IMG/VR virus record: IMGVR_UViG_3300042542_006078
Length of the DNA stretch: 64,000 nucleotides
Direction: 5' to 3' (one strand)
DNA from: a virus
Taxonomy: Duplodnaviria; Caudoviricetes
The translations under genes and the position numbers were made by a program. Shown here one piece after another: positions 1 to 64,000 of the stretch. The notes below the pieces were generated by a model. That model was not told the origin of the DNA. It did not search any database and saw only the letters and a program-made list of their open reading frames with translations. The number at the start of each line of letters is the position of its first letter. Positions within the stretch are counted from its first letter, which is position 1.

Positions 1-2
1 AA

Positions 3-719
3 GGATGGGCCTCCTTAACGGACTCTGTAATCATGGCAGAGCAGGGATTCATAAGCCTTGGTCAAAAGTCTGATGATTGCGGCATTGTTGAATACGCTGA
101 TCATAAAATGGGTGTTCTTGGTGGGAAATACAGTATGAATCCTTACAAGTTGGGATTCTACTTATTTTCTGATATTCGTGAGCGTTGGGACAAGGGAAGA
201 TTTGGGCAAGAGTACGAAGAATGCACGGACATGCACAAGAAAGAGAATTGGGATACAGGTGCTATGCTCGGCAAGGAAAAAATCTTTGAAGTCAGGAAGT
301 ATTATGATGACCTGACTATGATCCATGAATTCTTTACAGAAGAGTTTTGCCGAAAACAGGAATATTTCCATTGGAAACATTATCCAAACGGAGAATACAG
401 GCTTGAATCCCGTGATTATCAAAAGATCAAGAAGGGTTTGATGCAGAGGCATGTTAATGGTGGACTTCCAGACATTAGACTCATGGAGCCAAATTACGGT
501 GGTCGTGGAATCATGATGCTTCAACATTTTTCTGACGGAAGGCCTCTTCACGATCCTTACATTGGTGATGTTTTAAGTTCAATCCGTTTTATTTGGAATA
601 ATGATGTTATTCTTTCAACAAACTCCGATGATGGTAAGGAAAGGGTTTATTGGCAAAGAGCCAATTACCTTGATATCACGGATAGGTCTAAATTCGACAA
701 ATCTTTGAATAATTTCTGA
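3..719 (+). CDS. SpoVR family protein, C-terminal part (5' truncated by window edge)
   Basis: Frame is open from base 3: GWASLTDSVIMA resembles the SpoVR EGWAS motif; also NPYKLGFYLFSDIRERWDKG and GGLPDIRLMEPNYGGRG...LQHFSDGRPL. Confidence 0.8.
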   Translation, partial: GWASLTDSVIMAEQGFISLGQKSDDCGIVEYADHKMGVLGGKYSMNPYKLGFYLFSDIRERWDKGRFGQEYEECTDMHKKENWDTGAMLGKEKIFEVRKYYDDLTMIHEFFTEEFCRKQEYFHWKHYPNGEYRLESRDYQKIKKGLMQRHVNGGLPDIRLMEPNYGGRGIMMLQHFSDGRPLHDPYIGDVLSSIRFIWNNDVILSTNSDDGKERVYWQRANYLDITDRSKFDKSLNNF

Positions 720-769
720 AAAAAAACTATAATATTTCATTGCCAGACACCACTTAATAAGGAGAAAAA

Positions 770-979
770 ATGGACGATACAAGTTTTCTTTTGACAGACG
801 AGTTCATAGTTTTTTCACTAAAGATCAAATCTCTTTTCGACCACAAGAAGGTCAAAAAGGCTGAACTTAAAGCCTTTTATGATAAGACACAAGCAGAAAT
901 TAAGGAAATCGATTTACAAGCAAAGTCTCTGGAAGAAGAATTTGCTAAATGGAAGGCATCACAAAAGAATGTTGAATAA
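770..979 (+). CDS. small coiled-coil hypothetical protein
   Basis: AGGAG SD before ATG 770; charged helical sequence. Confidence 0.6.
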   Translation: MDDTSFLLTDEFIVFSLKIKSLFDHKKVKKAELKAFYDKTQAEIKEIDLQAKSLEEEFAKWKASQKNVE

Positions 980-1256
980 TGAAATTAAAGAAACAAACGA
1001 AATTGCAGGAATTGAATTCTTCGCCCTTTGGTTTTCTATTTCTTTAGGCATTGCTATATTTTTATTTCCCAATACAATTATTTTTAAGTCAATTATATGG
1101 ACTGGGTGCATAATTGTTTGTTCTTTATATAGTTTTATATCACTTGTTAAGTGGCTGAATTATAAAAAGATAGATTATTCTTTGGTTGCTATGTTGTTGT
1201 GGACATTGAACTTAGTCTTGCAGAGTTTAAGTCTTTTTTTCTTTAGTCCTTTTTGA
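969..1256 (+). CDS. small membrane protein (about 3 TM helices)
   Basis: In-frame ATG 969 overlaps the upstream stop; three hydrophobic stretches. Confidence 0.55.
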   Translation: MLNNEIKETNEIAGIEFFALWFSISLGIAIFLFPNTIIFKSIIWTGCIIVCSLYSFISLVKWLNYKKIDYSLVAMLLWTLNLVLQSLSLFFFSPF

Positions 1257-1321
1257 CTTTACAATCAAAATTTTTCGGTGTAGTTTCCTTTTGTCGATGA
1301 TAGTATCGGCATGAGGAAACT

Positions 1322-4300
1322 ATGATGTCTGATAATATTATTCTGCCTTACAACTCTAAACTTGCCCCCGATGAGCGTAAGCAAAGGCTTCTGAACGACA
1401 CATTCAATTGGTTTGATATGTGTAACGAAGTTTTTTTTGACTTCGTGAAGAATCTGTATGGCGGAGTGAAGCATGAACATTTGATTCTTGTGAATTTTGC
1501 CGAGAAACCCAAGAAGGTTAGCAATAGTAAAAAGCCTAAGAAAAAAGATCAGGAAGTCAACATTCATGTTGAGCCCAATCAAGCCGAATGGGTTGACAAT
1601 GCTTGTGCCACATTCTGGTTTCGATTGCAGGCAAAATCAACAGTACAATTAGACCAATCAGTCCAGACAGCAGAAGAGCGTATTCGACGATTTCGGGATT
1701 ATGCTGGTCACGAGCCATCATCATTTGCCAAATCTTATCTAAATGGTAATTATGATCCAGAGAAGACTGAATGGGTTGATTGCAGGCTTCTTTATGTCAA
1801 TTTTTGCCGTAATCTGAATGTCAACCTTGATGCGGACATTCGCACAATGGTCGAACACAATCTTCTTCCTGTTCTCCCCGGTCAGGATTTCAAAACCAAC
1901 AATGTATTCTCCAACATTTTTGGAGTAGGCAATAAGGAAGACAAGGGTCAAAAAACGAACTGGCTTAACACGGTCGCAGAAGGCCTTCAGTCCAAGGAAA
2001 TTTGGAATTGGGATGAGTATCGTGATTTGATATCAAGATCTACTGGATGCTCTACGGCAGCAGAACTGAGGTCTGAGTCGATTGGCAGGCCAAGCATGCT
2101 TGCAGTTGATTTTGCATCTGAGAAATCAGGCCAAATATCACAGGAATGGCTTGCAGAAAGGGTTAAGTCTTTTAGGGCAGCAGCTTCTCAAAAAAGCAAA
2201 ATCTATGACATGCCTAATCGTCTTGTTTTGAAGGAATACATTGCTTCAAAAATCGGGCCTTTCAAACTTGAAAGGTGGTCTGCTGCTGCCGTTTCTGCTT
2301 ATAAGGATGTCCGCAGCAAGAATAGTATCAATTTGCTTTATTCCAAGGAAAGATTGTGGCGATGCAAGGAAATTGCTCAGATTTTGGTTGATAATCCGCA
2401 GGTTGCTGAAGCCCAACAGATTCTTGTTAATTATTCTTCTGGTGATACCAATTCATTCACAGTTGAAAATCGTCACATGGGCGATTTGACTGTTCTTTTC
2501 AAGATTTGGGAAAAGATGGATATGGATTCTGGCATAGAACAGTATTCCGAAATTTATCGTGATGAATATAGTCGTGATCCAATTACAGAGTTGCTACGCT
2601 ATCTCTACAATCATAGGCATATTTCGGCAAAAACTTTTAGGGCTGCTGCAAGGTTGAATTCTCTTTCGCTGAAGAATGATCGTAAGAAAATTCACCCGAC
2701 TATCAGTGGTAGGACTAGCGTTTCTTTCGGCCATTCAACAATCAAGGGATGCATTACTCCTCCCGATCATATTGTCAAAAATCGAAAAGAGAATGCTGGA
2801 AGCACTGGCATGATCTGGGTTACAATGCAGCTTATCGATAATGGTCGATGGGCGGATCATCATATTCCTTTCCACAATTCTCGCTACTATCGTGATTTTT
2901 ATGCTTATCGTGCCGATCTACCGACTATTTCTGATCCTCGTCGTAAATCTTTTGGACATAGGATCGGCAATAATATTAGCGATACAAGGATGATTAATCA
3001 TGATTGCAAAAAAGCATCAAAAATGTATCTTCGCACAATCCAGAATATGACGCACAATGTGGCATTCGACCAGCAGACTCAGTTCGCTGTTCGTCGTTAT
3101 GCTGATAATAATTTCACGATTACGATCCAAGCTAGGGTTGTAGGGAGGAAATATAAAAAGGAAATATCAGTTGGTGATCGTGTGATGGGTGTTGACCAGA
3201 ATCAGACCACAAGTAACACATATTCTGTTTGGGAAGTAGTTGCTGAAGGGACTGAAAATTCTTACCCATATAAGGGCAATAATTATCGTCTCGTTGAGGA
3301 TGGATTTATTCGCAGCGAATGCAGTGGTCGAGATCAGCTTTCCTATGATGGTCTTGATTTTCAGGACTTTGCTCAATGGCGCAGGGAAAGATACGCATTT
3401 TTATCTTCTGTTGGATGTATTCTCAATGACGAAATCGAGCCTCAAATCCCTGTTAGTGCCGAAAAGGCAAAAAAGAAGAAGAATTTTTCTAAGTGGCGTG
3501 GTTGTTCTCTTTATAGTTGGAACCTCTGTTATGCATATTATCTTAAGGATTTGATGCATGAGAACTTGGCAAATAATCCTGCTGGATTCCGACAGGAAAT
3601 TCTGAATTTTATTCAGGGTTCTAGGGGCGTGAGGCTTTGTTCCCTTAATCACACTAGCTTCCGACTTCTCTCTAAAGCCAAGTCTCTAATTCATTCATTT
3701 TTTGGTCTAAACAATATCAAAGATCCTGAATCTCAAAGGGATTTTGATCCAGAAATTTATGACATAATGGTCAATCTGACACAAAGGAAGACCAACAAGA
3801 GGAAGGAAAAAGCTAATCGCATCACTTCTTCAATTTTGCAAATTGCCAATAGGCTGAATGTCAGTCGTATTGTGATTGAGAACGATTTGCCGAATGCAAG
3901 TTCCAAAAACAAGGCATCAGCCAATCAAAGGGCAACTGATTGGTGTGCTAGAAATGTATCTGAGAAATTAGAATATGCCTGCAAGATGCTTGGTATCAGC
4001 TTATGGCAGATTGATCCAAGGGACACATCGCACCTTGATCCATTTGTTGTGGGCAAGGAGGCTAGATTTATGAAAATAAAGGTTTCTGATATTAACGAAT
4101 ACACTATCAGTAATTTCAAAAAGTGGCATGCAAACATTGCTACAACAAGTACTACAGCACCTCTTTATCATGATGCTTTGAAGGCATTTTCTTCTCATTA
4201 TGGAATTGATTGGGACAATTTGCCAGAAATGAAGTTTTGGGAATTGAAGAATGCCTTGAAAGACCATAAAGAGGTGTTTATCCCAAATCGTGGTGGTCGC

Positions 4301-4423
4301 TGCTATTTATCGACATTGCCGGTGACTTCTACATCTGAAAAGATTGTTTTCAATGGAAGAGAGAGATGGTTGAACGCAAGTGATATTGTGGCAGGAGTTA
4401 ACATTGTGCTAAGATCAGTATGA
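1322..4423 (+). CDS. cas12i: Type V-I CRISPR effector, Cas12i family (1033 aa)
   Basis: RuvC-I VMGVD625QNQTTSN, RuvC-II IVIE853NDL and RuvC-III NASD1021IVAGVNI are all intact. Cas12i-type motifs WADHHIPFHN (H513/H514), DWCARNV and IPNRGGRCYL. Directly upstream of an array whose repeat ends in the Cas12i-type AGAAATCCGTC-N7-GACGG hairpin. Confidence 0.93.
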   Translation: MMSDNIILPYNSKLAPDERKQRLLNDTFNWFDMCNEVFFDFVKNLYGGVKHEHLILVNFAEKPKKVSNSKKPKKKDQEVNIHVEPNQAEWVDNACATFWFRLQAKSTVQLDQSVQTAEERIRRFRDYAGHEPSSFAKSYLNGNYDPEKTEWVDCRLLYVNFCRNLNVNLDADIRTMVEHNLLPVLPGQDFKTNNVFSNIFGVGNKEDKGQKTNWLNTVAEGLQSKEIWNWDEYRDLISRSTGCSTAAELRSESIGRPSMLAVDFASEKSGQISQEWLAERVKSFRAAASQKSKIYDMPNRLVLKEYIASKIGPFKLERWSAAAVSAYKDVRSKNSINLLYSKERLWRCKEIAQILVDNPQVAEAQQILVNYSSGDTNSFTVENRHMGDLTVLFKIWEKMDMDSGIEQYSEIYRDEYSRDPITELLRYLYNHRHISAKTFRAAARLNSLSLKNDRKKIHPTISGRTSVSFGHSTIKGCITPPDHIVKNRKENAGSTGMIWVTMQLIDNGRWADHHIPFHNSRYYRDFYAYRADLPTISDPRRKSFGHRIGNNISDTRMINHDCKKASKMYLRTIQNMTHNVAFDQQTQFAVRRYADNNFTITIQARVVGRKYKKEISVGDRVMGVDQNQTTSNTYSVWEVVAEGTENSYPYKGNNYRLVEDGFIRSECSGRDQLSYDGLDFQDFAQWRRERYAFLSSVGCILNDEIEPQIPVSAEKAKKKKNFSKWRGCSLYSWNLCYAYYLKDLMHENLANNPAGFRQEILNFIQGSRGVRLCSLNHTSFRLLSKAKSLIHSFFGLNNIKDPESQRDFDPEIYDIMVNLTQRKTNKRKEKANRITSSILQIANRLNVSRIVIENDLPNASSKNKASANQRATDWCARNVSEKLEYACKMLGISLWQIDPRDTSHLDPFVVGKEARFMKIKVSDINEYTISNFKKWHANIATTSTTAPLYHDALKAFSSHYGIDWDNLPEMKFWELKNALKDHKEVFIPNRGGRCYLSTLPVTSTSEKIVFNGRERWLNASDIVAGVNIVLRSV

Positions 4424-4601
4424 TGCGAGTGATTGGGTGCCGTAGCAAATTCAGCACCCTCTCGCAATTCGTAAATCTTTAACTTGATTCGTTTTAAGCG
4501 AATCTGCTCTTTGACAAGTAGGTGATTATGGGGATTTGCGGGTGACCCTCTCGCAAAGAATGGCGTAATCTTTTATGCAGTATGGCTTTGTGAGGTGAGC
4601 C
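4424..4601 (+). promoter_or_regulatory. CRISPR leader
   Basis: 178-nt noncoding gap between cas12i and repeat 1. Contains the 12-mer ACCCTCTCGCAA twice (4456-4467, 4545-4556), a GATTCG/CGAATC inverted repeat (4486-4504) and TTGACA at 4511. The degenerate repeats are at the far end of the array. Confidence 0.7.
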
Positions 4602-5293
4602 CTCTCAATGCCTTAGAAATCCGTCCAAAGTTGACGGGGCAGAATTGCTGTGAGTATCCAAAATGGATTTGAGGCTCGCAATGCCTTAGAAATCCGTCCT
4701 TGGTTGACGGTGTCCTTCAGAGCGAGCAAAGTTTCCCAAGAAATACTCTCAATGCCTTAGAAATCCGTCCAAAGTTGACGGCGTGATTCCCTTGTGCAGA
4801 TTGGGCGGCACGGGCACTCTCAATGCCTTAGAAATCCGTCCAAAGTTGACGGCTGATCTCCATTTCTGATTGACGGGCATCAGCGGCACTCGCAATGCCT
4901 TAGAAATCCGTCCAAAGTTGACGGGACAGCGGACCTAAAGCGATGGCGAAAAACTTACAAACTCGCAATGCCTTAGAAATCCGTCCAAAGTTGACGGTCG
5001 TAATAGAGGGGGACTGTTGCCCCGTCCTCAATTGCTCGCAATGCCTTAGAAATCCGTCCTTGGCTGACGGGAAACTGGTTGATATGCTATCGATTCGAGT
5101 GTATTTCTCGCAATGCCTTAGAAATCCGTCCAAAGTTGACGGGTTAGGTGTCATCCCGATCCATCCTACAGGTTGGAGACCTCTCAATGCCTAAGAAATC
5201 CGTCCATAGTTGACGGACGGTACTCTGATAAGGACTGCCAGAACCCAACCGATAGTACTCTCAATGCCTAAGAAATCCGTTCAAAGTTGACGG
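4602..5293 (+). CRISPR. CRISPR array: 10 x 36-nt repeats, 9 spacers of 35-41 nt
   Basis: Consensus CTC(T/G)CAATGCCTTAGAAATCCGTCCAAAGTTGACGG. Repeats start at 4602, 4675, 4746, 4817, 4889, 4962, 5035, 5107, 5181, 5258. The 3' stem is CCGTC/GACGG with a 7-nt loop. Confidence 0.98.
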
Positions 5294-5333
5294 ATAGACG
5301 GAAGAAATGTGGCAAAATTATTTTATTTGCAAT

Positions 5334-5388
5334 TGTAAATAATTTTTTATTACAAGTGTAAATAATTTTTTATTACAAGTGTAAATAA
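5334..5388 (+). repeat. 23-bp tandem repeat (2.4 copies), each unit containing TAAATA
   Basis: TGTAAATAATTTTTTATTACAAG at 5334-5356 and 5357-5379, partial third copy at 5380-5388. Confidence 0.9.
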
Positions 5389-5419
5389 ATCATACATCCC
5401 CTTACGCTTGGAGAAAAAA

Positions 5420-6046
5420 ATGCAGAGTTTTAGTGAATTCTTAAATAGAAAAAAAGGCAACTCTCTTGCGGAATCAATTGTTCGCAGTGGAATTGATTCA
5501 GAATTTTTTTGCGAGACTGTCACGAACGCAGCTAGAAGAGTGAATCCCAGAGATCCTCGTGCTGTTGACAGAATTGTTGAAACTGTTTACAACGAGTTCC
5601 TCGGCAGGATGCTAGGTGGTCTTGGAAATGTTCTGGGAAAGAGTGCTGCTCAATCAACATTCGGCACAAAAACCGCCGCTGCTGCTGGTAGCAAGGCCCT
5701 TCAAGCTGGTCAGTATCTTGGCGGCAAGGCCCTTCAAGCTGGTCAGTATCTTGGCGACAAGGCCGTTCAAGCTGGTCAGGCAATCAAGCAAAGCGCCCAA
5801 AATATTGGCGACAATTACATGCAAGGCGCTCAAGTTGCTCAATTGAATAAGGTCAAAGGTCAAGTTGAAAACATGAAGCAAAACTTGGTACAAATTTTAG
5901 GAAACTATGGTATGACATCAGGATTTACCGACAATATTAACAAACAACTCGACTCACTGTCTAAAAAGCTTCAGCAAATTCTTGATCAAGTTTCCCAAGA
6001 CGCAACTCTCCGTGCTGGTCCCGGTGGAGTTAAGCCTGTAAGGTAA
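5420..6046 (+). CDS. hypothetical protein with capsid-targeting-like N-terminus and internal 11-aa repeats
   Basis: GGAG SD; starts MQSFSEFLNRKK; KALQAGQYLGG repeats. Confidence 0.7.
   Translation: MQSFSEFLNRKKGNSLAESIVRSGIDSEFFCETVTNAARRVNPRDPRAVDRIVETVYNEFLGRMLGGLGNVLGKSAAQSTFGTKTAAAAGSKALQAGQYLGGKALQAGQYLGDKAVQAGQAIKQSAQNIGDNYMQGAQVAQLNKVKGQVENMKQNLVQILGNYGMTSGFTDNINKQLDSLSKKLQQILDQVSQDATLRAGPGGVKPVR
5691..5779 (+). repeat. 33-bp in-frame tandem repeat (about 2.7 copies)
   Basis: GCAAGGCCCTTCAAGCTGGTCAGTATCTTGGCG at 5691-5723 and 5724-5756, degenerate third copy. Confidence 0.9.
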
Positions 6047-6101
6047 TATTCGTTAATTTGACAGAAAAATACATATACATTTATAACAATCTATATTAAT
6101 T

Positions 6102-6137
6102 AGTAAAGCCGTCATCTAGGTGACGGCTTTACTTTTT
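6102..6137 (+). terminator. intrinsic terminator-like hairpin whose core resembles the CRISPR repeat stem
   Basis: Perfect 13-bp stem AGTAAAGCCGTCA/TGACGGCTTTACT, 6-nt loop, then a T run; follows the stop at 6046. Confidence 0.7.
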
Positions 6138-6211
6138 GGCCAATTCGATGTAATTTGCTTTTGTTCATTTTTTAAGAAACAAGTTTCCGATTAGCGGTTA
6201 GGAGCAAATTA

Positions 6212-6616
6212 ATGTTGTCAATCATCAATAGAATTGCCTTTTTTGCTGGTCAAATTAGTTCTCGTTTGGGTTTGGCTTCCTTTCCATCTGCCAATTCACA
6301 AAAATCACCGTTAGAATCTGATAGCAAGATTGATGTTAATATTCCTGATTACGGTAAGGATTCCATCTTAAATCCTGAAGCTCAAATGAATGATATTGCT
6401 TATAAAACTAAAATTCTGGTTGATGAAATCAATGAAGAAAAAAACAAGTTGATGTCACAAGTTTATTGTTCAGATTCTGATAAAATTAGAATTCAAGATT
6501 TGGATCAAAAGGAAAGGGAAGTAATGCAAGAGCGCAGGAGGATCATGGAATTGATCCGAAATGATTTTGGCATGCCTTCTAGTTGTGATTTATCTTCTGT
6601 TAATTGGAGGATTTAG
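6212..6616 (+). CDS. hypothetical protein
   Basis: AGGAG SD; 134-aa ORF, coiled-coil-like C half. Confidence 0.6.
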   Translation: MLSIINRIAFFAGQISSRLGLASFPSANSQKSPLESDSKIDVNIPDYGKDSILNPEAQMNDIAYKTKILVDEINEEKNKLMSQVYCSDSDKIRIQDLDQKEREVMQERRRIMELIRNDFGMPSSCDLSSVNWRI

Positions 6617-6628
6617 AAAAAAAGTTGT

Positions 6629-8092
6629 TTGAAAGATTTAGAAAATAGCAATAAGATGACTGGAAGGGTTATTGGCATGGACATGAAAGAAGTGTCAATG
6701 AAGATGGAGATTACCGGCTACGAACATCTTCATCTTCATTCGGATTTTTCAACCTTGGATGGATTCGGCCAAGTTGAAGAGTATTGTGTCCGTGCGCCGA
6801 AAATTAATCAAAATTTTCTTACTATTTCTGATCACGGGATGATGGGAGCGGTTCCTCGTCAAATTAAAGGATGTGAAAAGATCAATGACAAACTTGGTAA
6901 GGATACTTTGTCCCCAATTTTTGCAGTTGAGTTATATGTAAATCGCTTGCAAACTGAGATGACGGAAGAGAATGAAGGTAAGAAAATATATTCAAGCCTT
7001 ACTGAAATAGAACAAAACGAGTTCAAAAGTAGCAGCCATCTTCTTGCTATAGCTACAAATCAAGAAGGATATAAGAACCTTGTTCGCTTGTCGTCATGGG
7101 GTTGGACAAAAGGATTTTATCGTCGCCCCAGAGTCAATTATGAACAAATTAAAAAATACAAGGAAGGAATTATTTTTACTTCTTGCTGTTATGCAAGCGA
7201 GATAGGAAGAGCATTTGAAAGAGGTGGGGAAGACGAAGCGAACAATATGATTGAAAGATATATTGAAATGTTCGGTAAGGAACATTTTTATCTTGAGATT
7301 ATGCTTCTCGATTTTAAGAAGCAAAAGCCTTATGACAAATTTATTGTTAAGGCAAAAGAGCGATATGGATTGAAAATTATACTTTCAAATGATGTCCATT
7401 ATTGCAACAAAGAGGATAGTCATTATCAAAGATTGATGCTGATGATTCAGACAAATCGTACAATTGCTGAAATTGAAAAGGCATTAAAAGAAGATTCGGA
7501 TCAAGATTTTTTTGAGTTGCAGGATGCCAATCTTTGGATGAAGAGTGAAGAAGAATTAAATGCAAAGTGGTTGTCAGATTATGCGGACACTATTCCTTAT
7601 GAAATATTCTGCGAGGCAAAGAGAACTACTGTTGATATTTGCAGGAAAGCAAAAGGTGTTCAGCTTGATAGGAGCTTAAAGTTGCCTGTCATTCCTGATG
7701 GTGATGATAAGCTTAAAGAGGAAATTATGATTGGTTTCCAAAGTCGTGGATTGCCTAAAAATAGAGAATATTTAGATAGAATAAAAGAAGAATATAGTCT
7801 TATTACGAGGAAGGGATTTACAAGTTACTTTCTAATACAAAAGATGATGACAGATGAGGCTAGAAGGGTTTGTCGTGATATTTTGGGTTTTGGTGATGGT
7901 TCACAGGCTGTTGGTCCGGGTCGTGGGAGTTGTTGTGGTTCCCTTATTTGTTATTGTCTTGGAATCACAAGTGTTGATCCAGTTCGTGAAGGATTGCTTT
8001 TCAGTCGCTTTATGAGTGAAGCTCGTGGAGGCAGAAGTCTTAAATTGGAGTTCAGCAATATTGACCCCTTGCCTCCTGATGAGTTGTCTTAA
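6629..8092 (+). CDS. dnaE: DNA polymerase III alpha subunit, N-terminal fragment (PHP domain plus start of palm); true start probably 6683-6704
   Basis: HLHLHSDFSTLDG, TISDHG, SNDVHY, VGPGRGSCCGSLICYCLGIT, GLLFSRFM; stops before the PDxDxD motif. Confidence 0.9.
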   Translation: MKDLENSNKMTGRVIGMDMKEVSMKMEITGYEHLHLHSDFSTLDGFGQVEEYCVRAPKINQNFLTISDHGMMGAVPRQIKGCEKINDKLGKDTLSPIFAVELYVNRLQTEMTEENEGKKIYSSLTEIEQNEFKSSSHLLAIATNQEGYKNLVRLSSWGWTKGFYRRPRVNYEQIKKYKEGIIFTSCCYASEIGRAFERGGEDEANNMIERYIEMFGKEHFYLEIMLLDFKKQKPYDKFIVKAKERYGLKIILSNDVHYCNKEDSHYQRLMLMIQTNRTIAEIEKALKEDSDQDFFELQDANLWMKSEEELNAKWLSDYADTIPYEIFCEAKRTTVDICRKAKGVQLDRSLKLPVIPDGDDKLKEEIMIGFQSRGLPKNREYLDRIKEEYSLITRKGFTSYFLIQKMMTDEARRVCRDILGFGDGSQAVGPGRGSCCGSLICYCLGITSVDPVREGLLFSRFMSEARGGRSLKLEFSNIDPLPPDELS

Positions 8093-8886
8093 ACGCCAAT
8101 TCCAGTTATTGTAACTTCACCAGTAGATGAGTTAAAATTAACTACGAGTCTTTTCTCGCTGGCCTTTCTATTTATTGTTTTTAATTTTTCTTCAATTGAT
8201 TTTTTGTTTCCCGTAACTGTCAATTTGCCAACTTTTCCTTCAAGTGCGTCATCGATTGCAATATCGACTGCTGATTTTTGAAGATTTGGTCGAATTACGG
8301 CAGATGGAATTGGTGGAGATTCGGTTTGTTCTCCGCATTGCAGTCTTAACATTTCTGATTCATCTCTTCTGATTTTGACATTCATGTCGTCATCTATGAT
8401 GTTTTTTATTTCTGGAGCAGTTGTTATGTCTTCTTCATTTGGCAACATCCAATAATTGGGCATATTTGCCAATATGGTATTTGCTGTTAGTTTCATTTGT
8501 TTCCATAGTTCAACAAGAAGACTAAGACTTTTGCATCTGCTGATATTTCCAATTCGTTGATTCTCTTCGATTGCTTGCCATACTGCGTCATAGTTTGTAA
8601 GCTGATGTCTTATTGAGGTGGCAAAAACCCTGTTTGGTCTTCCTATTCCTCTTTTCTTTTTTTTCATTTGTTCTGCAAGTTCTTTTTTGTATTGTTCCAT
8701 TGCGTGATTGTGAATATTTTTTACAGATATATCTTGATATCTGCTTGTGTCGATGCTAAGTCTTTTGGCAATCTTGAAATCTGGTATTGGTTTTACGGAT
8801 TCTCTGGACCCAGTTCTTGCTTCATGAAGAAGCATGTTGAAATCAAGGGTTTCCCTTACTGCCAGCCATTCTATAAAGCTTTTCAT
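8089..8886 (-). CDS. hypothetical protein with capsid-targeting-like N-terminus
   Basis: Starts MKSFIEWLAVRE; TAAATA 4 nt upstream of the ATG. Confidence 0.65.
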   Translation of the reverse strand: MKSFIEWLAVRETLDFNMLLHEARTGSRESVKPIPDFKIAKRLSIDTSRYQDISVKNIHNHAMEQYKKELAEQMKKKKRGIGRPNRVFATSIRHQLTNYDAVWQAIEENQRIGNISRCKSLSLLVELWKQMKLTANTILANMPNYWMLPNEEDITTAPEIKNIIDDDMNVKIRRDESEMLRLQCGEQTESPPIPSAVIRPNLQKSAVDIAIDDALEGKVGKLTVTGNKKSIEEKLKTINRKASEKRLVVNFNSSTGEVTITGIGV

Positions 8887-8893
8887 GTCATAT

Positions 8894-9733
8894 TTAGAAG
8901 CTTTGTTTGATTTTTTTTACAACATATTTTGGATCAACAGTTTGATTGAATGTAATGATTCTGAAATTATTTGGGTCACAACATGGCGCACTTGATGGAT
9001 TATATTCAAGTATTTCTTGAATTTTATAAATGAAATTAATTGCGTATCTTTGCCACATGATCACTTTTAGCACATTGTTATCAGATGGATAAAGTAAAAT
9101 CATTCTTGGATGATTTATCGATCCTGCATAGTGAGTTGTTCCTGTATCGCATCCGATATAATATTTAGATTTTTCTATGTATTTGAAAGTTGTGTAAATA
9201 TTGTCGCTAAAGACGACTCGTCTGTCTTTTAATTTGAATTCATTTTTTTTATTGGAGTCAATGATACAAATTGAATTTGGAAAATTAAGTAGAATTTGTT
9301 GAAAAACTTCTTCGGAATTTTTCAATTCTCTTTCAAAGTAATAATTTGGTTTTATGTATGGAATAAACACACAGTCAAATTCAATTTTTGAATTGTCATA
9401 TTTTATTTGGCTTTCAGTATAAAACTTATTTGCTCTAAGGAATGGTGCCCAATTCCAGACACCGACAAGATCGATAGTTGTATTTTCCTCAGAATTATTT
9501 CTTACAAAATTGACTATGTTTTCTGGAAAAACATTAAGCATGGAAATGTAACGGTTTCCGTCTTGATAATTTATATTTATTTTTTTTGTTTTAAGATATT
9601 TGTAGAGTGCGCTTAGTTGTATTTCGTCGCCAATTCTATTTGCAGTATTACATTCAAATATTTTGCCTTTGATGATTGCGCTTTCCCACGCTTCTTTTTG
9701 ATCTTTGAATCTTTGTTCTATGATTTCTAGCAT
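8894..9733 (-). CDS. GT-B glycosyltransferase, family 9 (heptosyltransferase)-like
   Basis: RIGDEIQLSALYKYLK and YYIGCDTGTTHYAGSI..PRMILLY match the GT9 GD and DSG..H motifs. Confidence 0.65.
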   Translation of the reverse strand: MLEIIEQRFKDQKEAWESAIIKGKIFECNTANRIGDEIQLSALYKYLKTKKININYQDGNRYISMLNVFPENIVNFVRNNSEENTTIDLVGVWNWAPFLRANKFYTESQIKYDNSKIEFDCVFIPYIKPNYYFERELKNSEEVFQQILLNFPNSICIIDSNKKNEFKLKDRRVVFSDNIYTTFKYIEKSKYYIGCDTGTTHYAGSINHPRMILLYPSDNNVLKVIMWQRYAINFIYKIQEILEYNPSSAPCCDPNNFRIITFNQTVDPKYVVKKIKQSF

Positions 9734-9748
9734 GATTAAAAATTAAAA

Positions 9749-9783
9749 AAATAAGGGGGAAATTAATCTTCTCCCCCTTATTT
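9749..9783 (-). terminator. intrinsic terminator
   Basis: AAATAAGGGGGA/TCCCCCTTATTT stem with an A run on the left (U tract on minus), downstream of the minus-strand gene 9815-10591. Confidence 0.8.
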
Positions 9784-9814
9784 AAGTAATTAAATTTTTT
9801 TTGTCAACATTAAT

Positions 9815-10591
9815 TTACTCGTCTTCATCTTCGTCTTCGTCTTCTTCCTCATCTTCCTCATCTTCGTCTTCATATTCTTCGTCTTCTTCCTCATCTTCCT
9901 CATCTTCCTCATCTTCGTCTTCTTCTTCATCTTCGTCATCTTCATCTGATGCCACTACTTCAAAGATGGATTGGTTAAGTTTGCGATTGAAAGATTCGTT
10001 TTGAGTGATGAGTTCGGCAATAAAGTTGATAGTTTCTGGTTGTTCGGCCATTACAGCTATGAATGTTTCGAGAAGTCCACATCTTTTCATTTCCAAGACT
10101 GCATCAAGGACATACTGTGAATTGTCTTTGCAAACTGCGAATGTTTCTTTTAATGCTGCATATGCGTTGGATGGTGATGTTGTGAGTCCCGACAATCTTT
10201 CGTTGCGAATTTTCTTGGTGAATTCGGCCAAGCTAAGATTTTTGTTCTTATTGAGCCACTCCATGGTTGTTTTCTTGGGATAATCGCTGACAACTTTATT
10301 GTCTACTCCGTGTGCAGTTTTTGGCATGTTTTCGTAGCCCTTGCCGCCTTTATAGCCAAGACCATCAGAAGCGAATCCTTTATTTGGATCAGGAGCATCT
10401 TTGCCTCCCTTATAAGGTGATACAGATCCTGATTGTTTTACTCCACCTGCATTGGTGGGGAAAGCGCCAAGTTTGGGAGATGATCCATATGGTCCTTCAT
10501 AGTCTGGGACAAGTTGTGTTTTTGCTTTAGTGCCTTTTTCATTGGCTTTTTCACGCATGGATTCAATATAACGCTGAAAATTTTGTCTCAT
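9815..10591 (-). CDS. hypothetical protein with long acidic (D/E) C-terminal tail
   Basis: GGAG SD; starts MRQNFQRYIESMRE; ends in more than 40 D/E residues. Confidence 0.75.
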   Translation of the reverse strand: MRQNFQRYIESMREKANEKGTKAKTQLVPDYEGPYGSSPKLGAFPTNAGGVKQSGSVSPYKGGKDAPDPNKGFASDGLGYKGGKGYENMPKTAHGVDNKVVSDYPKKTTMEWLNKNKNLSLAEFTKKIRNERLSGLTTSPSNAYAALKETFAVCKDNSQYVLDAVLEMKRCGLLETFIAVMAEQPETINFIAELITQNESFNRKLNQSIFEVVASDEDDEDEEEDEDEEDEEDEEEDEEYEDEDEEDEEEDEDEDEDE

Positions 10592-10671
10592 GTGATTTTT
10601 CTCCGTCTGAATACCGTCATCTTATGATGGGTTTATAAAACTATATAATGTTTAATTTTCAAAAATTTAAC

Positions 10672-10677
10672 TAAATA
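10672..10677 (+). promoter_or_regulatory. T4-like late promoter motif TAAATA upstream of tmRNA
   Basis: CTAAATA ends 7 nt before the tmRNA 5' G. Confidence 0.55.
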
Positions 10678-10684
10678 ATCTTAC

Positions 10685-11038
10685 GGGGCCGTATTTAGAA
10701 TTCGATTCGGATGGACGGCTTGCAAGTGGCATGTAGAGGTTGGTTAGAAGGCCTCTTAAAAATCTAACCAAAGCCTTAACTGGCGAAACTGTTTACTCTT
10801 TGGCTGCATAAGTGCAACCACAGACTTAGGTAGCAATGCTAGTAGCGACCGAAAGTTTGATGTAAAATCTGGCTGGTCACATGTAGTTCAACGGGCAAGT
10901 GACGAGATTAAGTTGATAGAGCTTGGATGGGGTTTATTTGTTGTTCCCTTCAAGTCCACAATAAACAATAAGATAAACATGTAGATGCTTGCAGACAGTT
11001 ATGCGAAGACAGCGGGGCAGGTCCGCTCGGCTCCACCA
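10685..11038 (+). ncRNA. ssrA: tmRNA (one-piece), tag (A)GETVYSLAA*
   Basis: Acceptor stem GGGGCCG/CGGCTCC with G3:U wobble, discriminator A and encoded CCA. T-stem AGCGG/CCGCT. Resume context TAACT-GGC, tag ORF 10782-10811 ending LAA-TAA. Helix-2 pairing TGCAAG/CTTGCA. Confidence 0.95.
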
Positions 11039-11097
11039 TATACTTGCTTATTATTCTATGTTGGTCTAAAATTGATTAGGCCAACATGGAATAAAAA

Positions 11098-12318
11098 ATG
11101 AAAATATCTCTTTTCACGCCAACTCATGACACCAAGTATATCCAGAGACTCTATCAGACAATTCGTCGTCAAACTTATCATGATTGGGAATGGGTTATTT
11201 GCCCCAATAATGGCGCTGTTGTTGATATAAAGGATGATCCAAGAGTAAAGATTTATCCTTGTTCTGGATCAACGAATATTGGATATCTGAAAAAATATGC
11301 ATGTTCTAAATCAAAAGGTGATATTGTCATGGAAGTTGACCATGATGATGAATTGTTTCCAACAGCACTTGAAGAGTGCGCCAAGGCATTTGAAGATTCA
11401 ACTGTTGACTTCGCTTATTCTAATTGTTGTGATGTGCAGGAAAATTATGAGCCAAGATTTTTCAGTGAAAAGTTTGGCTGGGTCAATAGACCTTGTTTGT
11501 ACGAAGGAAAACAACTGGTTGAAATGGTAGCTTTTTCTCCAGATCCTGCAAGTATAAGTAAAATCTGGTACGCTCCCAATCATTTTAGGGCATGGAGAAA
11601 ATCATTTTATGATCGAATTGGTGGTCACGATGAAACAATGGATGTTTTAGATGATCAGGACATAATGTGCAGAACTTACATTGAAGGAAAAATGTTTCAC
11701 ATAGATAAGCCTCTCTATGTTTACCACCTTCATCCTCAGAACACTTGCTATGGCGAAAAAAATGCTAAAATTCAAGATTTATGCGTTGAATTACATGATA
11801 AGTATATTTACAAATTGGTTGAAAAATGGTGCGATAATAACAACTTGAAGAAGATCGACCTTTGTGGCGGTTTTGATAAGCCATTTGGGTATGAGAGTGT
11901 CGATTTGTCTAGCGCCGATATTACAGCCGATTTGAATGAAAGATGGCCTTTTGAGGATGGTAGCGTTGGTGTTTTTAGGGCTCACGATGCTTTGGAACAT
12001 CTTAAAGACCCGATTCATGCCATGAAGGAAGCATATCGTTGCCTTGCTCCAAATGGTTGGTTTTTGACCCAAACACCAAGCACAGATGGGCGTGGGGCTT
12101 TTCAAGACCCGACTCATGTTTCTTTCTGGAATAGCAATAGTTTCTGGTATTACACTCGGGCAGAACAGGCCAAATATATTGGAACTCCAGTTAGGTTTCA
12201 GTTAAACAGAATTAAGAATTTCTATCCAAGTGATTGGCATAAATTTCATCAAATATTGTATGTCAAGGCGGATTTGTTGAAGTTTGATGGTCGTGTTGCT
12301 GGCGGTGTTGAAATATAA
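11098..12318 (+). CDS. GT2 glycosyltransferase fused to class I SAM-dependent methyltransferase
   Basis: N-term ISLFTPTH...VDHDDEL (GT2 DxD); C-term DLCGG...WPFEDGSV...HDALEHL...YRCLAPNGW. Confidence 0.8.
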   Translation: MKISLFTPTHDTKYIQRLYQTIRRQTYHDWEWVICPNNGAVVDIKDDPRVKIYPCSGSTNIGYLKKYACSKSKGDIVMEVDHDDELFPTALEECAKAFEDSTVDFAYSNCCDVQENYEPRFFSEKFGWVNRPCLYEGKQLVEMVAFSPDPASISKIWYAPNHFRAWRKSFYDRIGGHDETMDVLDDQDIMCRTYIEGKMFHIDKPLYVYHLHPQNTCYGEKNAKIQDLCVELHDKYIYKLVEKWCDNNNLKKIDLCGGFDKPFGYESVDLSSADITADLNERWPFEDGSVGVFRAHDALEHLKDPIHAMKEAYRCLAPNGWFLTQTPSTDGRGAFQDPTHVSFWNSNSFWYYTRAEQAKYIGTPVRFQLNRIKNFYPSDWHKFHQILYVKADLLKFDGRVAGGVEI

Positions 12319-12341
12319 TTTTTTGTTTAGGACATATTTTT

Positions 12342-13322
12342 ATGAGGCAAGTGGACATTCCTATGTACAAACCAAATAGTCAAGCTTCTTCTTCTCTTAA
12401 GAAATTGTTTGAATATAGATCAGATGGAGATTTTGATGCTTTTGATGATGAAAAAATATCATATTATAATCAATGGTCTACTTCTGATAGCATTCATTTT
12501 TTGCCAACTGCTACAACTGTAAAGCAATTGGTGCCCGGAACATATGATATAAAAAGCAGTCAGGCAAATGGCATTTACTTTGAGAAAATACCAGTAGTAA
12601 CTCATGGTATTATTCGATTTCCAGAAACAAACTCAGAAAAAATTGTGTTGGAGATTCAAAAGTTTTGGGAAAGGGAAAAGCTATTCCGTGATTATAGGCT
12701 CACCTATAAAAGGGGAGTGATGCTTTATGGGCCTCCCGGTTCTGGCAAGACTTCAGCCATACAACTTGTTATGCGTGATGTCATCGAGAGAGGTGGAGTT
12801 GTAATTAATTTCTTGAGTCCCGGTCTTTTTCTGGCTGGGATTAGGAAGTTCAGGGAAATACAGCCAGAAACTCCAATTGTAGTCTTGATGGAGGACATAG
12901 ATTCGATTATAGAGATAAACTCCGAGAGTGAAGTTTTGAATGTTTTGGACGGTGTGAATCAAATAGAAAAGGCAGTATTTCTTGCGACAACTAATTATCC
13001 TGAGAGATTGGGAGATAGGATAATTAATCGTCCAAGTCGATTTGACAAAAGATTCAAAATAGGACATCCCAACCCCGAGAGCCGACATCTTTATCTTGAG
13101 TTCATCATGGGAGGATCTGAAAAAGTAAAGGAAATGCAAATTAATTTGGAAAAATGGGTTGAGGATACGGAAGATTTTTCTCTTGCTCATCTCAAGGAAT
13201 TGTTTGTTGCTGTCGTGATTCTTGGCGATCATTATGATGATGCTTTACAAACATTAATGTTGATGCGTGAAGAGAATTTGTCGTCTAGTGATGACAACAC
13301 AAGAAAGAAAATGGGGTTTTGA
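12342..13322 (+). CDS. AAA+ ATPase
   Basis: Walker A GPPGSGKT, Walker B VLMEDID, LATTNYPERL, RPSRFD. Confidence 0.9.
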   Translation: MRQVDIPMYKPNSQASSSLKKLFEYRSDGDFDAFDDEKISYYNQWSTSDSIHFLPTATTVKQLVPGTYDIKSSQANGIYFEKIPVVTHGIIRFPETNSEKIVLEIQKFWEREKLFRDYRLTYKRGVMLYGPPGSGKTSAIQLVMRDVIERGGVVINFLSPGLFLAGIRKFREIQPETPIVVLMEDIDSIIEINSESEVLNVLDGVNQIEKAVFLATTNYPERLGDRIINRPSRFDKRFKIGHPNPESRHLYLEFIMGGSEKVKEMQINLEKWVEDTEDFSLAHLKELFVAVVILGDHYDDALQTLMLMREENLSSSDDNTRKKMGF

Positions 13323-13852
13323 GCATGACTGATAACATTATTTTGTTGCAGCAAGAATATGTTGTTGTTATTGACACAAACAAACCATCATTTGATTTTG
13401 CAACACAGCTTTGTGCATATTGCACAGGCCATGATGATGAAAATTCAAAAGACCATAAGATGGTCGATAAGTTTTATGATCAAGTCATGCCTCATTTTTC
13501 TGACAACTTGAAAGACAGAATTCGTGATAATCCTTTTTGCGGATTCCTAACAGACAAGATGGATCAGTATGGTTTTTATTCTCCTTGTACGGTTTGGTTG
13601 AACAAGAATTACGGCTGCAACGATGAAGGCGAATATGATATTTTAACTGAAAATAATTTTGATAATTTTAGTCTTCCCGCCCCATTGAGCGTTGGTTTTT
13701 TCTTTGAGAATGAACCAAACTCGGAATTACTCGCCTTGTTGAAAAACAGAATAAATAAGTTTTTCGCCGAGGAGTGGAAATCTCCTGTAAGATTTGAAGG
13801 CATGAGGCTGATCACCAAAACTCTTTATGGTTCTGAAAGGGAAATTGACTAA
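13319..13852 (+). CDS. hypothetical protein
   Basis: 177-aa ORF coupled to the upstream stop. Confidence 0.6.
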   Translation: MSMTDNIILLQQEYVVVIDTNKPSFDFATQLCAYCTGHDDENSKDHKMVDKFYDQVMPHFSDNLKDRIRDNPFCGFLTDKMDQYGFYSPCTVWLNKNYGCNDEGEYDILTENNFDNFSLPAPLSVGFFFENEPNSELLALLKNRINKFFAEEWKSPVRFEGMRLITKTLYGSEREID

Positions 13853-13930
13853 TTTTTGAAAGACTTGAAAAGAGTGGTCTTTTAATGTAAACTGACCAGA
13901 GATTCCATGCTTCATCTCTGGCAGATAAAA

Positions 13931-16660
13931 ATGATTAATGATAAGGCAAGGTTTGTTGATCTTCTTGATTCTGCCATGAAGTCTAGAGGACTTTCTGGCA
14001 AAAAGTTATATGAAAAAAGGCTTAAGTGGGAAACAGAAGAAATCCTTGCAAAGGATAAGCAAAGTTATTTTCTTGATCTTTTTGACAGGAAGATTAAGTA
14101 TCCATCCAATCAAAATAATTTACTGGTTTGTTGGCTTCTAGGCATAGTTCAAGACTTTGATATTAATGATGAGCCAGCGAATCATTTTACGGGTGATTTG
14201 CCTGATGTGGACATTGATTATATTCCCATGGTCAGGGATTATTTGAAAAATGAATGGGCACCTAAAACATTTGGCGAAGAATATGTTTGCAACATTGGCA
14301 ACTATACCACATTCGGGATTAAGTCGGCTTTAATTGACATGGCAAGGGTTCATGGTGAGAGTCGTGAAGAGGTTATGGCTGTCACTAAAAACCTTGACGC
14401 TAAGGACGACGAAGGAAATCCAATCACATGGGATGCCGCCATAAGACTCGATCCTGATTTCAAATCTTATGTTGAAAAGTATCCTTCTGTGGCAGAGGCA
14501 ACTAAAAAACTAATCAATCGTAATCGTGGAATGGGAGTTCATGCAGGAGGCTTGATTATATCAAGAAATCCAATTCACGATCTTGTTCCTCTAGTGAAAA
14601 GAAAGGATAACCCGCAAGCAAGTGCTTGGGTAGAGGGTCTTCATGGACAAGACTTGCAACCTGTGGGTTTGGTTAAATTTGATTTATTAGTTATTTCAAA
14701 CCTTTTACAAATTGCTCGTTGTTGTGAGATGGTAAAGAGCAGGCGTGGAATAACCAGTATTTGTGGAAGGCCGGGAGAGCCTGATTGGTCTGATGTCGAT
14801 TCTTGGAGAAATGACGCAGATTCTTTGGCCATGGCCAATTCCGCTGATCTCAAGTGCATATTCCAATTTGATTCGGAAGGTATTCGTGGCCTTGTGAGAG
14901 CAGGAGGAGTAGATCGATTTGAGGATTTGGTGGTTTACTCAGCGATTTTTCGTCCCGGCTGTTTGAAAGTTTTAATGGACAAGCGTTATGTTGAGCGCAA
15001 GAAAGGTCGTGAAAAATTTGAATTGCATCCACTAATCAAGCCAATCCTTGAAAAAACTTATGGAGTCATGGTTTATCAAGAACAAATCATGAAAATATTG
15101 CATGTCGTTGGTAATATTCCTCTTAAAGATTGTGAGGCTGTAAGAAAGGCGATTAGTAAGAAGAAAATTGAATCAATTGCAAAATATAAAGACATGTTCA
15201 TTGAAAATGGAATGAAAAATTTAAGTTACACCAAAGAACAAATGGAGGAATTTTTTGCACAGATACTTTCTTTCAGCGAATACGGATTTAATTTATCGCA
15301 TGCCGTGGCTTACAATTACATAAGCATGTATCTTTTGTATCTCAAATCTCATTATCCTCCTGAATTTTATGCAAGCATGCTGTCATGTGAGACAGTGAGT
15401 GATAAAATAAAAGATTTCAAAATGGAGGCAAAGATACATGGCGTTAACATGCACAGGCTTGATATCAATAAGTCAAAAGTGAATTTTGAGTTAGTTGGCG
15501 ACATGATTTATTATGGTTTTTCAAATGTAAAGGGAATTGGAGAAGGTCCGGCTCAAAAGATAGTTTCCAATCAACCTTATTCATCTTTTGAAGATTTTCT
15601 TTATAGATGCAGCACGGACTCTTCAATACTTAAACCAATTTTAGGACTGCGTTGTTTTAGGGATCGTGATCCTATTACATTGTGGAAGTTTGCTGAACAT
15701 TTCAAGGATTGCTTGAAGAAAAATGAAGACAGGAGAAAAAGGTTTGAGGCTATTTTGCAGAAGTACGAGGAAGATTTGAAGATTTTGTTGCCAGAATGTG
15801 GTTTTAAGTTATCTGATCTTAAAGGTGAATCTCCATTTGATGGAAGAGAATATCAAGAAAAATATGATATTAATGAAGAAATTGAGGTTTTGAAAGAATA
15901 TGAATGTGATCCTAGTGAGGGTGTTGGCCGAATTGAAATGGAAACTATGATAGTAGATGGTACTGATGTGACAATTGAAAGAGAAGTGATGAGGCACTAT
16001 AAAAAAATTGTTACAAAGAGGCCTTGGAATAGATGGAATGAGTTGAAGAAGTTGTGGGTCAAGAGACTTAGGTCAATTCAGAAATTTTCCGAAACTGAAA
16101 TGAGATCTTTGCCGAAGCTAATTGGATTCGACGCAGACAAATATGATGTTCCTAAAGAACTTGAGAAGGATTTTAGGAATCCTATTCTTTGTGAGGAAAA
16201 GTATTATGGTTTTGCTTGGATACATGAGCTTGAAAGAAGTCCTGATTATAAAGGCAATCTGACTTTTGATGCTATTCGTAGCAATCATGATGGATCAAGT
16301 GGTCCTGTTGAGTTGAAAATTAAGAAAGTTGAAGAAAAGACTAGCAAGAAGGGATCAAGTTATTGGCAGATTGCAGCGGAAGATGTGACGGGCCAAGAAA
16401 ATAAAATAAATATTTGGGCTGATGATTGGAATAGGTGGAGCAAGGAATTTGTCAAAGGTAACTTACTTAGGGTAAGGCTTCAGCCTCCAAATGGGGGATT
16501 TCCAACATTTTTGTTGGAATCAAATCAGGGTAGTGGAAGATTCCGATTCCAGAAAAAATATCATGATAAGGAAGACGATCCTAGAGTCATTATTATGAGG
16601 TTTGGTAAGGCTGAAGAAGAAAAGCATATGACTGATGAGGAAGTGTTGAATTTGCTTTAA
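13931..16660 (+). CDS. dnaE: DNA polymerase III alpha subunit, C-terminal fragment (palm, fingers, HhH, OB)
   Basis: DLPDVDIDY, GVHAGGLII, VKFDLLVISNL, KTYGVMVYQEQIM, FSEYGFNLSHAVAY, YGFSNVKGIGE, C-terminal OB-like fold. Confidence 0.92.
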   Translation: MINDKARFVDLLDSAMKSRGLSGKKLYEKRLKWETEEILAKDKQSYFLDLFDRKIKYPSNQNNLLVCWLLGIVQDFDINDEPANHFTGDLPDVDIDYIPMVRDYLKNEWAPKTFGEEYVCNIGNYTTFGIKSALIDMARVHGESREEVMAVTKNLDAKDDEGNPITWDAAIRLDPDFKSYVEKYPSVAEATKKLINRNRGMGVHAGGLIISRNPIHDLVPLVKRKDNPQASAWVEGLHGQDLQPVGLVKFDLLVISNLLQIARCCEMVKSRRGITSICGRPGEPDWSDVDSWRNDADSLAMANSADLKCIFQFDSEGIRGLVRAGGVDRFEDLVVYSAIFRPGCLKVLMDKRYVERKKGREKFELHPLIKPILEKTYGVMVYQEQIMKILHVVGNIPLKDCEAVRKAISKKKIESIAKYKDMFIENGMKNLSYTKEQMEEFFAQILSFSEYGFNLSHAVAYNYISMYLLYLKSHYPPEFYASMLSCETVSDKIKDFKMEAKIHGVNMHRLDINKSKVNFELVGDMIYYGFSNVKGIGEGPAQKIVSNQPYSSFEDFLYRCSTDSSILKPILGLRCFRDRDPITLWKFAEHFKDCLKKNEDRRKRFEAILQKYEEDLKILLPECGFKLSDLKGESPFDGREYQEKYDINEEIEVLKEYECDPSEGVGRIEMETMIVDGTDVTIEREVMRHYKKIVTKRPWNRWNELKKLWVKRLRSIQKFSETEMRSLPKLIGFDADKYDVPKELEKDFRNPILCEEKYYGFAWIHELERSPDYKGNLTFDAIRSNHDGSSGPVELKIKKVEEKTSKKGSSYWQIAAEDVTGQENKINIWADDWNRWSKEFVKGNLLRVRLQPPNGGFPTFLLESNQGSGRFRFQKKYHDKEDDPRVIIMRFGKAEEEKHMTDEEVLNLL

Positions 16661-16704
16661 TAAACTCATCATATATTAAAAAAACGGTATAAATAGGAAA
16701 ATAT

Positions 16705-17208
16705 ATGACAGATGACATTGTGATTGATGAATCAAATTTCAATCAATATTTTAGAGATTGTCGCATGCATCGCCCTGAGAGGGGTGATGTGATGGCACGA
16801 TATTCTGCGATTGCTGAATTTGTTGATGGAAAGATGAAAAAAGACATCATTGATTTATTGACGAATTATGACAATAAAGCTTTAGCGGCAACTCAAGTTA
16901 TGCGTAAGCTTGGATGCGCCACAGAAAATGAATCAATCAGAATTTGCAAAGAAATTGCAGAGGACTTGGATTCTGGGATGACTAATGAAGATGTTGAAAA
17001 CAAGGTTTATAAGTATAAAATGGAAGTTATATATTACACAAAAAGAGAATATATTCCAGAAAACGACCCGCATTGGACTGTAATTAGTATTGCAAATTTG
17101 GACAAATTCTTGGATAAAGCTAATCAGATGGTAAGCATCAGGACCAAGATATGTGACCAGACTGGAATGGAGAAATCCGATGGAGACGAAAAACAAGAAT
17201 TGTCGTGA
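16705..17208 (+). CDS. hypothetical protein
   Basis: 167-aa ORF preceded by TATAAATA (16688-16695). Confidence 0.65.
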   Translation: MTDDIVIDESNFNQYFRDCRMHRPERGDVMARYSAIAEFVDGKMKKDIIDLLTNYDNKALAATQVMRKLGCATENESIRICKEIAEDLDSGMTNEDVENKVYKYKMEVIYYTKREYIPENDPHWTVISIANLDKFLDKANQMVSIRTKICDQTGMEKSDGDEKQELS

Positions 17209-17752
17209 AACTATTCTGGTAGACATTTGTTATTCTCCTTCTGCTGGTAATTTTGCCAGAACTCATAAAATAATTGGCGAGCGCCACAAGATTGGCAATT
17301 GGTTCTATTGTCGTGATATATTTCATAATATTTTGTGGAATTTGAAATTATTTTTTTTCACCACCAATATTGGCAGGGTTTCAGCAGTTATCAAGTTCAT
17401 GGAAATAATTGAAGAAAAGTTGGATGTTCAGCCTAGATCGCAGTTTGGCCCCACACAAATGAAGAAAGTAATGTGGATTAAGCCAAGTTCTTGGTGGACT
17501 TCCTTGGGAATGAGAAGATCGTTATTCACAATTTTGTTGAGGGCTGGTTTGAAATATGTGCCATCAAAAGACAATTTTGATGAAGCCATTCAACTTGAAA
17601 AGTATTTGTCTAAAACGCCATATGCATTTCAAAGATTTATGATGGGATATACGAAGTATGCTGGTCGTAAAAGAGGATGGTATAGGCAATTTTACGATTT
17701 GAAATTAAGCGACGAACAAATAGATAAACTTCTTGTAAAACCTGAGAAATAG
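17180..17752 (+). CDS. hypothetical protein, paralog of 46913-47584
   Basis: Shares RSLFTIL.R...Y.P.KDNFDEA and RFM.G.TKY.G with the later ORF. Confidence 0.7.
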   Translation: METKNKNCRETILVDICYSPSAGNFARTHKIIGERHKIGNWFYCRDIFHNILWNLKLFFFTTNIGRVSAVIKFMEIIEEKLDVQPRSQFGPTQMKKVMWIKPSSWWTSLGMRRSLFTILLRAGLKYVPSKDNFDEAIQLEKYLSKTPYAFQRFMMGYTKYAGRKRGWYRQFYDLKLSDEQIDKLLVKPEK

Positions 17753-17844
17753 TTTTGTTTGTCATATATAAATTAATATTTGAATATTCTTTTTGGAATA
17801 TTAAAGGCAACTGAAAAATATTGTCATAATAAAAGGAAAGCAAC

Positions 17845-18453
17845 ATGAGCGACATGATGGACGATATCAACAAGTATGCAGCTATATGGGATAAAGCTTT
17901 GGCTAAGGGAATTTTCAATAACGCTCCCAAACCACCTACCCCATCAGAGCCACAATCAACTGCTGATTTCTTTGGTCAATATAATTCTGATGATTATGAC
18001 ATCAATGGTTCTATGAATTTGAATGAATCTGAAGTAAAATATTGGTCCCAAATGGCCAAGATTGCTTCAAACCGATCTGCATATCACATGCCTTTGAATG
18101 AAGAGCGTCAAAATGATGTTCCGACTATCAAGAAGATGTCCAATCGTTTAGGAAGCACTTTTAATCCTGTTTATCCGAACACGGTTGGTAAGGATCAAGA
18201 CTTGGGCACTCCAGTCAAGGTCACTCAGAATTGGGGAGTTGGAGGCAAGGAACTCAATGATCTTGCCGATTTGAAAAAGAGGCTTCATGAGCTTGAAGTT
18301 AAATTGAATCAATCTGGAATTCTTAAAAGCGAAAAGGGCAAAAAGAAGAAGGATTCTGATGAAAGCACCATTATCAAGGGGATGGATGATTTGAAGAAGC
18401 AAATTGATGATTTGTCTGACCGCTTGAACGGTAACAATAGTGATGCAAACTAA
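17845..18453 (+). CDS. hypothetical protein
   Basis: AGGA SD; 202 aa; C-terminal coiled coil. Confidence 0.65.
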   Translation: MSDMMDDINKYAAIWDKALAKGIFNNAPKPPTPSEPQSTADFFGQYNSDDYDINGSMNLNESEVKYWSQMAKIASNRSAYHMPLNEERQNDVPTIKKMSNRLGSTFNPVYPNTVGKDQDLGTPVKVTQNWGVGGKELNDLADLKKRLHELEVKLNQSGILKSEKGKKKKDSDESTIIKGMDDLKKQIDDLSDRLNGNNSDAN

Positions 18454-19402
18454 TCTTACATTCGTACAATTTCTTGAAAATCGTGATCCTGAACTTTTCT
18501 CTCAAATCCTGACAGAGGCTCAATACGACGAATTTTTCAAGGATATGAGTGGCAGAGCTAGAAGAATTATTGGAAGTATTGGTGCTGCTTTGGCGTTAGG
18601 CAGTGCATCTCCTAAGCGTATGGATGTAGATTTAGCACCCAAACCAGCAATTGTTAGGTCTGCAACTAGCCCAGTTATTCAAGCTGTTATTGATCACATC
18701 AGACAAAAAACTGGATTGAACATCAACTTTAATGATGTTCAAATGATAAAACCGAGTGAAGCTATTTCTTCTGAATATGGAAAAGATTACGAAAAAGTGC
18801 GTGATATGTCAGCCAAGGCTTATGATTCTCCTGATAAAATTGGCGACTTGGAATTTCCTAGAACTCCTTCTGCTGCCGACATGAGGACCAGTGAATTAGA
18901 CAAACCTATTCCAGTTGTTTTTATGGACCCAAATAAGTATCCCGGTGCCGAACCGGGTAGTACAGGTTTTTGCTCTTCAATACCCGGTGGTCAAAAGTTT
19001 TGTGTTGTAAATAACCGTTCAAATTTGAGAACTTTGCGTCACGAATTATCTCATTCAACTCAAAACATGTTGTTCCAGTCGAGTCTTTCTAATGAAGATC
19101 CCGGCTTAAAATATCTCACTGATAGTGCTGAAATTGGTGTTCGTTTGGGTGAACTAAAGCGCAATTGGTACAAGAAAACAGGTGAGATATTGACGAAAGA
19201 AAATTTTGGGGAGGCTCTCAAGGATTTGATAATGAATCCAGAAAATTATAGTGTTGATGTACAAGACCTGAGGCAAGTTTATTTGCATTATTATCATAAT
19301 AATGATAAATCTAAATTACATGATTTTATTAGATTTATGGCTAGCCACATTGATACCGTTGTTAAAAATGATGGTGGCGATCAAAGAACAGCACAAGCTT
19401 AG
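18443..19402 (+). CDS. putative zincin metallopeptidase (HExxH) with capsid-targeting-like N-terminus
   Basis: TLRHELSHSTQ plus downstream AEIGVRLGEL; N-term MQTNLTFVQFLENRD. Confidence 0.6.
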   Translation: MQTNLTFVQFLENRDPELFSQILTEAQYDEFFKDMSGRARRIIGSIGAALALGSASPKRMDVDLAPKPAIVRSATSPVIQAVIDHIRQKTGLNINFNDVQMIKPSEAISSEYGKDYEKVRDMSAKAYDSPDKIGDLEFPRTPSAADMRTSELDKPIPVVFMDPNKYPGAEPGSTGFCSSIPGGQKFCVVNNRSNLRTLRHELSHSTQNMLFQSSLSNEDPGLKYLTDSAEIGVRLGELKRNWYKKTGEILTKENFGEALKDLIMNPENYSVDVQDLRQVYLHYYHNNDKSKLHDFIRFMASHIDTVVKNDGGDQRTAQA

Positions 19403-19492
19403 TGTCAACTACTCCCAAGATTTGATTTGTACTTTTTTTTTATGCAATTTTTGCATATAATTGATTCATCTTTCATTTAGATGGAGAAAGCA

Positions 19493-20047
19493 ATGTCAAA
19501 TCCTTGGAAAGCGCCAGATGAAATCATGCAATTGTTGTCATTAGTTAAGTCAAAGCATCATTCGCCAAGACTTGATGATTGTCGTATTGCCATTTGTCTT
19601 GATGAAGGCAAAGCTTTTGTAAAAAATAAGTGGAATCTTGGTAAACTTAGCAAGTTCAGCCCAACAGCAAAGCTTTATCAAAGGGAGAAGTATGACTTCT
19701 GTCTTATAGTCCCTTTGGAATTATGGTCATCAGCTTTGCAGCCTGATGCCAAAGAAGCCTATATTGATCTAATGCTCACAAGACTCGATATGGAATACAT
19801 TCCTGAAGTTATTGAGGAAAATGGCAAAAAAATAAAAGTGATTGATGAATTTGGCAGGATTCAGTATAGCAAAGTTCCCAAGACCGACAAAGAAGGTAAT
19901 ATAAAGTGGAAGGTTGACCCTCTTGATCTTGAGGTTTTTGCCAAGAATGTTCGTAAATATGGTTTATGGCAAGATGATTTGTTGGATATGAAAGAAGCCA
20001 TTCTTGCTGTTGACGGAGGAAAAGGTGTTCAAGTCAAAAATAATTGA
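19493..20047 (+). CDS. putative phage metallopeptidase-fold protein, apparently inactive
   Basis: YDFCLIVPLELWS..QPDAKEAYIDLML..DLEVFAKNVRKYGLW; the HExxH position reads DLMLTR. Confidence 0.5.
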   Translation: MSNPWKAPDEIMQLLSLVKSKHHSPRLDDCRIAICLDEGKAFVKNKWNLGKLSKFSPTAKLYQREKYDFCLIVPLELWSSALQPDAKEAYIDLMLTRLDMEYIPEVIEENGKKIKVIDEFGRIQYSKVPKTDKEGNIKWKVDPLDLEVFAKNVRKYGLWQDDLLDMKEAILAVDGGKGVQVKNN

Positions 20048-20456
20048 AATCGTTGTTTTGGGTTTGTGGTTGCTCATAGCTTTGGTTTTGATTTTTAGAT
20101 CTAAAGAATCAACTCAATTTGTTCCTCCAATAAGTGAGCAACCATCAAACCTTTTGTCAAAGAAATATGATGTCAAGAAGATAACTGTTATTGATGGAAA
20201 CACATTTGATTTGAGCATTAGAAATTCTCTTTCTGAAGATTTAATGGCAAGAATTTTGGGAGAAATTCCTCTCAAGGCCACTATTGATGCGAAGAAGAAG
20301 GTGATTGAATTATTGAACAAAGTAGAAAATCCAATTGTTTTTCTTGATAAGAAATTAGATAATGGCAAATGGATTATTGAAATAAGTTTTTCTTTGGAAG
20401 GTAAAGATATTCAATTAACTTCATGGATGAAAGAAAACAATCTTGTTTACAATTAA
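20004..20456 (+). CDS. membrane-anchored thermonuclease (SNase)-fold protein
   Basis: N-terminal TM helix, then VKKITVIDGNTFDL (SNase V..V.DGDT-like). Confidence 0.45.
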   Translation: MLLTEEKVFKSKIIEIVVLGLWLLIALVLIFRSKESTQFVPPISEQPSNLLSKKYDVKKITVIDGNTFDLSIRNSLSEDLMARILGEIPLKATIDAKKKVIELLNKVENPIVFLDKKLDNGKWIIEISFSLEGKDIQLTSWMKENNLVYN

Positions 20457-20468
20457 CTCTAATGCATT

Positions 20469-20657
20469 ATGGAACAAAATTTTATAATTAGATGTCACAA
20501 ATGTCGTTGGGCCAGACTTTCTACTGGCCTGACTGATGATCTCAAGGATTTGGCTGAAATTAAAAAGTGTGAAACATGTGGTTTTACTCGTACATTCAAG
20601 TGTCCTAGATGTGGTCTTCCTGCAAAGATGACAAGAATTAAGAGAAACAATGCATGA
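20469..20657 (+). CDS. small zinc-ribbon protein
   Basis: CHKC, CETC and CPRC motifs in 62 aa. Confidence 0.6.
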   Translation: MEQNFIIRCHKCRWARLSTGLTDDLKDLAEIKKCETCGFTRTFKCPRCGLPAKMTRIKRNNA

Positions 20658-21826
20658 ATCTGATAACCTCTTGTAGGCGTAATCCCGGTGATGGAGTTTT
20701 ACTGCCAAAAGAGATTTTACTCCTTCAGGCCAAGTTCAAGGTTTTCAAGAACAATAATCGTCCAAAGCCAGAAAACAAAAAGAAAATATTAATTGTGTGT
20801 TGTTTTTCTGAGTTTGGCTGTGAAACTATTGGTTTGATGTATTGCATACCAAAGATTATAGCCAATAATCCCGGTGCTTATGTTATATGTGCTGGATGGT
20901 ATGGAAGAGAATATTTATACAGGCATCTTGTTGACGAATTTTGGGAGATAGAACAAAGTTGCATGAATTTGCGTGAATATTCCAACGCATTTACCAACTC
21001 ATCAAAAAATATCAAAAGAATAGAAAAAAATCTTGAAGAACATGGTTCTGTTTTTGCCACTAATAAAATGGGTTATTTATGTGTTGTTAACACTTGTGAG
21101 TTGTGCAAAAAAACTTGGTGTGCTGCCGAGGTTGAGAAGGGATGTCCTAGTTGTTTTTCTGAGAATGTTGTAAGAGGATTTCTATCTGATATTTCACATC
21201 ATAGAAAATTTGCCGTCAATGTTCCAAGGCCTTCGATCAAGATGCAGTCAAAGGCGAGGGAATTACTGAAGCCTAATTCGGTTGGAATCTTTGCTAGGGG
21301 AAGAAAGATATACGGCAGGAATTTGAGTTCTGAATTTTATGTAAAGTTGATAAGTACACTTGAGGAAATGGGTTATAACCCAATATGGCTTGGAGAAAAA
21401 CAAAGTGTGCAGCCATGCCCAGTTGATCATATTGTTGATTTTAGCAGGATGGAAGAATCAAGGGATTTGGAATTAACTTTAGCTATAATGACAAATTTGC
21501 AATTTACGATTCAGTTTTGGACAGCATCTACTCGATTGGCAAGCATGATGGGCGTTCCTTGGATTCTTTTTGAGAGTCCTGATCAGATTGCTGGAAATGG
21601 CCAAGAAGGCAAAAGAATTGCTTTAACTACAGATTATAATAAGAAAAAGTTGGTTTTGGCTCATTATTTTAGTGTTGTTGAGAATCACGATCTTGCCTTG
21701 GATGTTTTGAAAAAGGCAATTAAAGAAATGAATGAAGATAATTGGGAAGACATATTGGGTTTGGTTGAAGATCAAGGAATAGTTTCCGAAATGGTACAAA
21801 AACAAAAAGAGTGGAGGAACATGTGA
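20654..21826 (+). CDS. GT-B-like glycosyltransferase-related protein with CxxC insert
   Basis: EFGCETIGL...WYGREYLY; VGIFARGRK; LEEMGYNPIWLGE; WTASTRLASMMGVPWILF resemble the GT9/GT-B architecture. Confidence 0.45.
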   Translation: MNLITSCRRNPGDGVLLPKEILLLQAKFKVFKNNNRPKPENKKKILIVCCFSEFGCETIGLMYCIPKIIANNPGAYVICAGWYGREYLYRHLVDEFWEIEQSCMNLREYSNAFTNSSKNIKRIEKNLEEHGSVFATNKMGYLCVVNTCELCKKTWCAAEVEKGCPSCFSENVVRGFLSDISHHRKFAVNVPRPSIKMQSKARELLKPNSVGIFARGRKIYGRNLSSEFYVKLISTLEEMGYNPIWLGEKQSVQPCPVDHIVDFSRMEESRDLELTLAIMTNLQFTIQFWTASTRLASMMGVPWILFESPDQIAGNGQEGKRIALTTDYNKKKLVLAHYFSVVENHDLALDVLKKAIKEMNEDNWEDILGLVEDQGIVSEMVQKQKEWRNM

Positions 21827-22977
21827 TTTCTGTAGTTGATTTTTTGAAGAGAGCCGCTGATCGAAATGGATTCATAAGGGATCGCTACGAAGAGAAGAAG
21901 ATTCCTACTGATTTCACAGGGATTAGTGTTCTTCCTTTCTTTGGCGACTTAAGAAATTTGACAGTTCTTTCTTCTTATCTTTTGCATCGTTACCGCAATG
22001 AGGTTAGAGGCTCAAAGTACTTTATAGTAGCATCGTGGCCGGGATTCCAAGGCCTTTTTCCTTACGCTGACGAGTATTGGTCATTGAACGATGATTCAAT
22101 AATAAGGAAATTTTATGAACGATCAGAAGGCATGAGAAACAAGTCAGATTTCTCATCAACCTTTATTCGCAATTTCAATGAATTCTTCAGGGATGTAATT
22201 GATGCCAACGAATTGCAAAAATATTATAAAAATGGCTTCACAAATCAATATTTTGAAAAGTTTACTGACACTAAGAGATTTTTGCCATTTATTCCCAGTT
22301 CAACAATTATAGGCAGAGATTTCAATAAGTTTTTAATGACAAAGTCGGGATACAAGGTTTTTATACATCCTTCAATTTACGGAAAATTTTGGCACAATGG
22401 AATAAGTGATAATGTAAAGGCAAACAAAGATTTTTATATTGGATTGGCTAAATTCCTTCTTAAGAAAAACATCACTCCTGTTATTTGGCAAAATTACTTG
22501 TCCTATGACATATCTGACGAGCTTGACGACAAATGTATTTATATTAAGGAAAATGATATTGTTAAAGTTTTGTCTGCAATGAGGTCTTCTGATTGTGTTT
22601 TGGATATATTTAATGGAATATCAAGACTTGCGATGATTGCTAGGAGTCCTTTTGTTTGTGTCGATGAAAGGTCTAGGTATTTTGGAACCAAAGAGTTAGA
22701 AATAGACAGTTTGAGCGGAAGCAAGATACCCAAGCAATATATTTTTTCGTTTTCTACTATCATAACAAGTGGCGATATTGGTTTGTGGACGAGTGATATT
22801 TATCAGACGATTTATCAAAAGATGGAATCGTTTCTTCCAGAACTAAATCGAGACGATTGGCCTTCTACTGCGGAATCTTATGAAAATGTGCCTTATGGAG
22901 AATTTGTGCAGCCGCAGAAGACCAAGAAATTAGGAACAAGGTTTATAAAGGTTTCGTCTGAAGACGAAATAAGATAG
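21811..22977 (+). CDS. GT-B-like protein, distant paralog of the upstream gene
   Basis: FFGDLRN..WPGFQGLF..ADEYWSL; VLDIFNGISRLAMIARSPFV parallel the upstream gene. Confidence 0.4.
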   Translation: MEEHVISVVDFLKRAADRNGFIRDRYEEKKIPTDFTGISVLPFFGDLRNLTVLSSYLLHRYRNEVRGSKYFIVASWPGFQGLFPYADEYWSLNDDSIIRKFYERSEGMRNKSDFSSTFIRNFNEFFRDVIDANELQKYYKNGFTNQYFEKFTDTKRFLPFIPSSTIIGRDFNKFLMTKSGYKVFIHPSIYGKFWHNGISDNVKANKDFYIGLAKFLLKKNITPVIWQNYLSYDISDELDDKCIYIKENDIVKVLSAMRSSDCVLDIFNGISRLAMIARSPFVCVDERSRYFGTKELEIDSLSGSKIPKQYIFSFSTIITSGDIGLWTSDIYQTIYQKMESFLPELNRDDWPSTAESYENVPYGEFVQPQKTKKLGTRFIKVSSEDEIR

Positions 22978-22988
22978 AGGACAAAAAA

Positions 22989-23276
22989 ATGGCTTGTAAA
23001 GTTGAATTGCGTGATCTTCCTTCTAATCCGAGTTGGTACGAGAAGGAGATTGCATTCAAAAAAATGTTCACTGCATTTAAGAAACAGGTTGCAGAAGCTG
23101 GAATTCTGCATGACTACAAGGCTAGGGAATTTTATGAAACTCCCGGCGAAGAGAGAAGAAGAAAGAAAAGAGAGGCCGAAAATGTGCGCCTAAAGGAAAA
23201 GTTGCGTGAGAACTTTCCTGAGAGACGCAAGCCCAAGAAGTCCGACAATAAGAAAGCAAAAACTAAAGGTGAATAA
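22989..23276 (+). CDS. rpsU: ribosomal protein bS21 homolog
   Basis: FKKMFTAFKKQVAEAGILHDYKAREFYETPGEERRRKKREA matches the bS21 signature. Confidence 0.85.
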   Translation: MACKVELRDLPSNPSWYEKEIAFKKMFTAFKKQVAEAGILHDYKAREFYETPGEERRRKKREAENVRLKEKLRENFPERRKPKKSDNKKAKTKGE

Positions 23277-23539
23277 TGACTGCTAAAAAAGGAACCATTA
23301 TGAGCTTGAGTGTCGATCTCGACATTCAGGAAAAAATGAAGGCTGTTGCTAAAAAAAGGAATATTAGTGTTTCTAAATTAATTCGTGATTTGGTTGAAAA
23401 GAATTTGCCAAATGTCGATGAAGATGTTGATGTCGTTGTATTCAAGGTTCCTGTTGAAATGAGAGTTTCTTCTGAAAGTCTAAAGCAATGGCTATCAGTT
23501 CGTGTTGATGCTGTAGTTAAGGCGCTTACCACTCCATAA
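23276..23539 (+). CDS. ribbon-helix-helix (CopG-like) DNA-binding protein
   Basis: TIMSLSV.LDIQEKMKAVAKKRNISVSKLIRDLVEK. Confidence 0.75.
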   Translation: MTAKKGTIMSLSVDLDIQEKMKAVAKKRNISVSKLIRDLVEKNLPNVDEDVDVVVFKVPVEMRVSSESLKQWLSVRVDAVVKALTTP

Positions 23540-23561
23540 TAAGAGGCAGTTAAATTCCGTC

Positions 23562-24074
23562 ATGACTCAATCAAGCATGAAATTTTCCGACCCGTTAAAA
23601 ATAGTCGCAGTCGCAGATATTCCAAAGGCCATGGATGTGCCTTTGGATAATCTAATGGCGATTTTTCGATTGTGTAATAAAATGGAAAAAATCTGCGACG
23701 AAAATAATGGCATAGGACTGTCCGCAAACCAATTGGGCATTCCTTGGAAATTATTTATTGTAAAAAGAAACAGGACTTTTGAATATTATTTGAATTGCGA
23801 TTATATCGGAGAAGGCGAAAAGATGAGATCAGTTGAAGGATGCCTTTCTCTAAGAAGCGAATCTGGTGAATTTAGAAGATTTGAAGTTGAGCGTTTTTCC
23901 AAAATAAAGCTTAATGGCAAACAGTTGATTATATCTGGAATGCCTTCTTTGGTTTTGCACGATGTCAGCAGGCAAGAAAAAGATTTGTTTGCAGTTGTTT
24001 TTCAGCATGAAATCGATCATGGTTCTGATAAACTAATTTCGGATATTGGGAAAGAAGTTGAAATTTCTGATTGA
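23562..24074 (+). CDS. def: peptide deformylase
   Basis: All three PDF motifs present: GIGLSANQLG, EGCLS, QHEIDH. Confidence 0.92.
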   Translation: MTQSSMKFSDPLKIVAVADIPKAMDVPLDNLMAIFRLCNKMEKICDENNGIGLSANQLGIPWKLFIVKRNRTFEYYLNCDYIGEGEKMRSVEGCLSLRSESGEFRRFEVERFSKIKLNGKQLIISGMPSLVLHDVSRQEKDLFAVVFQHEIDHGSDKLISDIGKEVEISD

Positions 24075-24094
24075 AATCTCGGAGTGAATGAGCG

Positions 24095-24373
24095 ATGTTG
24101 AGTTTGAAGCAGCTAAAGGATGTTTGTCTTGTTGACGATGTAACACATCGTCGCTGCCGCTATTTGTCACAGGACGACAACGATAGAAACAAATTTTATT
24201 GCATGAAAATTTCTGCCAAAGCCGAAAAGATTGATGAAGAAATTGACTCGTATGTGCATTCAATGCACATGAAAGGCAAGAATATTCATGCCGACAATCT
24301 GCCTTTGGGAGATAATTGTGGTGGCTATCCATTGCTCAGGCATATCGAGCAAGGTTACGATCAAAAAAATTAA
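24095..24373 (+). CDS. hypothetical Cys-containing protein
   Basis: 92-aa ORF with CRY, YCMK and NCGGY. Confidence 0.55.
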   Translation: MLSLKQLKDVCLVDDVTHRRCRYLSQDDNDRNKFYCMKISAKAEKIDEEIDSYVHSMHMKGKNIHADNLPLGDNCGGYPLLRHIEQGYDQKN

Positions 24374-24861
24374 TTTGATTGAAGTCTTTGCTTAATTAAT
24401 TCATAGATGTCTTTTGCTCTATTCTCTTCGGCAGCAATAGACAATATTTCGGTTTCAAATTTCGGGCTGTTAAAACGGGCAATTTCTCTTGCCATGAGTT
24501 CGCCAGTCTTTTCGCTCTTAATTGCCCTGTCACGATAATAGAATAAAAACATACCGACGACAACTATTGCGAATACAAAAATTAATGCACCATCTCCTTG
24601 AATTATTTGAATTCCTGTATTTTCATTGCGTGAAATTGCAGAGTTGATGTTCACCAAGCCGCTTTGAATTTCTTTGAGTTTACTGTTATTGACTTCCATT
24701 TCTTGACGCAATTTACCAATTTCAGCCATTATACCATTTTGATTTGTTCGTATATCCTCTATTTTACCGCTTTTATTTTCAATCTTTGGATTATTCCGTG
24801 GATTGAAGTTTGCACATCCTGACAAAAATATCAGAGCGATCAAAAAAATGAATTTTTTCAT
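24370..24861 (-). CDS. lipoprotein with coiled coil and C-terminal TM helix (unimolecular spanin-like)
   Basis: Lipobox LSG-C16, heptad region, TM ALIFVFAIVVVGMFLFYY, cytoplasmic tail. Confidence 0.55.
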   Translation of the reverse strand: MKKFIFLIALIFLSGCANFNPRNNPKIENKSGKIEDIRTNQNGIMAEIGKLRQEMEVNNSKLKEIQSGLVNINSAISRNENTGIQIIQGDGALIFVFAIVVVGMFLFYYRDRAIKSEKTGELMAREIARFNSPKFETEILSIAAEENRAKDIYELIKQRLQSN

Positions 24862-24976
24862 GTTAATTCTCCATTTTATGTATCGTCATGTAAGGGTTTT
24901 TATGATATTTGGATGGTAGTTGAAAAGATTTTTTACTTTGGCACGATAACGGGGTACTTGTCATTTTGGATGGGTA

Positions 24977-24997
24977 AAGCAATCCGTCACAAGATGG
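24977..24997 (+). promoter_or_regulatory. degenerate CRISPR-repeat-like hairpin in 5' UTR
   Basis: AAGCAAT-CCGTC-ACAA-GATGG, ends 16 nt before ATG 25014. Confidence 0.4.
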
Positions 24998-25013
24998 AAG
25001 TATAGAGGTAATC

Positions 25014-25508
25014 ATGAGCAAGGATGTTCTTATGTTTCCTTTTAATTCACGCAATGAGTCATCAAAAGTTGTCCACAGCTTGCTTGATGGGCTTGTGGAT
25101 TATTCTGAGTCATCAAAAGATGATGATCTTGTCAACAATCAAATTGTCGAAGAATTTAAGCAGAATGCAAAAAATTTGGCTATAAAGTATGCCTCTGAGT
25201 ATTTCAAAGGCAAGAGTCTTTATGTTGGCGGCAAAATTACGGAACAGATTTTGATTAACGATAAAATAATTTCCACCATACTGAACTCAGATATGTTGAG
25301 CAGCATCGACAAAGCGCATGGTGGCATAAATGGTAACGAGGACTTGGTTTTCAAGACAAGTCTTGATGGTGTTGATGGTGGGGCAAAAATGATCATTGAT
25401 ATTTTGAATGATATTTCACTATCCCCTTTTCGCATACCCAAGGAATTCGCTGGTGGCATTTTGTTGTTGCATTTAGAATTAGTTGAGGGGGTTGTTTTTG
25501 AATCGTGA
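25014..25508 (+). CDS. hypothetical protein
   Basis: GAGG SD; 164 aa. Confidence 0.65.
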   Translation: MSKDVLMFPFNSRNESSKVVHSLLDGLVDYSESSKDDDLVNNQIVEEFKQNAKNLAIKYASEYFKGKSLYVGGKITEQILINDKIISTILNSDMLSSIDKAHGGINGNEDLVFKTSLDGVDGGAKMIIDILNDISLSPFRIPKEFAGGILLLHLELVEGVVFES

Positions 25509-25812
25509 CTTATTGCTTCTCAGCAGAGAATTTGACAATTATCAGCTTCCAAAGGAAAAGAAATACCTCCTGAATTATTTTGATTCGGTTATTCAGGAGG
25601 CATTTCTCAAATATTATTTTGTATTTCATGATTTTAAGAATTTCACGGATCATACTGGTATTTCTGTTCAGCCAAAGTGGTTGAAGAATTTGCATGAAAA
25701 ATTGCAAATTATTGAAAAAGCCCACAAAGAAGCAAAATTAAATTTTGATATGGCTGGTGTTTTAGAAATAGAAAATGGAAATTATAAATTTAACAAGCAT
25801 CGTAGTAAATAA
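25483..25812 (+). CDS. hypothetical protein (start uncertain)
   Basis: Fills the gap in an operon-like run; codon style typical of the window. Confidence 0.5.
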   Translation: MRGLFLNRDLLLLSREFDNYQLPKEKKYLLNYFDSVIQEAFLKYYFVFHDFKNFTDHTGISVQPKWLKNLHEKLQIIEKAHKEAKLNFDMAGVLEIENGNYKFNKHRSK

Positions 25813-25815
25813 TTT

Positions 25816-26046
25816 ATGGCACTTATATCATTCAAAGACTGGCGTAATAAATTTGACGAGGCTAGTCCCACAACTCGTTTGAGGGATGAGATCATGAGGG
25901 GCAATCACCCCATGTCAGCCGGTGTTGCGATGTCAAGATCAACTCCACATCCTGAATTTGTTAAGAAGGCAATTAAGGAATTTGGCACACCAGATCATCC
26001 TAAGAAAAAACGAAAAAGTAAGCGCAAAAAGAAAAAAGGTCAATAA
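25816..26046 (+). CDS. small basic protein with capsid-targeting-like N-terminus
   Basis: MALISFKDWRNKFDEA; K/R-rich tail; TAAATA 4 nt upstream. Confidence 0.65.
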   Translation: MALISFKDWRNKFDEASPTTRLRDEIMRGNHPMSAGVAMSRSTPHPEFVKKAIKEFGTPDHPKKKRKSKRKKKKGQ

Positions 26047-26456
26047 TGCTGTCTTTTCACGAATGGAGAGCAAAAAGGCTTGATGAAGCTGCCAAAAAAG
26101 GTAAGCCAAAAAAGGCTCCTGTGGCAAGGCATGACATTGAAACATGGCTTAAGGAAATAGAAAGTCTTAAGAAAGACCTAGAAGAACTTAAAAAAGCCAA
26201 GAAAATAGCCGCTCAAAAACTCGCTAGACTGGCAGATATTGAAAAGCTTGATTCTAAGAAACCCGATTCTAAGAAACCCGATTCTAAGAAACCCGATTCT
26301 AAGAAACCCGATTCTAAGAAACCTGATTCTAAGAAACCTGATTCTAAGAAACCTGATTCTAAGAAACCTCTTAAAAAATATGTTTCTAAGAAGATTAAGA
26401 AAAAAGGCGACACAAGATTAAAAAATCCGTCAGAAATTGACAAAGAGAAAAAATGA
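26046..26456 (+). CDS. Lys-rich protein with (DSKKP)8 repeat and capsid-targeting-like N-terminus
   Basis: MLSFHEWRAKRLDEA; TAATG stop/start coupling. Confidence 0.7.
   Translation: MLSFHEWRAKRLDEAAKKGKPKKAPVARHDIETWLKEIESLKKDLEELKKAKKIAAQKLARLADIEKLDSKKPDSKKPDSKKPDSKKPDSKKPDSKKPDSKKPDSKKPLKKYVSKKIKKKGDTRLKNPSEIDKEKK
26250..26369 (+). repeat. 15-bp tandem repeat x8
   Basis: GATTCTAAGAAACC(C/T): four CCC copies, then four CCT copies. Confidence 0.95.
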
Positions 26457-26545
26457 TGATTATTGCAAATGCGTATAATGTCTAAGATAACCAACGCTTG
26501 TTAGAAAGAAGATACTCTCTAAGAGCGAAAATAAGGGGCTATCTT

Positions 26546-27007
26546 ATGTCAGAAGAATCTAGAATATCATCACAAGAAGATATAATTAACGATGTTGAAA
26601 AACAGAGTTTGAAAAATGCTCGGGAAGTTCATGGTAGTATTTCCATAATTCAAGCAGAACAAGAAACATATGTGATTGCAGTCGCAATTTGCTTAGATAA
26701 AAGCAAGAATTTTATCAATAAAATTAATTGCAAGCGTGGAGTACCCATTCAGGGTTATGTCTACGATGCCCAATCAGACAGTTACTTTTTAGAATGTAGT
26801 GATTTCTTGCATATTGGAATTATACCTGCATCATTTGTTGCAACATTCAAAAACTATAGTGGCTGGAAAATGTTTGTCCCAATGCCAGAAAGTGTAATTA
26901 AAAGGCACCTGAATGATTCTCAAAAGAAAGATTTGAAACAATTTAAGAATCATTTCAAGGCTGATGAATTCATTATAAATTTTATTCAAATGGTAAATCC
27001 AAATTAA
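26546..27007 (+). CDS. hypothetical protein
   Basis: AAGGGG SD-like sequence before ATG 26546. Confidence 0.6.
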   Translation: MSEESRISSQEDIINDVEKQSLKNAREVHGSISIIQAEQETYVIAVAICLDKSKNFINKINCKRGVPIQGYVYDAQSDSYFLECSDFLHIGIIPASFVATFKNYSGWKMFVPMPESVIKRHLNDSQKKDLKQFKNHFKADEFIINFIQMVNPN

Positions 27008-27031
27008 TTCCTCAATAAAATTCCAAAAAAT

Positions 27032-27481
27032 ATGAATTGCTTCCAGAAAAAAAATCTGCAAGAGAAAATAGAAAACCATGATTATTGGATGACCATGGCT
27101 TTTATGTTTGCTGTAAAATCTAAAACCAACCGTGCTTGCGTATTAGTCAACAATGCTAATAGATTGATATCTTATGGCATTGAAAATCCCCCTGAGTTTG
27201 CGGAATCAACCAAAATATTGATTCCAGCAGAAATACAAGCGATTATTGGATGCAAGAACGAAATCATAAATGCTAATCTTTATATAACCAGCCCTCCAAC
27301 TAGGGATTCTGCAATGACCATAATTGCATGTACGGGAATAAAATCTGTTTATTACTACCCAAAAGAAAACATAGATTTGGATGCAAAAAATAAAATACAA
27401 TGCGTCTTTGTAGATGTAAATGAATTGGAAACTAATTTGAATTGGACAAGAGATTATTTTGATTCCTTAGAACATAAATAA
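27032..27481 (+). CDS. dCMP-deaminase-fold protein lacking Zn ligands
   Basis: DYWMTMAFMFAVKS..ACVLVN..RLISYG..PAEIQAII...NLYITSPPTRDSAMTII..GIKSVYY; HAE is PAE and PCxxC is PTRDS. Confidence 0.65.
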   Translation: MNCFQKKNLQEKIENHDYWMTMAFMFAVKSKTNRACVLVNNANRLISYGIENPPEFAESTKILIPAEIQAIIGCKNEIINANLYITSPPTRDSAMTIIACTGIKSVYYYPKENIDLDAKNKIQCVFVDVNELETNLNWTRDYFDSLEHK

Positions 27482-27485
27482 TTCC

Positions 27486-36620: not shown

Positions 36621-36628
36621 TATAAATA
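36621..36628 (+). promoter_or_regulatory. T4-type late promoter TATAAATA
   Basis: Exact T4 late consensus upstream of a structural-type gene. Confidence 0.6.
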
Positions 36629-36670
36629 AAATATCATTTGTGGGAGCGCAATTAAATTGTGTTGAATATT

Positions 36671-38242
36671 ATGAACCAGCAATCTCTTATCAATTTTCCA
36701 AATGGCCTTCCAAACAATGGCCTTCCACTTCCTGTTGGAATTGTTTCTGGAAACATTTCTGTTTCATCAGGCAATATTTCACTCTACACAGCAAGCGGCG
36801 CTGTAAGCCAAGGAAATCCACTCCCTGTTGATATTGGCGGCGGTACAGTTAACATCAATGTTAATTCAGGCACAAATCTTAATGTTTCTGTTACATCAGG
36901 TCTGTTTGCAATTTTATCAGGTAGGGTAAGCGTTTCATCTGGTAACACTTCGATTTACACAGCAAGTGGCACAGTTAGTCAATTAAATCCATTCCCTGTT
37001 TCAATTTCATCAGGAGCATTTTCTAACAATACTATTCCAGTTAGTTTTGCAGCAGGAACCACAGATGCATTTGGAAGACTTAGGGTAAGTAATCCCTTCA
37101 CCGTTTTTGACAGTCAGCATCGTTATCAGATCAATGACAAATGGAATTATGTCACAAGTGGAGGCGGTTCAACTGTTTATGACACCAATGGCAGTCTTGT
37201 CAATTTGAATACTAACTTGGCATCAGGATCTCAAGTAATTGCTGAAACCAAAAGAGTAATGCCTTATCAGCCCGGTAAATCACTTCTTATTTATAGCACA
37301 TTTACGATGTCATCTGCACAAGAAAGCTTGAGACAAAGAATAGGTTATTTTGGCGAACAGAATGGAATTTATTTTGAATTAGATGGGGAATCAGTAAATT
37401 TTGTGAAAAGAAGTTATGTATCTGGTTCTGTTGTCGAAACAAAAGCAACAAGAAATGGGATTTCAGACTGGAATATAGACAACTTGGATGGAACTGGACC
37501 TAGTGGCTACAACTTGTCAAATTACAGCAGTTCTTTGATTTTATATATTGAAATAGAATGGCTTGGAGTTGGTGATGTTCGTGTTGGTTTTGTATTTAAT
37601 AACACATATGTACCATGTCATTCTTTTAAGCATACTCCTGTTGGTGGAAGTCCTATAAGCGGAACATATATGACAACCGCTTGTTTGCCATTAAGGGCTG
37701 AAATTACAAATAAAGGACCAATTGCTAATTCTGGTAATCTAAAACAAATTTGCAATAGTGTTATTTCAGAAGGTGGATACGAAGGATTTAGCAGAAGATA
37801 TAATGTAGATTTAGGAACAACCCCTAAAAATCTTGCAAATGATGATGAGTTATATCCAATTATTTCTTTGCGTCTCGCTTCAGGAAGATTAGATTCAATT
37901 ATTGTTCCTTCAAATTTGAATGCAATTGTGACAAGCAATCAAGATGTTCAATATAGAATTATTTTGGACGGCACCACTAGTGGCGCAGTTTGGACTACAC
38001 ATTATAATGGCAATGTTCAATATGATACTTCAGCTACATCATTGGCAAGTGGAAGTGGAACAAATGTCATTGGCGGATATATCAACAAGCAAGGATATAT
38101 TGATATTACCAGCCTGAATCAATTTAACTTTCAAATAGGAAGATTACTAGATGGAACAAGTCAAGTGTTGACAATTGCTATGGCTCCTACATCAGCAAAC
38201 ACGAAAGTTTTAGCTGATTTATCATGGTTTGAAATTATTTGA
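36671..38242 (+). CDS. virion structural protein (tail/fibre-associated)
   Basis: S/G/N/V-rich N-terminal repeats, then DAFGRLRVSNPFTVFDSQ and YQPGKS typical of T4-like virion proteins. Confidence 0.65.
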   Translation: MNQQSLINFPNGLPNNGLPLPVGIVSGNISVSSGNISLYTASGAVSQGNPLPVDIGGGTVNINVNSGTNLNVSVTSGLFAILSGRVSVSSGNTSIYTASGTVSQLNPFPVSISSGAFSNNTIPVSFAAGTTDAFGRLRVSNPFTVFDSQHRYQINDKWNYVTSGGGSTVYDTNGSLVNLNTNLASGSQVIAETKRVMPYQPGKSLLIYSTFTMSSAQESLRQRIGYFGEQNGIYFELDGESVNFVKRSYVSGSVVETKATRNGISDWNIDNLDGTGPSGYNLSNYSSSLILYIEIEWLGVGDVRVGFVFNNTYVPCHSFKHTPVGGSPISGTYMTTACLPLRAEITNKGPIANSGNLKQICNSVISEGGYEGFSRRYNVDLGTTPKNLANDDELYPIISLRLASGRLDSIIVPSNLNAIVTSNQDVQYRIILDGTTSGAVWTTHYNGNVQYDTSATSLASGSGTNVIGGYINKQGYIDITSLNQFNFQIGRLLDGTSQVLTIAMAPTSANTKVLADLSWFEII

Positions 38243-38254
38243 TAATTTGGTAAA

Positions 38255-38288
38255 AAAACCACTCAAATAAAAATATTTGAGTGGTTTT
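38255..38288. terminator. bidirectional intrinsic terminator
   Basis: 15-bp stem AAAACCACTCAAATA/TATTTGAGTGGTTTT between convergent genes. Confidence 0.85.
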
Positions 38289-38307
38289 ACTGTAAAAATA
38301 AATTTTT

Positions 38308-39258
38308 TTAGGCTATTACAGATGTGTCAACACTCTTCCATGCACCGCCAACATAGACCTCTATGTTGCTTGTGGCTGTGTTGTAGCAAATCATACCGTT
38401 GGTTGCAGTGCCAGCAGCAGCATCTCTTGCGGTAGCATTAGCATAGACTGGCATGACTGGCATACTTTGGATATAAATGTGACCATTTCTACCAGCACCA
38501 GAATTAGTGCCACAAGAAAGAAACATATCACCAGCACGATCTGTGCCAACACTATTACCAGTAGTAATTTCGATATCGCCACCACGACCATCTACTGTAC
38601 CAACGCCAGCTTCGATAAAGATGTCTCCGCCATTCACATCCATAGTAGCGGTTGAATTACCAGCATATATGCCTATGTCGCCTGCTTCTGGATCAGTTTC
38701 GCCGCTGCTGCCATCTCCATTACCGCTATCGCCAGCACGAATAGTTACACCACCAGCTTGACCATCATCGCCAGCATCGCCAGCTTCTAATAAAATACTA
38801 CCACCATCGCTGTCGCCAATGCCAGTAGATGCACTACCGCCATAGATATTTACATCGCCAGCATCGCTATTGTTTGCGCTGTCAGCATTGCCACCTCTAA
38901 TCGTTACACTTCCAGCGTCTGCATCTGGGCCATCTCCAGTATTGCCAGCTTCGATGTTGATGTTTCCGCCATTTCCGTCTCCATTTGCATTACCAGCATA
39001 AATATTTACATTGCCACCATCAGCATCAGTATTATCATCAGCACTTGGGTATCCTGCTCCAGTTTCGATTGTAATGTTTGCTGCATCAACGGAATTTACT
39101 GTTCCGTTTGCGGTAGAAATAATTATTTCCCTATTCAAATTTTCAAAAATTTGACTGACATCGACCAAGTTTTCTTGTTTTACAACATCATTCACGATTT
39201 TTGGAATGATGTCTACTGCCGATCCCGGTCCTGTGCCCTCAGTTGTTTGTGCGCCCAT
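38308..39258 (-). CDS. Gly/Asp-rich repetitive fibre-like protein
   Basis: Repeated GGxVxIxAG units; C-terminal GMICYNTATSNIEVYVGGAW; GAGGAG SD; TAAATA at 39294-39299. Confidence 0.7.
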   Translation of the reverse strand: MGAQTTEGTGPGSAVDIIPKIVNDVVKQENLVDVSQIFENLNREIIISTANGTVNSVDAANITIETGAGYPSADDNTDADGGNVNIYAGNANGDGNGGNINIEAGNTGDGPDADAGSVTIRGGNADSANNSDAGDVNIYGGSASTGIGDSDGGSILLEAGDAGDDGQAGGVTIRAGDSGNGDGSSGETDPEAGDIGIYAGNSTATMDVNGGDIFIEAGVGTVDGRGGDIEITTGNSVGTDRAGDMFLSCGTNSGAGRNGHIYIQSMPVMPVYANATARDAAAGTATNGMICYNTATSNIEVYVGGAWKSVDTSVIA

Positions 39259-39340
39259 GTTTTCTCCTCAATAAAATAAAACTATTGTCTTTATATTTAT
39301 TATTTTGAAAAAATAAATTATAAGACATCTAAATAAAATC

Positions 39341-40072
39341 ATGGCAAAACCAAGAAAAAAACCTGTCAAGACAGAAAAACAACCTCAAAACAATCAACAC
39401 GCAAGTGTTAAAAAACAACAATTTCATGTTGAGTTTTTGAATGCTGCTCAAAAATTAGCTTGGTCGGCATTTGACCAACATGATATTTTGTTTTTATTGG
39501 GTGCAGCAGGCACGGGGAAATCGCACCTCGGTTGCGCTTTTGCAATTAGTGAAGTTTTAGCAAAAAGAAAAGAAAAAATTGTTATCACAAGACCAACTAT
39601 TGAAGCTGGGGGAAGAGGTCTTGGGTTCCTTCCCGGCGATGCCGATGCTAAATTAACTCCTTATATGCTTCCTCTTTTTGATTGCATGGATATGTGTTTG
39701 GGAACATTTTCCCCTCAGCGTGAAGCAATTGCGAAGAGCGTGGAAATTGCACCTTTACAGTTCATGAGAGGCAGAACATTTCATAATTCTGTTTGCATTC
39801 TTGATGAAGCTCAGAACTGTAATTATGGCGAAATTAAATTATTTTTGACAAGATTCGGAAAGAACAGCAAAGTAATTATCACAGGCGACCCTCTGCAAAG
39901 CGACTTGCCTTGGAAAGATAGAGCTTTGATGAATGTTGTTGAAAAGTTGTCTGGTCTTAAGGGTGTTGGTGTCATTCAATTCAAACCTAGTTCAATTGTT
40001 CGCCATCCATTGATTGCTGGTATTCTTGAAAGGTTGGAGGATAAGGAGGAGAATGGCTCTAGTAGTACCTGA
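39341..40072 (+). CDS. phoH: PhoH-like ATPase
   Basis: GAAGTGKS, ITRP.IE, LGFLPGD, APLQFMRGRTF, ILDEAQN, GDPLQSD. Confidence 0.95.
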   Translation: MAKPRKKPVKTEKQPQNNQHASVKKQQFHVEFLNAAQKLAWSAFDQHDILFLLGAAGTGKSHLGCAFAISEVLAKRKEKIVITRPTIEAGGRGLGFLPGDADAKLTPYMLPLFDCMDMCLGTFSPQREAIAKSVEIAPLQFMRGRTFHNSVCILDEAQNCNYGEIKLFLTRFGKNSKVIITGDPLQSDLPWKDRALMNVVEKLSGLKGVGVIQFKPSSIVRHPLIAGILERLEDKEENGSSST

Positions 40073-40463
40073 TCTTGGTGAAATTGAACTTCTGACCAAG
40101 TTGCTCATTAACACAACTGACACAGAAGACTATATTGTAAGATTGTATCAGAATAATTATAGCCCAAGCAATACCACCGTTGTTGGTGATTTTACCGAAG
40201 CCAACTTTACCAATTACACAGCTAAAACTATTGCAAGAAGTGATTGGGCATCTCCTTCAACTTTTGCCACCAAAGCCGAATCGAGTGTTACTGCTCAATC
40301 TTGGACTTGTGGCATTACTGGTAATACATTATATGGATATTATGTAATTGGCTCGACATCGGGAGTATGTTTGTGGGCAGAACAATTCGCTGCTTCTAGG
40401 ATTTTAGTTGACGGAGACATTCTTAATCTTACTCCAAAATTTACTCTTTCAAGCGCAAACTAA
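40053..40463 (+). CDS. virion structural protein (beta-rich)
   Basis: AGGAGG SD; MALVVPDLGEIELL..YIVRLYQNNYSP..YGYYV..LWAEQF. Confidence 0.55.
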   Translation: MALVVPDLGEIELLTKLLINTTDTEDYIVRLYQNNYSPSNTTVVGDFTEANFTNYTAKTIARSDWASPSTFATKAESSVTAQSWTCGITGNTLYGYYVIGSTSGVCLWAEQFAASRILVDGDILNLTPKFTLSSAN

Positions 40464-40494
40464 TTCTTTTGCTGTTGCGTGGTAAATAATTTAT

Positions 40495-41892
40495 ATGACC
40501 GTATACAATGACACCATGAATGACGGTGTGGAGATAAATGGCTCCGCATTAGTAATAGCAAAAGTCAATGTTGACATTGATTTTTATTGGTCAGTAAACA
40601 ATACAATAGAAGTTGATTTAAGTTTTGAGTGGTCAATTGGAGAAATACCTCTTTACTGGTATGTGATTGAAGGATATTTGAATCCTCCAGATGCCACTCA
40701 AGCTTTGGCGATAACAGTTCCAGAAAAACAAAACTTCATTCAAACAATACTTGCAAGAACTCCGAAGGAAGTTTGTGAGTATTTTGAAAGAGAAAAGTTA
40801 CCTTGGCAAATTGTCAATATAAAGCGTTATAGACAGCCAGCAGACATTTATCTTAATGATCCAAATGTTTACACTAATGTTCTTGATCTTTTGAATTTTC
40901 AATGTCCTCAATTTTTAGTAAGCACAAATGCTATTACTTACATAGGAATGTCCGCCTCTGCCATTCCGGTTATTGCAAATTATATTGGAAGCGGAATTGC
41001 TAGTTTTTCTGGTAGCGCCTCAGCCTCTATTACATCTGGCGGCACAACTCCGACATCATCTTCATTTTCATATGCGAGTACAGGTTTAGTTATTACAACA
41101 GGTGGATATGGATTATACGATTCATCTTTGCAGTTTGATTATTTGACTTATGCCGGAATAACCACTTATTTGGAACAAGAGGTTCTGTTCGGGTTGGGTT
41201 CAAGCACTGCGACTATTGTCCCAGCAGCCAACACTATCGCAACTGCATGTGGTGCGTGTACGGCATTTCCTTCTGAGCTTTATTTGCAAACAAACTTAGA
41301 AAATTCAAACATTTTCTCTAAATTTCTGCAAAGAAATAATTTAGAGTTTAGCAAAGTCATGTCAATTTTTTATAATAGGCGTTTGGAGTCTTGGCTGGCT
41401 TTTCAACATTTTGTTGGACTTTCTGATGACAACACCACTGATGAAACATGGAGGTTTCAATTTGAGTGGAGTTGCACAACTAATTTCGGTGACTCGACTG
41501 GATTTCCAATGCTTAAGTTTTCCATGCTTGTTACAAGGAAAAATTTGGAAACAGGACTTAGTATGGATACAAGATTAGCAATTATTTTTACAACAGATTC
41601 AGTTTGTTCTGCAATCAGAAATTTCAAACAAGATTTATTATTTGATTTGAACACTAAAACTAAATATGTCACAAGCATAATAGGAGTTGTGGCCAGCAAT
41701 GTTTTATTGTCTGATAAAATAGGAATATTCGGTTCAACATATTGGCAATCAAAACCAACTTTAAGCGTCAGAATTTCAAGTCAAAACACAACTATTACTA
41801 CAGAAATGCAAGATATTTCTTTCATAGTTCCTCAGAATCCATCTGTATTTCAAGATCAGACTCTTTTCCAGAGATCGGATACTAATGTATAA
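40495..41892 (+). CDS. putative virion structural protein
   Basis: 465 aa, S/T-rich; TAAATA 6 nt upstream. Confidence 0.55.
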   Translation: MTVYNDTMNDGVEINGSALVIAKVNVDIDFYWSVNNTIEVDLSFEWSIGEIPLYWYVIEGYLNPPDATQALAITVPEKQNFIQTILARTPKEVCEYFEREKLPWQIVNIKRYRQPADIYLNDPNVYTNVLDLLNFQCPQFLVSTNAITYIGMSASAIPVIANYIGSGIASFSGSASASITSGGTTPTSSSFSYASTGLVITTGGYGLYDSSLQFDYLTYAGITTYLEQEVLFGLGSSTATIVPAANTIATACGACTAFPSELYLQTNLENSNIFSKFLQRNNLEFSKVMSIFYNRRLESWLAFQHFVGLSDDNTTDETWRFQFEWSCTTNFGDSTGFPMLKFSMLVTRKNLETGLSMDTRLAIIFTTDSVCSAIRNFKQDLLFDLNTKTKYVTSIIGVVASNVLLSDKIGIFGSTYWQSKPTLSVRISSQNTTITTEMQDISFIVPQNPSVFQDQTLFQRSDTNV

Positions 41893-41899
41893 TTGAATT

Positions 41900-42205
41900 A
41901 TGGAAAACATTCTTTTGAGCATTGTGATCTTTTTATTGATTGTTAATTTGACACTTTATTTTTTCCTTTCCGTTTACATTGTCAGAATGAATAACAGGTT
42001 TGATTCTTTGATATCAGAACTTATACAGTTGATATCATTAAATGATTCGGAGCCTGTTGTTCCTCCTGATCCTGCCAGCAAGCCTAAAACTTGGGATGAG
42101 AAATACGAGATGGAAATTGAAATGATGACAAGAAGAATGAGGCAAGATTCTGGTCTTGCTGACATACCAACTGTTAGAAGTTACGATTTGTCATCGGAAA
42201 ATTAA
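41900..42205 (+). CDS. single-pass membrane protein
   Basis: N-terminal hydrophobic helix. Confidence 0.6.
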   Translation: MENILLSIVIFLLIVNLTLYFFLSVYIVRMNNRFDSLISELIQLISLNDSEPVVPPDPASKPKTWDEKYEMEIEMMTRRMRQDSGLADIPTVRSYDLSSEN

Positions 42206-42281
42206 ATTGAAAAAAACTTTGTTGCTTATTTTGCAAAAATTTGGTAAAAGGTGATGAGGCGTTAGTTTTTACGAATTGGCT

Positions 42282-42296
42282 CGTCACTAGGTGACG
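42282..42296 (+). promoter_or_regulatory. CGTC-N7-GACG hairpin abutting a start codon
   Basis: CGTCACTAGGTGACG ends 1 nt before ATG 42298; near-identical to the core of the 6102 hairpin (CGTCATCTAGGTGACG). Confidence 0.45.
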
Positions 42297-42297
42297 C

Positions 42298-43299
42298 ATG
42301 GAAACACTCAAAATTAAGTATGTCAATTTTTCTAGCATGAGGAGATTCGGCGTTGAAATAGAAGTTGGCCATGAAGTGAAGAAGAAAGATGTTCACTTGG
42401 CAATAAAGTCTTCTTCTCAACACGATGTCTATACAAGCCGATATGGATTGTCGAGCAATAACAGGTATTGGCATGTAAAAGATGATGCTACTTGTGGAAT
42501 CAAGGGAAGAAAAGGCCCCAAGGGTGTCGAGATAGCTTCTTTTGTAGGACACGGAAATCAAGACATCGATCATATTTCGCAAATTGCTGGAATTCTTTCT
42601 CAAATAGGATGCAAAACGAATGATAATTGCGGTCTTCACATTCATGCCGAGGCTGTTGATTTTACGATAGAGCAATGCAGTATATTGGTTGCTTACTGGG
42701 TTAAGATAGAAAAAATTCTCAGTATGGCTTTGCCAATTAGAAGAAATAGAAGCGAATATTGCAAATTCACTTTTCCTCATGATGCTTCTTTTGATTTCAA
42801 ATTGTGCAGAGAGACAAAATATTCAGCCGATTTGTTTTGGCAAATAATTTCTCCCAAGAATTTGGGTTTTTTTGATAATGAAGACAGAAGGTTCAATTTG
42901 AATCTTGTTAATTTTGTTCGATCAATTAGAGATCAGAATTTACATAGAAAAACAATTGAGCTTAGATGGCCTGAAGGTTCTCTTGATCCAATAGACATTA
43001 GTTGTTGGACTAGGTTGTTTTTGTCATTTGTTGAAAATTGCAAGTTTATGATCATGCCAAATAATTTGGAGGATCTTTCTTTGCAGCAAACATTGTGTTG
43101 TTTTGGTCTTGAAAATTTACAATCATTTACGATTTTCAGTAGGAATATGCATGAAACTAAGACTTGGTTTCTTGAAAGGATAATCAAGCATGAATCGGAT
43201 TCTGTTGAATTTTACAATGATGAAAAAATTCGCAATACGGTAATAGAAGCTAAAGAAATACTGAATAAAATGTGGTCGCCCTTGAGGAGATATGCTTGA
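42298..43299 (+). CDS. putative amidoligase (COOH-NH2 ligase-type 2)
   Basis: RRFGVEIE, WHVKDD.T, GVEIAS, CGLHIH, TIELR..GSLD. Confidence 0.8.
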   Translation: METLKIKYVNFSSMRRFGVEIEVGHEVKKKDVHLAIKSSSQHDVYTSRYGLSSNNRYWHVKDDATCGIKGRKGPKGVEIASFVGHGNQDIDHISQIAGILSQIGCKTNDNCGLHIHAEAVDFTIEQCSILVAYWVKIEKILSMALPIRRNRSEYCKFTFPHDASFDFKLCRETKYSADLFWQIISPKNLGFFDNEDRRFNLNLVNFVRSIRDQNLHRKTIELRWPEGSLDPIDISCWTRLFLSFVENCKFMIMPNNLEDLSLQQTLCCFGLENLQSFTIFSRNMHETKTWFLERIIKHESDSVEFYNDEKIRNTVIEAKEILNKMWSPLRRYA

Positions 43300-43392
43300 T
43301 TTTTACTCATGGTCGATATATAATCTTGATTAGAGCCTTTCTTCAAAAAAGGCGCAACTAACTGCTAACTTTCAAAACTTTCAAGGATTACT

Positions 43393-43935
43393 ATGACTAA
43401 ACATGAAATTAACGAACTTATTGTTCGTCACATTGATTTCTCTGAAAAAATAGCGAGATTGAATTGTAAAAAATATCCCGCAATAAGTTTTGACGAGCTT
43501 GTTTCTGCTGCTTACATGGGACTTGTAATTGCAGCAAATAAGTACAAATTAAATAGAAAAACTAAATTTACTACTTATGCATATTTGAAAATTAATTTTT
43601 CTATCAGGATTTACGCCAAAGAAAACTATCCTTCTAGATCTAGAGTGAAGCCTTTTTTACACGAACAAATAGACAGATCGATGATGGAAAGTATTCCTTG
43701 TAAAAATAAAAATTCAGATGAAAGCGAGATAGTCGAGGCTTTGACTCAGGGCTTGAATCAAAAAGAAAAAGAGATTTTTCTGGATTACTATCTTAATGGC
43801 AAAAGACTATCAGAAATAGCTGTCGAAAAAATGGTTGATAAATCAAGGATATCTCGAATATTTGAGGATATAAATAAAAAGCTTGCATTAAAATGGGAAT
43901 ACAGGAAATTTGAATTATATTCTATGATATCCTAA
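43393..43935 (+). CDS. sigma-70 family sigma factor (short, regions 2 and 4)
   Basis: DELVSAAYMGLVIAANKY..KFTTYAY (region 2); LNQKEKEIF..Y..GKRLSEIA..SRISRI (region 4 HTH). Confidence 0.85.
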   Translation: MTKHEINELIVRHIDFSEKIARLNCKKYPAISFDELVSAAYMGLVIAANKYKLNRKTKFTTYAYLKINFSIRIYAKENYPSRSRVKPFLHEQIDRSMMESIPCKNKNSDESEIVEALTQGLNQKEKEIFLDYYLNGKRLSEIAVEKMVDKSRISRIFEDINKKLALKWEYRKFELYSMIS

Positions 43936-43962
43936 ATAAAGTGAACCCATGATTGGTGAAAT

Positions 43963-44820
43963 ATGATCAAAACTCTTATTTTTGTTTTTATGACAACTTG
44001 CTCCTTACTAGATCAGGAAAATATTTCTCAAACACCACCATCTGAAGTCAGTGCCCCATTGATGGAATGGAACAGGTATGTTGGCAAAAATTTCACCATT
44101 ATGAGCATCGACAACGAGAAAGGCAAGGAGCTTGTTGATGATCTTGAGAATCTGAAAAAATCAGCCTTAACGAGATGGGGATTTCCTGATGTCAAGTTCA
44201 CAAAGGAATGCAGAGTATTTGTTGTTCCAGATTATGATTTGCTCAAAAAATTATTTAATCTAAATGTCGGCAAGGTTCAATTAAGGAAAGAATTGAATGT
44301 TATATGGTGTGTTGGGGATGACAAGCCAAATAAGTCAATTTTTCCTTATTTGACACAAGTTTGTCTTTATGAATATGAAACAGTTGAGTCAACAACTCTG
44401 CCAGTTTGGTTCAAAAGGGGTTGTATCACACTCAGTACAAGTGTTCCAGATGTGCGTGAAACATTGAAACCTTTCAATGAAATAGCAAGAAAAGAGCAAT
44501 TCAATCATTCAGCAGAACAAATGTTCACATTTACAGAGGAAGATTATAATAAGCAGACAACTGAAAACAAGAAGGTTTTTGATCAACAGGCTGCACTTCT
44601 TTGCTTGATGTTGAGAAAAGAGTTCGGCCAATTTAAGTTGCAGGGATTTCTGAGATTGCAAGCTAGAAATAAGCCGGAAGATGTTTTACAATTAGTTTAT
44701 GGATTCAAAAGTTTTTCTCAGTTTGATAAGCAATATGTTCGATTTATGAAAGAATTGTGTGCTGATATTGCTGACGATCATACACCAGATTCATATTTGG
44801 AAATTAAAAATAGTTTTTGA
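43963..44820 (+). CDS. hypothetical exported protein
   Basis: N-terminal hydrophobic signal; 285 aa. Confidence 0.6.
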   Translation: MIKTLIFVFMTTCSLLDQENISQTPPSEVSAPLMEWNRYVGKNFTIMSIDNEKGKELVDDLENLKKSALTRWGFPDVKFTKECRVFVVPDYDLLKKLFNLNVGKVQLRKELNVIWCVGDDKPNKSIFPYLTQVCLYEYETVESTTLPVWFKRGCITLSTSVPDVRETLKPFNEIARKEQFNHSAEQMFTFTEEDYNKQTTENKKVFDQQAALLCLMLRKEFGQFKLQGFLRLQARNKPEDVLQLVYGFKSFSQFDKQYVRFMKELCADIADDHTPDSYLEIKNSF

Positions 44821-44830
44821 GGATTCCCCT

Positions 44831-45130
44831 ATGATTTATCTCATGTCTTGGATTATTTTTGGCTTGATGGTTGGCTATATTGCTAAGGTTTTTCACCCCG
44901 GTGAGGAACCAGTTGGTTATTTGCCGACAATTGGAATTGGCGTTGGAGGGACATTTATTGGCGGGGCCATAAATTATCTACTTGGATATGGAGGAAGTCC
45001 ATTTCAAGCTTCTGGTTTTGTGATGTCAATTCTAGGCGGCGTAATATGCTGCGCCTCTTGGAGGTATTATAAACTGAAGACCGAACAGAGTGGACCTAAG
45101 TCTTTTTTAAGTGGAAAGAAAGTTGGTTAA
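44831..45130 (+). CDS. GlsB/YeaQ/YmgE (transglycosylase-associated) membrane protein
   Basis: WIIFGLMVGYIAK..PG...TIGIGVGGTFIGG...SILGGVI. Confidence 0.85.
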   Translation: MIYLMSWIIFGLMVGYIAKVFHPGEEPVGYLPTIGIGVGGTFIGGAINYLLGYGGSPFQASGFVMSILGGVICCASWRYYKLKTEQSGPKSFLSGKKVG

Positions 45131-45184
45131 TTGACTGTCAATTGATACAATTAATCCATGCAAGAAGGCGATGGGTAATAGATC

Positions 45185-45424
45185 ATGCTAGATAAAACTG
45201 TTGTAGAAGCTCTTAAAAAAACATATTCTAATTTGCACCCTCTGCTTTTTTACAGATCAACAGAGAAAGCAAAGAGTAATGGTGATCTTTTCGATATCGT
45301 TGATACGGTGCCGCACAAGTATCCTCTTATGTGGAACGAAAAGGAAAATAGGTGGTCAAATGTCGCTGATCCTTATTTTGTGGAACAATTTCTAAGCGAC
45401 TTCAATCAGAAAAACACCACTTGA
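45185..45424 (+). CDS. hypothetical protein
   Basis: 79-aa ORF. Confidence 0.55.
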   Translation: MLDKTVVEALKKTYSNLHPLLFYRSTEKAKSNGDLFDIVDTVPHKYPLMWNEKENRWSNVADPYFVEQFLSDFNQKNTT

Positions 45425-45445
45425 TAAAGCGGTATCATTAAAATC

Positions 45446-46108
45446 ATGCGCTTATACGAAGAATATTTCAAAAGACATAAAATAAATGATGTGCCTCTGG
45501 TCCATCATGTCAATAATAGTTGCATTGTATTCAGAACTAAAGATTATAAAATTTGGTATGATTTATTGTCAATTGATACAATAGTCAGCAGTAATTTTAC
45601 TTTACCATCTGCTGGAATTCTAAATATAAAATGGATTTATAGTGATCATCATCCCGGTCACTATGAAGTTTCATTACATTGTCAAATACATGATGGCTAT
45701 CTCAATGATAAAATTTTTATGAACAAGATCATTTCAAACATTAAATGGCATGATTATGAAAGTTTTATACATTCTTGCATGAAAAATTTCATGAATGTTG
45801 ATTTAGTCAGGGATAAAGATGAAGCTTTCGTTTTATGCTGGGAAATGTTTGTGGCATCTTATGATAGCTGGTTCTCAAAACAAGGAGGAGAAATCAAGTA
45901 TATGCTTTTTCAAACCTTGGATGAAGAATTAGATACAGCCACAAGGATTGATTTCATAGCAGAAATTCTAAAAAAATTAGCTTATACTTCTCCCGGTGTG
46001 TTTCGCAATTGGAAATACGAAGTGTTAAATAAAGTGCAGTATTTTGCTGACTGGTTTCTAGAATTGATTGATAAAAATGCTAAAGAACTATTGCCCTGTA
46101 AGGATTAA
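45446..46108 (+). CDS. hypothetical protein
   Basis: 220-aa ORF. Confidence 0.6.
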   Translation: MRLYEEYFKRHKINDVPLVHHVNNSCIVFRTKDYKIWYDLLSIDTIVSSNFTLPSAGILNIKWIYSDHHPGHYEVSLHCQIHDGYLNDKIFMNKIISNIKWHDYESFIHSCMKNFMNVDLVRDKDEAFVLCWEMFVASYDSWFSKQGGEIKYMLFQTLDEELDTATRIDFIAEILKKLAYTSPGVFRNWKYEVLNKVQYFADWFLELIDKNAKELLPCKD

Positions 46109-46907
46109 AAATCCTGTTTCAAAAAACTCTTTAGTTCGTCTTCTGACGGACCAGAAAATGCATATTATTTTCTGTGGTCAACATTTTGCTGATTATAAAC
46201 TTGATGTGGTTGGCGATTATATCGAAGTAGAGGAAGTATCAGAGGTAGATGATGGATGGATGGCCTCTATATGTCAAAAAACCAATTTAATTGATTATCA
46301 CGACAGCACTCTTCTTCTTGGTGGAATTAATTTTTTTGATAACACCAACAATAAAATGGCATCTTTATGTGTTGTGAGTAGTAGCGACAACAATGATTAC
46401 CTGAGAGTGATAAATCCCATCAATTCTTTTTGCAATTTAAGCCCAGATCAAGTATTAGATGTTGTTTTTTATGGTAGCATAAATGATTGTTGGGCTGCAC
46501 ATCTATCATCGAAAGATTTGTGCCTTGAAATGATTCAAAGTTCAATCAAACCAACAAAACACATTTTGAAAAATGAAAAAACTCCATTGATGGAATATTT
46601 TTTTAGATTTAGATTCAATCGTAGCAGCATTGAGACTTTATCTAGTTTGCCATTTGCCAAGATGGATGGTGGATTTATACTTTTCTTAAATTCAAAGCAA
46701 CAAAGAAGTGTTTTGAAGGTCACATGTTGCTGGCGTGGAAAAAACTCAATTTACAAAGCTTTATTGCTACCAAAGATTCCGAGTCATAATTTTAATTTTT
46801 TTGGCAAGAAACAAAATAAACAATGTTTGCAATCTAAGGTTTCTTTTGAGAAAATTGAATCGAATTCATTGGATTATGGTTGCACAGTCCTTCTATCAAA
46901 GGTGTGA
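46068..46907 (+). CDS. hypothetical protein
   Basis: 279-aa ORF overlapping its neighbours. Confidence 0.55.
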   Translation: MIKMLKNYCPVRIKNPVSKNSLVRLLTDQKMHIIFCGQHFADYKLDVVGDYIEVEEVSEVDDGWMASICQKTNLIDYHDSTLLLGGINFFDNTNNKMASLCVVSSSDNNDYLRVINPINSFCNLSPDQVLDVVFYGSINDCWAAHLSSKDLCLEMIQSSIKPTKHILKNEKTPLMEYFFRFRFNRSSIETLSSLPFAKMDGGFILFLNSKQQRSVLKVTCCWRGKNSIYKALLLPKIPSHNFNFFGKKQNKQCLQSKVSFEKIESNSLDYGCTVLLSKV

Positions 46908-46912
46908 TAGGT

Positions 46913-47584
46913 ATGGTAAAATTAGATATCATAAATTTGCCTTGTAGGGAAATCACCATGACATATTGCAATCCTCCTTCAGGAGGATTTGCTATAGAGA
47001 AGGAAGCAAACAGATTGGTGAATTGGGACCATTGCCGTGAGCAGTTTGCGGTTAGATTTCTTGAAAAAACAGAAGGTTTTTATTTTTGTCATAAAGCATG
47101 TGAAGCTGATAGCGTTACTTGCTTTCTCAATAAATTTGAAAACATACTTTCGACTAGTGAAGGTTGTGATCTAATGGAAAAAACTCAATTTGCTCACACC
47201 AATCAGGAAAAAGTTCTTTATGTGAAACCAAGTTCTTTTTGGAAGGATTGTTTTTTTAAGAGATCATTGTTTACAATATTAGCTCGTTGCTCTCAAAATT
47301 ATTTGCCTCACAAAGACAATTTTGATGAAGCTCTTTTTTCTCCAAACTTCAAAGAATCAACATACACATATGAAACTAAACCTGCTGTATTGAGATTTAT
47401 GTTTGGATTCACCAAGTATACTGGTATATCTCCTGTTACGGCTGAGTCTACAGTTGTCAAGCATGGCTGGAAAGAGGAGTTTTATAAACTTGACGAATCA
47501 GAAATAAGAAATCGCTTAGTTCTGCCAGATGGCGTAAAAAAGAAGTGTAACATTGTTGGATCTGATTCATTGTGGGGGTCATGA
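46913..47584 (+). CDS. hypothetical protein, paralog of 17180-17752
   Basis: KPSSFW..KRSLFTILAR..YLPHKDNFDEA; LRFMFGFTKYTG. Confidence 0.7.
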   Translation: MVKLDIINLPCREITMTYCNPPSGGFAIEKEANRLVNWDHCREQFAVRFLEKTEGFYFCHKACEADSVTCFLNKFENILSTSEGCDLMEKTQFAHTNQEKVLYVKPSSFWKDCFFKRSLFTILARCSQNYLPHKDNFDEALFSPNFKESTYTYETKPAVLRFMFGFTKYTGISPVTAESTVVKHGWKEEFYKLDESEIRNRLVLPDGVKKKCNIVGSDSLWGS

Positions 47585-48371
47585 TATTTTGAGCAACAAA
47601 TGGTTCTTCACAGCAGATTGTCATTTTGGTCATGCAAACATCATCAAATATTGCAAAAGACCATTTATTTCAAACAATGACATGAAAATCTGCGATTTGA
47701 TCAAGAATGGCACCATACCCGCATCTGACTACAAGGTTCCTGAAATTAGCATTGATCTGATGGATAAGACAATTGCTAAAAGCATAAACGAAGTAGTAGG
47801 TAAAAATGACAACTTGGTGATTGTTGGGGATTTCTGTCTCCCTCATGGTGACAAAAATGAAAAATATTATCGTAGCATGATTAATTGCCAAAATGTTTTT
47901 CTAGTTTTGGGCAATCACGATGACAGAGATGCCTGCTCGGATGTTTTCACCGCATGTTACGAAAATTATTTATTCAAGATCGATGGGCAAAAAATATTTG
48001 TCAATCATTATCCAGCTAGATCTTGGAATAAGTCTAGCCAAGGATCATGGATGCTATATGGACATGTTCATGATGCATTTCATGATGAAGACAATGGTAG
48101 TCTTTCAAAACATGATAAACATGTTTTGTCTGAAAGTTTTGCTTCATTGATAAGAAAAAGAGGAATTCAACAGGATGGTCTTCTAGAAGAATTGCTTGAA
48201 ATTGTCGCTTCAATGAACGGTTCTCAATTAACTTTGGATGTAGGTGTCGATAATTTGTTGAGACCAGATTTGCCATTTGGCACTCCTTGGTCAATGTCTG
48301 ATATTAGGTCTTATATGCAAGAGAAAATTCCATTATGGAATGCACGAAAAACTGTTCATAGATTGATTTGA
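47553..48371 (+). CDS. calcineurin-like metallophosphoesterase
   Basis: ADCHFGH, VGDF, LGNHD, NHYP, LYGHVH, DVGVD. Confidence 0.88.
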   Translation: MLDLIHCGGHDILSNKWFFTADCHFGHANIIKYCKRPFISNNDMKICDLIKNGTIPASDYKVPEISIDLMDKTIAKSINEVVGKNDNLVIVGDFCLPHGDKNEKYYRSMINCQNVFLVLGNHDDRDACSDVFTACYENYLFKIDGQKIFVNHYPARSWNKSSQGSWMLYGHVHDAFHDEDNGSLSKHDKHVLSESFASLIRKRGIQQDGLLEELLEIVASMNGSQLTLDVGVDNLLRPDLPFGTPWSMSDIRSYMQEKIPLWNARKTVHRLI

Positions 48372-48482
48372 CATTCTTTTATTTACAACCAATCGAATTC
48401 ATGGTAGTTTGCTCCTGTGTGACAGACACACAGGGATAATGCGACCCTGACACTCGCATTGATTTTGGTGAGGATGATCCAC

Positions 48483-48824
48483 ATGAGGATTTTCGCTGCT
48501 TTCGCTTTGGTTCTTGTTGTAGCTTCCAGCGCACAGGCTAAACCTTTCGGTTTGTTTTCGCCACGAAAGACAACTAACAACAGGCCTGTGGCGAACGCTG
48601 TTAATTTTTCGCTAGGCACCGCTCAGTCTGTTGCCAACCATATGGCCAAAATAGGAAGAATAGGCCATTTTGGCGGCAACCCCTATCCCCGTGAAGGGGT
48701 TGGAATGGGCGCAACTGCACAACAAGCGATTCGTAATTGTTGCTTTTATGGACAATACACCATCAAGGATCAAGGTGTAGCCCAAGGAAATAACGGGATG
48801 TGGTACGCTTGTAATCGATATTGA
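48483..48824 (+). CDS. small secreted protein, CAP/SCP-like
   Basis: Sec signal ending AQA; GHFGG..EGVG.G...NCC..D.GVA..G.WYAC.RY. Confidence 0.55.
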   Translation: MRIFAAFALVLVVASSAQAKPFGLFSPRKTTNNRPVANAVNFSLGTAQSVANHMAKIGRIGHFGGNPYPREGVGMGATAQQAIRNCCFYGQYTIKDQGVAQGNNGMWYACNRY

Positions 48825-48849
48825 TTTAATAGCAGTATAACAATTTCAA

Positions 48850-48881
48850 AAAAAACCGGGACATTTTTGTCCCGGTTTTTT
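48850..48881. terminator. intrinsic terminator
   Basis: AAAAAACCGGGACA-TTTT-TGTCCCGGTTTTTT perfect inverted repeat. Confidence 0.9.
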
Positions 48882-48949
48882 ATTCTACACACTCTGATAA
48901 AATTGATGTCGAGGAATCAACTGCTCGATAATTTACAGGATAAAATTCT

Positions 48950-49750
48950 ATGAATAATAAGTTCCTAATCGGACAACGCCTTGTCTTTCAGAACCAAGAA
49001 GTTTGTGTAATCACACATGATTCGGAAAAAAATAAATACTTTTGTCAGGTAGGAGAGGCTGGTTTGCAAATGTGGATTCCTGAAGATCAACTTCAGGAAG
49101 GATTGCCAGATGGTCCTCCAACTACGCATTTCAATAGGCGAACTCCTCATCTCATGATTGTGGATAGCTTTTATAAAAATCCTGATGAAATTCGCAACTT
49201 CGCTATGCAGCAAGAGTTCGCCTATGATAATCGATTCTATAAGGGACAAAGAACCAAGGAAAGATATCTCTGGCCTTATCTTAAGGAAGAATTTGAAAGA
49301 ATTATTGGAAGACCAATTGTTGACTGGTTAGATCAGCCAGCAAATGGATGTTTCCAAATCACTGGCTTTCAAGACCCCTTGGTTTATCATAGTGATGCTC
49401 AAAGCTATGCCGCTGCAATTTACCTTACTCCATTTGCTCCTCCTTCAGCCGGAACAAGTTTTTGGCGTGATAAGAAGCATCATGTTCGTCGTCCTCCAAA
49501 TCACCCTTTGGAATTTGATAGGTTCTCAAGCGATCAGGAAAGAATTCAAGTTGCAGATGAAGTTTACAATGACTACAACATTCTTCATCCTGATAATTGG
49601 GAATTAGTCGATAGGGTTGGAGCAATCTACAATCGTCTTGCTATTTGGGATGCAAAGATGATCCACTCGGCAAGTACATACGAAGGACTAATTAGCGAAG
49701 TAGTTGATAAGGCAAGATTGGTTCAACTTTTCTTTTTTACTGTTAGATAA
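48950..49750 (+). CDS. DUF6445-like 2OG-Fe(II) oxygenase-fold protein
   Basis: IVDSFYKNPDEIR, LVYHSD, AAAIYLTP..GTSFW, YNRLAIWDAKMIHSA, RLVQLFFF. Confidence 0.7.
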   Translation: MNNKFLIGQRLVFQNQEVCVITHDSEKNKYFCQVGEAGLQMWIPEDQLQEGLPDGPPTTHFNRRTPHLMIVDSFYKNPDEIRNFAMQQEFAYDNRFYKGQRTKERYLWPYLKEEFERIIGRPIVDWLDQPANGCFQITGFQDPLVYHSDAQSYAAAIYLTPFAPPSAGTSFWRDKKHHVRRPPNHPLEFDRFSSDQERIQVADEVYNDYNILHPDNWELVDRVGAIYNRLAIWDAKMIHSASTYEGLISEVVDKARLVQLFFFTVR

Positions 49751-49769
49751 TTGGTATTTTTGAGAAAAT

Positions 49770-49811
49770 ATAGAACCCGCATTCTCTTTTTTTAGAGACT
49801 GCGGGTTCTAT
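49770..49811. terminator. long hairpin / terminator
   Basis: ATAGAACCCGCA/TGCGGGTTCTAT 12-bp outer stem plus an inner TCTC/GAGA stem. Confidence 0.7.
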
Positions 49812-49849
49812 CATATATAAGTTAGTTATATTTTTCTGAGGAGCAAACC

Positions 49850-50581
49850 GTGGAAAATCAGGAAGAAGTTTTAGCACAAGTTAAATTAAACCATGCCAAT
49901 CCTCTTGCCAATAAAAACATTGGCGATACTCCAATCAATTGGGATAGTAGCTCAGGTGATCCAACTGCTGTTGCAAATGCAGAATTTGATGGAACCAACT
50001 TCACAGCTTATTTTGAAAATAATCTAGTAGGAGTTTTTTTAACAGAAGCAACAAGTGACACAAAGGGAAGTATTTATTGGGACAAAACATTTGACTATAC
50101 GAGAAATATACATTTTAGTGGCGTTATTTCTGCTGGCAATGGAGATGGAGCAGACGGCATAACTGTATTTTTTGGTTGTGATAATTCATTGACTTCAAGA
50201 GATGATGCTACAAATGGAATAGCTATTTATTTCGAGGAATATAATGAAGGTAATCTCGTGCAAATTTTTTGGGACGGCAATCAAATTTTTGATGTTTACG
50301 AAGATGTGGGAACAGGAGATTTCAATACAAATTTTTCTTTAGATGATTTAACATGGAGACAATTTGATATTATTTATCAATATGTTGATACCACAAACTC
50401 TTATGTTACTGTTCTACTAAATGGCGTTTTCATTTGTCGTGTCAGAGTGGATGGCGAATGGGTCGAAACCGCTGGATCTATCGTTGGAATTAGTGGCTTC
50501 TGTGGTGCCAGCAATAATGATCATTATTGCAAAAAGTTTCAGGCGAAAAGTGCAAATCCTTGGCTTTTGATTAATGGGTAA
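49850..50581 (+). CDS. L-type lectin-like domain protein (paralog 1)
   Basis: LT......KGSIYW..FDY..F....GDGADGITVFF: legume-lectin-like pattern. Confidence 0.6.
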   Translation: MENQEEVLAQVKLNHANPLANKNIGDTPINWDSSSGDPTAVANAEFDGTNFTAYFENNLVGVFLTEATSDTKGSIYWDKTFDYTRNIHFSGVISAGNGDGADGITVFFGCDNSLTSRDDATNGIAIYFEEYNEGNLVQIFWDGNQIFDVYEDVGTGDFNTNFSLDDLTWRQFDIIYQYVDTTNSYVTVLLNGVFICRVRVDGEWVETAGSIVGISGFCGASNNDHYCKKFQAKSANPWLLING

Positions 50582-50595
50582 AGAAAGAGGTAAAA

Positions 50596-51978
50596 ATGCA
50601 AAACAATAGCGGACCAAAAAAATCTAGAAATCCACTACAACCAGAAGCTCTTGGTGATTCTCCAATAGTTTGGAACAGTGGAATGGGTGATCCAACTTTA
50701 CTTGGAGCCAATCTTAATGGAAATGCGAGTTTCGTTGATGCAGATAAAGGAGTTATACTTTCTACTGATTCGGTAGAAAGTTCAGGAAGTTTGTATTGGC
50801 AAAATAATTTTGATTATGCAAATGATCTCTACATTAAGATGACCATCCATGCTAGCCATATGTCTGGAAGTGGTGGACTTGGATGGACTTTGTTTTTAGG
50901 TTCTGATACAAATTATACATTTATAGATGACGAAACAGGCTCAATAAATGTGTTTTTTGACGATGGTTTTTATGGTAATCCTTTTACCGATGCTGTTAGC
51001 TTGTGGGTTGATGGAACGAAAGTAGGAGGAGAAGGGTCGAATTATTATGTAGTTGATCCTCTCGATAATTCGATCTCAAAAAATGTTGAAGTTTTATTCC
51101 AACATGATAAATCTAATTTTAATTACATAACAGTTTTTATAGATGGTAAATATATTTGCAAAGCAAATTTAGGGACATGGACACCCGGCGGCAACTTTAT
51201 TGGAGTAAGTGCTGCAAGTTCATCTGATTCAGAATATGTCAACAACCATTACATAAAATCCATGGAAGTAAGAAGCATAGTTCCATGGATAAATGTCAAT
51301 TATCCAAAAATTCCAAAGAAAAATGATAAAATTTTTATTCTCATCAATGACACTTATGTTGATTATGTTGCTGAGGGATCTGACTCTGGAAATGAACCAA
51401 ACAATATTATGGCTTACTTAGATGCTAATTCCATAGCTTATGAAACATTTACGGACATATCTGAATTTGGATGGAACGATTTAGTTTATACAGGTAGAGC
51501 TGGTTATGTTATTATTCCCGAACTTGAAGATAGTGATATTCTTCCAGATTTGACTTCAGGTGCTAAAAATAAAATCAACAATTTTGTTTTTTCTGGCGGT
51601 AAACTGTTAATGTTTGCCCCTGATAATGGAGATGTTGTTCCTTTCTTGAACGATATATTTAGCTTTAGTATCATCAGTGGTGGAGAGGGTGGTATTAGCG
51701 AGCCAATAAGCCTCACAGTCGCTGGTTCTGCTCTTTTCCCAAGTGAAAGTGCTACTATTCCAAGTTTAAGTGATACTAGTTTTTTGGACACCTCTACTTT
51801 GCCAGCAGAGTCTGTGACAATTTATGAAGGAAGTGGTCCGAATCAATCTGTAGTAACCATGATTCCATATGGTTCTGGGAAAATATATGTTCTTGGCTGG
51901 GATTGGTTTGATGCTGCGCCGATAGGTCCAGAAGATGGTGGTTGGCTTAATTTGCTTGAATCTATTTTGCAATCTTGA
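50596..51978 (+). CDS. L-type lectin-like domain protein with C-terminal alpha/beta domain (paralog 2)
   Basis: Same lectin motifs; C-terminal FVFSGGKLL..GSGKIYVLGWDW resembles a GATase-like fold. Confidence 0.55.
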   Translation: MQNNSGPKKSRNPLQPEALGDSPIVWNSGMGDPTLLGANLNGNASFVDADKGVILSTDSVESSGSLYWQNNFDYANDLYIKMTIHASHMSGSGGLGWTLFLGSDTNYTFIDDETGSINVFFDDGFYGNPFTDAVSLWVDGTKVGGEGSNYYVVDPLDNSISKNVEVLFQHDKSNFNYITVFIDGKYICKANLGTWTPGGNFIGVSAASSSDSEYVNNHYIKSMEVRSIVPWINVNYPKIPKKNDKIFILINDTYVDYVAEGSDSGNEPNNIMAYLDANSIAYETFTDISEFGWNDLVYTGRAGYVIIPELEDSDILPDLTSGAKNKINNFVFSGGKLLMFAPDNGDVVPFLNDIFSFSIISGGEGGISEPISLTVAGSALFPSESATIPSLSDTSFLDTSTLPAESVTIYEGSGPNQSVVTMIPYGSGKIYVLGWDWFDAAPIGPEDGGWLNLLESILQS

Positions 51979-51986
51979 GGAGTGAA

Positions 51987-52859
51987 ATGTTAAATCTTGA
52001 TGTATCAACGGATAAATTTGCAGATTTGAAAAAACTTTTCAACAATGCTAATGTTCATTATCGAATATTTGGCACAAGCTCTGATGGTTTGACTACCACT
52101 TTGAAATTCAACAAAAAAGTTAATTTTGAAAAAGCCAAAGAAATAATTGATGGAAAAGTAGTTGCCCAAGGTAATCTTATTCATGCAAATCCACTGGGTA
52201 GTATAAACATTGGAGATAATCACATCGATTGGCTTGGAGATATGGGTAGCCCCACTTTGTTTGGTGGCACTGTGAATGGAGATGCTTCATATTTAGACGA
52301 TATTTTTTCTGGTCAGCAAAAAAGGAATTTCGTGCTTCTTACTCCAGACTCAAATAATCAGTTGGGCAGTATTGCTTGGGAAAAAAATTATAATTATTCT
52401 AAAAATATTTTAGTTAAGGCGACAACATACAGTTCGGGTGATAGCGGAGATGGAATAACATTCTTTTTTGGAGCCGATTCAGAGAATCATAGTGGTTCTG
52501 ATGATAATGGAGCCCTTGCTGTTTACATTGATGAATTAAATGACAATACAATTAAAGTTTATATTGCAGGATCTTTACAAACTACATTTTATACAAACCA
52601 AAATTTGGATGATTCAAGAGCAACGAGTTGGATTTTTTTGATAAATTGGGAGTATGATTTTGCAGGCGATCTAAAAGGTTATTTGTCAGTTTACATCAAC
52701 AATTCATTTCAATTGAAAATTGATATCACTTCTTGGGCACAAGAAGGTGGACCATACATTGGCGCTTCTGCTAAAACATCAGCAGGCACAGACAATATTC
52801 ATTCGATAGGTCAATTTCAAGTTATGGGCGCTAATCCATGGCTTGCTATCAACAAGTAA
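51987..52859 (+). CDS. L-type lectin-like domain protein (paralog 3)
   Basis: HANPLG.INIGD, LLTPD..QLGSIAW, GDSGDGITFFFG, ends ANPWLAINK. Confidence 0.6.
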   Translation: MLNLDVSTDKFADLKKLFNNANVHYRIFGTSSDGLTTTLKFNKKVNFEKAKEIIDGKVVAQGNLIHANPLGSINIGDNHIDWLGDMGSPTLFGGTVNGDASYLDDIFSGQQKRNFVLLTPDSNNQLGSIAWEKNYNYSKNILVKATTYSSGDSGDGITFFFGADSENHSGSDDNGALAVYIDELNDNTIKVYIAGSLQTTFYTNQNLDDSRATSWIFLINWEYDFAGDLKGYLSVYINNSFQLKIDITSWAQEGGPYIGASAKTSAGTDNIHSIGQFQVMGANPWLAINK

Positions 52860-52895
52860 AAAAAGTTTGAAAAATTTTATCTATCCAACTGAATG

Positions 52896-52936
52896 AACTG
52901 CTTCCTTGATCGAATTAGATTAGGGAGCAGTTTTTT
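52896..52936 (+). terminator. intrinsic terminator
   Basis: AACTGCTTCCT/AGGGAGCAGTT stem followed by a T run, after the lectin genes. Confidence 0.75.
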
Positions 52937-53135
52937 GGTTTGGAGTGCTAATCATGGCAAAGATCATGTTCTGGATTCATCGTTTTGATTCTGCAAAAAC
53001 GGCTCAAATAATGACCAAGATCTTAAGAAGTAAGCCTTACATCAAGGTTCCCGTGCAGAAATACCGGGATATACAGATATATAATTCAGAGCATTCGTGC
53101 TTCGACTCGCCTATGACAACCAGTCTTATGGACAG

Positions 53136-53612
53136 TTAAATCTTTTGCTCTTCGGAGCTAAAAGAACTGGTCGAGGCGGTCTTTTCTTGATAGTTTCCAA
53201 GAATTGGTAATGTTAGATTTTTATTGTCATTTAGACTCCAAACAACATTCATTAAATTAGATTTTTGTAATGCTATTTCGCATTTGTAGCATGGTTTTGC
53301 TAGTCTGAATTTTCCATGTCTATTTATTTTCATGCTAAGTATTGTTGTTTTTCTGTTGTAATACTTTTCATCAAGTTTGAGGAGAAGATCTGCTTCAGCA
53401 TGAAGGAATGGGTATTTTTTCCAGTGTGCGATATTAAATTTTTGAGCTAATTTATATGCCTTCGCTGACATCATGACGGGATTGTTCTTCCCCATTTCTA
53501 TAATTCTATTTTTTCTTATTGCAAAAGCATAATGAAAACCAGTGCGGCTTTTGTCTTCTCCCCAATCATCCAGCATGAGGCAAACACATTTATGGAGAGT
53601 AGAAGCTTTCAT
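53136..53612 (-). CDS. zinc-dependent nucleoside/nucleotide deaminase
   Basis: Intact LHAE and AKPCYKC motifs. Confidence 0.8.
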   Translation of the reverse strand: MKASTLHKCVCLMLDDWGEDKSRTGFHYAFAIRKNRIIEMGKNNPVMMSAKAYKLAQKFNIAHWKKYPFLHAEADLLLKLDEKYYNRKTTILSMKINRHGKFRLAKPCYKCEIALQKSNLMNVVWSLNDNKNLTLPILGNYQEKTASTSSFSSEEQKI

Positions 53613-53634
53613 GAAAAATTATAACCACATTCAA

Positions 53635-53663
53635 TTGACATAGCCATTACTTATTTGTAAAAT
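53635..53663 (+). promoter_or_regulatory. sigma70-type promoter for the tRNA
   Basis: TTGACA (53635-53640), 17 bp, TAAAAT (53658-53663). Confidence 0.75.
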
Positions 53664-53683
53664 TGAGAAGTCGAAAGACAATT

Positions 53684-53757
53684 GCCCCCGTAACTCAGGT
53701 GAATAGAGTAGCGTTTTTCTAAAGCGCAAGTCGTTGGTTTGAATCCAACCGGGGGTA
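53684..53757 (+). tRNA. tRNA-Arg, anticodon TCT (reads AGA); CCA not encoded
   Basis: Acceptor GCCCCCG/CGGGGGT, D-stem ACTC/GAGT, anticodon stem GCGTT/AGCGC with loop TT-TCT-AA, T-arm GTTGG-TTTGAAT-CCAAC. Confidence 0.92.
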
Positions 53758-53811
53758 TTTTTATTTTTTATCATATGATTTTTTCCATTTTCTTATTGCA
53801 TTGGTGCCATT

Positions 53812-54048
53812 ATGACGGAAGACAATGAAATTGAGAAAACTTACACTGCTGCTGGAGCATTATTTTTGGGATTGATTGGTTTGTTATTTGGATCAATGTT
53901 ATTTGCTTTTCCATTTATGTATTTTTGGAATAATGTTTTGATTGAGGTTTCTACAATTCTCAAAGAAATTAATTATTGGCAAAGTGTTAGCACGATTATT
54001 TTTATTTTCTTTATTGGAAGATTATTTAATTTTTCAGGGAACAAGTGA
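53812..54048 (+). CDS. small membrane protein (2 TM)
   Basis: Two hydrophobic helices. Confidence 0.6.
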   Translation: MTEDNEIEKTYTAAGALFLGLIGLLFGSMLFAFPFMYFWNNVLIEVSTILKEINYWQSVSTIIFIFFIGRLFNFSGNK

Positions 54049-55062
54049 AATAAATTCTTCGTGTTTGTAGTTCTTGAAATCATTCACATATGTTATTCTT
54101 GTTTTGATATCAACTCCCAAAGCATTTTTTACATCTGAAATTAAATTATTTTCATCAAAGTCTTTTGTCTTGATAAGTTGTAGTTCTAGATCATCCAATT
54201 CATGCTGAATGGCTTTGAATCTTGTGATTCCATATTTTTCATAATATGTGATTGAGGCGACAAGTGGCCATTTTTTTCTGCCATCTGGCATTGTGAATAA
54301 ATTTCTAACTCTGCCATGTATCTTGGTTATTGTTTGCAGAGTTCTTCCACAACTGCATTCCCCTAACTCAATCACATCGCCATTTTTATATTTTTTGATA
54401 TAAGGATTTGTGAGTGTTGTTATTATTGCATTTCCTTCATCGTCTGCTTCAACAATTTGATTTTCCATGACATGATAATTTTGAGGATTGTCTGGACAAC
54501 TAATTGCTATTGTTCCGCATTCTTCAGAGGAATACATAGTTCCTCCTAACTCTCCTGTTGATTTTGCATCAATAAAGTTTGTAATTTTTGTTAAATCAAG
54601 CTGCTTGATTATGCTTGGATAAGAGTGTATGTAATGTGGATTTGCGTATTCAAGTAAAGATTGGATTGATGGTATTGGTTCAAATCCTATTTTGTATACG
54701 CTTCCTTGATTGACAAATATTTCTTTTGGAAATCCCCAATCGTGTTCTGTTTCAAAAGACTTATAGACAGGCTTGATTACTGCGATGTTTTTACTGAAAT
54801 CCCATTTTCTCCATTGAATTTCTCGAATATTAGTGGCTATGTACCAGCAATGGTCTGGAATGTATTTTTGTACTATGACAGGTTCACCAGTTGATCCAGA
54901 ACTTCGGCATGAAAACAAGCCTTTTTTCATGGGCATTTTTTGTAATTCTGCTCTTGTTAGAATTGGTAGATTTTTGACTAAATCAAAATTTGGCTTATGT
55001 TTCCATTGAGAATCTTCAAGTAATCGCAAAATGTCTTTTATGATGTCGATGTCTCTTCTCAT
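54034..55062 (-). CDS. phenylacetate-CoA ligase/CapK-like adenylate-forming enzyme
   Basis: SSGSTGEP P-loop, YSSEECG, YKNGD, IHGR. Confidence 0.75.
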   Translation of the reverse strand: MRRDIDIIKDILRLLEDSQWKHKPNFDLVKNLPILTRAELQKMPMKKGLFSCRSSGSTGEPVIVQKYIPDHCWYIATNIREIQWRKWDFSKNIAVIKPVYKSFETEHDWGFPKEIFVNQGSVYKIGFEPIPSIQSLLEYANPHYIHSYPSIIKQLDLTKITNFIDAKSTGELGGTMYSSEECGTIAISCPDNPQNYHVMENQIVEADDEGNAIITTLTNPYIKKYKNGDVIELGECSCGRTLQTITKIHGRVRNLFTMPDGRKKWPLVASITYYEKYGITRFKAIQHELDDLELQLIKTKDFDENNLISDVKNALGVDIKTRITYVNDFKNYKHEEFISLVP

Positions 55063-55511
55063 TGGAATCTCCAGACGAAAAAGTAATATTCTTGAAGGTG
55101 TCTGGTAATATAAGGAGTTATCTTAAATTCTTTGGGTTCTGGGAAATATTCGGCTATTCTCATTTCTGGTTGTTTTCTCTTAAAGCTGCGAACTACAAAA
55201 TTTTTGCAGCATTTTTGTGCCATTTTGAAAACATTCTTGGCCAATTCCTTATTCAGATTAAGGACTCCATCACCAATGATGTTTTGGTAAAATTCTTTGT
55301 TTTCAATCCAGTTTCCCTGAATGACATTTGGCCCCTTGATCCAAGGTTCTAAATCCATTTGTTTATCGGAAATAGTAACAAGTTTTTTTGTACATCCCAA
55401 AAGAAGAGTTGATCCTCCTATTGAATATTCTTGATATATTCTGACATCTTCTTTATTGGGATTGAGTGGGTGTGGCTGAGGTTTTTTCCAGTATTCTTGA
55501 TTTACTTTCAT
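55059..55511 (-). CDS. hypothetical protein (methyltransferase-like remnant)
   Basis: TLLLGCT...D...IIGDGVLN; coupled to the ligase gene. Confidence 0.45.
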   Translation of the reverse strand: MKVNQEYWKKPQPHPLNPNKEDVRIYQEYSIGGSTLLLGCTKKLVTISDKQMDLEPWIKGPNVIQGNWIENKEFYQNIIGDGVLNLNKELAKNVFKMAQKCCKNFVVRSFKRKQPEMRIAEYFPEPKEFKITPYITRHLQEYYFFVWRFQ

Positions 55512-55583
55512 GGTTATTCCAAAATGATTTTTTACATGATATATAAGTATTATAGATCATTATCGCTCTGATCGGAGAAAATT

Positions 55584-56618
55584 ATGCTCAATATTGAAGC
55601 AGTTTTGACAAAATTGAATCTTGGATATCAAACAATCACTGAAAACATTATCAATCCATATTATTTCAGCGACAAACCAGATGATACAGGAGTTAACACC
55701 AACATTGATGATGGTGGCGGCGACATGTATGATGATGGAAATTGCCTAAATACAAATCTAACTCAGCTTTATGCCAATATAGATAATGATGGTGCGGATA
55801 ATGATACTGTTCGTGCTAATTCCATTCCATACACTCATACTGTTGCAGTTGCACAAGGAAGTGGAAATTACACCAATCCTCCCATGGATGGAATAATTGC
55901 CGATGGCAGTTCATATTTTGGTGCTGGGAGCCAATATTTTACAAATATGTATCCAGACATGTTTGTAATGGGAGCAACTGGTATTGATATTGAAGAGTTT
56001 TCAATCACAGGGAATATTGGCGCTGATGAAAATGGTAGTTATGAAGTTAATGTGTTTACTTTGACAAGTAAAGGTCGCCAATTTACATGTTTTAATAAGC
56101 AAGTTTATGACTCTGGCGATCCATCTATCAATCATTTTATTTTTGTACCCGGAAACGGAAGTGGAATTGTTCATCTTTATGATGATAGCAATGATTATGA
56201 TGATCATTGTTTGCAAAATTTAACTGGAATTGATGAAATTTATTTTCTACTAATTGCAAAAGACGAAAACGAATACATGGACAATTCTGAGCGGCAAATT
56301 ATTGCTCAGGCTTTTTTAGATGCTATTGCTGGATCACAAGGATCAAGAGGTCCAACTTATCTTAATCCAAGAATTACATTTAGAGCTAAAACTTATGATG
56401 CCACTACTCTTATGGGGCAATTGCCACCTGATGGCAATATAGAGAACATCATTAATCAGCTTAAGAATAAAACTGTGTTTGTTCCCGGTTGGCCTAATGC
56501 TTTGAAAAATGGAGATACATTTACCCTTCACGGTCAAGCAGCAAGTGATTTGAAAAGAAAACTTCCACAAATCAATTCAGGTGGAACAGTTCTTGAAATT
56601 TTCGATGATTCTAATTGA
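55584..56618 (+). CDS. putative virion structural protein
   Basis: GGAG SD; D/G/N-rich; NPYYF motif parallels the NPL motifs of the lectin paralogs. Confidence 0.55.
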   Translation: MLNIEAVLTKLNLGYQTITENIINPYYFSDKPDDTGVNTNIDDGGGDMYDDGNCLNTNLTQLYANIDNDGADNDTVRANSIPYTHTVAVAQGSGNYTNPPMDGIIADGSSYFGAGSQYFTNMYPDMFVMGATGIDIEEFSITGNIGADENGSYEVNVFTLTSKGRQFTCFNKQVYDSGDPSINHFIFVPGNGSGIVHLYDDSNDYDDHCLQNLTGIDEIYFLLIAKDENEYMDNSERQIIAQAFLDAIAGSQGSRGPTYLNPRITFRAKTYDATTLMGQLPPDGNIENIINQLKNKTVFVPGWPNALKNGDTFTLHGQAASDLKRKLPQINSGGTVLEIFDDSN

Positions 56619-56749
56619 ATATAAATTATAAAAGATAAAATTATCACATTTTTTATTTCTCTTCTTTTTTAAGATATATAATATATTCATAAATTTGAAA
56701 TGAAAAATAAAACTTTGTAAAATTTTATTTTCTGTAGAAAGGTAATTTA

Positions 56750-57493
56750 ATGGACTGCACAGTAATCATTCCCACTCTTGAAATGGCCTTGCCAGCAACT
56801 GATTTAATTGTACAAGAATTAGTTCATAATTCTGAAAATGTAAAGAAGATAATTTTTATAAATAACAGAAAAGAACCAACTTTAGCGGCAAGATATTCAG
56901 ATTTTTCTAAGATAGTTTTTTTAGATAATTTGCCAAATTTGATTGTAAATCCTGCATGGAATTATGGCATGAATTTGGTTGAAACCAAGTATTACATTTT
57001 ACTCAATGATGATTTAATTGTAAGTGGAAAATTGATAGATGAGATTATAAAATTACATGAATCTAATGATTCTTTTAATCTTACAACAATAAACACTCAT
57101 CGAATATTTGGCATGACTCCTGATAATTTAGCAAATGCAAAAAAAGAGTTTTCTCAAAGTAAATTATCTATTCCTTTGAAATATAAAAAAGTTCATTACC
57201 CCAATTATCGTCAAGGATGGTTCATGCTTGGCAAAACTGCTGAGTGGACTCCAATTTATATACCAGCATGTGGTGTGTTGATGAATGGAGATGATTGGAT
57301 TTATCAAAGAAATCTTGAAAAATTTGGAGCAGCTATTTTTATTGAAAATAATTATTTATGGCATTTTGAAAGTACATCTTCCAATCATGTGTCTCATGGA
57401 AGAAATGATGTAATTGAAAGTGTTGCAAAACCATTAGAACTAGACCATGAATTGATTGTTAGAAATTATGGAAATATTTTTTTGGGCAAATAA
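56750..57493 (+). CDS. GT2 family glycosyltransferase
   Basis: TVIIPT, FINN, NPAWNYG, YYILLNDD, GDDWIY, WHFES. Confidence 0.8.
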   Translation: MDCTVIIPTLEMALPATDLIVQELVHNSENVKKIIFINNRKEPTLAARYSDFSKIVFLDNLPNLIVNPAWNYGMNLVETKYYILLNDDLIVSGKLIDEIIKLHESNDSFNLTTINTHRIFGMTPDNLANAKKEFSQSKLSIPLKYKKVHYPNYRQGWFMLGKTAEWTPIYIPACGVLMNGDDWIYQRNLEKFGAAIFIENNYLWHFESTSSNHVSHGRNDVIESVAKPLELDHELIVRNYGNIFLGK

Positions 57494-57498
57494 TTAAG

Positions 57499-57972
57499 AT
57501 GAAAACTTTAGTTTTAGCGAGATATAATGAAAACATTTCATGGTCAAGTAAATATGACCATGTTTATATTGTTCAGAAGGAAAGAGATTTGCCAAATAAA
57601 GGAAGAGAGTCTTCATCTTATATTTGGTGGGTAATTCAAAATTATGAAAAATTACCAGAAAAAGTGCATTTTTTACAAGGCAATCCATTTGCTCACACAA
57701 ACGATAATTTGGAATCGACTTATTTTCCTGAAACTGATAGAAATGGCTGTGCGCTTCATTGCGGTTTGAAATTTGAAGAAATAACTATACCTCTTGGAAT
57801 AGAGTTGCCAGAAAGATGGTCATTTCCTGCTGGAGCAAATTTTGAAGTCACTAAAAGTGAAATTTTGAAATATAAGTATGATTGGTATAAAAAAGCTTAT
57901 AATCTGTCTATGAATCACGAACAAGCGCCTTGGATTTTTGAGCGTTTATGGTGTTTGATATACAAATTATAA
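57499..57972 (+). CDS. DUF3431-like protein
   Basis: LVLARYNENISW, NKGRESSSYIWW..NYEKLP..FLQGNPFAH, PWIFERLW. Confidence 0.75.
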   Translation: MKTLVLARYNENISWSSKYDHVYIVQKERDLPNKGRESSSYIWWVIQNYEKLPEKVHFLQGNPFAHTNDNLESTYFPETDRNGCALHCGLKFEEITIPLGIELPERWSFPAGANFEVTKSEILKYKYDWYKKAYNLSMNHEQAPWIFERLWCLIYKL

Positions 57973-57989
57973 AAAAGGAAAAATTAAAT

Positions 57990-59072
57990 TTGAAAAGAGT
58001 ATTAGTTGTTGGTTGCGGGTTGTATGGGGCAACAGTAGCCAGATTGTTATGTAAAAATTTTCGAGTGTATTTAATTGATAAAAGAAATCATATAGGCGGT
58101 AATTGTTATTCAGAATTCAAAAATAACATACATGTTCACAAATATGGACCACATGCATTTCATACCAATAGTGTAAAAATATGGGATTTTATAAGACAAT
58201 ATTCGGATTTTAACGATTTTAGGCTTAAAGTTATAGTAAATTATGATGGAAAGTACTATAACTTCCCAATAAATCTTATAACTCTGAATAATATTCTAGG
58301 CATAAAGAATTTGAAAGAAGCCGAAGAGTTTATTCAAAATAGAAAAGAAAATAATCAAAATTTTCAAGATTTTGTTATATCAAAGGTCGGCGTAAATTTG
58401 TATAAAATATTTTATGAAGGTTATACGACTAAACAATGGAATAAAAACCCAATTGAATTACCGGCATCAATAGCAAAAAGAATTCCTATAAGACTGGATT
58501 TTGATGAAAATTATTTTACAGATAAATATCAAGGCGTTCCGATAAATGGTTATACTAGAATGTTTGAAAATATGCTGGATCATAAAAATATAGAATTTAA
58601 TTTGAATGTGGATTTTTTTGATAACAAGAAATCATTAATTAATGATTTCGACCATGTGATTTATACTGGAAAAATTGATCAATTTTTTGATTATCAAGAT
58701 GGAGTTCTTGAATATAGGTCTTTGAAATTTCGAGAAGAGTATCACGATTCTACTTTTCAAGGAAACGCTCAAATTAATTATACAAACGCAGAAATACCTT
58801 ACACAAGAATAGTTGAACATAAATTTTTTCACAATCCATCAATTAAACACACAATTGTAACTTACGAATATCCAGATGACTATAATCCAGAAAAAATACC
58901 TTATTACCCTATTGAAACTGAAAACAATAAATTATTGTATTTCAAATATAAGTCACTTGCAGATGAGATGGAAAATTTTACATTCGGAGGTCGCCTTGGC
59001 ACATATTCATATATGAACATGGATCAAATAATTGGCAAGGCGATGAATGATTGTGAAAAAATAAATATTTAG
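57990..59072 (+). CDS. glf: UDP-galactopyranose mutase
   Basis: VVGCGLYG FAD motif, HIGGNCY, HKYGPHAFHT, YQGVP..GYT, EYRSL, GRLGTYSY.MDQ. Confidence 0.93.
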   Translation: MKRVLVVGCGLYGATVARLLCKNFRVYLIDKRNHIGGNCYSEFKNNIHVHKYGPHAFHTNSVKIWDFIRQYSDFNDFRLKVIVNYDGKYYNFPINLITLNNILGIKNLKEAEEFIQNRKENNQNFQDFVISKVGVNLYKIFYEGYTTKQWNKNPIELPASIAKRIPIRLDFDENYFTDKYQGVPINGYTRMFENMLDHKNIEFNLNVDFFDNKKSLINDFDHVIYTGKIDQFFDYQDGVLEYRSLKFREEYHDSTFQGNAQINYTNAEIPYTRIVEHKFFHNPSIKHTIVTYEYPDDYNPEKIPYYPIETENNKLLYFKYKSLADEMENFTFGGRLGTYSYMNMDQIIGKAMNDCEKINI

Positions 59073-59836
59073 TTTTTTTGCCAAAAAACTCCGCAGCCAT
59101 CTATGTGTGTTAAAGGTGTTGTTATTTTATTTCTTTCTCTAAACACAATTGTTGCTCTTTGACATCCTCTTACTGCGCTGTAGTCATCAATAATTACAAA
59201 TCCTTGGTTCTCAACTTTATGATAGCAAGAATCAAAAACATCCATAGTTGATTTATACATGTCTCCATCCATGCGTAAAATGCATAGTTTTTTTATGTCT
59301 TGGTTATTTGGCAATGTATCTGAAAACCAGCCTTTCAAAAATATGACATTCTCGTCCAATTCTTGATGCATTTCAAAGTTTTTCTTAACTTCTTCCAGAG
59401 AAACCTGAAGAAATTCCATTGTGTGATGATGATCTCCTTCATCTTCTGGATGTTCAGGTTTTGGCAATCCTTCAAATGAATCGGCAACAAAAACTTTTTT
59501 GTTCATATTGTATAGTTGAAAATATTTTTTGACGAATATACATGCTCCGCCACGCCATACTCCAGTTTCTATAAAGTCGCCATCAATATTATTTATTCTG
59601 ACTTCATCAAGACATTTGTGCAAGTTATTCAAGCGCATGATTCCTATCATAGTTTGCGCTCTTTGAGGCCAGTCAGAGCCATTTTTCCTATTGGCTGGTA
59701 CTGAAGTTTTTAGAATATTTTGAATTTCTTGATCATTTGGGTATTGATTTGTTTCAAAATATTTTTGAAAAATGTCTTCATCATTGACGGTATCTGTTAA
59801 AATTCTTTTTAGGAATTCCAGTTTCAAATCAATCAC
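59069..59836 (-). CDS. TylF/MycF/NovP family sugar O-methyltransferase
   Basis: QTMIG..RL.NL, GDFIETGVWRGG, DSFEGLP, KGWFSDTLP, LRMDGDMYKST. Confidence 0.9.
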   Translation of the reverse strand: MIDLKLEFLKRILTDTVNDEDIFQKYFETNQYPNDQEIQNILKTSVPANRKNGSDWPQRAQTMIGIMRLNNLHKCLDEVRINNIDGDFIETGVWRGGACIFVKKYFQLYNMNKKVFVADSFEGLPKPEHPEDEGDHHHTMEFLQVSLEEVKKNFEMHQELDENVIFLKGWFSDTLPNNQDIKKLCILRMDGDMYKSTMDVFDSCYHKVENQGFVIIDDYSAVRGCQRATIVFRERNKITTPLTHIDGCGVFWQKN

Positions 59837-60410
59837 AAATTCTCCTTAGGATTGTTAATCCGTTGTTGTTGACATAAACTTTATGGATTTCCCATTTTTT
59901 GCCTTCATGTGTATGCAAGAATTCATCAATTGCAGGAAGAAGTCCTTGTTTATCAGAATCGATATTTTTTAGTTTACAATCTGGCCAATATATTGGTTCA
60001 TCTAAATTTCCATATGTTGTTGTATCATGCAAGATAATATATTTTTTTGTTTTATGTGAATGTAATTCAAGTTCTTTTTTAAGCTGAAGATATCTGTGTA
60101 AGGTGTCTATGAAAAGCAATTCTGTTTCTTCAATTTCTACATCAAGAACATCAGCATTGATGTATTGAAAATTAATTTCTTCTTTTTCCGCTTCTCTCTT
60201 TACATCGCTCATGTCAATAACTGATATATCATAGCATTTGAATGTTTTTGGTTTGCCTGCGAGTAGAGCCCATGTAGACACAATTCCTCTTACTCCCATT
60301 TCGGTGATATGTTGGCATTTTGCCGCATAGTTTTTCAGCGTTTCAAGATGCTGATTAATGTCTGATTCTGTGTTTTTTTTAAGTTCGTAATTTTGGTTTA
60401 TTATCGACAT
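59829..60410 (-). CDS. class I SAM-dependent methyltransferase
   Basis: EMGVRGIVST, LLFIDTLH..LKKEL, IILHDT. Confidence 0.75.
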   Translation of the reverse strand: MSIINQNYELKKNTESDINQHLETLKNYAAKCQHITEMGVRGIVSTWALLAGKPKTFKCYDISVIDMSDVKREAEKEEINFQYINADVLDVEIEETELLFIDTLHRYLQLKKELELHSHKTKKYIILHDTTTYGNLDEPIYWPDCKLKNIDSDKQGLLPAIDEFLHTHEGKKWEIHKVYVNNNGLTILRRICD

Positions 60411-60439
60411 AATTCCTCAATTGTTGTTTACATATAATT

Positions 60440-60853
60440 ATGGCAGCAAAGTTAGGTTTTCAAGAATATGTTCTATTAAAAGAGGGCAACAGCCGTACCG
60501 CTCTCAAGACATTGCTTTATCCTCTTTCGTATGGAGGATTGGGCAATTATCCTCCTGCTCACTACCTTCCTCAAGCAGCGGATGCTATTCTCTATGTTTC
60601 TCAAGATGAAAGATTGTACTGTAATGGCGACAAGTCTCCGTTCGATATAACTCATATTCCCGGTCATAAACAATATGGAGACAAGGTCAATAACGGTGAG
60701 GGCAAGCCTTGGGATATTCATTTAGTTCCCGGCAAGCCAAGAGAGCCGCTTGATCATGATCTTCCCGGCAAACAAATTCCTTACAAAGGATTTGTGAGGC
60801 TCATTACTAACATAAAATGTATTAGTCCCAAAGGACATAATTTGCCTGATTGA
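60440..60853 (+). CDS. hypothetical protein with capsid-targeting-like N-terminus
   Basis: MAAKLGFQEYVLLKE; no SD. Confidence 0.6.
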   Translation: MAAKLGFQEYVLLKEGNSRTALKTLLYPLSYGGLGNYPPAHYLPQAADAILYVSQDERLYCNGDKSPFDITHIPGHKQYGDKVNNGEGKPWDIHLVPGKPREPLDHDLPGKQIPYKGFVRLITNIKCISPKGHNLPD

Positions 60854-60875
60854 ACATTCCGTCAACTCCTGACGG
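60852..60875 (+). promoter_or_regulatory. CRISPR-repeat-like hairpin in 5' UTR
   Basis: GAACATT-CCGTC-AACTCCT-GACGG: exact stem and loop length; followed by SD GGAG (60878) and ATG 60889. Confidence 0.7.
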
Positions 60876-60888
60876 ATGGAGAGTAAAA

Positions 60889-61116
60889 ATGAATGATAAA
60901 CACATGAGAACATTGGCCGCTTTTGAGCAAGTCGGGGCCTTTCTGAACATATTTGCCAATTTCCTTTATTCTTATCACAAAGACCTCGTCAACGCTGGAT
61001 TCCAAAGAGACGAAGCATTAAAATTGGTTAGGCAGCTACAAGCGACAATATTTAAGGAATCATTTAACAATAGCACAACAAATGATCCTGATTTGGATCG
61101 GGATTACGAAGAATAA
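60889..61116 (+). CDS. hypothetical protein
   Basis: SD GGAG supports ATG 60889 over TTG 60850. Confidence 0.6.
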   Translation: MNDKHMRTLAAFEQVGAFLNIFANFLYSYHKDLVNAGFQRDEALKLVRQLQATIFKESFNNSTTNDPDLDRDYEE

Positions 61117-61198
61117 TTCTTAGTGTTTGGTGAAAATATATCGCCATGCTGAATCATTTTTTTAGACATCGCCTTCAGAATCTTAAATAGATTAGGAG

Positions 61199-61795
61199 GT
61201 GACTGTGTTTGCACATCGGAAAGTGCTTGTTCTCAATAAATCTTGGAGAGCCATTGGCATTATCACTCTTGAAAAGGCCATGGCAAAGATATTTTCTACT
61301 TATGATGATGGAACACCAAAGGCGAAAATTATTGATCCTAGCAATAATTTCATGCTTTTTGAGTGGGAAGAATGGTCGATGATAAGACCATCTGAAGGCG
61401 AGTTGAAAATAAGGACAATTAACAACTCTTTTAGAGTTCCAGAGGTTATTCAGTATACCAAATACGATAAAATGCCTTCTACCAAGGCGCACTTCAATAG
61501 AAAGAGTTTGTATCGAAGAGACAGAAGTACATGTCAATATTGCGGCGAGAAAAAAATAGCCGAGCAGCTTTCATTGGATCATGTTTTGCCAAGATGTCAG
61601 GGAGGCATGACTAATTGGGAAAACATTGTTGTTGCTTGCAAGGATTGCAATTCAAAGAAGGCTGGAAGAACTCCCAAGCAAGCTGGCATGAAATTATTGA
61701 AAGAACCCAAAAGGCCATTGTCAAGTTTGTATCTTGATGAATTGCATATTGAATCATGGTCGCATTTCTTGAATTTTGATGACATTATTTCTTGA
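61199..61795 (+). CDS. HNH endonuclease
   Basis: RDRSTCQYCG, LDHVLPR.QGG..NWEN.V.ACKDCN.KK; AGGAGG SD; TAAATA at 61184. Confidence 0.9.
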   Translation: MTVFAHRKVLVLNKSWRAIGIITLEKAMAKIFSTYDDGTPKAKIIDPSNNFMLFEWEEWSMIRPSEGELKIRTINNSFRVPEVIQYTKYDKMPSTKAHFNRKSLYRRDRSTCQYCGEKKIAEQLSLDHVLPRCQGGMTNWENIVVACKDCNSKKAGRTPKQAGMKLLKEPKRPLSSLYLDELHIESWSHFLNFDDIIS

Positions 61796-61825
61796 TTTGA
61801 TTTGCCGATCATGCTAAAATCAAGT

Positions 61826-61849
61826 TGATAAACCGTCTTTTTCAGACGG
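61826..61849 (+). promoter_or_regulatory. CRISPR-repeat-like hairpin in 5' UTR
   Basis: TGATAAA-CCGTC-TTTTTCA-GACGG: exact 5-bp stem and 7-nt loop with unpaired flanks; 20 nt before TTG 61870. Confidence 0.7.
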
Positions 61850-61869
61850 CGCAACAGTAAAAAAGAGAT

Positions 61870-62085
61870 TTGTCTATGTGGTTAAAACTTTCTACAAGCT
61901 GGCTCAACATGAGCAATATTGTTCGTGTTGAGTTTATTGAGGAAAAGACGAGCCGTTTAGCAACTGTTATTTCAGTAAAACCGGGTGGATCAGATAAGAC
62001 TGTTTACGGTTCTGATGATGCTTTGCTAATCGAAAAATATTTGACTTCTACTCAAAGTCAAAAAAGTAAAAAAAGCTCTTCATGA
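61870..62085 (+). CDS. hypothetical protein
   Basis: 71 aa (alternative ATG 61876). Confidence 0.55.
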   Translation: MSMWLKLSTSWLNMSNIVRVEFIEEKTSRLATVISVKPGGSDKTVYGSDDALLIEKYLTSTQSQKSKKSSS

Positions 62086-62092
62086 GGCTGAT

Positions 62093-63175
62093 ATGATACC
62101 AACAATATTCACTCTACTTGCTTCTGCTGTAGGATTTTGGGCTTTTTGCAAATACATCTTACTTGTTGAGATCAGAGTGGACTCTGATATCTACAAGACT
62201 TTGTTTGACCATTTTAGGAATTCAAATAAATTTACCTTGAACGAAGAGTTTACATCGGAATCGAGACATCCAGTCCTTTACATAGCATTCGTTTTTTCTG
62301 ATAAGACTCCTTGGTTTTTACTTTCACATAGTGAAAGATTGTTACAGGCTGGTTGGCACGGTAAAGATCATGTCACCATGATTTTTTGTTTGCGTTGGAA
62401 TTATAAGGCAATAAAGCAATTTCTTTCTCACGAATTAAAGGAATCAAGCCTTAAAACATTAGGAATTCCAGTCCGCATTTTGCTTCCTTATAGTGTTGAT
62501 AAAATTGGTTCAATTAAGCAGAAAGCTCCAGAGCCAATAATGAATCGTTCTTTATGGGGTGATATTGATGATGATATTTATGAGATGTTACAAGGTAAAA
62601 GGTTAAAGACAGGTGCTATTTTGTATGGTCTGCCGGGAAATGGCAAAAGTAGTTTAGTTAAATATATTTCAACCAAATATAACTTGCCAATCATGATTTT
62701 CACTCTAAATCCAGAGTGGAGTAATCACGATTTATTGATTATGTTTTCAAACATTCCCAAAAAATGCATTGTTTTAATGGAAGATTTTGACAATTATTTT
62801 GACAAGAGACAATGCATTATGGGCTCATCTGATAAGGTTGGAGTTAAATTTACCTTTGATATTTTCTTGAATGGTCTTGATGGTGTTTACAACACATATG
62901 AGAATGTCGTTTTTATCATGACTGCAAACGACATTGAAAAGATAGATGATGCCATCAAGCAAAGGCCTAGTAGGTTCAAGTTTCTAAAGCATTTCCATAA
63001 TCCAGATATGGAAACAAGATTGAAACTTCTTCCTCAAGATTGGGCAAAATCAACAGATGGCCTTAATCTTGATCAGATTTTCAAGATATCTGAATTGCAT
63101 CGAAATGGATGCGAATTTGAATTGGCCTTACAGAAAATTGATCGTCGCCAACAGATTCAGCCTACTGTTGGCTGA
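62093..63175 (+). CDS. membrane-anchored AAA ATPase (BCS1-like)
   Basis: N-terminal TM; GLPGNGKS, VLMEDFD, LNGLDG, MTAN, RPSRF. Confidence 0.8.
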   Translation: MIPTIFTLLASAVGFWAFCKYILLVEIRVDSDIYKTLFDHFRNSNKFTLNEEFTSESRHPVLYIAFVFSDKTPWFLLSHSERLLQAGWHGKDHVTMIFCLRWNYKAIKQFLSHELKESSLKTLGIPVRILLPYSVDKIGSIKQKAPEPIMNRSLWGDIDDDIYEMLQGKRLKTGAILYGLPGNGKSSLVKYISTKYNLPIMIFTLNPEWSNHDLLIMFSNIPKKCIVLMEDFDNYFDKRQCIMGSSDKVGVKFTFDIFLNGLDGVYNTYENVVFIMTANDIEKIDDAIKQRPSRFKFLKHFHNPDMETRLKLLPQDWAKSTDGLNLDQIFKISELHRNGCEFELALQKIDRRQQIQPTVG

Positions 63176-63797
63176 TCGTCCACATAAATTTATTATTGCT
63201 AAATGTGGTGACTCGTCCCAAGGTGTCTGCAACAGCTTGTTTTATTGGTGGATGAAACCAGTCATCTCCAACAAGTATTCCTCCTTGTTTGACTAGTTTT
63301 GAGTAGTTCGTAAGATCATTTTTAACCGAATCGTATTCATGACCAGCATCGATGTATATAAAATCTGCTTGAATGCCATATTTTTTCAAAACTAAAGCTC
63401 CATTTATTGAATCAATTGGAAATGGAGTGATATATTCTGTTGTTTCAGTGTGGATTACATTTGAAATAAACTGATCGTAAATTGTTGGCTTTCCATTTTT
63501 GAATTTGGAAATGGGTAATTTTTCATCTTCGTGAGTCCAATGTTCGACAGAGCCGAGCCAAGTATCAATGCAAAGAATTTCTGTATTAAGACCTAATCTT
63601 TTACATATTTTTGCCATGTTGATGGCCGATCTTCCTTTCCATGATCCAACCTCAATAATTCTTTGAGGTTTGAAATTTTGGATTACAAAATCAAAGATTG
63701 GAGAATCGCTTGCCCAGCCCTGCAAGTCAATTTCTAAAGGTTGAAAATCTGCATATATGTCGTGATTTCCATAAATTATTTTCCTCATTTCTTTCAT
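63162..63797 (-). CDS. class I SAM-dependent methyltransferase (Methyltransf_24-like)
   Basis: IIEVGSWKGRSA, CIDTW.GS, FIYIDAGHEY..V..D...Y..LVK.GGILVGDD. Confidence 0.85.
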   Translation of the reverse strand: MKEMRKIIYGNHDIYADFQPLEIDLQGWASDSPIFDFVIQNFKPQRIIEVGSWKGRSAINMAKICKRLGLNTEILCIDTWLGSVEHWTHEDEKLPISKFKNGKPTIYDQFISNVIHTETTEYITPFPIDSINGALVLKKYGIQADFIYIDAGHEYDSVKNDLTNYSKLVKQGGILVGDDWFHPPIKQAVADTLGRVTTFSNNKFMWTISQQ

Positions 63798-64000
63798 GAA
63801 AAATTTCTCCCTCTAAATCTAAATTAGAGTAAAGTCAACAAATTCAATCTCCATGAATTCTCTAGGGAATTTAATTCCACTTGCATATTCTGAATTACTA
63901 CTGCTATTCCATTTTTCCTTAATCCTTTTAAGGATAACGGGATTGTGTGCGAAAAATAGTTCTACCTCCCTTGTCATGATTTTTTCATTTTGAATAGTAA

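Follow-up and report, generated by a model that had tools for sequence, protein, structure and literature searches.

The window, by which we mean the whole 64,000-nt stretch of DNA analysed here, carries a cas12i gene followed by a CRISPR leader and array. The features referred to below are as follows.

1313-1318, + strand: Shine-Dalgarno-like GAGGAA, read from the sequence, a few bases 5' of the cas12i ATG
1322-4423, + strand: cas12i gene, 1033 aa, with RuvC triad D625/E853/D1021 and predicted processing residues K20/H513/H514
4424-4601, + strand: CRISPR leader, 178 nt, with two partial copies of the repeat 5' end (CCTCTCGCAA) near 4458 and 4546
4505-4523, + strand: leader block TGCTCTTTGACAAGTAGGT, the same in three lineages, a candidate array promoter or leader signal
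4602-5293, + strand: CRISPR array of ten 36-nt repeats and nine spacers of 35-41 nt
4602, 4675, 4746, 4817, 4889, 4962, 5035, 5107, 5181 and 5258, + strand: repeat starts, 36 nt each
4638-4674, + strand: spacer 1, leader-adjacent, with a near-match next to 5'-TTC in lake metagenome contigs
28358-28380, + strand: solitary 23-nt Cas12i handle with zero mismatches, 3 nt 5' of the infC (IF3) start codon
36659-38242: virion structural protein (PHROG 1645, E 1e-102)

Comparison of the window protein with the PDB by phmmer revealed matches to Cas12i2 (E 1e-96 over residues 6-1030) and Cas12i1 (E 9e-53), and an all-against-library HMMER search defined a small Cas12i family of 41 representatives at E<1e-30. 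The AlphaFold2 model of the protein (pLDDT 86.8, pTM 0.77) found its best Foldseek matches in 6LTU (TM 0.81/0.81) and Cas12i1 (TM 0.81/0.78); Cas12b, the next family, reached a TM of only 0.63/0.48. Residues D625, E853 and D1021 are the counterparts of the Cas12i2 RuvC triad D599/E833/D1019, with E853 aligned to the position altered in 6LTR, the crystal entry of the E833A mutant of Cas12i2 (PMC7567891), and H513 and H514 lie in a WADHHIPF motif that begins at residue 510. All five of these residues were invariant in an alignment of ten sequences that included Cas12i1, in which K20 was at least 90% conserved; in an alignment of 38 sequences H513, H514 and D1021 were invariant and D625 and E853 were at least 90% conserved. 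K20, H513 and H514 align with K18, H485 and H486, the residues that process pre-crRNA in Cas12i2 (PMC7567891), and by this residue set a pre-crRNA self-processing site is predicted to be present in the window protein. The motifs also support a nuclease that is, to judge from its sequence, catalytically intact. Peptides of the protein and the repeat handle did not occur in the literature text searched, and the peptides were not found in the supplements of PMC7162821 that were examined. The first-pass annotation had proposed a type V-I locus with this triad, an HH pair in WADHHIPF, and a leader and ten-repeat array directly after cas12i; homology and fold bear out the type, the residues were found in those motifs, and the repeats at 4602-5293 do follow cas12i after the 178-nt leader.

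The 3' end of every repeat is a 23-nt handle of the form AGAAAUCCGUC-N7-GACGG with a U directly before it, which folds as a hairpin with 5 bp in the stem and 7 nt in the loop; variation among the repeats is confined to the loop, and the last two repeats of the array are degenerate. The window contains 11 matches to this handle pattern, compared with 0.00 expected by chance. The last 23 nt of the repeat start with AGA after a U, which is the Cas12i2 cut-site pattern, and A(-23), G(-22) and A(-21) are essential in the Cas12i2 repeat (PMC7567891). Leader alignment revealed that the block TGCTCTTTGACAAGTAGGT is letter-for-letter the same in the window and in two related loci (L009 and L014), even though identity among their Cas12i proteins is just 42-77%. 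Promoter prediction placed no sigma-70 consensus promoter at the block, and no sigma-70-type promoter stands out. In an anti-repeat search within 9 kb the best score was 13, the 95th percentile of shuffles being 14, absence being unprovable from sequence, and a tracrRNA check gave no Rfam match.

Pfam calls from about -8.7 kb to +66 kb of the window list no Cas1, Cas2 or Cas4, and none was present in the related phage records G001-G003 (474 kb). Subtype V-I loci are generally found without other cas genes (PMC10691335), and nearly all huge-phage CRISPR systems, phage cas12i among them, have no cas1, cas2 or cas4 (PMC7162821). The missing adaptation genes are thus the normal state of the subtype and no peculiarity of this locus.

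The longest contig with the exact window Cas12i protein was 434,573 bp, and the genome that hosts the locus is phage-like, approximately 434 kb and 36% GC, from lake metagenomes. The window contains the virion structural protein listed above and a phage-type DNA polymerase (PHROG 405, E 2e-103); no capsid, terminase or portal gene was recognized in it. Relatives lie on IMG/VR viral contigs of 168 and 225 kb, estimated to be 39% and 52% complete, for which CheckV size estimates are near 430 kb. Searches of 185,579 prokaryote species genomes, of INPHARED phages and of PLSDB plasmids yielded no Cas12i relative, and a related-locus search of IMG/VR with the Cas12i protein alone found none. By the virion gene, a contig of more than 200 kb and the viral classification of its relatives, the carrier is a huge phage. 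Many of the genes are host-like (such as PrkA, SpoVR, DnaJ, IF3 and S21), which could point to a bacterial chromosome or prophage region with adaptation genes elsewhere in the same cell; however, huge phages typically carry such genes (PMC7162821), and this origin is highly improbable given the virion gene, the viral relatives with their size estimates and the lack of Cas12i relatives in the prokaryote genomes. The first-pass annotation was correct in finding no cas1, cas2 or cas4 in 64 kb and in calling the locus phage-borne, but the novelty that it implied for the missing adaptation genes was overstated. Its description of phage-type genes on both sides applies only loosely to the closest neighbours (SpoVR, ORFans and a split gene for DNA polymerase III alpha); the window does contain the PHROG 1645 and PHROG 405 genes.

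The locus is present in 19 lake runs from approximately 15 studies between 2017 and 2024; none of these runs is on record as RNA, which says nothing about expression. The first-pass annotation inferred that the nuclease relies on host or distant adaptation machinery, which may be so; what was observed is that the window array was identical in four other assemblies (five in all), with no sign of ongoing acquisition. In a 2017 contig repeat 1 is joined to repeat 8 and 505 nt are skipped, either as a contracted array or as a collapse through a shared 32 nt, and we counted this junction neither for nor against contraction. Logan contigs of four runs leave much of the array interior without cover, as would be expected when a 36-nt repeat is assembled with k=31, and this gap was treated as uninformative. 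The relatives carry other spacers than the window, with arrays of different spacers kept in three lineages, so array content does change over longer periods. Comparison with a 77% identical relative gave a cas12i dN/dS of 0.12; the gene is under purifying selection within a fast-diverging cassette. The frozen array, its two degenerate terminal repeats and the truncated units in the arrays of relatives might indicate an inactive relic with an unused nuclease. Against such decay stand the dN/dS value, the retention of every catalytic and predicted processing residue, the conserved leader block and the recurrence of the locus across runs and years, and we assign a relic very little probability. 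In a phylogenetic tree that contained no Cas12i2 sequence, the window protein belonged to a distinct clade that comprised eight representatives, had good support and left Cas12i1 outside, and this clade has so far been found only on huge-phage contigs.

Among the nine spacers, only spacer 1 was matched. Two contigs, 394 and 425 nt long and from runs X4 and X2, share the 34 nt of positions 4641-4674 with two other letters, followed outward by three further bases with one mismatch and TTC before them, and the sequence around the match is unlike the array on both sides in both contigs. The match was found in lake runs of 2020 and 2024. This TTC precedes the sole protospacer-like match (n = 1), for which the chance of TT is 1/16. 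Of the six reading frames of the matched sequence one is open, and its readable differences fall on third codon positions. Three of 37 positions are mismatched, including seed position 3, at which a mismatch stops Cas12i2 from cleaving (PMC7567891); for this reason the two contigs might represent escapers, or relatives of the sequence that is really targeted. The only hint on the owner was a weak tblastn match of the matched sequence to an unannotated phage ORF (E 2e-4). The match offers a kind of observation that is rare for a phage-borne V-I system, a natural candidate protospacer with a PAM.

Further searches for targets gave no additional matches. The first 24 nt of spacers 1-3 had no match in IMG/VR, the whole array had only chance-level matches in INPHARED (E 9), and the exact flank of the spacer-1 match was absent from IMG/VR and JGI metagenomes. 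Spacer-1 patterns degenerate at third codon positions were found neither in IMG/VR nor in the 185,579 species genomes. The spacers of the window, L009 and L014 revealed no cross-targeting or self-targeting when compared with the window, related loci and G001-G003. A metagenome match to the degenerate spacer-1 pattern (L013) was rejected as chance because the likeness stops at the pattern end, and the likeness of spacers 3 and 4 (TRF) was not above shuffles.

Spacer GC was 0.488 compared with 0.362 for the window, a value reached by none of 10,000 random window samples. Spacers so far above the phage GC, together with the report that huge-phage spacers match host transcription and translation genes (PMC7162821), could mean that the array is aimed at the bacterial host chromosome, for takeover or repression, and not at rival phages. 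We consider this quite unlikely, as the degenerate spacer-1 pattern lacks a match in the species genomes and the weak protein hints for its target point to phage ORFs. The GC-rich spacers and the spacer-1 match in the coding sequence of another lake element make it most likely that the system serves, in co-infection, to attack rival phages or mobile DNA of other kinds.

The handle at 28358-28380 is the only exact match to the handle pattern outside the array in the window, and the gene that it precedes was assigned to IF3 by Pfam; it may be a second RNA ligand of Cas12i. Allowing at most one mismatch, six CCGTC-N7-GACGG hairpins lie outside the array, all on the + strand, compared with a chance expectation of 0.16 per window, and solitary copies also occur in the related phage records. 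In a sister phage (L010) an intact cas12i occupies the same position, with a handle-type hairpin 14 nt before its own ATG and no adjacent array. Together, the solitary handles and the array-less sister hint that Cas12i may have a role beyond guide-directed DNA cutting. It could be mainly or additionally an RNA-binding regulator or processor of phage messages that acts through these hairpins, with the array secondary. We hold this to be unlikely: pure RNA binding would not need the conserved full RuvC triad, arrays with differing spacers are maintained in three lineages, spacer 1 has a PAM-flanked match, and the L010 contig ends 3 kb past cas12i, so an array could lie elsewhere. We likewise give only a modest chance to a dual use in which Cas12i would combine DNA interference with processing or regulation of its own phage's messages via leader handles (infC and others). 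The dual-use reading takes in the cas12i of the sister phage that lost its adjacent array. If true, it would mean that a phage has recruited a CRISPR effector to act in the expression of its genes. The features from which something new might emerge are the fast-diverging cassette, the sister allele with no adjacent array and the solitary handles.

Taken together, we consider it very likely that this is a type V-I locus, cas12i plus array with no other cas gene, of a huge uncultured lake phage of approximately 434 kb, and that it is used in interference. The observations behind this reading are family membership, intact motifs, repeat anatomy, context, a static array, purifying selection and one PAM-flanked protospacer-like match; by analogy we infer expression, processing, cleavage and target identity. 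By analogy with Cas12i2, the array would be transcribed rightward from the conserved leader and Cas12i would require no tracrRNA. Cas12i would bind the 3' hairpin of the repeat, and K20/H513/H514 would cut the pre-crRNA between U(-24) and A(-23). The 23-nt handle and spacer would then guide the protein to DNA with a 5'-TTN PAM, where the single RuvC site D625/E853/D1021 would cleave. The array would be inherited as a fixed guide set, with rare new spacers gained through adaptation proteins in trans or by recombination. The locus supports a picture of giant phages with fixed guide sets against competitors. It also adds a divergent natural Cas12i ortholog, 1033 aa long and about 27% identical to Cas12i2, together with the native repeat, the leader and nine guides, and so has some value for nuclease mining.

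Among the closest known systems is Cas12i2 (6LTU/6LTP; Yan et al. 2019; Huang et al. 2020, PMC7567891), which the window locus resembles in full-length alignment, fold, RuvC D/E/D residues and K/H/H site, in a 36-nt repeat ending in the AGAAAUCCGUC-N7-GACGG handle, and in comprising effector and array only; no tracrRNA was detected for the window locus in the 9 kb searched. The TTC next to its one protospacer-like match is also the PAM used in the Cas12i2 structure. In contrast, the window protein is about 25-30% identical to Cas12i2 and 21 aa shorter, and the hairpin loop has another sequence. Cas12i1 (6W5C, 7D3J), which mainly nicks the non-target strand (PMC10734277), belongs to the same family and shares the fold and catalytic residues, but its identity to the window protein is 22-27%. 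CasPhi (Cas12j) is likewise a phage-borne single-protein type V system, but of a different family, with a weak fold match to the window Cas12i (TM 0.15). In huge phages CasPhi is a protein of approximately 750 aa that processes its own crRNA and is accompanied by a small array and no adaptation genes. Al-Shayeb et al. (2020, PMC7162821) reported a cas12i carried by a lake phage with 36% GC, and LP_PHAGE_36_12 (307,553 bp, Lac Pavin) is an entry in their supplementary table. In both cases a huge freshwater phage with 36% GC carries cas12i together with a compact array and no Cas1, Cas2 or Cas4; the window's contig is longer (434 kb), and the two phages are possibly of the same lineage. Thus, a phage-borne Cas12i locus that carries no adaptation genes is an already described kind.

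The nuclease gene, its leader and the CRISPR array lie in immediate succession:

1322-4423, + strand: cas12i open reading frame, 1033 aa
directly after the cas12i stop codon, + strand: leader, 178 nt
4602-5293: CRISPR array, ten 36-nt repeats and nine spacers of 35-41 nt

The homology search proposed in the first-pass annotation was performed against PDB sequences and identified the protein as Cas12i, with residues 6-1030 aligning with Cas12i2 (E 1e-96) and residues 96-1030 with Cas12i1 (E 9e-53). No Pfam model for the protein was found, NCBIfam returned just a sub-threshold TnpB-like RuvC segment, and cluster members at JGI are labeled 'IS605 OrfB family transposase'. An AlphaFold2 model built from 38 family members (pLDDT 86.8, pTM 0.77) gave TM-scores of 0.81/0.81 against the Cas12i2 ternary complex 6LTU and 0.81/0.78 against Cas12i1, compared with just 0.63/0.48 for Cas12b, the next-best family. 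A quick tree grouped the protein, with good support, in a clade of eight representatives, with Cas12i1 outside. The RuvC triad D625 (in GVDQNQ), E853 (in VIENDL) and D1021 (in NASDIVAG), and H513 and H514 in WADHHIPF (residue 510 on), are where the first-pass annotation had read them. All five residues were invariant across ten sequences, Cas12i1 among them, and across 38 representatives each was either invariant or conserved to at least 90%; E853 occupies the aligned position of E833A, mutated in the catalytically dead crystal form 6LTR (PMC7567891).

The leader and ten-repeat array follow the gene directly, as first read, and substitutions occur in the last two repeats, at the leader-distal end where substituted repeats are expected. 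The 3' end of the repeat is predicted to form a hairpin (5-bp stem, 7-nt loop), and differences among repeat variants are confined to this loop. A search for the handle (the 23-nt 3' part of the repeat, expected to be retained in the crRNA) as AGAAATCCGTC-N7-GACGG revealed 11 matches in the window against a chance expectation of 0.00. Cas12i2 cleaves its own pre-crRNA between U(-24) and A(-23), requires A(-23), G(-22) and A(-21) for this cut, and uses K18, H485 and H486 (PMC7567891). These residues align with K20, H513 and H514 of our protein, and, as at the Cas12i2 cut site, the 3'-terminal 23 nt start with AGA and are preceded by U in every repeat. No anti-repeat above chance was detected within 9 kb of the locus and an Rfam search gave no match, which, at the level of sequence, would fit a system without tracrRNA. 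Three lineages, namely the window, its 77% identical relative L009 and the 42% relatives, share an identical leader block, TGCTCTTTGACAAGTAGGT (4505-4523). Two partial copies of the repeat 5' end (CCTCTCGCAA) at 4458-4468 and 4546-4556, both also retained in the L009 leader and in that of L014 (a 42% relative), could represent degenerated repeats or act as a leader signal.

The claim that the locus is phage-borne was borne out by a PHROG virion structural protein at 36659-38242 (E 1e-102), a PHROG phage DNA polymerase, and relatives on IMG/VR contigs. The exact Cas12i is present in NCBI, JGI, ENA and Logan, on contigs of up to 434,573 bp. The IMG/VR contigs carrying the 42% relatives measure 168 and 225 kb; with CheckV completeness of 39% and 52%, they correspond to a genome size of about 430 kb. 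Pfam calls precomputed for contigs spanning the window plus 8.7 kb upstream comprised PrkA, DUF444, SpoVR, a split DNA polymerase III alpha, ribosomal protein S21, peptide deformylase, IF3, DnaJ, PhoH, dUTPase, many glycosyl- and methyltransferases and an HNH protein, the remainder being mostly ORFans. No Cas1, Cas2 or Cas4 was found among these calls, in agreement with the first-pass annotation, nor in the 168- and 225-kb relatives' records or an 80-kb record of the same phage. Spacer gain through host or distant adaptation machinery, as first suggested, is a reasonable guess and no more. No Cas12i relative was found among 185,579 prokaryote species genomes (using two peptide patterns of limited sensitivity), INPHARED phages or PLSDB plasmids. 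The locus was present in 19 lake or freshwater DNA runs from approximately 15 studies (2017-2024). Window GC is 0.36, and the one tRNA, tRNA-Arg(TCT), lies at 53683-53758; S21, peptide deformylase, IF3 and DnaJ form a translation-related cluster at 22989-31969. Such a cluster and a tRNA are typical of huge phages. The DNA polymerase III alpha halves (+ strand; PHP/N-terminal gene 6629-8092, the rest 13907-16660) are about 5.8 kb apart, separated by six genes, three on the opposite strand. LAGLIDADG inteins occur in SpoVR (966 versus 531 aa) and PhoH (591 aa) of relatives (L010:5852-8752, L007:6000-7775); the corresponding window genes have none.

We also examined array stability. The array was identical to the letter in four other assemblies of the locus, including that of a clearly different strain (L002) with one 23-nt and two 33-nt tandem units fewer nearby; thus, ongoing spacer uptake was not seen. 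L009 carries 14 handles, unrelated spacers and some truncated units, and the two 42% relatives (L014 and L015) carry 13 repeats with other spacers, the same in both samples, so spacer turnover does occur over a longer time scale. A cas12i dN/dS of 0.12 against L009 revealed purifying selection. Compared with the sister phage contig L010, the flanks share 80-85% DNA identity, whereas Cas12i shares just 45% amino acid identity and its DNA is unalignable. This fast-diverging cassette (approximately 980-6340) comprises cas12i, the array and the next ORF within a conserved backbone. A lysine- and glutamate-rich 69-aa ORF just upstream (770-979, + strand) is 87% identical in L010 and 69% in L009, much better conserved than Cas12i. 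Three tandem 23-nt units (TTTTATTACAAGTGTAAATAA-like) at 5316-5388 separate the array from the next gene (5408-6046), which contains three to four in-frame 33-nt repeats at 5682-5784; the 23-nt-like unit is single-copy in L010.

Just upstream of infC (IF3; start codon at 28384), at a distance of 3 nt, is a perfect solitary handle (28358-28380, + strand) whose loop differs from that of the array repeats. Apart from this copy and the array, the window contains five further CCGTC-N7-GACGG hairpins, of which two are perfect and three deviate at one position, against a whole-window shuffle expectation of 0.16:

10614-10630, + strand: hairpin
28966-28982, + strand: hairpin
33959-33975, + strand: hairpin
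60859-60875, + strand: hairpin
61833-61849, + strand: hairpin

Solitary copies also occur in related phage records. In L010, cas12i is intact at the same position, and a terminator and then the next gene come immediately after it; no array was found within the 3 kb left on the contig, and a repeat-like hairpin lies 14 nt before the cas12i ATG (L010:9970-9986 and 13081-13204). The same-strand solitary copies and this array-less allele would suit an additional, RNA-directed function of Cas12i, which we consider unlikely.

Guide-directed interference from a fixed array is the best reading of the locus. Spacer GC is 0.488 compared with 0.362 for the window, a value reached by none of 10,000 random window samples, so the spacers derive from other DNA. 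When Logan contigs of four lake runs were mapped onto the locus, two of the runs (2020 and 2024, separate studies) yielded small contigs that matched the leader-proximal spacer 1 at 4641-4674, apart from two other letters, and diverged from the array on both sides. Immediately 5' of the match the contigs read GGA instead of the GGC of the spacer, and this triplet is preceded by TTC, which served as the PAM in the Cas12i2 structure (one match). The readable 94 nt are open in just one of six frames, with the GGC/GGA difference and both between-run differences at third codon positions, which points to coding sequence of a co-occurring element. A mismatch at seed position 3, as in these contigs, would block Cas12i2 (PMC7567891), so they may represent escape variants, or relatives of the sequence originally targeted. 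The target peptide weakly matched an ORF of an unannotated phage by tblastn (E 2e-4), the C-terminus of which weakly resembles tail proteins; collection scans for the target sequence gave nothing or chance matches only. If expressed, the nine guides would be released as crRNAs through self-processing by Cas12i, which would then cut foreign DNA in a crRNA-guided, TTN-dependent and RuvC-mediated manner, most likely that of competing phages or other mobile elements sharing the host cell.

Subtype V-I is associated with arrays and not with other cas genes (PMC10691335), almost all CRISPR systems of huge phages are without Cas1, Cas2 and Cas4, and a 2020 study already demonstrated Cas12i encoded by phages (PMC7162821); this kind of locus was thus known beforehand. 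The supplementary table of the latter study lists LP_PHAGE_36_12, a 307,553-bp Lac Pavin phage, with cas12i (PMC7162821); '36' in its name appears to denote 36% GC, and it may be of the same lineage as our phage. The published Cas12i size range of 1033-1093 aa (PMC9122993) has the length of our protein as its lower bound, circumstantial evidence that the original set may already contain an ortholog of 1033 aa. Taken together, the locus belongs to a known kind, of which it is a new example or at least one that lacks an explicit description.

Follow-up and report, generated by a model that had tools for sequence, protein, structure and literature searches.

A huge phage from lake water, equipped with a Cas12i CRISPR enzyme of its own, has in addition to its CRISPR array a family of dispersed hairpins. 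These appear to be solitary (in part decayed) copies of the mature 23 nt of its own type V-I repeat, set into the 5' leaders of protein-coding genes. In our estimate the chances are about even that these hairpins are Cas12i-binding sites in mRNA leaders, controlling translation or stability. Positions given below refer to the 64,000-nt stretch of phage DNA that was analysed (the window).

The cas12i gene (1322–4423, plus strand) encodes a Cas12i2-like effector of 1033 aa, which matches Cas12i2 (6LTP) over its full length with an E-value of 1e-96 in a phmmer search of the PDB. The alignment shows conservation of the residues reported to carry out pre-crRNA processing in Cas12i2, namely the ERK Lys and the HH pair (PMC7567891). 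The cognate enzyme with its processing residues is encoded in the same genome as the solitary units. The CRISPR array (4602–5293, plus strand) comprises 10 repeats of 36 nt, whose 3' 23 nt, AGAAAT-CCGTC-C-NNN-G-TT-GACGG, are laid out like the mature repeat of Cas12i2, which is 23 nt long and has a stem of 6 bp, a loop of 3 nt and a bulge of 2 nt (PMC7567891). In the mature Cas12i unit, the 5' tail AGAAAU includes the handle bases A(-23), G(-22) and A(-21), which are needed for processing by Cas12i2, the stem is of 5+1 bp, and the UU bulge is read base-specifically by Cas12i2 (PMC7567891).

The exact motif CCGTC-N7-GACGG is found in 9 copies in the array, and a scan of the window confirmed the three copies outside it that a preliminary description had reported (28364–28380, 60859–60875 and 61833–61849). 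The rarity claimed for it (~0.005 copies expected per 64 kb) also held on recomputation from base composition, with 0.0071 copies expected outside the array and 3 observed (Poisson P(>=3) ~6e-8), an over-representation of the stem motif of ~400-fold. None of 100 shuffles produced the exact motif, and among all hairpins of the window with a 5-bp stem and a 7-nt loop CCGTC/GACGG is the only recurring GC-rich stem. The hairpins are thermodynamically ordinary (z between 0 and -1); what is conserved is their sequence and not their stability, an indication that a protein reads them. The units are separated by 600 nt to 30 kb, none of them having a partner repeat at the spacing of the array, and the exact-stem copies are without a T run. 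The near matches listed previously are all present, although the one at 42282, given as CGTC-N7-GACG, proved to have a 3-nt loop closed by a 6-bp stem, CGTCAC/GTGACG. The hairpins had been said to end 1–22 nt before a start codon, which is true of six of them (28364, 3 nt; 60859, 13 nt; 28966, 1 nt; 24984, 16 nt; 42282, 1 nt; 10614, 22 nt) but not of the copy at 61833, which ends 26 nt before its conserved ATG; short intergenic spacers alone would, however, put any tolerated insert close to a start codon.

The strict test of kinship with the repeat was its covariance model, R2, under which the unit in the infC leader (28358–28380, plus strand) is the only significant solitary match in the window (25.6 bits, E 0.0045). 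This full unit consists of the handle AGAAAT, the stem CCGTC/GACGG and the loop AATATTA; its match to the array repeat covers CTTAGAAAT and both stem arms and runs 3 nt further upstream (28355–28357). It has the exact tail and stem, A-U as the sixth pair, UA as the bulge and all of the processing-required bases A(-23), G(-22) and A(-21). No other solitary copy in the window retains the AGAAAT handle, as had been noted before, and judged by its sequence the infC unit alone seems to have everything needed for binding and 5' processing. The gene that it precedes (28384–28944, plus strand) encodes IF3 (Pfam IF3_N, E 4.5e-30; IF3_C, E 5e-28) and has a sigma70-like promoter, TTGACA-17-TACATT with a TG extension (28307–28335, plus strand), whose -35 element is conserved in infC relatives. 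The unit is identical in record G001, and there is none in the infC leaders of relatives with 70–78% protein identity.

The remaining window copies are stem-only or degenerate (60853, 61827, 28960, 24978 and 10614) and lack the full set of mature-repeat features; the exact stem has been kept outside infC while handle and UU bulge have been lost, so that any binding would be graded. The hairpins at 60859, 61833 and 28966, which have neither handle nor UU bulge and fall short of significance in the R2 search, may not bind Cas12i. The first of these units (60853–60875, plus strand; handle AACATT, exact stem) lies between a stop codon at 60853 and the Shine-Dalgarno (SD) sequence GGAGAG with ATG 60889; its hairpin is present in the centroid fold, and the orthologous spacer of G002 has a different hairpin (CCCC/GGGG). 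The second (61827–61849, plus strand; handle GATAAA, exact stem) is in the leader of a small MWLKLS gene (ATG 61876, with an in-frame TTG 20 nt from the hairpin). Here a sigma70-like promoter, TTGATT-17-TAAAAT with TG (61792–61820, plus strand), has a -10 box that ends 6 nt before the unit, which places the predicted transcription start at ~61827. Orthologous MWLKLS leaders carry full-handle units in G002 (139550; 24.9 bits) and G004 (47748; 34.4 bits), and that of the Cas12i-negative G006 is a plain SD leader. The third (28960–28982, plus strand; CCGTC-N7-GGCGG, with a G.U pair in the sense strand) separates the infC stop codon from ATG 28984 of a gene for 404–407 aa and has no counterpart in G002.

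Among the more diverged hairpins, CGTCAC-TAG-GTGACG (42282–42296, plus strand), in front of ATG 42298 of an amidoligase gene (Pfam Amidoligase_2), is likely a decayed unit, and the orthologous leader of G002 has GGAAAT-CCGTC-N7-GACGG (29.6 bits); no unit was found in the amidoligase leaders of G006 and G007. The degenerate unit at 24978–24997 (plus strand; handle AGCAAT, CCGTC-ACAA-GATGG with a 4-nt loop), upstream of ATG 25014, is not significant under R2 (11.3 bits, E 2.4), and the protein encoded after it has 38% identity to the product of a G002 gene with a good leader unit at 106991. A doubtful member on the minus strand (10614–10636; ATAAAC-CCATC-N7-GACGG, upstream of ATG 10591) is weak because of an A.C mismatch in the sense strand; R2 gives no match there and the leader of the G002 ortholog is without a unit. 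The hairpin at 6109, previously counted in the family, was rejected as an ordinary intrinsic terminator (6105–6138, plus strand; 10-bp stem at 6105–6130, 6-nt loop, T run) that follows ORF 5408–6046. Three hairpins (61833, 42282 and 24984) precede genes homologous to those with good units in relatives, and the case that the non-infC copies belong to the family rests on the stem statistic together with this homology.

Phage records that share the repeat contain 3–7 solitary full units apiece (up to 7 or more). Cas12i is present in two of the repeat-sharing records; G002/G003 encode it at 42% identity, along with an array, and it was not seen in the G004/G005 and G010 fragments, which are 15–21% complete. 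Together, G002/G003, G004/G005 and G010 have 11 distinct solitary units with mature-repeat features at E<0.05. In about 17 of 21 units a start codon on the same strand follows within 0–30 nt, and the units are co-oriented with the downstream gene throughout. A sigma70-like promoter is found within 30 nt of 10 of the 21; in six, the -10 box ends 4–7 nt before position -23 (1.1% at random positions), so that transcription is predicted to begin with the first base of the mature handle. All 23 nt are conserved in the relatives, including the unpaired handle and the UU bulge, which the loops of G002/G003/G004 retain. Invariably, just the 3' 23–26 nt of the 36-nt repeat have been copied, and a tandem pair 9 nt apart in G003 is the one exception to solitary spacing. 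Lakes harbour several lineages of Cas12i phages side by side, and the handles of these lineages are interchangeable.

Some of these leaders are orthologous across lineages (MWLKLS and amidoligase), and the leader of an MSNTLPVRIT gene has units in both L010 and G003; in all these cases the flanks have diverged. Units also turn over, the infC unit being missing in G002 and a p92-leader unit having been deleted in the window phage, so that any regulon is not fixed. The six records without Cas12i (~1.4 Mb in total, one of them 97% complete) have no units, and orthologous leaders there are plain SD leaders, although these records are partly more distant relatives and phylogeny confounds the co-occurrence. 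As to variation in the stems, 9 changes affect one arm only, and each of them gives a G.U pair when read in the sense strand; 2 changes are compensatory, and the 4 unpaired cells fall in three copies classed as decayed, in-ORF or doubtful. This pattern of wobble and compensation in the sense strand favours RNA over a DNA operator. The earlier proposal is partly supported. The sequence evidence speaks for a sense-strand, repeat-derived, RNA-level hairpin family at translation-initiation regions; throughout a clade of huge phages this family goes with Cas12i-type repeats, and its members resemble the repeat to varying degrees, the infC copy most closely.

The layout common to related Cas12i phages suggests that the enzyme also binds the phage's own mRNAs. 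Cas12i would grip the handle and stem of a leader mRNA as it does those of a crRNA, and the next 20–30 nt, with the SD sequence and start codon, would fill the guide channel; the level of Cas12i would then determine the access of ribosomes and possibly also decay that depends on the 5' end. Some units lie at a predicted transcription start and others between cistrons. The gene set tied to Cas12i in this way would include IF3 and a sigma70-like factor in the window lineage, and an amidoligase, a glycosyltransferase, a ParB-like protein and small unknown proteins in the relatives. We propose, tentatively and with slightly less than even confidence, that Cas12i has a second job in this clade of huge freshwater phages, sequence-specific binding of mRNA 5' ends, with crRNA-handle copies at the transcription start or before the ribosome-binding site putting translation or stability of a regulon that includes IF3 and a sigma factor under its control.

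An explanation that we consider unlikely, albeit not negligible, is that the units yield decoy or guide-like RNAs (Racr-like or crRNA-like) that load Cas12i, the leader position being merely economical for transcription; they might titrate the phage's own Cas12i, block that of a rival phage as an RNA anti-CRISPR, or serve as single-repeat guides. Viral SRUs/Racrs are recognised by solitary repeat units that directly follow promoters (PMC10651486), the unit at 145196 of G002 is promoter-driven and has no downstream ORF, and the G010 units, which are followed by ~40 nt and a terminator-like hairpin, resemble small RNAs; the sharing of lakes by lineages with interchangeable handles would also suit decoys. 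Most units, however, are followed within 0–30 nt by an SD sequence and start codon, not by a terminator, and decoys would poison the phage's own system, in which Cas12i and the array use the same handle; moreover, among the matches listed there was no bacterial array with this repeat. As for guides, the sole full match of the leader pseudo-spacers is their own locus, which has no TTN PAM, and elsewhere there are just TTN-flanked seed matches of 9–10 nt, at chance level (64–168 kb searched per genome); nor is the seed register conserved in orthologous units, that of G004 having a 4-nt insertion relative to G002.

Somewhat less probable again is that the hairpins work independently of Cas12i, as mRNA-stabilising 5' stem-loops, PeSL-like recombination cassettes or sites of another phage RNA-binding protein, their repeat ancestry being incidental. 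Like PeSLs (PMC2839356), they are promoter-proximal stem-loops that precede non-core genes and are often gained and lost; a hairpin persists in the window lineage while handle and loop have drifted, and at 42282 it remains even though the stem sequence itself has changed. Yet PeSL stem-loops are effective terminators, a generic hairpin would need neither the handle nor the UU bulge that are conserved with the full 23 nt in relatives, and the records without Cas12i have no units. It is improbable that the units are neutral debris, array fragments scattered by illegitimate recombination and surviving in intergenic DNA where they are harmless: gain, loss and decay between lineages and the degenerate state of several window copies fit such an origin, but it leaves unexplained the sense orientation common to all units, the transcription start at -23 in 6 of 21, the wobble-preserving substitutions, the retention of units at homologous leaders despite diverging flanks and the restriction of the copies to the 3' end of the repeat. 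That CCGTC-N7-GACGG is instead a dsDNA operator for a dimeric transcription factor, as had been suggested for the RHH protein encoded nearby (23276–23539), is very improbable despite the perfect dyad with one helical turn between half-sites and the overlap of several copies with promoter-proximal DNA, because the conserved handle is asymmetric and in the sense strand in every case, the stem variants that are G.U in RNA would be mismatched half-sites in DNA, the factor would have to bind each array repeat too, and the intercistronic copies at 60853 and 28960 have no promoter.

Solitary repeat units that serve phages as decoys against host CRISPR and repeat-like RNAs that steer Cas effectors to promoters are already known. 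Control of mRNA leaders by Cas12i, if true, would be a third use of repeat handles, with a class 2 effector as a translational operator protein; it would help to explain why huge phages keep compact V-I systems without adaptation genes, connect CRISPR with the way in which the phage takes over translation (IF3) and transcription (sigma factor), and offer a natural precedent for Cas12-based tools for mRNA control and processing. Neither solitary repeat units of subtype V-I nor the mRNA-leader layout were found in the literature searched.

Viral SRUs/Racrs (Camara-Wilpert et al., 2023; PMC10651486) are likewise single CRISPR-repeat copies outside arrays in phage genomes, but Racrs are small non-coding RNAs, borne by elements without cognate cas genes, that inhibit the host system, whereas here the matching Cas12i and array are encoded and the units are mostly in mRNA leaders, 0–30 nt before start codons. 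In CreR/CreA, crlRNA and viral Cracr, too, a degenerate repeat has been exapted to turn a Cas effector from immunity to regulation (bioRxiv 10.1101/2023.03.10.532045, 10.1101/2023.03.03.530964 and 10.1101/2024.10.29.618823). According to the same three papers, CreR, crlRNA and Cracr guide the effector to PAM-flanked, partly complementary promoter DNA with >=9 PAM-proximal bp; for the phage units, the proposed target is the repeat-carrying RNA itself, the effect would be on translation, and the seed is not conserved between orthologs. The PeSL cassettes of T4-type phages (PMC2839356, PMC4122927) similarly place a dispersed sigma70-like promoter and stem-loop before accessory genes with rapid gain and loss, and constitute a conserved ~50-bp module of a strong early promoter and a terminating stem-loop. 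Their stem-loops, however, are terminators unrelated to CRISPR repeats; the units described here are weak-stemmed (5 bp), have no T run, match the Cas12i handle base for base and have promoters that are not conserved as a module with the hairpin, and they do not fit the description of PeSL cassettes. Noncanonical crRNAs derived from cellular mRNAs in Campylobacter jejuni (PMC8224270) also involve the loading of mRNA segments into a Cas effector, but there Cas9 relies on chance tracrRNA pairing, whereas Cas12i needs no tracrRNA and the phage leaders have a dedicated, conserved cis element. T4 RegA/RegB (reviewed in PMC3014915) likewise are phage proteins that act where translation starts on a group of early mRNAs, shutting them off or processing them; there is no kinship in sequence or protein, and in the phage described here a CRISPR effector would be the reader, its operator being a copied crRNA handle.

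The window, with a GC content of 36%, is a fragment of a huge lake-water phage whose sequence is present in the lake metagenomes of 15 or more studies; the closest of the records compared, G001 (80 kb, estimated to be 18% complete), overlaps the window from position 19361. A cas12i-like gene (1322–4423) encodes a 1033-aa Cas12i2-like effector (PDB 6LTP, E 1e-96) and is followed by a CRISPR array of 10 repeats (4602–5293), in each of which the 3' 23 nt read AGAAAT-CCGTC-C-NNN-G-TT-GACGG. This 3' end is built like the mature crRNA published for Cas12i2, in which a 6-nt tail at the 5' end precedes a 6-bp stem with a 3-nt loop and a 2-nt bulge (PMC7567891). Cas12i2 cleavage occurs at U(-24)|A(-23), and processing requires A(-23), G(-22) and A(-21) along with Lys18, His485 and His486 (PMC7567891); the counterparts of these three amino acids are all kept in the window Cas12i. 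The array leader (4424–4601) contains two partial copies of the repeat 5' half (CCCTCTCGCAA, at ~4457 and ~4547), and the spacers are ~50% GC versus 36% in the phage, with a target in none of the relatives' DNA examined. The window also carries a SpoVR-like gene at its start (33–719; Pfam E 5e-21), a PHP/DNA polymerase III alpha N-terminal gene (6629–8092) and in-frame repeats within ORFs at 5691–5779 (33-nt unit, 2.7 copies), 26250–26368 (15-nt unit, 7.9 copies) and 9818–9947 (an acidic, TCT-rich tract of the minus-strand gene 9815–10591).

Outside the array, the pattern scan found CCGTC-N7-GACGG at 28364, 60859 and 61833, in agreement with the preliminary description; composition predicts 0.0071 occurrences (P ~6e-8), 100 shuffles gave none, and no second GC-rich stem recurs among all 5-bp stems with 3–9 nt loops in the window. 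The near-matching hairpins reported at the same time are all present as described. Of these, site 6109 was rejected as a family member, being an ordinary terminator with a 10-bp stem and a T run after ORF 5408–6046, and site 10614 was set aside for its sense-strand A.C mismatch and the lack of a counterpart in G002, a related phage record. Of all solitary copies in the window, only the infC unit (28358–28380; 25.6 bits, E 0.0045) was significant under a covariance model trained on the array repeats alone; its match to the repeat spans CTTAGAAAT and both stem arms. A TTGACA-17-TACATT promoter precedes this unit by 22 nt, and 3 nt separate the unit's end from the ATG of infC, whose product is IF3 (Pfam, E 1e-28 to 1e-30). 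The copies at 60853–60875, 61827–61849 and 28960–28982 have an exact or wobble stem but lack the AGAAAT tail and the UU bulge; by sequence, then, the window copies are graded in their likeness to the repeat. Each window hairpin is present in the predicted fold of its own leader, and the folding energies of the leaders are ordinary (z between 0 and -1), so that the conserved feature is sequence, not folding energy. Among the differences listed for two DNA runs (divergence only ~0.25%), none falls within the hairpin at 42282 or the infC unit. No RNA dataset was listed for infC; two metatranscriptome runs contained ~7% of the sequence words of 27.5–30.5 kb and yielded just five and four short contigs, none at units. 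A CCGTC-N7-GACAG hairpin at 33959–33975 lies 29 nt into a conserved 242-aa gene (33930–34658), and G002 has an exact CCGTC-N7-GACGG at the equivalent place (115349; proteins 91% identical); it may result from coding constraint or be a unit inside the gene.

The 23-nt pattern, with ≤2 mismatches allowed, was scanned across viral contigs and entire records. Two records with an array and a Cas12i 42% identical to that of the window, G002 and G003, carry seven and five solitary units, respectively. Units were also found in two lineages represented by fragments in which Cas12i was not seen, G004/G005 (three each) and G010 (two). The reversed pattern had no matches in these five records, and the covariance model (E<0.05) recovered 11 distinct solitary units across G002/G003, G004/G005 and G010. 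No Cas12i was found in six related records (G006, G007, G008, G009, G013 and G014; ~1.4 Mb), and none of them has a unit, the 361-kb, 97% complete G008 included. Searches of viral contigs with either Cas12i protein as query returned the same lineage only. For a bacterial or host V-I array with the same repeat, the matches listed from genome contigs were single ones only, as chance alone would give in 596 Gb; single matches in the viral contigs L008, L009 and L013 were likewise treated as chance. In the G010 unit at 58853 (L070:1354–1376), the loop, TTTCATT, is of the Cas12i2 type, the closing pair is a compensatory U-A, and a terminator-like hairpin follows after ~40 nt; this huge-phage lineage is distinct from that of the window, and Cas12i was not found in the 101-kb fragment.

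Units and downstream genes are co-oriented without exception. The placement of the hairpins at translation-initiation regions, noted initially for the window, holds for the wider set: in ~17 of the 21 compiled units a plausible start codon lies 0–30 nt 3' of the unit, compared with an estimated chance expectation of roughly 1.6% of positions, and the SD often adjoins the 3' arm. The copies at 60853 and 28960 are intercistronic. Six of the 21, including the window unit at 61827, have a sigma70-like -10 box ending 4–7 nt ahead of position -23, the first base of the mature handle, versus 1.1% of random positions; a transcript of this kind would start at the mature crRNA 5' end and would need no processing. 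In several relatives (G002 and G004 units; L053, L054, L058, L059), the 3' arm is repeated directly after itself (GACGG-ACGGA...), with up to three repeats at G004 38769; these repeats frequently make up the SD and could permit alternative pairing with the 5' arm. Ahead of a sigma70-family gene ~13 kb past the window end (L063:17320–18231, G001 57320–58231; Sigma70_r4 E 1.4e-07, r2 weak) stand TTGACA-17-TATTCT and, 4 nt on, a unit-like ATAAAT-CTGTC-N7-GACGG hairpin with a sense-strand G.U; if this hairpin is real, a phage sigma factor joins the set of infC. The full unit at G002 145196 (L055:5196–5218; 35 bits) has a -10 box, TATGAT, ending 6 nt before it and no same-strand ORF downstream; this promoter-driven unit is a candidate for a free-standing small RNA, crRNA-like or Racr-like, in a phage that encodes Cas12i.

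The leader of the MWLKLS small gene has a unit in the window (61827), G002 (139550) and G004 (47748), whereas that of Cas12i-negative G006 has a plain SD. For the amidoligase gene, the G002 leader has a good unit (123596), the window leader the degenerate hairpin 42282, and the leaders of G006 and G007 have none. The genes behind window 24984 and behind G002 unit 106991 are homologs (38% identity), and a gene whose product begins MSNTLPVRIT has a unit in G003 as well as in L010, a contig that shares its sample with G001. In G003 there are two units 9 nt apart, a gap far below array spacing, directly after a TTGACT-17-TAGAAT promoter (49369–49423, minus strand; L065:19369–19423). The infC unit is restricted to the window lineage. 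In the p92 leader (ATG at 24095), the window reads TGAAATC-T-CGGAG (24072–24084) where G002 has unit 106117 (proteins 64% identical), an apparent loss event in which the hairpin was deleted from the window; such sequence comparisons indicate that units undergo gain and loss.

In a sense-orientation alignment of 25 units, 96.8% of stem cells are paired. All nine one-sided stem changes are G.U, which read as C.A mismatches on the antisense strand, and there are two compensatory changes: in G010 a C-G pair became U-A, and in G012 a G-C pair became A-U. The four unpaired cells all belong to copies classed as decayed, in-ORF or doubtful. The units are repeat-derived, sense-strand elements of the RNA level at translation-initiation regions, some of them aligned with a predicted transcription start.

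That Cas12i binds these leaders as it would a crRNA, blocking ribosomes or altering decay, is the favoured reading, to which we give about even odds. The Cas12i2 guide comprises a seed and a roughly 19-nt protein-contacted segment (PMC7567891), and the SD and start codon, within 20–30 nt after the unit, would take their place. Since they fall in this guide-equivalent stretch, bound Cas12i would be expected to hinder ribosome access or change decay. No unit was found upstream of cas12i itself.

That the units serve instead as decoys or guides seems unlikely. Racr RNAs offer a precedent (PMC10651486), the G002 145196 unit lacks an ORF and the G010 units resemble small RNAs, but the phage itself owns the matching Cas12i, the units have an SD and AUG context, the seed register differs between orthologous units and PAM-flanked targets were not found in the DNA examined. 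A search for CreR-like targets (TTN plus seed) with each pseudo-spacer gave only 9–10 nt matches, at chance level, and blastn-short with spacers and pseudo-spacers against all DNA examined gave only self matches and 14-nt chance matches. On hand reading, the infC pseudo-spacer was rejected as a guide against the infC start of the relative L024, where there is a TTA PAM but seed positions 1–2 are mismatched, and against L025, where the PAM is absent. A hairpin function independent of Cas12i is less likely still and neutral debris quite improbable, as each accounts for fewer facts. The same is true of a dsDNA operator, for example for the RHH protein (23276–23539) as the preliminary description had proposed, which is scarcely credible given the asymmetric handle and one-sided changes confined to sense-strand G.U.

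The literature searched contained no description of solitary V-I units, nor of a Cas-encoding phage whose mRNA leaders include repeat handles. Both solitary repeat units and crRNA-like regulators are already established (PMC10651486; bioRxiv 10.1101/2023.03.03.530964; 10.1101/2024.10.29.618823), and V-I systems and IF3 genes are known from huge phages (PMC7162821). The nearest analogues by function are the phage translational operators of T4 RegA and RegB (PMC3014915).
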